From the IMG/VR virus record IMGVR_UViG_3300020557_000003: DNA of 15,862 bases; one strand, 5' to 3'. Source of the DNA: a virus. A program made the position numbers and the translations under genes. This document shows, in pieces, positions 1 through 15,862 of the stretch. A model generated the notes under the pieces. It saw nothing but the letters and a program-made list of their open reading frames with translations, did no database searches and was not told where the DNA came from. The stretch's first letter is position 1, and the number at the start of each line of letters is the position of its first letter.

Positions 1-99
1 CTTCTCCTGTATAAGTATTTGCAATGTTTTGGTCTGTACCTGTGCCTGTTTTCAATCGGGCAGTAAAAGCATTTCCCGAAGCAGAAAAGTTTGCACCTG
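1..99. repeat. Left copy of an exact 99-bp terminal direct repeat (identical to 15764-15862). Most likely the overlap of a circular or concatemeric assembly.
   Basis: Bases 1-99 (cttctcctgtataagtatttgcaatg...gtttgcacctg) reappear base for base at 15764-15862. The repeat lies inside an open reading frame. Confidence 0.9.
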
Positions 100-766
100 C
101 TCTAGCGTAAAAAGACATTGTTACTGTTTTCCCAGCATAAGGAATACTGTTTACAGTTTCCTGTGAGTATTCCAAAATCAATAATGGAGTGGCTGTCTGT
201 CCTGCGGTTCTTTGTATCCGCATACAGTATTGGATATTCGGCAGATTGGTTGTATCGGATGTGAGTTGTCTGCTAAAAGTGTTTGTCACTGTGCTAGAAA
301 CACGACACATCCACCTGTCGGCAGAATAATTACCTAGTGATGTAGTCGCAGCAAGACTAGTAGTACGCTGCCACACCTGCATTGCTGAGTTGATAATAGG
401 ATTGGAAATTGGAGTACCTGCCGTATAGCGCAAGCCTGTTGAAGTGGAACTATCTGCTACGAGTGTCTCGCCGTTGTTGCCTACTGCTAGGCGGGCCGGT
501 GTGTCGTTCGCTGTAGCTGAAATCAGATCGCCTTTAGCATCCACGATACTATTTTGGATCGCATTAGCATCATCCGTAGTAACCCAAGTAAAATCCATAT
601 CTGTACCGGAGGTTTTACTAAGTACCTGCCCGGTAGTGCCGCCCTTAAGATCGACTAACGAACCATCGATAGAGTCTCCAAGTGCCTCAATAGCCGTAGC
701 TCCATCTTTGACTAAGTCAGTCGATGTAGGTACAGGCCAGTTAAAATTAGGGGTAACTGTTGCCAT
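1..766 (-). CDS. Tail fibre / receptor-binding protein, N-terminal part (about 255 codons). The gene runs off the window start and continues at 15862 down to 15204, giving 441 aa on the circular map.
   Basis: ATG at 766-764 overlaps the upstream TAA (TAATG) and follows a GGAGG Shine-Dalgarno. My translation is MATVTPNFNWPVPTSTDLVKDGATAIEALGDSIDGSLVDLKGGTTGQVLSKTSGTDMDFTWV..., with no stop down to base 1. The frame joins the 15204-15818 ORF exactly (766 + 560 nt = 442 codons). The WPxP...D...I..L..ID N-terminus and a later NPIINSAMQVWQR...ADRW motif are typical of phage tail fibres. The gene follows the tape measure and minor tail genes. Confidence 0.8.
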   Translation of the reverse strand, partial: MATVTPNFNWPVPTSTDLVKDGATAIEALGDSIDGSLVDLKGGTTGQVLSKTSGTDMDFTWVTTDDANAIQNSIVDAKGDLISATANDTPARLAVGNNGETLVADSSTSTGLRYTAGTPISNPIINSAMQVWQRTTSLAATTSLGNYSADRWMCRVSSTVTNTFSRQLTSDTTNLPNIQYCMRIQRTAGQTATPLLILEYSQETVNSIPYAGKTVTMSFYARAGANFSASGNAFTARLKTGTGTDQNIANTYTGE

Positions 767-2013
767 TATGTCAAACCTCCAAATGCGTTTTCCCACTCAA
801 GTGTAGCGTTTACACCTGTCCAAATCAGGCTAGGCGGGCTTACTGTGTCCCATTGTGGCGCGACCAATGAGAAATCTGTAGGGCTTAAGGTAAGCGTTAT
901 GTCTACGAATTGAGGCGTAGCTCTAATAGCAAAGCCCTCTAAAAAGCCGTTAAAAGATCCGTTAAACATATTGATAGGTAAATCGCTAATAACGATAGGC
1001 TCACCAAAAAATACATTTATCAGCTTGTTTCGCTCAGCATCCGGTAAGTCTGAGTTATCTAGTCTGAAAGTAATGGCCTGCAGCTGCTCTCGTGGGATAG
1101 CCCGGAGCCCTAGCTCGCGATCCATTACATCGTTTACATCGCTTAAGTTATGCAGGTTAGAGCTTACGCTGCGCTGATAGCGGCCATAGTTAGCGATCGA
1201 GTCAGCATCTAAAGCAGTTGCCTGATTATTGTAATTATTACCATAGTTAAATACGAGCGAGTTACGGATCTTGCCTATCTGTAAAATTGACTTAACGCTT
1301 GACGGGATAGCGTAATTAGCCGAAATAGTCGTATAGCCGTTAGCCGATAAGTAAGCCGTACGATGATCGGCATCGGCGTAACAGACTCGCCCAGCCTTGT
1401 CCTCATACATATTACCGAGCGCGCTTTGTGCGATCTGCGCGCATAGGTTATAGCTACTAAACGGATCAGCTGAGCGAGAAATCATTTCGTAGAGGCCCGG
1501 CTGGTCGATCTCGCCAAGGCCCACGTTTTCAGCGTTAGCCCACGTAGTCGTAGGGTCGTAGTCCTGCCATTGTAAAGCCGGTGCTACCTCAAACCAGCTA
1601 TTAATAAGTAGCTCGTTAAGGATGTCGAAAATCTGATTGCCATCCTCAGTTTTAGGCAAAGCATCCGGGAACAGGGCTTTAGTCAATTTAGCCAAGGATC
1701 CTACGGCTAAAATATTACCGATTGTTATAAAGCCTACTTCCTCAGGCGAGCGTACCGAAATACCAAAATCGGATACCGTACCGCCAAAAACAGGCACGTA
1801 AGTACCAGAGCTATTCTTTAGCTCTAGGGTAAGGCTATCGGTAACGTCAATATCAAAGGCCGAGTTATTTATATTTACGATCTCCATACGAGCATAGCCC
1901 GCGTTACATTGTAGGTCGACGTCATCGCGACCAGTTGCCATATTTACGCTTAGCACGTTTGTATACTCAGTCGTGCCTACGATTATTTTCCACTCTGGGA
2001 GCCAAGTACTCAC
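766..2013 (-). CDS. Minor tail protein (distal-tail or baseplate-like), 415 aa.
   Basis: Listed ORF. Its GTG start overlaps the tape-measure stop (GTGA). It sits immediately downstream of the tape measure, where siphoviruses place the Dit/Tal genes. I read no diagnostic motif. Confidence 0.55.
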   Translation of the reverse strand: MSTWLPEWKIIVGTTEYTNVLSVNMATGRDDVDLQCNAGYARMEIVNINNSAFDIDVTDSLTLELKNSSGTYVPVFGGTVSDFGISVRSPEEVGFITIGNILAVGSLAKLTKALFPDALPKTEDGNQIFDILNELLINSWFEVAPALQWQDYDPTTTWANAENVGLGEIDQPGLYEMISRSADPFSSYNLCAQIAQSALGNMYEDKAGRVCYADADHRTAYLSANGYTTISANYAIPSSVKSILQIGKIRNSLVFNYGNNYNNQATALDADSIANYGRYQRSVSSNLHNLSDVNDVMDRELGLRAIPREQLQAITFRLDNSDLPDAERNKLINVFFGEPIVISDLPINMFNGSFNGFLEGFAIRATPQFVDITLTLSPTDFSLVAPQWDTVSPPSLIWTGVNATLEWENAFGGLT

Positions 2014-3923
2014 GCTATCGTATAGTCTCCGGAGCCTCTATTAACTGAGGTTCCCCTATAAGTTGATTGATTAAGTACGTCCTCAACAGCTCGAGCGATA
2101 GCCTCAGGATCGCCTAAGCCTGCCTCGATCTTAATATTATATGTAGCAGGGTATCCGCCGCCGTAATTCATCGTAGGGCTATATCCGCCTAAATCGCCTT
2201 TCTGATCCTCGGTTAAAGTAGGGAACAGGTCAAAGATAGTTACATCTTTTTTTAGTCCTTTAGTAGCTTCGGCCATTTTCTCAACAGTATCTATAACCGT
2301 ACTCTTAGGAATAAGTGACCCTACGCCGCTCGAGGTAAGCCCTCCGGTGTTACCGCCTGTACCTATCTTACCTAACAAAGCTATGTAATCTTGCAAAGCC
2401 TTTAGACGTGCCTCATCGGCCGCCTTTTGTGCCTTGGCTACCCGGTCGATCATCGATAACTCGGCAGACTCACGTAATAAAGTTGCAGTATTTGCAGCGC
2501 TCGTAGTCTTACTTAAAGAGGCAAGGCGCGCTATCTCGGTTAGTTGGATCTGTACGCGCTCGCTGTAACTCTCTTTAGCTGCTAACTGGCCAGCGGCAGT
2601 AATGGCGGCGTTATATTTCTTAAACGCTTCCTCCCGGGCTATCTCTTTATCAGCTTCGGCCATTTTAGATTTATTAATAGCTGTAAGTTCATTAAGTAAC
2701 TGAGTGTTAATCGCTAAGAGCGAGGCATCGCTGATTTCTTTGATGCCTGCTAGTTTGGCTAAATCTGCATTCTTTTGCAGCGCGGCTAATTCGCCTATTT
2801 TCTTTAACGCTAATTCGCCGTTATCTTCCTCGATGGCCATAAGGGCCTCAAGGCGCAGGCGTGTCTCTTTGTCGTATGTAGCCTTAAGAGCGGCAGCTAG
2901 AGATACGCGCGTAGTGTCAAAAACAGCCGCAGCTTTAGACAGAGATAACTTATTCTTTTCTGCTATCGCCGATTTTTTTTGTAGCGCTAATAACTCTTTA
3001 GCTCGCTTAGCAGCATCGGCTTCGGCCTTGGCTCGTGCCTTGGCATCGGCTTTTTGTGTATCTTGATTGCCAGCCGATAGCGAGCGATTACCAAACCCTC
3101 CGGCGATCTGTCCACTTTGTAAAGCGAAATATTGTTGCAGGTATTCGCCTGCCTTAAGGCCGATAGTTACATCAATAAGGCCAGCGATAGCGCTGCTAAG
3201 TTTATCGATCTTTTTAGTCGTGTCGTCGATCGTCTCGCCGCCTGATAGCGCTGTGATAGCGCCAAGTAAAGATTTACCGATCTTTTCGCTAGCGTTCTCG
3301 GAGGCTATGGCGAGTTTATTCATAGAGCCGACATAGCTATCGGCGGCTACCTTGGCTTGGCCTGCGAATAATACCTGTAGGCGCTTTTGTACTTCCTCAA
3401 AGTTTGTAGAGGCTAGTTCGGCTTGAGTAAGGCCTAGGTTAAGAGAGCGTAAGCCCTTAAAATTGCCTACGTATGCTTGGCTTAATATTTCGCTAGTTTT
3501 GGCTAAATCGGTTCCCGTGCCTGCCGATACATCCATAGCAAGGTTGAGTAATTCTTGGCTCTTAGTTACTGAGCCTGTTACCTGTAGTAACTTAAGCATC
3601 GACGGCTGTAGCAAGTTTCTATTTACGCCCGTAGCCGCTTCGATCTTATCGATGTATCGATCGATTTCCGGAGTAGCAAAAGCCAAGCCGAGGTTACGTA
3701 CAGCTGTAGTTAATTGTGCTACTTCTAGTTGCTGATCTGCAAAAGCCTTAACGGCGTTTTTACCATACTGCGCTAGAGCGGCAGCTGAAAAGGTAAGCCC
3801 AAAAGCCTTGCCTAAATTCTTTACGTTTTTCTCAAAGCCACTTATTTGTTTTTGGCCTTTTGCTAACGCCTTACCGTCAAAGGTAGTAACGGCATTAACG
3901 AATAAATCGGGTAACTTGGCCAT
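2010..3923 (-). CDS. Tail tape measure protein, 637 aa.
   Basis: Listed ORF. Long Ala/Lys/Glu/Leu-rich sequence that looks coiled-coil, with a Gly-rich C-terminal part. It is the largest gene and lies between the chaperone region and the distal tail genes. TAATG overlap with the upstream gene. Confidence 0.85.
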   Translation of the reverse strand: MAKLPDLFVNAVTTFDGKALAKGQKQISGFEKNVKNLGKAFGLTFSAAALAQYGKNAVKAFADQQLEVAQLTTAVRNLGLAFATPEIDRYIDKIEAATGVNRNLLQPSMLKLLQVTGSVTKSQELLNLAMDVSAGTGTDLAKTSEILSQAYVGNFKGLRSLNLGLTQAELASTNFEEVQKRLQVLFAGQAKVAADSYVGSMNKLAIASENASEKIGKSLLGAITALSGGETIDDTTKKIDKLSSAIAGLIDVTIGLKAGEYLQQYFALQSGQIAGGFGNRSLSAGNQDTQKADAKARAKAEADAAKRAKELLALQKKSAIAEKNKLSLSKAAAVFDTTRVSLAAALKATYDKETRLRLEALMAIEEDNGELALKKIGELAALQKNADLAKLAGIKEISDASLLAINTQLLNELTAINKSKMAEADKEIAREEAFKKYNAAITAAGQLAAKESYSERVQIQLTEIARLASLSKTTSAANTATLLRESAELSMIDRVAKAQKAADEARLKALQDYIALLGKIGTGGNTGGLTSSGVGSLIPKSTVIDTVEKMAEATKGLKKDVTIFDLFPTLTEDQKGDLGGYSPTMNYGGGYPATYNIKIEAGLGDPEAIARAVEDVLNQSTYRGTSVNRGSGDYTIA

Positions 3924-4537
3924 TATGCCGCCTTCGCGTAACGGCCCTGATTAAAGCCAGCGATAGTTTTTTCGATAGCTCTTACTACGGCAGCTTGAGC
4001 TTTACCTTGATCCTCCGACCAAGCTCTAAAAATCATACGGCCACGGCTTGCGCCATCACCATACAAAGGCCCCATACGGTTAATAAAGTTAGCGCCTGCG
4101 CCTGGGTTATTAGATCGGCTTTTAGGATCTCCGCCCGGGTTTTTACGTCCGGCAGTCTCATAAATAGCGCCGCTTGCTGAGGCATTAGCCACGATATACA
4201 TCGACGACCAGCCGTTACGGTTGCGCTTGCTAGGCGAGGCTGAGTAGTACACGCCTTTACTAGCTAGAGCTGCATCGTATAGTGGAAACATACGTACTCG
4301 GCCTTCGGTGTTAAGGGTTCTAAAGGCCGAGTTACGAGCTGTAATCTTTCGGCCCTTAGTCCCCTCATTCCAGTTATACAGGTTGCCCGGTACTGGAGAC
4401 GGCGCATAGCCCCGAGCCTTGTCCCGGATGGGGATCATCACGCCTTTAATCTCTTTGTTCATCTCTTTTAATAGTTCAGGATCTATTTTACGCATAGCCT
4501 TTAGAGTCTCTTTAACGCCGTCTAGTGTTACGGACAT
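3923..4537 (-). CDS. HK97 gp10-like neck / tail-completion protein, 204 aa, in an unusual position.
   Basis: Listed ORF preceded by GAGGAGG. The N-terminus MSVTLDGVKETLKAMRKIDPELLKEMNKEIKGVMIPIRDKARGYAP matches the pattern I remember for the HK97-gp10 family (M.v.v.G...l...L..l...). A later AIYETAG segment resembles the family's vEfGT core. Confidence 0.5.
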   Translation of the reverse strand: MSVTLDGVKETLKAMRKIDPELLKEMNKEIKGVMIPIRDKARGYAPSPVPGNLYNWNEGTKGRKITARNSAFRTLNTEGRVRMFPLYDAALASKGVYYSASPSKRNRNGWSSMYIVANASASGAIYETAGRKNPGGDPKSRSNNPGAGANFINRMGPLYGDGASRGRMIFRAWSEDQGKAQAAVVRAIEKTIAGFNQGRYAKAA

Positions 4538-4703
4538 TTTTAACCTCCTCGGCTTGCTCGTTTAATACCTTTACTAACATCTTAAACATCTCTGTATCGA
4601 GATCGAGTATCGCCTGAGGCGCGACCTGTAACCGTATAGATAGCTGTGCTACTAAGTAGGTTAAAGAGCCGCGCCCTAGGCTAAAGGTTCGTCGTCTAGT
4701 ACC
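4512..4703 (-). other. Open -1 frame (64 codons) spanning the end of the chaperone gene and the 138-bp gap. Candidate G/GT-type frameshift extension.
   Basis: Relative to the 85-aa ORF, the -1 frame is closed by TGA at 4704-4706. It then stays open to TAA at 4512-4514, covering a gap that otherwise has no gene. No canonical XXXYYYZ slippery heptamer is present in 4679-4703. Confidence 0.3.
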
Positions 4704-4933
4704 TCAACCCTAGCCAAGGTATCTAAAAACTCTGCCCCAAACATCGGTACAGTTACTCCGGATGCCTTGAGGCACTCCCAAGCTAACCAATACACGTCGC
4801 TTTGCTTCTCGTCATCTCTAAAGGCTTTGTGAAAACCTTTTTTTGCGTAGATCTCAAAGGCGTACTCAATACGCGGCGTGATTTGATGTTCGCTAACCTC
4901 GCCTGTAGCCCTTGTTATTTTGAGTCGTGCCAT
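4676..4933 (-). CDS. Tail assembly chaperone (gpG-like), 85 aa.
   Basis: Listed ORF. Small acidic protein directly downstream of the tail tube gene and upstream of the tape measure region. AAGGGG Shine-Dalgarno. Confidence 0.6.
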   Translation of the reverse strand: MARLKITRATGEVSEHQITPRIEYAFEIYAKKGFHKAFRDDEKQSDVYWLAWECLKASGVTVPMFGAEFLDTLARVEVLDDEPLA

Positions 4934-4957
4934 TTGTTTAGCCCCTTTTCTTTGTTA

Positions 4958-5365
4958 TCAGCTAGTAGTAATTACGATTGGTGAGTTACAAGTAAATGTA
5001 ATGCTCTGTGTGCCGATATCTCCAACAGCGCCGTTAATATCTGTAGTGTTATTTACTAAAATAGTTGTGCTGTATAGAGGGTTAGTAGCTGAGACGATTG
5101 CGCTTGTCTGCTTTAGCGTGATAGGTACAGTTGTACCCCAAGCCGCCTGCAAAGTAGCGTTTACGTTAGCTGCTGCTGTATCGCTCAAAAAGTCTAGTGA
5201 GATCGTAGAAGTCTCCAAACCTTTTGTAAATTTTCTGCTGGAGTCCCCCATAGCTGTCACTTCGAGTTCCTCAAAAACGCGGTTAATTGTCGCGCTCGTT
5301 ACGTGATCACTCAGAGCTATAGAGTTCAGAGTTACGACCACGCCATTAGATAGAAATACGGCCAT
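4958..5365 (-). CDS. Major tail (tube) protein, 135 aa.
   Basis: Listed ORF. The ...LEVTAMGDSSRKFTKGLETSTISLDF... segment matches the dvT..gd....f..gl.d.s.s pattern of small siphovirus tail tube proteins. Ser/Thr-rich and beta-like. GAGGAA Shine-Dalgarno. Lies between the neck genes and the chaperone. Confidence 0.65.
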   Translation of the reverse strand: MAVFLSNGVVVTLNSIALSDHVTSATINRVFEELEVTAMGDSSRKFTKGLETSTISLDFLSDTAAANVNATLQAAWGTTVPITLKQTSAIVSATNPLYSTTILVNNTTDINGAVGDIGTQSITFTCNSPIVITTS

Positions 5366-5368
5366 CGC

Positions 5369-5482
5369 CTATTCCTCGCTTTTCTCTGTAGTAGGTGTTT
5401 GTGTTTTTGTTTCTTTTTTTGGTGCTTCGGTTATCTGCCCTATCTTAATTAGAAAGGCAATATCCTCATCTGTATATGGCAT
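5369..5482 (-). CDS. Possible 37-aa ORF (MPYTDEDIAFLIKIGQITEAPKKETKTQTPTTEKSEE), not in the ORF track.
   Basis: ATG at 5482-5480, one base after the upstream TAA. TAG at 5369-5371. It fills an otherwise empty 118-bp gap. There is no homology argument. Confidence 0.3.
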   Translation of the reverse strand: MPYTDEDIAFLIKIGQITEAPKKETKTQTPTTEKSEE

Positions 5483-5483
5483 T

Positions 5484-5876
5484 TTAGCTCCAGCTCGTTA
5501 GTATGCTTATGTCTATAGATGCTGTTAGCAACGTACCGCTCTGTACGTCTAAAGTACTCGGCGCGCTAACAGCTCCAATATTCATTACGATCGATGAGGC
5601 TGCAAGTTTGTTAAACACAGCTACGACCATATTTTCGATGCCCTGTAAATTTCCCTGATTATCCAGTAGCGGCACACTCATCTGGATCCGAAAATTAGCC
5701 ATAGGCGAAATTGAGTTATATGTGTTATTGCTGGGAGTGATGTAAGGATCTCCCGGAGCGACGATAACACTATTGGCCGTAATTGTTGGCGGTGGAAAGC
5801 TGTAAGTATTCCAAACGTTTGCATTAGCTAGAGCTGTAGCAAGTGAGGCGCGTAAAGTCGTAATAGGTACAGGCAT
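5484..5876 (-). CDS. Neck protein (tail terminator / head-tail joining type), 130 aa.
   Basis: Listed ORF. Its start abuts the adaptor stop (TAAATG). It lies between the adaptor and the tail tube. The call rests on position and size only. Confidence 0.45.
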   Translation of the reverse strand: MPVPITTLRASLATALANANVWNTYSFPPPTITANSVIVAPGDPYITPSNNTYNSISPMANFRIQMSVPLLDNQGNLQGIENMVVAVFNKLAASSIVMNIGAVSAPSTLDVQSGTLLTASIDISILTSWS

Positions 5877-6527
5877 TTAGCCCACCATAGAATTCGGATT
5901 TTGATACCCGGCGATGAGCCCTCGGATCTTGCCGATCATCGCGTTACCTAAACGATAGGGGCTCGGGCTAAAGCCGTCGATCGATACTCCACCTGTTTGT
6001 GAGACTTGGCGAGCCTGCCAGATATCTACGGCCAAAATCATCGCGGCTTCACGTACGGCCGGAGTAGTCGCGTAGCTGTTTGTCTTTGTGTCTGCGCCTA
6101 CGGCTTGGCCATAAGGTAATACGCGCTGAAAATTGACGTTAGCGGCGGTCTTAGCAAACTGGATAAAGCTATAACCGTTAGGCCAATTAAAGTAAGTGTT
6201 ATTCCACACGATAGACGGTAGCTGCGAGGATGTACCAGCTGACCAAGGGATCGTACCCGTGATCGTGTAAGTACCGTTAAAGGTTGAGCCGCATCCACTC
6301 AAGGTTACAGACTGACCCGTAGTAAAGATCATAGGGTTAGCAACCATCGCGGTAATTACATTATTTTGTAGTGTTACTCCGACTACTGGAGCTGAGGCAA
6401 ACCATAAAAACTGATTAAGTAAATCTTGAGCAGTTTGGCAAACTTCCTCGACGATGGCAGAGCTGTATAAGTTTTCGATACCAAGGTTAGCGCGTAACTC
6501 CGCCTCGGTGACGTATGTAGCTGGCAC
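5877..6527 (-). CDS. Head-tail adaptor (gp6-like connector) with an internal inserted domain, 216 aa.
   Basis: Listed ORF. The N-terminus YVTEAELRANLGIENLYSSAIVEEVCQTAQDLLNQFL and C-terminal REAAMILAVDIWQARQ resemble the two conserved ends of gp6-like head-tail connectors. It is the first gene after the capsid gene. Confidence 0.6.
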   Translation of the reverse strand: MPATYVTEAELRANLGIENLYSSAIVEEVCQTAQDLLNQFLWFASAPVVGVTLQNNVITAMVANPMIFTTGQSVTLSGCGSTFNGTYTITGTIPWSAGTSSQLPSIVWNNTYFNWPNGYSFIQFAKTAANVNFQRVLPYGQAVGADTKTNSYATTPAVREAAMILAVDIWQARQVSQTGGVSIDGFSPSPYRLGNAMIGKIRGLIAGYQNPNSMVG

Positions 6528-6544
6528 TTATTTACTCCCATCTT

Positions 6545-6585
6545 AAAAGAGGCCGGTAGGGCTCAAAGGGCTAAGAGCCCTACCG
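6545..6585 (-). terminator. Rho-independent terminator candidate downstream of the capsid gene.
   Basis: An 11-bp perfect stem (6554-6564 cggtagggctc pairs with 6575-6585 gagccctaccg) with a 10-nt loop. On the transcribed strand it is followed by GCCTCTTTTAAGA. It sits in the 75-bp gap between the capsid stop (6603) and the adaptor start (6527). Confidence 0.6.
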
Positions 6586-6602
6586 ACTATTAGGTATTTT
6601 GC

Positions 6603-8234
6603 TTATGCCTTTAGGTAACGAACGATACCGTTAGGCATTTTTGCGATAGTTGCCATAAAGCCGTAAATCGCTACCTGTACTTGTAGGTTCGATACTACGT
6701 TTACTGACATATAAGCCTGTGGGCTACGGTAAACAGTAAATGCCTCAGGGGCCAAAATTAACGCTGATGAGTCGTCTACTGTGGTTTCTGTGAAGTTCTT
6801 GTCTACGTATAGATCAAGGCCTAGTACGTTACCGCGAATAGACTGAGGGCCTACCTGTCCCGCCGCGTTCATCGGTTGGATGGCATTGTAAATTGGTCTC
6901 TTTGTGGTATCTGTTGCGCCCATTAGTAGTTGCCATTGTGCGGCATTTCCTACGTAGTTCTGCGCGAAGTAACCTGTGTTTTTGTAGATTGCTGCTGCAG
7001 CTTGTGAAGTAAAGGCAATAACTCCATCGCTATCAGCTGTTGTAGGTGTTGAGCCTGTACTAGCTGTCAATAGAGCATTTACTACAGCTGTATCAATAGT
7101 AGTTAAATACGCGTTCTGCAACTGCTGTGTGAGCTCGGCATAGAAATTCGGATCTGACCTCTCAAGCAACTCAATACTAATTGTGCCCATACCTGAGTAC
7201 TTCTGAACAGTTCCAGTAAGGTACGCGCTCTGCATATCTGTATTCGATACTGCGCCGTTTTCTGCCTCTACTGTAACAGTAGGTGCTACGCCTGTACCGC
7301 CGCCCGCAGCTGTAACAAGTGATGGAACGTTAATTGTCATACCCTGTGCTGGCAAAACTCCCTGTGAACAAGCATCGATCGCAGGTGTACCAAAACGAGT
7401 ATTAGTTACAAACTCTTGTAAGTACTGTGTTGGATTAAATGCAGGATTTCCAGCAAAATCATCCGCGGCAGTTACGTAAAGCTTTGACTCATCGCTACCT
7501 AGTGCAGCTTTGATCTTATGCTCTGTGTAAGTTGCCATAGATACGATTGGTGTACGTAGTCTTTGAGAGTCAAGGACTGACGGACGAATAATCTTACGAG
7601 CAGCTTCGACTTTTTCAGCCTCGGCCGGTGCATCTACCGGGGTTTCCTCCGGTGTATTTTCTGGGGCTGTAGTCACAGCTTCCTCGCTTTCGGTTTCTGT
7701 TTCGGTTTCGATCTCTACGATAGTCGTAGAAATAGTAGTTGTTTTTTCTTTTGTACTTGTTGCAGCTTCGATAGCAGCTCTCGCCGCCATAATTTCATCG
7801 ACGGATGCGCTAGAAAATGCGGCGCTCTCGACGAGCGACACTTCCTTGAGGACGGCAGCCGTGACAAGCAAGTAATCACCCATCGGCTTCGAGGCGGTTA
7901 CATCCACCCCAACGGATAGGCCGGATACGAGATTTTCTTGCGCTAATACGAGTGCATCTTGTCCTCGAGTGCTACTCGAAAGCTTAAACGATCCGTATAC
8001 GCCTTCGGTAGAGTCGCTAAAACTAATAGCGCGACCTACTGGCTTGTCCTGTTGATGCTGCGATAGTAATTTAATTTTTCCTGCATCTGGAATAGCAATA
8101 CTGCCGCGCTCGAACATTACACGGCCTGCGCTTGTGTGACCGATCTCGCCATATGGTGCAACGAGTCCGGATACGATGCGGCGCTCTGTATCTGCGGCTT
8201 GGATCTCTTGACTAAACGTTAGTAGCACTTGCAT
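6603..8234 (-). CDS. Prohead protease / major capsid protein fusion (HK97-like), 543 aa.
   Basis: Listed ORF. Residues about 1-150 carry prohead-protease (S78/U35-type) patterns: ...ERRIVSGLVAPYG..., QHQQDKPVGR and LVSGLSVGVD. Residues about 158-212 form a Thr/Glu/Pro-rich linker (IETETETESEEAVTTAPENTPEETPVDAPAEAE). The remainder is the length and composition of an HK97-fold capsid protein (...VEAENGAVSNTDMQSAYLTGTVQKYSGMGTISIELLERSD...). Confidence 0.8.
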   Translation of the reverse strand: MQVLLTFSQEIQAADTERRIVSGLVAPYGEIGHTSAGRVMFERGSIAIPDAGKIKLLSQHQQDKPVGRAISFSDSTEGVYGSFKLSSSTRGQDALVLAQENLVSGLSVGVDVTASKPMGDYLLVTAAVLKEVSLVESAAFSSASVDEIMAARAAIEAATSTKEKTTTISTTIVEIETETETESEEAVTTAPENTPEETPVDAPAEAEKVEAARKIIRPSVLDSQRLRTPIVSMATYTEHKIKAALGSDESKLYVTAADDFAGNPAFNPTQYLQEFVTNTRFGTPAIDACSQGVLPAQGMTINVPSLVTAAGGGTGVAPTVTVEAENGAVSNTDMQSAYLTGTVQKYSGMGTISIELLERSDPNFYAELTQQLQNAYLTTIDTAVVNALLTASTGSTPTTADSDGVIAFTSQAAAAIYKNTGYFAQNYVGNAAQWQLLMGATDTTKRPIYNAIQPMNAAGQVGPQSIRGNVLGLDLYVDKNFTETTVDDSSALILAPEAFTVYRSPQAYMSVNVVSNLQVQVAIYGFMATIAKMPNGIVRYLKA

Positions 8235-9372
8235 CTCCCAGCGGTGTTAGTTGCTCCATAGAGCGAGCTTGCTCTACTGAAATTAAATCTAGGTTTAACA
8301 TTTTCTCGATAATATCTAAACGATCTTTAGCATCGACTCGTAAAAAGGTATCGTCTACCGCAAAGCGCACTTGGTTTTGGCTATTAGTTATGTCGTTCAT
8401 TGATAGACGATCCTCGATTGCAGAGATGTAAGGCTGCAAAGAATAAGCGACAAACTCTTTACGTCCGTCTAATATATTTTGATACGTCATTGAGTTATTC
8501 ATATCGGCAGAAATGTAATATGCCGGGACGTTCATAGCGCGAGCAATTTCAGTTGCTAAATATTGTGATGCCTCGTTATACATCATATCGCGAGGACTAA
8601 AGCCAATATTTTCCGCGGTCAAAGTCGAGGTTAAATATGCCGTACTGCGATTTTTTCTTGCAGAATTCCATCCAGCTAGTAAACCTTGGATCTGTGTCTC
8701 AGGTAAATCAGCACCATTATTTTTTAGGATAGTAGTAGCCATTGGCGTAGCAGCGCTAACAGATGCAGCTCTTTGTATATCCCAAGCAGCCTTAATAGTC
8801 GTACCTGCGGTTTGTAATACTCCAGGAATTAACGATTGGAAAGTAACAAGCGATCCGATACCGCCCATAGGTACGAGCTGACCATCTACAAAATAATCTT
8901 TAACCTCTGTGCCGTATTGATTAGTCGTAAAGGTAACGCGATTATTAGCGACCCACTCAAAGCCGGACGGTCTGCCATCATCGGCGTACAAAGATGTAAC
9001 GCGCCAATATGCAACCGAGTAAAAAATTAAACTATCTACTGTTGCCGCGATCGTAACGCTTCGAGGTTGGCGCTGGTCGGGTTGCTCTAACCAAACTGGA
9101 GATCCTAATTTTTCGCCTGTAGATTTTTTATATAATGCTAAATCGATCGATGAGATAACTCCGGCTACTAGGTTTCTACAGCGGCTAACGCTCGCGACCT
9201 GTAAAGCAAAATTACGATCGATACCAATACCGTTATAACCAAAAGCGCTATTAGTATTAAAAGATCCGTAACCGTAAGTAGTATCCATTACCGCCGGGGC
9301 ATACTGAGCCTCTACCGTCTGCTTTTCAGCTGACTTAAAACCAAGCGTTTGTAATAGTCCCATAGTCTCCAT
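8212..9372 (-). CDS. Portal protein (HK97-family type), 386 aa.
   Basis: Listed ORF. Size and position between the large terminase and the protease/capsid gene. Overall sequence character fits HK97-type portals. Confidence 0.8.
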   Translation of the reverse strand: METMGLLQTLGFKSAEKQTVEAQYAPAVMDTTYGYGSFNTNSAFGYNGIGIDRNFALQVASVSRCRNLVAGVISSIDLALYKKSTGEKLGSPVWLEQPDQRQPRSVTIAATVDSLIFYSVAYWRVTSLYADDGRPSGFEWVANNRVTFTTNQYGTEVKDYFVDGQLVPMGGIGSLVTFQSLIPGVLQTAGTTIKAAWDIQRAASVSAATPMATTILKNNGADLPETQIQGLLAGWNSARKNRSTAYLTSTLTAENIGFSPRDMMYNEASQYLATEIARAMNVPAYYISADMNNSMTYQNILDGRKEFVAYSLQPYISAIEDRLSMNDITNSQNQVRFAVDDTFLRVDAKDRLDIIEKMLNLDLISVEQARSMEQLTPLGDASATNV

Positions 9373-9415
9373 TTTCCCATAATGTCAAGCATAAATACGG
9401 CTATCTGCCGCGTGT

Positions 9416-10831
9416 CTAAACGTAAACTTTAGCCTCGCCCATTGGTTGGTTAAGGATGTGTACGACCATTGATAAACCGATCGCTATATCTACAGGCCCG
9501 GCCGATTTACGACGGACGATACGCCAGCTATCCGGAGACTCTTTAGCTGCACAATTCGCCATATGAGTAACGAGTGCATCTTGGCCCGAGTGTACGAGTC
9601 TTTTATTAGCTAGAGCTTCGTATAGATCGCCGGAGGCCTGATAACCTTTTTGGCCGGAGATATCTACAATCTGTATGCCGTTTACCTCGAGGCGTTTGGC
9701 TATTGAGGCCGTCGTGTACTTGTCGTAAGCAACTTGCCGCGGATAATAAACCTTGGCCCACTTAGCAATAGCGTTAGCTACGAATAACTCATCGATGGAT
9801 ACGTCCGAGTGGAAAGTCTCAAGGACTGCTACACCGATACGACCATCGGCAAGGACTTGTCCCATAACGAGCGAACCGTCTCTACGACTCGGGCTAACAT
9901 CAAAAGCAAAGATAGTTAAAGGCCCGGGTGCTAGCTTGAGATCCTTATCGCCTGCATCCTCAACGGACATATGAGGCCAAGGTGAGGCAGTACTAGATAT
10001 CCATTGGCAAAGCATCTCGGTTTTTGTAGTTTCGATGGGTTGAGTACTGACCGCTTCGGCTAATACGTCCTCGTCGAACAGGTAGCCAAGGGCCGGGTTC
10101 GAGTAGGCCCAGCCGTCGCGATCATCGATCTTACAAAAGGCCGGAGCGCTGTATTCGTAAAAGCCAAACGTCTTAGGCGGGTTAGATAAGGCGCGCTCGC
10201 GTAGGTCATTAAGTACCGTGCTAAAGGCATCTCCGGCGTTTGACGTGTACAGGGCTTGACTATTGACCTTTGCACGAGTCGTAGGCGTAGCTGCGCGATA
10301 ACCTTCTTCCGAGATTTCGCGTAGCTCGTCGATGTATAAAAATGAGGCTGTACGGCCACGGCTACCATCTCTCGTAGCTGCAACTACGTCGAGCCTATGT
10401 CCGTTTTTTAACTCGATCGACTCCGTACCATTGGCGTATCGGATCTGTTTAACTTGCCTGCTCAGCTCGGCCGAGCCCTCGATGGCGTAGGCCACTTGCC
10501 TAAAGGTGTCTAAGGCCATCGATCTATTAGAGGACATAATAAGCACGTTAGGGCTATCGAATAAAAACATATGCCCCAGCATCATCATACGCGCGAGGTG
10601 AGTCTTGCCCTGTTGCCTCGACGTAAGGACGAGATTACTACGCCTGATAAACATATTATTTTCATCTACCGAGGTCATATCTCTAATTACAAAATCTTGC
10701 CACGGTAAAAGCGGTAGCCCAATACTTTCGGCCAGCTGAGAGATCTCATCGCCGCGATTTTTGCCTTTGAGGTAGGGACTATGTAGGCGAGGCTCAGTAG
10801 CCCCCTTACGGGGAGTTTTAGGCTGGGTCAT
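9416..10831 (-). CDS. terL: Terminase large subunit, 471 aa.
   Basis: Listed ORF. Walker-A-like SRQQGKT, Walker-B-like FLYIDEL, and a C-terminal nuclease-like IFAFDVS segment. Lies upstream of the portal and downstream of the HNH gene. Confidence 0.85.
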   Translation of the reverse strand: MTQPKTPRKGATEPRLHSPYLKGKNRGDEISQLAESIGLPLLPWQDFVIRDMTSVDENNMFIRRSNLVLTSRQQGKTHLARMMMLGHMFLFDSPNVLIMSSNRSMALDTFRQVAYAIEGSAELSRQVKQIRYANGTESIELKNGHRLDVVAATRDGSRGRTASFLYIDELREISEEGYRAATPTTRAKVNSQALYTSNAGDAFSTVLNDLRERALSNPPKTFGFYEYSAPAFCKIDDRDGWAYSNPALGYLFDEDVLAEAVSTQPIETTKTEMLCQWISSTASPWPHMSVEDAGDKDLKLAPGPLTIFAFDVSPSRRDGSLVMGQVLADGRIGVAVLETFHSDVSIDELFVANAIAKWAKVYYPRQVAYDKYTTASIAKRLEVNGIQIVDISGQKGYQASGDLYEALANKRLVHSGQDALVTHMANCAAKESPDSWRIVRRKSAGPVDIAIGLSMVVHILNQPMGEAKVYV

Positions 10832-10838
10832 ATAATTA

Positions 10839-11171
10839 TCAATTCTGATCCGGTTGGCCTACACACGGCCCGGCAAGGACTGTACTGGTCGTTTTTGGGG
10901 AGGAATTGCCTTGAAAGGCAGGGGGGGTAGAATTGGATGCTAAAAAAACAGCCTGTGAGCGTGAACCTTTCGAGCTATTGCATCGTCTACACGCTGCGAC
11001 ACAGTTATCCATATCCATAGGATCGCCTCCGGCTTTGATGCTACGCACGTGATCTACCGTACTGGCATCCTGCCCACAATAGGCACACGTGTATCCATCT
11101 CTAGCTAACACGGCTAAGCGTATGCGCTTCCAGTCTCTCGTAACACGTGGGTCGTGTCTACCCTTGACCAT
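10839..11171 (-). CDS. HNH endonuclease (packaging-associated type), 110 aa.
   Basis: Listed ORF with CAYCG...DHV...GG...DN...CRRCNSSKG, i.e. two CxxC pairs plus His and Asn of the beta-beta-alpha-Me motif. Immediately upstream of terL. Confidence 0.85.
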   Translation of the reverse strand: MVKGRHDPRVTRDWKRIRLAVLARDGYTCAYCGQDASTVDHVRSIKAGGDPMDMDNCVAACRRCNSSKGSRSQAVFLASNSTPPAFQGNSSPKTTSTVLAGPCVGQPDQN

Positions 11172-11654
11172 TTAGTAATGACCAGTCTTTAGATGATGAG
11201 CATAAGCTCGACAAGGTGTCTTATATCTATGTTCGATGTACTTAAGTCCTAAGTCTATCTGCTTAAATGGATCTAACTCTTTTAGCTTAAGTAGTTGAGG
11301 TATGCCATATGCTGAGGACTTAGGGTTATCTGCACGTGGATCCCATCTACTTTCTCTATTCCAGAGTAGCTCTAGGCATCTATATTGCTTTGCATTGAGT
11401 AGCTTCATATGAGCGTATAACTTATAGTTTTCTTTATCTCTTTGTGTACTTACCGCCTGAGCTGTAGGCATATTGGTAAATAGCAATAGCCCGGCCAAAA
11501 GCACCAGACTGCGCCTGCGAGCTATCCGCCTCAGCGGCTCGCCTGCGAGTATGGAGCGTAGCGATAAAGTCAAATACCTGTCAATTCTGAGCGTGGCTTT
11601 GAGCGTGTCCCACAGGTTATTAACCCCTGTGTATAACTTCTGTGGATAACTCAT
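11172..11654 (-). CDS. Exported or membrane-anchored transglycosylase-like (SLT / Apf C-terminal-like) peptidoglycan hydrolase, 160 aa from the ATG at 11654.
   Basis: The track ORF runs to a TTG at 11666, but the ATG at 11654-11652 forms an ATGA overlap with the methylase stop. CLELLWNRESRWDPRADNPKSSAYGIPQ ... LGLKYIEHRYKTPCRAYAHHLKTGHY matches the LW.RES.W...A.N..S.AYGIPQ ... RYG.PC.AW.....G.Y family common in Gram-positive bacteria. RRIARRRSLVLLAGLLLFTNMPTAQA looks like a signal or anchor segment. Confidence 0.7.
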   Translation of the reverse strand: MSYPQKLYTGVNNLWDTLKATLRIDRYLTLSLRSILAGEPLRRIARRRSLVLLAGLLLFTNMPTAQAVSTQRDKENYKLYAHMKLLNAKQYRCLELLWNRESRWDPRADNPKSSAYGIPQLLKLKELDPFKQIDLGLKYIEHRYKTPCRAYAHHLKTGHY

Positions 11655-12385
11655 AGCATAATCCAAGGTACACGTTTATTAGCTATATTACAGTAATTAG
11701 AGCTTAATTCGCTTCCTATGTAATGACGTTTGTTTAATATGGCCATTTTTGCCGTAGTACCGCTGCCCATAAACGGATCATAAACAAGCTCGCCCTCATC
11801 GCTCCAAGTTAATATATGGTCTTGAGCTAATTCCTCAGGATACGGCGCTGGATGGCCAGTACTATTTAATGAAGTCACATAAGTCCAGATATTAGCTCGT
11901 GGGCCGAATTCTTTTACAGGGCTTGAGTTTTTGCCTGACCAATCCATATGACCAGCCCATTTATTAGCCTTATCACATATCAGATTAGCTTTTGGTTTTC
12001 CTTTACTAAACACAAACATATACTCAAATATCTGTGTATATCGGTTTGAGTCCGGCCGAGCTGAGTATTTACTTGAGTTTTTTTGATAAATCATCGTGTC
12101 GTGCAAGTTAAAGCCAATACTCATAAAGTAAAGCGCTTGCTTAAAGCTCGTGCCAGTTTCCGACCCGTTTTTAGTCGCATCTCCGACTACCCATACAATT
12201 ACGCCTGTTTCTTTGATAACCCTATAAAGTTCATCCGCTATCGGCTCAAAATCAAAGCTATAACCTTCATAATCGCGTAAGTCATCATATGGTGGCGATG
12301 TAACTACTAAATCAATTACTCCATCATCCATTTTACGCATTGTGTCGAGGCAATTTTCATTATAAATAGTATCTTTATTAAGCAT
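11651..12385 (-). CDS. DNA methyltransferase, beta-class amino-MTase (N4-cytosine or N6-adenine), 244 aa.
   Basis: Listed ORF. Motif IV TSPPY lies near the N-terminus and motif I DPFMGSGTT near the C-terminus. This is the beta-class order of the N-4/N-6 DNA methylase family. Confidence 0.85.
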   Translation of the reverse strand: MLNKDTIYNENCLDTMRKMDDGVIDLVVTSPPYDDLRDYEGYSFDFEPIADELYRVIKETGVIVWVVGDATKNGSETGTSFKQALYFMSIGFNLHDTMIYQKNSSKYSARPDSNRYTQIFEYMFVFSKGKPKANLICDKANKWAGHMDWSGKNSSPVKEFGPRANIWTYVTSLNSTGHPAPYPEELAQDHILTWSDEGELVYDPFMGSGTTAKMAILNKRHYIGSELSSNYCNIANKRVPWIML

Positions 12386-12536
12386 CTTTACCCCAGCCTT
12401 TACCCTTAAAGCTTATGCCCGGTGCGTGATATACCTGCCTCATATGAGTACCGCAGCAGATAGGCGCAGCGTTTGAGGTTATAGGTTGCTCAAGCTCATA
12501 CCGGATATTGCAGCTGATACACTCATACTCATACAT
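12378..12536 (-). CDS. FmdB-type zinc-ribbon protein, 52 aa (MYEYECISCNIRYELEQPITSNAAPICCGTHMRQVYHAPGISFKGKGWGKDA), not in the ORF track.
   Basis: ATG at 12536-12534 and TAA at 12380-12378, with 8-nt overlaps with both neighbours. The YEYEC..C ... CC ... F.GKGW pattern is the hallmark of the FmdB-family CxxC_CxxC zinc ribbon. Confidence 0.65.
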   Translation of the reverse strand: MYEYECISCNIRYELEQPITSNAAPICCGTHMRQVYHAPGISFKGKGWGKDA

Positions 12537-12690
12537 CGGCATCGGCTGACTCCATCAAACACACGCCCATAACCCCGCATTTAGTGCATTGGAGCGTTTT
12601 AACGTTAGGCGGCAGGTTATCGGTAATGATGCGTTCGATTTGCTCTGTTACCTTTTTACATTTACGGCACTCGTATTTATATGTAGTCAT
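12529..12690 (-). CDS. Zinc-ribbon protein, 53 aa (MTTYKYECRKCKKVTEQIERIITDNLPPNVKTLQCTKCGVMGVCLMESADADV), not in the ORF track.
   Basis: ATG at 12690-12688 in a TAATG overlap with the upstream ORF, and TGA at 12531-12529. YKYECRKC ... CTKC gives two CxxC pairs, with an FmdB-like N-terminus. Confidence 0.6.
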   Translation of the reverse strand: MTTYKYECRKCKKVTEQIERIITDNLPPNVKTLQCTKCGVMGVCLMESADADV

Positions 12691-12875
12691 TAGGCCCTAC
12701 AGTCTGCACAAAGCCACATTACGACCTCGCCTGATACATCTTGTACGTTAAAGCCGTTTAGTGCTGTCTGCCATTTTTTGCATTGGTCGCAGTACTGAGC
12801 AGCTACTACGGTTATGTTCCCGTCGTCGTGGATCGTCGTAGCGTATCCGTCCTTAATAAAGGTTAATTCTCCCAT
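12690..12875 (-). CDS. Small Cys-rich (CxxC...CxxC) protein, 61 aa.
   Basis: Listed ORF with CDQC ... CADC. TAATG overlaps at both ends. Confidence 0.6.
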   Translation of the reverse strand: MGELTFIKDGYATTIHDDGNITVVAAQYCDQCKKWQTALNGFNVQDVSGEVVMWLCADCRA

Positions 12876-13252
12876 TACAGTTTTACCGCCTTATCTATAT
12901 GTAACAGCGCTATCTCTTTATCTACTGGAGCAGTCTTATTAAAGGTGCTGGCAGGTAAGCGCCGGGTAGTCCATTTAATAGTTATTTTGCGTAGGTTAAA
13001 CGCGTATATGCCTTGAGGCGTTTCATTAATATAAAACGGCGTATAGCCCAGGCTGTTAGCTTGTTGCATTAGTGAGTCGTACTTATCTTTTTCTAGTAGC
13101 AGCTCGTCATAATGCGTATGTCTGCACTTGAGCTCTACTACCATCCGATAGCCGTCGCTTGTCGCATCGATGTACTCGAAAGCATCGTTAGATCGCTCTA
13201 AGTCCTCTACGTAGGTCGCTTTGATGTACTTAAACAGATCGTCCTCGGTCAT
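12875..13252 (-). CDS. Protein with a PD-(D/E)xK nuclease-like motif, 125 aa. Possibly a resolvase or endonuclease.
   Basis: Listed ORF. FEYIDATSDGYRMVVELKCR gives D29...E40-x-K42, the classical PD-(D/E)xK spacing. ATGA overlap with the upstream gene. Confidence 0.4.
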   Translation of the reverse strand: MTEDDLFKYIKATYVEDLERSNDAFEYIDATSDGYRMVVELKCRHTHYDELLLEKDKYDSLMQQANSLGYTPFYINETPQGIYAFNLRKITIKWTTRRLPASTFNKTAPVDKEIALLHIDKAVKL

Positions 13253-13854
13253 ACCTGAGGCTCATACTTTCCTGTGCTACGTAATACATACCATCGAGGC
13301 GTACATTGGGTAGCTTTAGTTCGCTCGGTGCAGAAATACCCAGCCCAGTTCTTAGGCGATCCGGTTGCCGATTGCTTCCAAATCATCGTGCCGTGAGAAC
13401 AGCGTGGGGCCTCAGCTACTAACTCGCCGCCTAGTTGCGTACTGATATCTGCTACAGCTGTAGCCATAGTAGGAATATCCTCTATAGCTGCTCGATTACT
13501 CCACGGATCCGGATCGGCTGGCAAGTTCTCTACCTTTTGCATATCCTGAACAGTAGGCCGAGCGTGTTCGCTAGGTGTTAATAGGCCTATCACACGGCCG
13601 TAAGCGCTCGTTACCGTATCCTCTATCAGCCATTTTTTCATATTGTTAGTTAGGTGTGCCACATTACCAAACGCATAATCTACGGCGCTTGGAAGTGCAT
13701 CCTCGTACTCACGATAAGCCTCAGCTTTAACCAAAACCGTACCTTTGATAACGTCTATATCCTCGATGTAGGCTATTAAACGCCCGGTCGGAAATTCTGA
13801 TCTAAAGCGCTTGATACGAGCGTTTACATCCTCGTAGTTATCTAGGAACCCCAT
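13249..13854 (-). CDS. Hypothetical early protein, 201 aa, with a C-terminal Cys/His cluster. Possibly DNA-binding.
   Basis: Listed ORF. The N-terminal NYEDVNARIKRFRSEFPTGRL ... EDTVTSAYGRVIGLL reminds me of a conserved but poorly characterised phage early-protein family. The C-terminus CSHG...FC...C could bind zinc. The function is not established. Confidence 0.45.
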   Translation of the reverse strand: MGFLDNYEDVNARIKRFRSEFPTGRLIAYIEDIDVIKGTVLVKAEAYREYEDALPSAVDYAFGNVAHLTNNMKKWLIEDTVTSAYGRVIGLLTPSEHARPTVQDMQKVENLPADPDPWSNRAAIEDIPTMATAVADISTQLGGELVAEAPRCSHGTMIWKQSATGSPKNWAGYFCTERTKATQCTPRWYVLRSTGKYEPQV

Positions 13855-14012
13855 TAGATTAGCTCTTTTTCTTTAAGAGCTTGAGCAATAGCGCGGCCAC
13901 GTACAAAGCCCTCGCCGTGTCCGTGCTTAAAGCCGATCGAGTATCCGATTACCATAAACATAAAGCCCATACCGCAGGCTGCTAAACCGATTAAAATGTC
14001 CATACTGTTCAT
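13854..14012 (-). CDS. Small single-pass membrane peptide, 52 aa (MNSMDILIGLAACGMGFMFMVIGYSIGFKHGHGEGFVRGRAIAQALKEKELI), not in the ORF track.
   Basis: ATG at 14012-14010. TAA at 13856-13854 overlaps the next start (TAATG). One clear hydrophobic helix. It is the first ORF after the promoter candidate. Confidence 0.5.
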   Translation of the reverse strand: MNSMDILIGLAACGMGFMFMVIGYSIGFKHGHGEGFVRGRAIAQALKEKELI

Positions 14013-14071
14013 TGTTCGCCCTTTGTTAAGGCCGAGCAGCTACCAAACCGAGTAGCCCTCCCGGCGTTTGT

Positions 14072-14100
14072 AGTATCAGTATGAGGCTACCTACTGACAA
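14072..14100 (-). promoter_or_regulatory. Sigma70-like promoter candidate on the minus strand: TTGTCA, 17-nt spacer, GATACT.
   Basis: The -35 is at 14100-14095 (TTGTCA, 5/6 match to TTGACA). The spacer is 17 nt. The -10 is at 14077-14072 (GATACT, 4/6 match to TATAAT). It lies in the only sizeable gap with no candidate ORF (14013-14107), upstream of the early genes. Confidence 0.35.
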
Positions 14101-14107
14101 AAGGCAA

Positions 14108-14344
14108 TTATTTAGCTAGGCGTGTCTCTAACAAAATCTCGTATATCTTGTCGATTTTATTATCCATACGCTCGACTCGTGACTCCATATGATCGATACG
14201 GCCTCGTAGGTTATGGCCTCCGTTACCGTCCGGCCTTAGCTCTGATAGGTAGTACTTAACTAAATGACGGACGAGCCCAGCCCCTAACCCCAAAATGGTA
14301 CAGCTCCCCACAGCTATACCGATTATGAGCTGAGCCCCTTCCAT
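14108..14344 (-). CDS. Lysis-cassette membrane protein with an N-terminal transmembrane helix and C-terminal coiled coil, 78 aa.
   Basis: Listed ORF. LIIGIAVGSCTILGLGAGLV is a transmembrane helix, followed by NGGHNLRGRIDHMESRVERMDNKIDKIYEIL. TAATG overlap with the holin-like gene. It resembles small membrane proteins found after lysins in actinophage lysis cassettes. Confidence 0.45.
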   Translation of the reverse strand: MEGAQLIIGIAVGSCTILGLGAGLVRHLVKYYLSELRPDGNGGHNLRGRIDHMESRVERMDNKIDKIYEILLETRLAK

Positions 14345-14529
14345 TACTTCTTTACCCCAAACTGACCTTCGGACGGTTGGAGTGCCTTAAGTAGTGGCCC
14401 GATTAGCCCAGCGATAAACGCGTTAGCCAATACTTTCGGATCGGTGATCCCTGACATATACAGCGCTGCCGCACTTGCCAAGGCTGCACGGCCGTAAGAT
14501 TTAGCCGCTGCGATTGCTTGCTCTTTCAT
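14344..14529 (-). CDS. Holin-like small membrane protein, 61 aa.
   Basis: Listed ORF immediately downstream of the endolysin. It has two moderately hydrophobic segments (AALASAAALYMSG and LANAFIAGLIGPLLKAL) and a charged C-terminus. GGAG Shine-Dalgarno. Confidence 0.45.
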   Translation of the reverse strand: MKEQAIAAAKSYGRAALASAAALYMSGITDPKVLANAFIAGLIGPLLKALQPSEGQFGVKK

Positions 14530-14561
14530 TGTCTAGCTCCATTACTGCCCTTAGGGTTTGT

Positions 14562-15020
14562 TTACTGTAAACCTAAACTCGAGATTAACGCTTTAGCCTT
14601 AGCAGCTGATATTTCTACCTCAAAGTGCATATCGTCCGGCCTGCTCTTAAAGTCGCCGCCCCACTTAAGGCCGTACTTTTTAGCGAGTGCCCGGATCATT
14701 GGTACTTTTTCAGCCGGGAAAGTGTCGTATTTTCCTAGTGGATGCTTTGTCGCATTTAGATCGATGGCCGTCCCGGATGAGTGGCACGATAATTTTGTAG
14801 GGTTGCCTCTTACCATCCTGTACGCATATGCCCAGTCGTCAAACGTACCCTCATCGATCGGCTCAATCAGCTCGTGAAACTCCGCAGCAAAGGCGGCCAA
14901 AAGAGGCCCAACACTTTCGGCACACCTTAGCTTACGATCCGTACCTTTTACGAGGTAGGACTTTATCTTAATTGCTTCCGGATCTTTAGATGCCGGGTAG
15001 CCGTTATAGCTAGTCTCCAT
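14562..15020 (-). CDS. Endolysin, peptidase M15 (VanY / L-Ala-D-Glu peptidase-like zinc metallopeptidase), 152 aa.
   Basis: Listed ORF. SCHSSGTAIDLN (H-x6-D) and DDMHFE (D-x-x-H) are the zinc ligand motifs of the M15 family. WGGDF lies between them. Confidence 0.8.
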   Translation of the reverse strand: METSYNGYPASKDPEAIKIKSYLVKGTDRKLRCAESVGPLLAAFAAEFHELIEPIDEGTFDDWAYAYRMVRGNPTKLSCHSSGTAIDLNATKHPLGKYDTFPAEKVPMIRALAKKYGLKWGGDFKSRPDDMHFEVEISAAKAKALISSLGLQ

Positions 15021-15195
15021 TAGTAACGCTCGGTGTGGATTGTTCCGCTTCAGGGTTTTCTAGCCAGAGCAAGTATGCCTGATAGTCAGAGTTTGCCTCA
15101 TCCATCGGAATAGATAAGACTTGACCATCGCCAAGGTCAGCCCAAATAGTGGATGGTTTACCTTCAACTTCAACAATTTTATAGTGCATCGTCAT
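15010..15195 (-). CDS. Hypothetical 61-aa protein between the tail fibre and the endolysin.
   Basis: Listed ORF preceded by AGGAGA. Acidic. ...IPMDEANSDYQAYLLWLENPE... recurs in small phage proteins next to fibre genes. Function unknown. Confidence 0.5.
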   Translation of the reverse strand: MTMHYKIVEVEGKPSTIWADLGDGQVLSIPMDEANSDYQAYLLWLENPEAEQSTPSVTNGD

Positions 15196-15203
15196 TGTAT
15201 CTC

Positions 15204-15862
15204 CTATAATTCCGCTTGAAACGCTAAAAATGATGAAGCATTATTAGTGTTTATGAAAGCACCGTGACCAGCAGTTCCACTTGCCTCTGTACCATTGTAA
15301 ATATTTGCTGCTGTATTTGTTGCGTAAGCAAGAGTAAATGAATTAAATGTATCATTTCCACTATTTCTGTAAGCAATATAATAATCTGTACCAGTTACTT
15401 GTGAAAGAGTGGGTGCAGTTCTCATACTTACTGGGAAGTTAATTACTCCATCTACTTCATTTGACGCGTAATAAGTTGCCATACAGATTGCTTTGGCTGA
15501 ACCCGAAGCAGCAAGGTAGTAGTAACGCTGACAAGCGGCTAATTCTCCTTGGAGTGTTGCTGCGTAAGTGCGGAAAGGTAATGCCACGCTTCCAATGTCA
15601 ATCTGAAAACCAGTTACTTCCATATAATCTGCTGCTCCAGCCGTACCAGTAGCAGTATAAAAACATTGCAAGCCCATCTCGGTTGCAGTTGCAGCGACTG
15701 TTCCTGTGTAACTAAATCGCTGCCAAGTTGTTGTTAATGTAGCCGAAGCGTCAATAGTTGTTGCTTCTCCTGTATAAGTATTTGCAATGTTTTGGTCTGT
15801 ACCTGTGCCTGTTTTCAATCGGGCAGTAAAAGCATTTCCCGAAGCAGAAAAGTTTGCACCTG
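15204..15862 (-). CDS. Tail fibre / receptor-binding protein, C-terminal part. Same gene as 1-766, continuing across the circular junction.
   Basis: The frame stays open upstream of the track's TTG start at 15818 to the window end. The sequence there is the 99-bp repeat, which is in frame with the 1-766 segment (...ARLKTGTGTDQNIANTYTGEATTIDASA...). Ser/Thr/Ala/Gly/Tyr-rich and beta-like, as expected for a distal receptor-binding domain. Confidence 0.8.
   Translation of the reverse strand, partial: GANFSASGNAFTARLKTGTGTDQNIANTYTGEATTIDASATLTTTWQRFSYTGTVAATATEMGLQCFYTATGTAGAADYMEVTGFQIDIGSVALPFRTYAATLQGELAACQRYYYLAASGSAKAICMATYYASNEVDGVINFPVSMRTAPTLSQVTGTDYYIAYRNSGNDTFNSFTLAYATNTAANIYNGTEASGTAGHGAFINTNNASSFLAFQAEL
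15764..15862. repeat. Right copy of the exact 99-bp terminal direct repeat (identical to 1-99).
   Basis: Direct comparison of the two window ends. Implied unit genome length is 15,763 bp. Confidence 0.9.

Follow-up and report, generated by a model that had tools for sequence, protein, structure and literature searches.

Small-genome actinophages such as Arthrobacter cluster AN, Microbacterium cluster EE and RRH1 carry a protease-capsid fusion and an HNH gene and lack DNA-metabolism genes (PMC5513430, PMC7302621), an architecture common to small-genome actinophages (Jacobs-Sera et al. 2020; PMC7302621). Cultured phages of this architecture plaque unaided (PMC5513430). In freshwater, 'miniphages' of about 15 kb form a size peak (Kavagutti et al. 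2019; PMC6802176). Two further systems bear on the replication of such genomes: Ceduovirus origins replicate without phage proteins (PMC7150918), and the annealing proteins Sak and Sak4 are needed for phage replication and concatemers (PMC5499656).

The window analysed here (the whole stretch of 15,862 nt) belongs to the small-genome actinophage class, as a distant and so far uncultured lineage of low GC that is very abundant in metagenomes. The phenomenon is already known; an earlier note on this DNA had placed the genome near the lower size limit for a long-tailed phage, but the case is not unusual in view of the small actinophages and freshwater miniphages already described. The best capsid matches are the fusion proteins of Curtobacterium phage Penoan (15.3 kb) and of Arthrobacter cluster AN (15.3-15.6 kb; genus Decurrovirus: Muttlie, Decurro, Maggie). 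With these phages the genome shares its size, the placement of nearly all genes on one strand, the fused protease-capsid, the portal/terminase order, a peptidase-type lysin, the lack of DNA-metabolism genes and an HNH gene that is the last before the genome end; on the Muttlie map, the terminase lies near the left end. The relationship is distant, however. Protein identity is 21-39% and confined to parts of TerL, the portal and the protease domain, no DNA similarity to cluster AN or Penoan was found, and the GC content is 46% as opposed to 60-68%. In cluster AN phages, three small genes separate the left end from the terminase, whereas this phage has none between cos and TerL. Cluster AN phages also encode helix-turn-helix regulators, one of them on the opposite strand. 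The early set (g02, the zinc ribbons, the methylase and the exported transglycosylase; Table 1) also differs from that of cluster AN.

Siphoviruses of 14.3-17.5 kb from Microbacterium (EE), Gordonia (CW/DM) and Rhodococcus (RRH1) have the same protease-scaffold-capsid fusion, compact structural module, lysis cassette, HNH gene and few regulators (PMC7302621). In contrast to the present phage, some (cluster CW) are temperate, and their hosts are high-GC soil actinobacteria; sequence relatedness is marginal. The miniphages of Kavagutti et al. (2019) are likewise uncultured, measure about 13.5-15 kb, form the size peak in lakes and include some predicted actinophages, but their ends, origin and early genes were not analysed there (PMC6802176).

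Table 1. Features of the window, in order of position.
Feature	Position	Strand	Evidence and remarks
Terminal overlap, copy 1	1..99	.	99 nt, 100% identical to 15764-15862
g21 tail fibre, 5' part	1..796	-	ORF start 796; crosses the junction into 15763-15204; 451-aa ORF read on the doubled unit
g20, 415 aa, putative distal tail or baseplate protein	766..2013	-	position; no family in profile searches; relatives 82-100% identical
g19, 637 aa, putative tape measure	2010..3923	-	size, position, Ala/Lys-rich helical sequence; no family match in profile searches; syntenic with Muttlie gene 13
g18, 204 aa	3923..4537	-	between chaperone and tape measure; relatives 32-100% identical; no family match (Pfam, PHROGs, NCBIfam)
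g17 (85 aa, 4676-4933) and 138-nt 'gap', putative tail assembly chaperone	4538..4933	-	position
g16 major tail protein	4958..5365	-	phrog_4574 2e-22
g13 (216 aa), g14 (130 aa), g15 (37 aa), putative head-tail joining	5369..6527	-	position; no family match in profile searches; conserved in relatives; syntenic with Muttlie genes 8-9
g12 prohead protease-(scaffold)-HK97 major capsid fusion	6603..8234	-	PF04586, PF25209, PF05065; phrog_2263 1e-58 over residues 8-539 (full length); relatives annotated 'major capsid and protease fusion protein'
g11 portal	8212..9372	-	PF04860 1.5e-31; phrog_12 5e-42
g10 large terminase (TerL)	9416..10831	-	phrog_9 9e-59; Terminase_6N, TerL_ATPase, TerL_nuclease; first gene after cos
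g09 HNH endonuclease	10839..11171	-	PF01844 2.6e-10, residues 29-71
cos cohesive end, 13 nt	10914..10926	-	5'-CCCCCCTGCCTTT-3' on the gene strand; probable 3' overhang
g08 membrane-anchored or secreted lysozyme-like protein	11172..11654	-	transglycosylase / Apf C-terminal-like; NF052397 69.4 bits; phrog_12661 4e-20
Tandem DnaA boxes	11628..11649	-	TTATCCACA (11641-11649), TTATACACA (11628-11636), then GGGG TTAATAAC
g07 N6/N4 DNA methyltransferase	11651..12385	-	PF01555 2.7e-43
g06, 54-aa FmdB-family zinc ribbon	12378..12542	-	TIGR02605 40.4 bits (cut-off 31.3 bits)
g05, 53-aa zinc ribbon	12529..12690	-	Zn_ribbon_8 2.5e-5; TIGR02605 2.5e-5, below cut-off
g04, 61-aa CxxC...CxxC zinc ribbon	12690..12875	-	weak zinc-finger matches
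g03, 125 aa, candidate PD-(D/E)XK nuclease	12875..13252	-	invariant D29, E40, K42
g02, 201 aa	13249..13854	-	best-conserved early protein
g01, 52-aa small membrane peptide	13854..14012	-	hydrophobic segment read from sequence; relatives 48-100% identical; conserved family-wide; no family match in profile searches
Conserved hairpin, early operon 5' leader	14031..14065	-	outer stem GCCGG/TCGGC, inner stem GGCTAC/GTAGCT
Early promoter-like site (putative function)	14072..14100	-	TTGTCA-17-GATACT
g24 (61 aa), g25 (78 aa), small hydrophobic, putatively holin-like	14108..14529	-	position; no named family in profile searches
g23 M15 peptidase endolysin	14562..15020	-	PF13539 1.8e-14; phrog_1512 6e-20
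g22, 61 aa, acidic, variable	15010..15195	-	missing in most relatives; no meaningful family match in profile searches
g21 tail fibre, 3' part	15204..15763	-	phrog_4492 2e-33
Terminal overlap, copy 2	15764..15862	.	spacing to copy 1 = 15,763

Genome closure, cohesive ends and packaging

The window is one complete genome. Its terminal overlap is of the kind that assemblers leave when the template is circular or concatemeric, and the circularly closed unit measures 15,763 bp. Two relatives (L020 and L035) self-close through overlaps of 123 and 127 nt into units of 14,964 and 15,832 bp, a 25.3-kb contig (L157) repeats itself every 15,276 bp, and a 30.4-kb NCBI contig (L162) holds two genome copies about 15.5 kb apart. 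Because these relatives self-close or repeat in tandem, the contig is not part of a larger genome; the earlier note had named membership of a larger genome as one finding that would refute its reading of a minimal genome lacking recognisable replication genes. A fragment or mis-assembly of a larger phage with replication genes elsewhere has nothing in its favour and can be dismissed for practical purposes: three assemblies close, the tandem repeats have periods of 15.3-15.5 kb and, concatemers apart, relatives' contigs never exceed one unit. All 25 ORFs and one probable frameshift product lie on the minus strand, at a coding density of 97.3%, and none of the eight plus-strand ORFs has a Pfam match. 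The one-strand layout is therefore as first described, while the original count of about 29 ORFs was too high. Profile searches recovered the HK97-type head, long tail and lysis set that had been proposed. At the end of g17, an overlapping ORF in the -1 frame runs through the 138-nt gap; no canonical slippery heptamer was found at the overlap.

The virion DNA has defined ends at cos. Position 10913 is the starting point of about 30 independent contigs, which come from at least 25 samples, and position 10927 (...ATTCTAC) is where about 27 contigs stop; the 13 nt in between are missing at both contig ends and kept in read-through contigs. The site is located in the tail of the HNH (g09) ORF, 82 nt before TerL, and this tail crosses cos up to the TerL start. 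How the DNA is recognised for packaging, a question raised in the earlier note, thus finds its answer in a defined cos beside HNH and TerL. We propose that the cos ends anneal and the linear DNA circularises, which would make the HNH ORF whole again and couple it back to TerL, and that TerL and HNH would cut concatemers at cos with no small terminase (TerS) that can be recognised. This is akin to the HNH-assisted cos packaging of HK97-type phages, where the HNH gene adjoins the terminase and cos, the cohesive ends are defined, and the HK97-fold capsid comes with a prohead protease. In HK97 and its relatives, packaging reportedly depends in addition on a small terminase, whose gene lies between cos and TerL. 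In the present genome, by contrast, the nucleotides between cos and TerL hold no gene, and TerS was found nowhere in the genome.

Scans of all 25 proteins against Pfam, PHROGs and NCBIfam gave no replication, lysogeny, partition or TerS family; the genome yielded neither a polymerase, primase, helicase, Rep or SSB nor an integrase, repressor, ParAB or TerS. The absence of an initiator, primase, helicase, polymerase, integrase, repressor and TerS, first read from the sequence, is thus upheld by sensitive searches; a divergent TerS or initiator could still be hidden among the small unknown proteins. The missing replication and TerS genes would fit an element that needs a helper or a chromosomal location, be it a satellite, a defective element or a cluster akin to a gene-transfer agent. 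This is very improbable, as the head, tail, fibre and lysis genes are all present and, in many samples, linear contigs of genome length terminate at the genome's own cos ends. Moreover, free, near-identical contigs of 15-16 kb number in the hundreds, a search of 185,579 species genomes turned up no prophage or chromosomal copy, and cultured phages of the same architecture need no helper to plaque (PMC5513430). The evidence supports an autonomous, complete, minimal long-tailed virus rather than a gene-transfer-agent cluster or fragment, as the earlier note had argued. It is probably lytic (virulent) and may be of freshwater origin. TerL matches 1,328 phage records, nearly all of them actinophages, and the capsid fusion matches only Microbacterium, Arthrobacter, Gordonia, Curtobacterium and Rhodococcus phages, bar two single records. 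Judging from these matches, our best guess is an actinobacterial host, a possibility raised before that is now favoured.

Early genes and a candidate annealing protein

The early protein g02 occurs in every relative that covers the region, down to 35% identity, and also in a more distant 14.8-kb miniphage. In its AF2 model (pLDDT 88.7), an N-terminal alpha-beta-beta-beta-alpha domain resembles Rad52/Erf/Sak3 annealing proteins. It is followed by a C-terminal CxH...C...C zinc finger of the GRF/L5-gp49 type, the only part matched by PF25690. Searches of the model against BFVD gave matches with ERF, Rad52 and SAK3 annotations at E-values from 6.7e-10 to 1.6e-2. The significant matches with a named function are ERF (6.7e-10), Rad52/59/22 (2e-4), SAK3 (4.7e-3) and a PDDEXK exonuclease domain protein, and the closest matches are 'uncultured Caudovirales phage' proteins. 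Given the significant similarity to ERF, Rad52/59/22 and SAK3, g02, listed as a 201-aa unknown in the earlier note, is probably a recombination protein, and it is doubtful that the genome lacks a recombination function. Like P22 Erf, lactococcal Sak3 and Sak, g02 has about 200 aa, a predicted core of this fold and an early-gene position, and its motif ...A-x-G-x-A-x-E...ETSAxGRAL...G aligns with SASAIAREE...GATSSYARKYCLNG of Erf. It differs in that the zinc finger replaces the usual C-terminal tail, no SSB gene is adjacent, and the significant matches are to predicted structures and not to sequence profiles: the Pfam ERF and Rad52 models do not match g02, and hhalign against the P22 Erf alignment gave a non-significant E of 0.05 (probability 1%).

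In the PDB, Foldseek returned RAD52 (prob 0.69) and NEIL3 GRF (prob 0.72), none significant, along with dsRNA-binding-domain folds at similar weak scores. These scores and the missing profile link to ERF or Rad52 would also suit a new origin-binding initiator or replisome organiser, in which case the phage would encode its own initiator and not an annealing protein. A nucleic-acid-binding alpha-beta3-alpha domain plus zinc finger, in the sole sizeable early protein kept across the whole group, is consistent with such a role. We consider it unlikely, since the significant named BFVD matches are recombination proteins, ATPase, winged-helix and Rep-type motifs are absent, and no iterons were found as binding targets.

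Among the remaining early genes, profile searches agree with the methylase, transglycosylase, HNH and zinc ribbons named in the earlier note. However, the methylase is not a core early gene, as its listing there implied, but an accessory one in a swappable cassette slot. It is absent in 21 of 21 long relatives, and the slot holds a 208-aa C5-type methylase in L005 and is empty in L035. The cassette may have an anti-restriction role. For g03, the proposed small nuclease-like protein, the motif (D29...E40-x-K42) stands and two homologue clusters bear the JGI name 'Holliday junction resolvase'; no family or fold match was obtained, with an AF2 pLDDT of 57.6 too low for a meaningful fold search. 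The gene is missing in L024, L031, L035, L098, L120 and L157, and is evidently accessory and dispensable in many relatives. In g08, an apparent hydrophobic segment follows RRIARRRS; the start is likely ATG 11654, although the ORF listing has TTG 11666.

DnaA boxes, the early leader and the route of replication

Packaging ends, a probable annealing protein and a conserved pair of DnaA sites make replication testable. We give a probability of about 60% to the reading that the genome is a virulent, cos-packaging, long-tailed 'miniphage' replicated by its host, with the DnaA boxes and g02 in the roles set out below. In this model, a single early promoter (14100-14072) would drive g01-g09 and the host replisome would do all replication, in this clade probably recruited via the tandem DnaA boxes. 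The Rad52/Erf-like g02 would promote recombination-dependent concatemer formation, with assistance from the PD-(D/E)XK-like g03 where members have it. The M15 peptidase would lyse the cell along with g08, as an exported transglycosylase-like protein, and the small membrane proteins.

The boxes, 13 nt apart, are located within the g08 ORF at its 5' end, and the window has no further exact TTATNCACA site. Among the 71 distinct sequences that conserve them, 70-71 agree at eight positions of box 2, whose variation is limited to the N position of the consensus, and the two boxes are in different reading frames. The family loci (1.37 Mb) hold 192 exact matches, 140 of them in 13-nt tandem pairs. The pair is evidently under DNA-level constraint in about 70 relatives. 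Its orientation with respect to the GC cluster and TAATAA is presumably that of E. coli R1 in oriC.

It is possible, with a clearly lower probability, that the genome is complete as described and the boxes are not an origin but a regulatory or titration site, with DnaA acting as a transcription factor or being sequestered. Replication would then start elsewhere, for example by early-transcript priming near the leader hairpin, or proceed purely by g02-mediated recombination. In line with this, a clear AT-rich unwinding element is absent at the locus, there are only two trio-like TAA repeats (fewer than three DnaA-trios), and the boxes are 4 bp apart as opposed to at most 3 bp in the published unwinding module. 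Distant relatives with the same gene set (L131, L128, L171), Muttlie and Penoan have no boxes, so the pair is not a general miniphage solution. Against this stand the perfect consensus and DNA-level conservation of the boxes, their R1-like orientation and the failure to find any further repeated or iteron-like element in the genome; host replication via the boxes is the preferred reading.

A transcription-driven start has a precedent in Ceduovirus c2, also a small lytic cos siphovirus, whose origin needs host proteins only (PMC7150918). The c2 origin is non-coding, transcription-dependent and located between divergent operons, whereas the candidate pair here lies inside an ORF. c2 still encodes some replication-associated proteins. 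The high conservation of the early promoter and leader hairpin would fit such a start. The promoter site is located in the sole sizeable true intergenic gap (14013-14107), and its -10 region CATACTGATACT is nearly invariant in 65 distinct relatives. The hairpin has 13 consensus pairs, one of which covaries (CG 8, UG 8, UA 6), and its G-U pairs make it strand-specific.

Genome completeness, class and host

The genome is complete. The two ends of the window are identical over 99 nt, which gives a unit of 15,763 bp, and a 451-aa ORF crosses the junction of the doubled unit. Two relatives, L020 and L035, close on themselves with units of 14,964 and 15,832 bp, and in another, L157, the 25,302-nt contig is periodic at 15,276 bp. 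L162, an NCBI contig of 30,461 nt (GCA_050655915.1), carries two diverged genome copies ~15.5 kb apart. These closures and repeats rule out that the window is a fragment of a larger genome, one of the findings that, according to the earlier note, would have refuted its claim. L157 and L162 are themselves public contigs that resemble larger genomes and are in fact head-to-tail concatemers; as L162 has been binned in an NCBI assembly, it could be mistaken for a 30-kb element.

Every long ORF is encoded on the minus strand. The 25 annotated genes cover 97.3% of the unit genome and leave only three intergenic gaps of more than 50 nt (Table); the GC content of the window is ~46%. Profile searches confirm TerL, the portal, the major tail protein, the tail fibre and the M15 peptidase lysin, as well as a single 543-aa fusion of prohead protease and HK97 capsid (Peptidase_S78 at residues 12-147, Phage_capsid at 316-529, phrog_2263 over the full length). 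Among the early genes they recover an N6/N4 methylase, the HNH protein, an FmdB-type zinc ribbon with two further zinc ribbons, and g08, which has a lysozyme-like (Apf C-terminal/transglycosylase) domain behind a hydrophobic anchor. The tape measure, distal tail protein, head-tail connectors, chaperone and holins are assigned by position only. In the same searches, no ORF on either strand matched a polymerase, primase, helicase, Rep/initiator, SSB, integrase, repressor/Cro, ParAB or TerS family, and the eight plus-strand ORFs had no Pfam match. The tRNA scan and the Rfam search of the window returned nothing, and it contains no tandem repeats or iterons apart from a repeated DnaA box. The gene inventory of the earlier note, including the missing replication, lysogeny, partition and TerS families, was essentially right; its ~29 ORFs become 25 upon annotation of the unit genome.

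In the tail region, the 138-nt "intergenic" gap after the 85-aa putative chaperone gene g17 is open in the -1 frame, in an ORF that starts within the last part of g17, as would be expected of a frameshift product of a tail assembly chaperone. However, the permitted stretch at the g17 end contains no canonical XXXYYYZ slippery heptamer. The conserved and unexplained 204-aa protein g18 sits between the putative chaperone and the tape measure.

Features of the window
Feature	Position	Detail
Identical ends	1-99 and 15764-15862	
ORF across the junction	796 to 1, then 15763 to 15204	doubled unit
Intergenic gaps >50 nt	4538-4675; 6528-6602; 14013-14107	
g18	3923-4537	204 aa
g17, putative chaperone	4676-4933	85 aa
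Region of the -1 frame past g17	4538-4760	
HNH ORF	10839-11171	genome end, by TerL
Region of the conserved cos-to-TerL stretch	10839-10949	
Recurrent contig start	10913	minus strand
13 nt at cos	10914-10926	
Recurrent contig end	10927	
g08, lysozyme-like	11172-11654	
N-terminal extension of g08	11520-11654	
DnaA boxes	11641-11649 and 11628-11636	gene strand
Methylase (g06-g08 slot)	11651-12385	
g03	12875-13252	125 aa
g02	13249-13854	201 aa
Leader hairpin	14031-14065	minus strand
Promoter-like sequence	14072-14100	

The window's TerL matches 1,328 phage records at ~30% identity, nearly all of them actinophages. The capsid fusion retrieves 207 records, namely phages of Microbacterium, Arthrobacter, Gordonia, Curtobacterium and Rhodococcus plus single Pseudomonas and Parageobacillus records. 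Its best matches are Curtobacterium phage Penoan (15.3 kb) and the Arthrobacter cluster AN phages (15.3-15.6 kb), in which the capsid gene is annotated as "major capsid and protease fusion protein". The map of the cluster AN phage Muttlie follows the same plan: the terminase is followed by portal, fusion capsid and tail genes, then by the lysins and a few small early genes, and HNH comes last. Cluster AN also has two lysin genes, and by analogy g08 may be a second, exported lysin alongside the M15 peptidase. However, the window phage does not fall within cluster AN proper (genus Decurrovirus), since TerL, the portal and part of the capsid fusion alone match Muttlie, at 21-37%. Megablast with the complete genome found no match among 50,697 phage records, and protein identity to cluster AN is partial, at 21-39%; by these sequence comparisons, the phage belongs to a known kind of small-genome actinophage as a new and distant member.

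This kind has been described. Clusters AN, AX, FE, CW, DM, EE and RRH1 have the fusion capsid and a compact architecture in common (PMC7302621), and a freshwater class of 15-kb phages is on record, with 155 "miniphages", some of them actinophages (PMC6802176). The window shares the traits of the small siphoviral actinophages of the AN/EE/CW/RRH1 type: a complete genome below 20 kb, a fused protease-capsid, no DNA-metabolism families found, and HNH at the genome end by TerL, the first gene. Siphoviruses of ~15 kb without replication genes are already known, both as cultured soil actinophages and from lake metagenomes. The earlier note's observation holds, and its interpretation does so in part: the gene-poor genome that it presented as striking is an instance of a class already stated in the literature (PMC7302621, PMC6802176).

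The lineage is extremely abundant in metagenome contigs. At least 598 IMG/VR contigs encode the window's capsid protein, the 80 capsid loci fetched from among them being 87-100% identical, and the early protein g02 has 2,127 homologues. In 185,579 species-representative genomes (GTDB), no related locus was found beyond TerL matches of 28-31%, and no prophage copies. Together with the missing lysogeny genes, this fits a virulent phage. We reject a temperate phage, for which neither integrase, partition or repressor families nor prophage copies were found. We likewise reject a gene transfer agent, given that genomes of 15-16 kb occur free, in circular or linear form and with cos ends, and that no copy was found in the genomes scanned, and also a satellite. 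From the TerL and capsid relatives, almost all of them actinophages, we infer an actinobacterial host, and the 46% GC suggests a low-GC host lineage, such as perhaps freshwater acI. Neither a CRISPR-spacer match nor a prophage links the phage to a host.

Genome ends and packaging

The ends of the fetched IMG/VR contigs were projected onto the window, and a second scan was made with the HNH protein. About 30 contigs from at least 25 samples start at one and the same position, and in the HNH scan ~27 contigs end at another, all with ...ATTCTAC. Neither kind of end includes the 13 nt between the two, 5'-CCCCCCTGCCTTT-3', whereas contigs that continue across the site retain them in conserved form. 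A cos phage would leave this pattern if end-repair during library preparation removed its 3' overhangs, and we infer the polarity of the overhang accordingly.

The cos site lies inside the HNH ORF, after the catalytic domain (residues 29-71), and the ORF runs ~28 codons beyond the cut, leaving 7 nt between its end and the start of TerL. The genome in the virion thus begins with 82 nt followed by TerL and finishes with a truncated HNH gene, which is divided between the genome ends and restored only by circularisation. The 82 nt from cos to TerL are strongly conserved at the DNA level (e.g. CTCCCC...GGTAC.GTCC...GGCCAA). This stretch may be the region that the terminase recognises, similar to cosB.

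HNH adjoins TerL and the fixed contig ends recur around the same 13 nt, as in HNH-TerL cos packaging systems. Unlike these systems, the window phage lacks a recognisable small terminase: no ORF matches a TerS family in Pfam, PHROGs or NCBIfam, and there is no ORF between cos and TerL. The sole "TerS" match, phrog_4581, is the HNH domain itself. With fixed ends by HNH, no room for a canonical TerS and none found elsewhere, recognition of the DNA is based on cos and associated with HNH.

The conserved early protein g02 and its neighbours

The early gene g02 is present in every relative that covers the region, at 35-83% identity. Its reach extends to L171, a distant miniphage of ~14.8 kb that shares the gene order and has 51% GC (ENA contig of 14,805 nt, gene at 10001-10564). 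At 30% identity, this homologue indicates that g02 marks a miniphage group broader than the window's own clade. Its N-terminal domain carries a precomputed annotation as PF27148 "Slr1353_N", an uncharacterised family. Searching 1.84 billion representatives yielded 514 g02 relatives, and the contigs of distant homologues are mostly too short for gene context.

AlphaFold2 modelling of g02 from a 48-sequence alignment (pLDDT 88.7) predicts an alpha-beta-beta-beta-long-alpha domain at the N-terminus and a zinc ribbon at the C-terminus. The core (H10-20, E25-34, E39-47, E57-64, H70-92) reaches a pLDDT of 95-98 and contains, on predicted structures, the beta-beta-beta-alpha arrangement of Rad52, Erf and Sak3. 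Against BFVD the model has 26 matches at E <=1e-3. The matches with a name, a few of them falling slightly short of this level, include "Essential recombination function protein" (6.7e-10 and 1.3e-3), "DNA repair protein Rad52/59/22" (2e-4 and 1.6e-2), "Single-strand annealing protein SAK3" (4.7e-3), "ERF superfamily" (3e-3) and a protein with an Exodeoxyribonuclease 8 PDDEXK-like domain. The motif ...A-x-G-x-A-x-E...E-x-x-ETSAIGRAL...G of g02 is in register with P22 Erf SASAIAREE...GATSSYARKYCLNG. The zinc ribbon has the invariant residues C152, (H154), C175 and C184; it matches PF25690 (mycobacteriophage L5/D29 gp49) at profile positions 149-187 only and, weakly, the GRF finger of NEIL3.

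Other comparisons did not reach significance. Foldseek of the whole model against the PDB found nothing significant, human RAD52 scoring a probability of 0.69 and dsRNA-binding domains alike. The g02 family aligned by hhalign to P22 Erf, as single sequence and as alignment, at E 0.36-0.05, the probability at E 0.05 being 1%, and to Sak3 not at all. Family sequence models (Pfam ERF PF04404, Rad52_Rad22 and others) did not match g02, apart from PF25690 on the zinc finger, and when g02 and g03 were compared with PDB sequences by phmmer and hmmsearch, all matches stayed at chance level save for the weak one to the NEIL3 finger. The phrog_364 "ribonucleoside reductase" match on residues 148-189 is taken as the same zinc finger. 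A single marginal tblastn match among phages, near an SSB gene in Lactobacillus phage PMBT4 (E 0.01), is too weak to use. On the structural evidence, we consider g02 a probable annealing protein of the Rad52 superfamily with a ssDNA-binding zinc finger.

Its neighbour g03 is missing from many relatives. D29, E40 and K42 (D...ExK) are invariant in 30 homologues, and two homologue clusters carry the JGI name "Holliday junction resolvase". Profile, PDB-sequence and fold searches found neither family nor fold; the model is of low confidence (pLDDT 57.6), which makes its fold search meaningless. At most, g03 would be an accessory nuclease partner, a candidate PD-(D/E)XK protein.

The methylase is a moron in a swappable cassette slot, directly upstream of the DnaA boxes. 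In L005 the same slot (4419-5045 of that locus) holds a 208-aa C5-cytosine-type methylase with FCGAGG...PPCQ...ENV motifs, in flanking DNA that is ~94% identical. Other inserts of 160-600 bp occupy it in L020 and L031, and it is empty in L035 (near 2258).

Tandem DnaA boxes and a possible life cycle

The exact DnaA-box consensus TTATNCACA occurs twice in the window, 13 nt apart, and the pair is followed by GGGG TTAATAAC. Within one genome, this window-wide count alone is not significant; the decisive evidence is the conservation among relatives. Across 71 distinct sequences, eight positions of box 2 are identical in 70-71 of the 71, and only position 5, the degenerate N of the consensus, varies (C 47, A 18, G 5, T 1); box 1 follows the same pattern where present. 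Both boxes fall in the 5' end of g08, where they occupy different reading frames. Within the boxes, synonymous sites are frozen and the variable base alters the amino acid (P/T; Y/S/C/F), the opposite of what selection on the protein would produce. The family loci contain 192 exact boxes in 1.37 Mb, against ~42 expected by our own arithmetic, and 140 of these form 13-nt pairs.

Some relatives possess an additional site, either a third box that lies 52 nt downstream or a near-box in inverted orientation. In one subgroup (L158-L161, L110, L111, L156, L157) box 1 is absent, and an inverted near-perfect box, TCATCCACA, lies on the other strand 13 nt downstream of box 2. With this replacement every examined clade member, out to L157 at ~45% g08 identity, keeps at least two DnaA-box-like sites, in arrangements that differ among members. 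No DnaA boxes occur in the more distant relatives, nor in Penoan or the cluster AN phages.

At the N-terminus of g08, 45 additional residues precede the RRIARRRS-plus-hydrophobic anchor. As the boxes fall within this extension, it may exist mainly to carry DNA signals.

The window thus has two exact, high-affinity DnaA boxes under DNA-level constraint in 71 variants, and we read the pair as a real binding site for host DnaA. The order of box, GC cluster and TAATAA has the same orientation as at E. coli R1 beside the unwinding region. The published basal unwinding module consists of tandem boxes at most 3 bp apart, a GC cluster and at least three DnaA-trios (.A.) (Pelliciari et al. 2021; PMC8287927). 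Here the agreement is partial: the gap is 4 bp and, with the GGGG present, TAA TAA provides two trios only; the 60 nt downstream of the boxes are not AT-rich. The main alternative is that host DnaA binds the pair as a regulatory or titration site instead of an origin. In a genome without an initiator, we tentatively hold the box pair to be the best origin candidate, at somewhat less than even odds.

The following life cycle is proposed as the most likely one. The injected linear DNA would circularise via cos, the ends of which are seen directly in the contigs, and early transcription would start from a single promoter. The host replisome would be recruited, probably by DnaA at the box pair. 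Next, g02, with g03 where present, would drive recombination-dependent concatemer formation, for which Sak and Sak4 are required in staphylococcal phages (PMC5499656). TerL and HNH would cleave the concatemers at cos, and lysis would be brought about by the M15 peptidase, exported g08 and small membrane proteins. A bolder reading, to which we give a probability of roughly 0.25, is that the clade has lost any phage-encoded initiator and uses a tiny oriC-like two-box origin in a coding region, read directly by host DnaA, that a Rad52-fold/GRF protein makes concatemers from early circles, and that TerL and HNH alone package without TerS.

If this is true, few known lytic tailed phages would depend as heavily on their host, and the ~25 genes would be a minimal set for a siphovirus. 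The lineage itself offers three precise and testable elements, the cos with a 13-nt overhang, the DnaA-box pair under DNA-level selection and the universally conserved annealing-protein-like gene, all readable from natural variation because the lineage is so abundant (at least 598 capsid contigs, more than 2,000 g02 homologues). An origin at the DnaA boxes would tie phage replication directly to the host initiation machinery, which matters for the ecology of slow-growing freshwater actinobacteria, and would help to define a minimal tailed-phage chassis.

The putative early promoter lies in the 95-nt gap before g01 and reads TTGTCA-17-GATACT. Its -10 region and the next 60 nt are almost invariant in 65 variants, and the leader of the early operon shows stronger conservation than the coding DNA around it. 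The leader can form a hairpin of 13 pairs, one of them covarying (CG/UG/UA), with strand-specific G-U pairs and no match in Rfam. Candidate roles are stabilisation of the mRNA, regulation as an RNA element or, by analogy with Ceduovirus c2, a part in a transcription-primed origin (PMC7150918).
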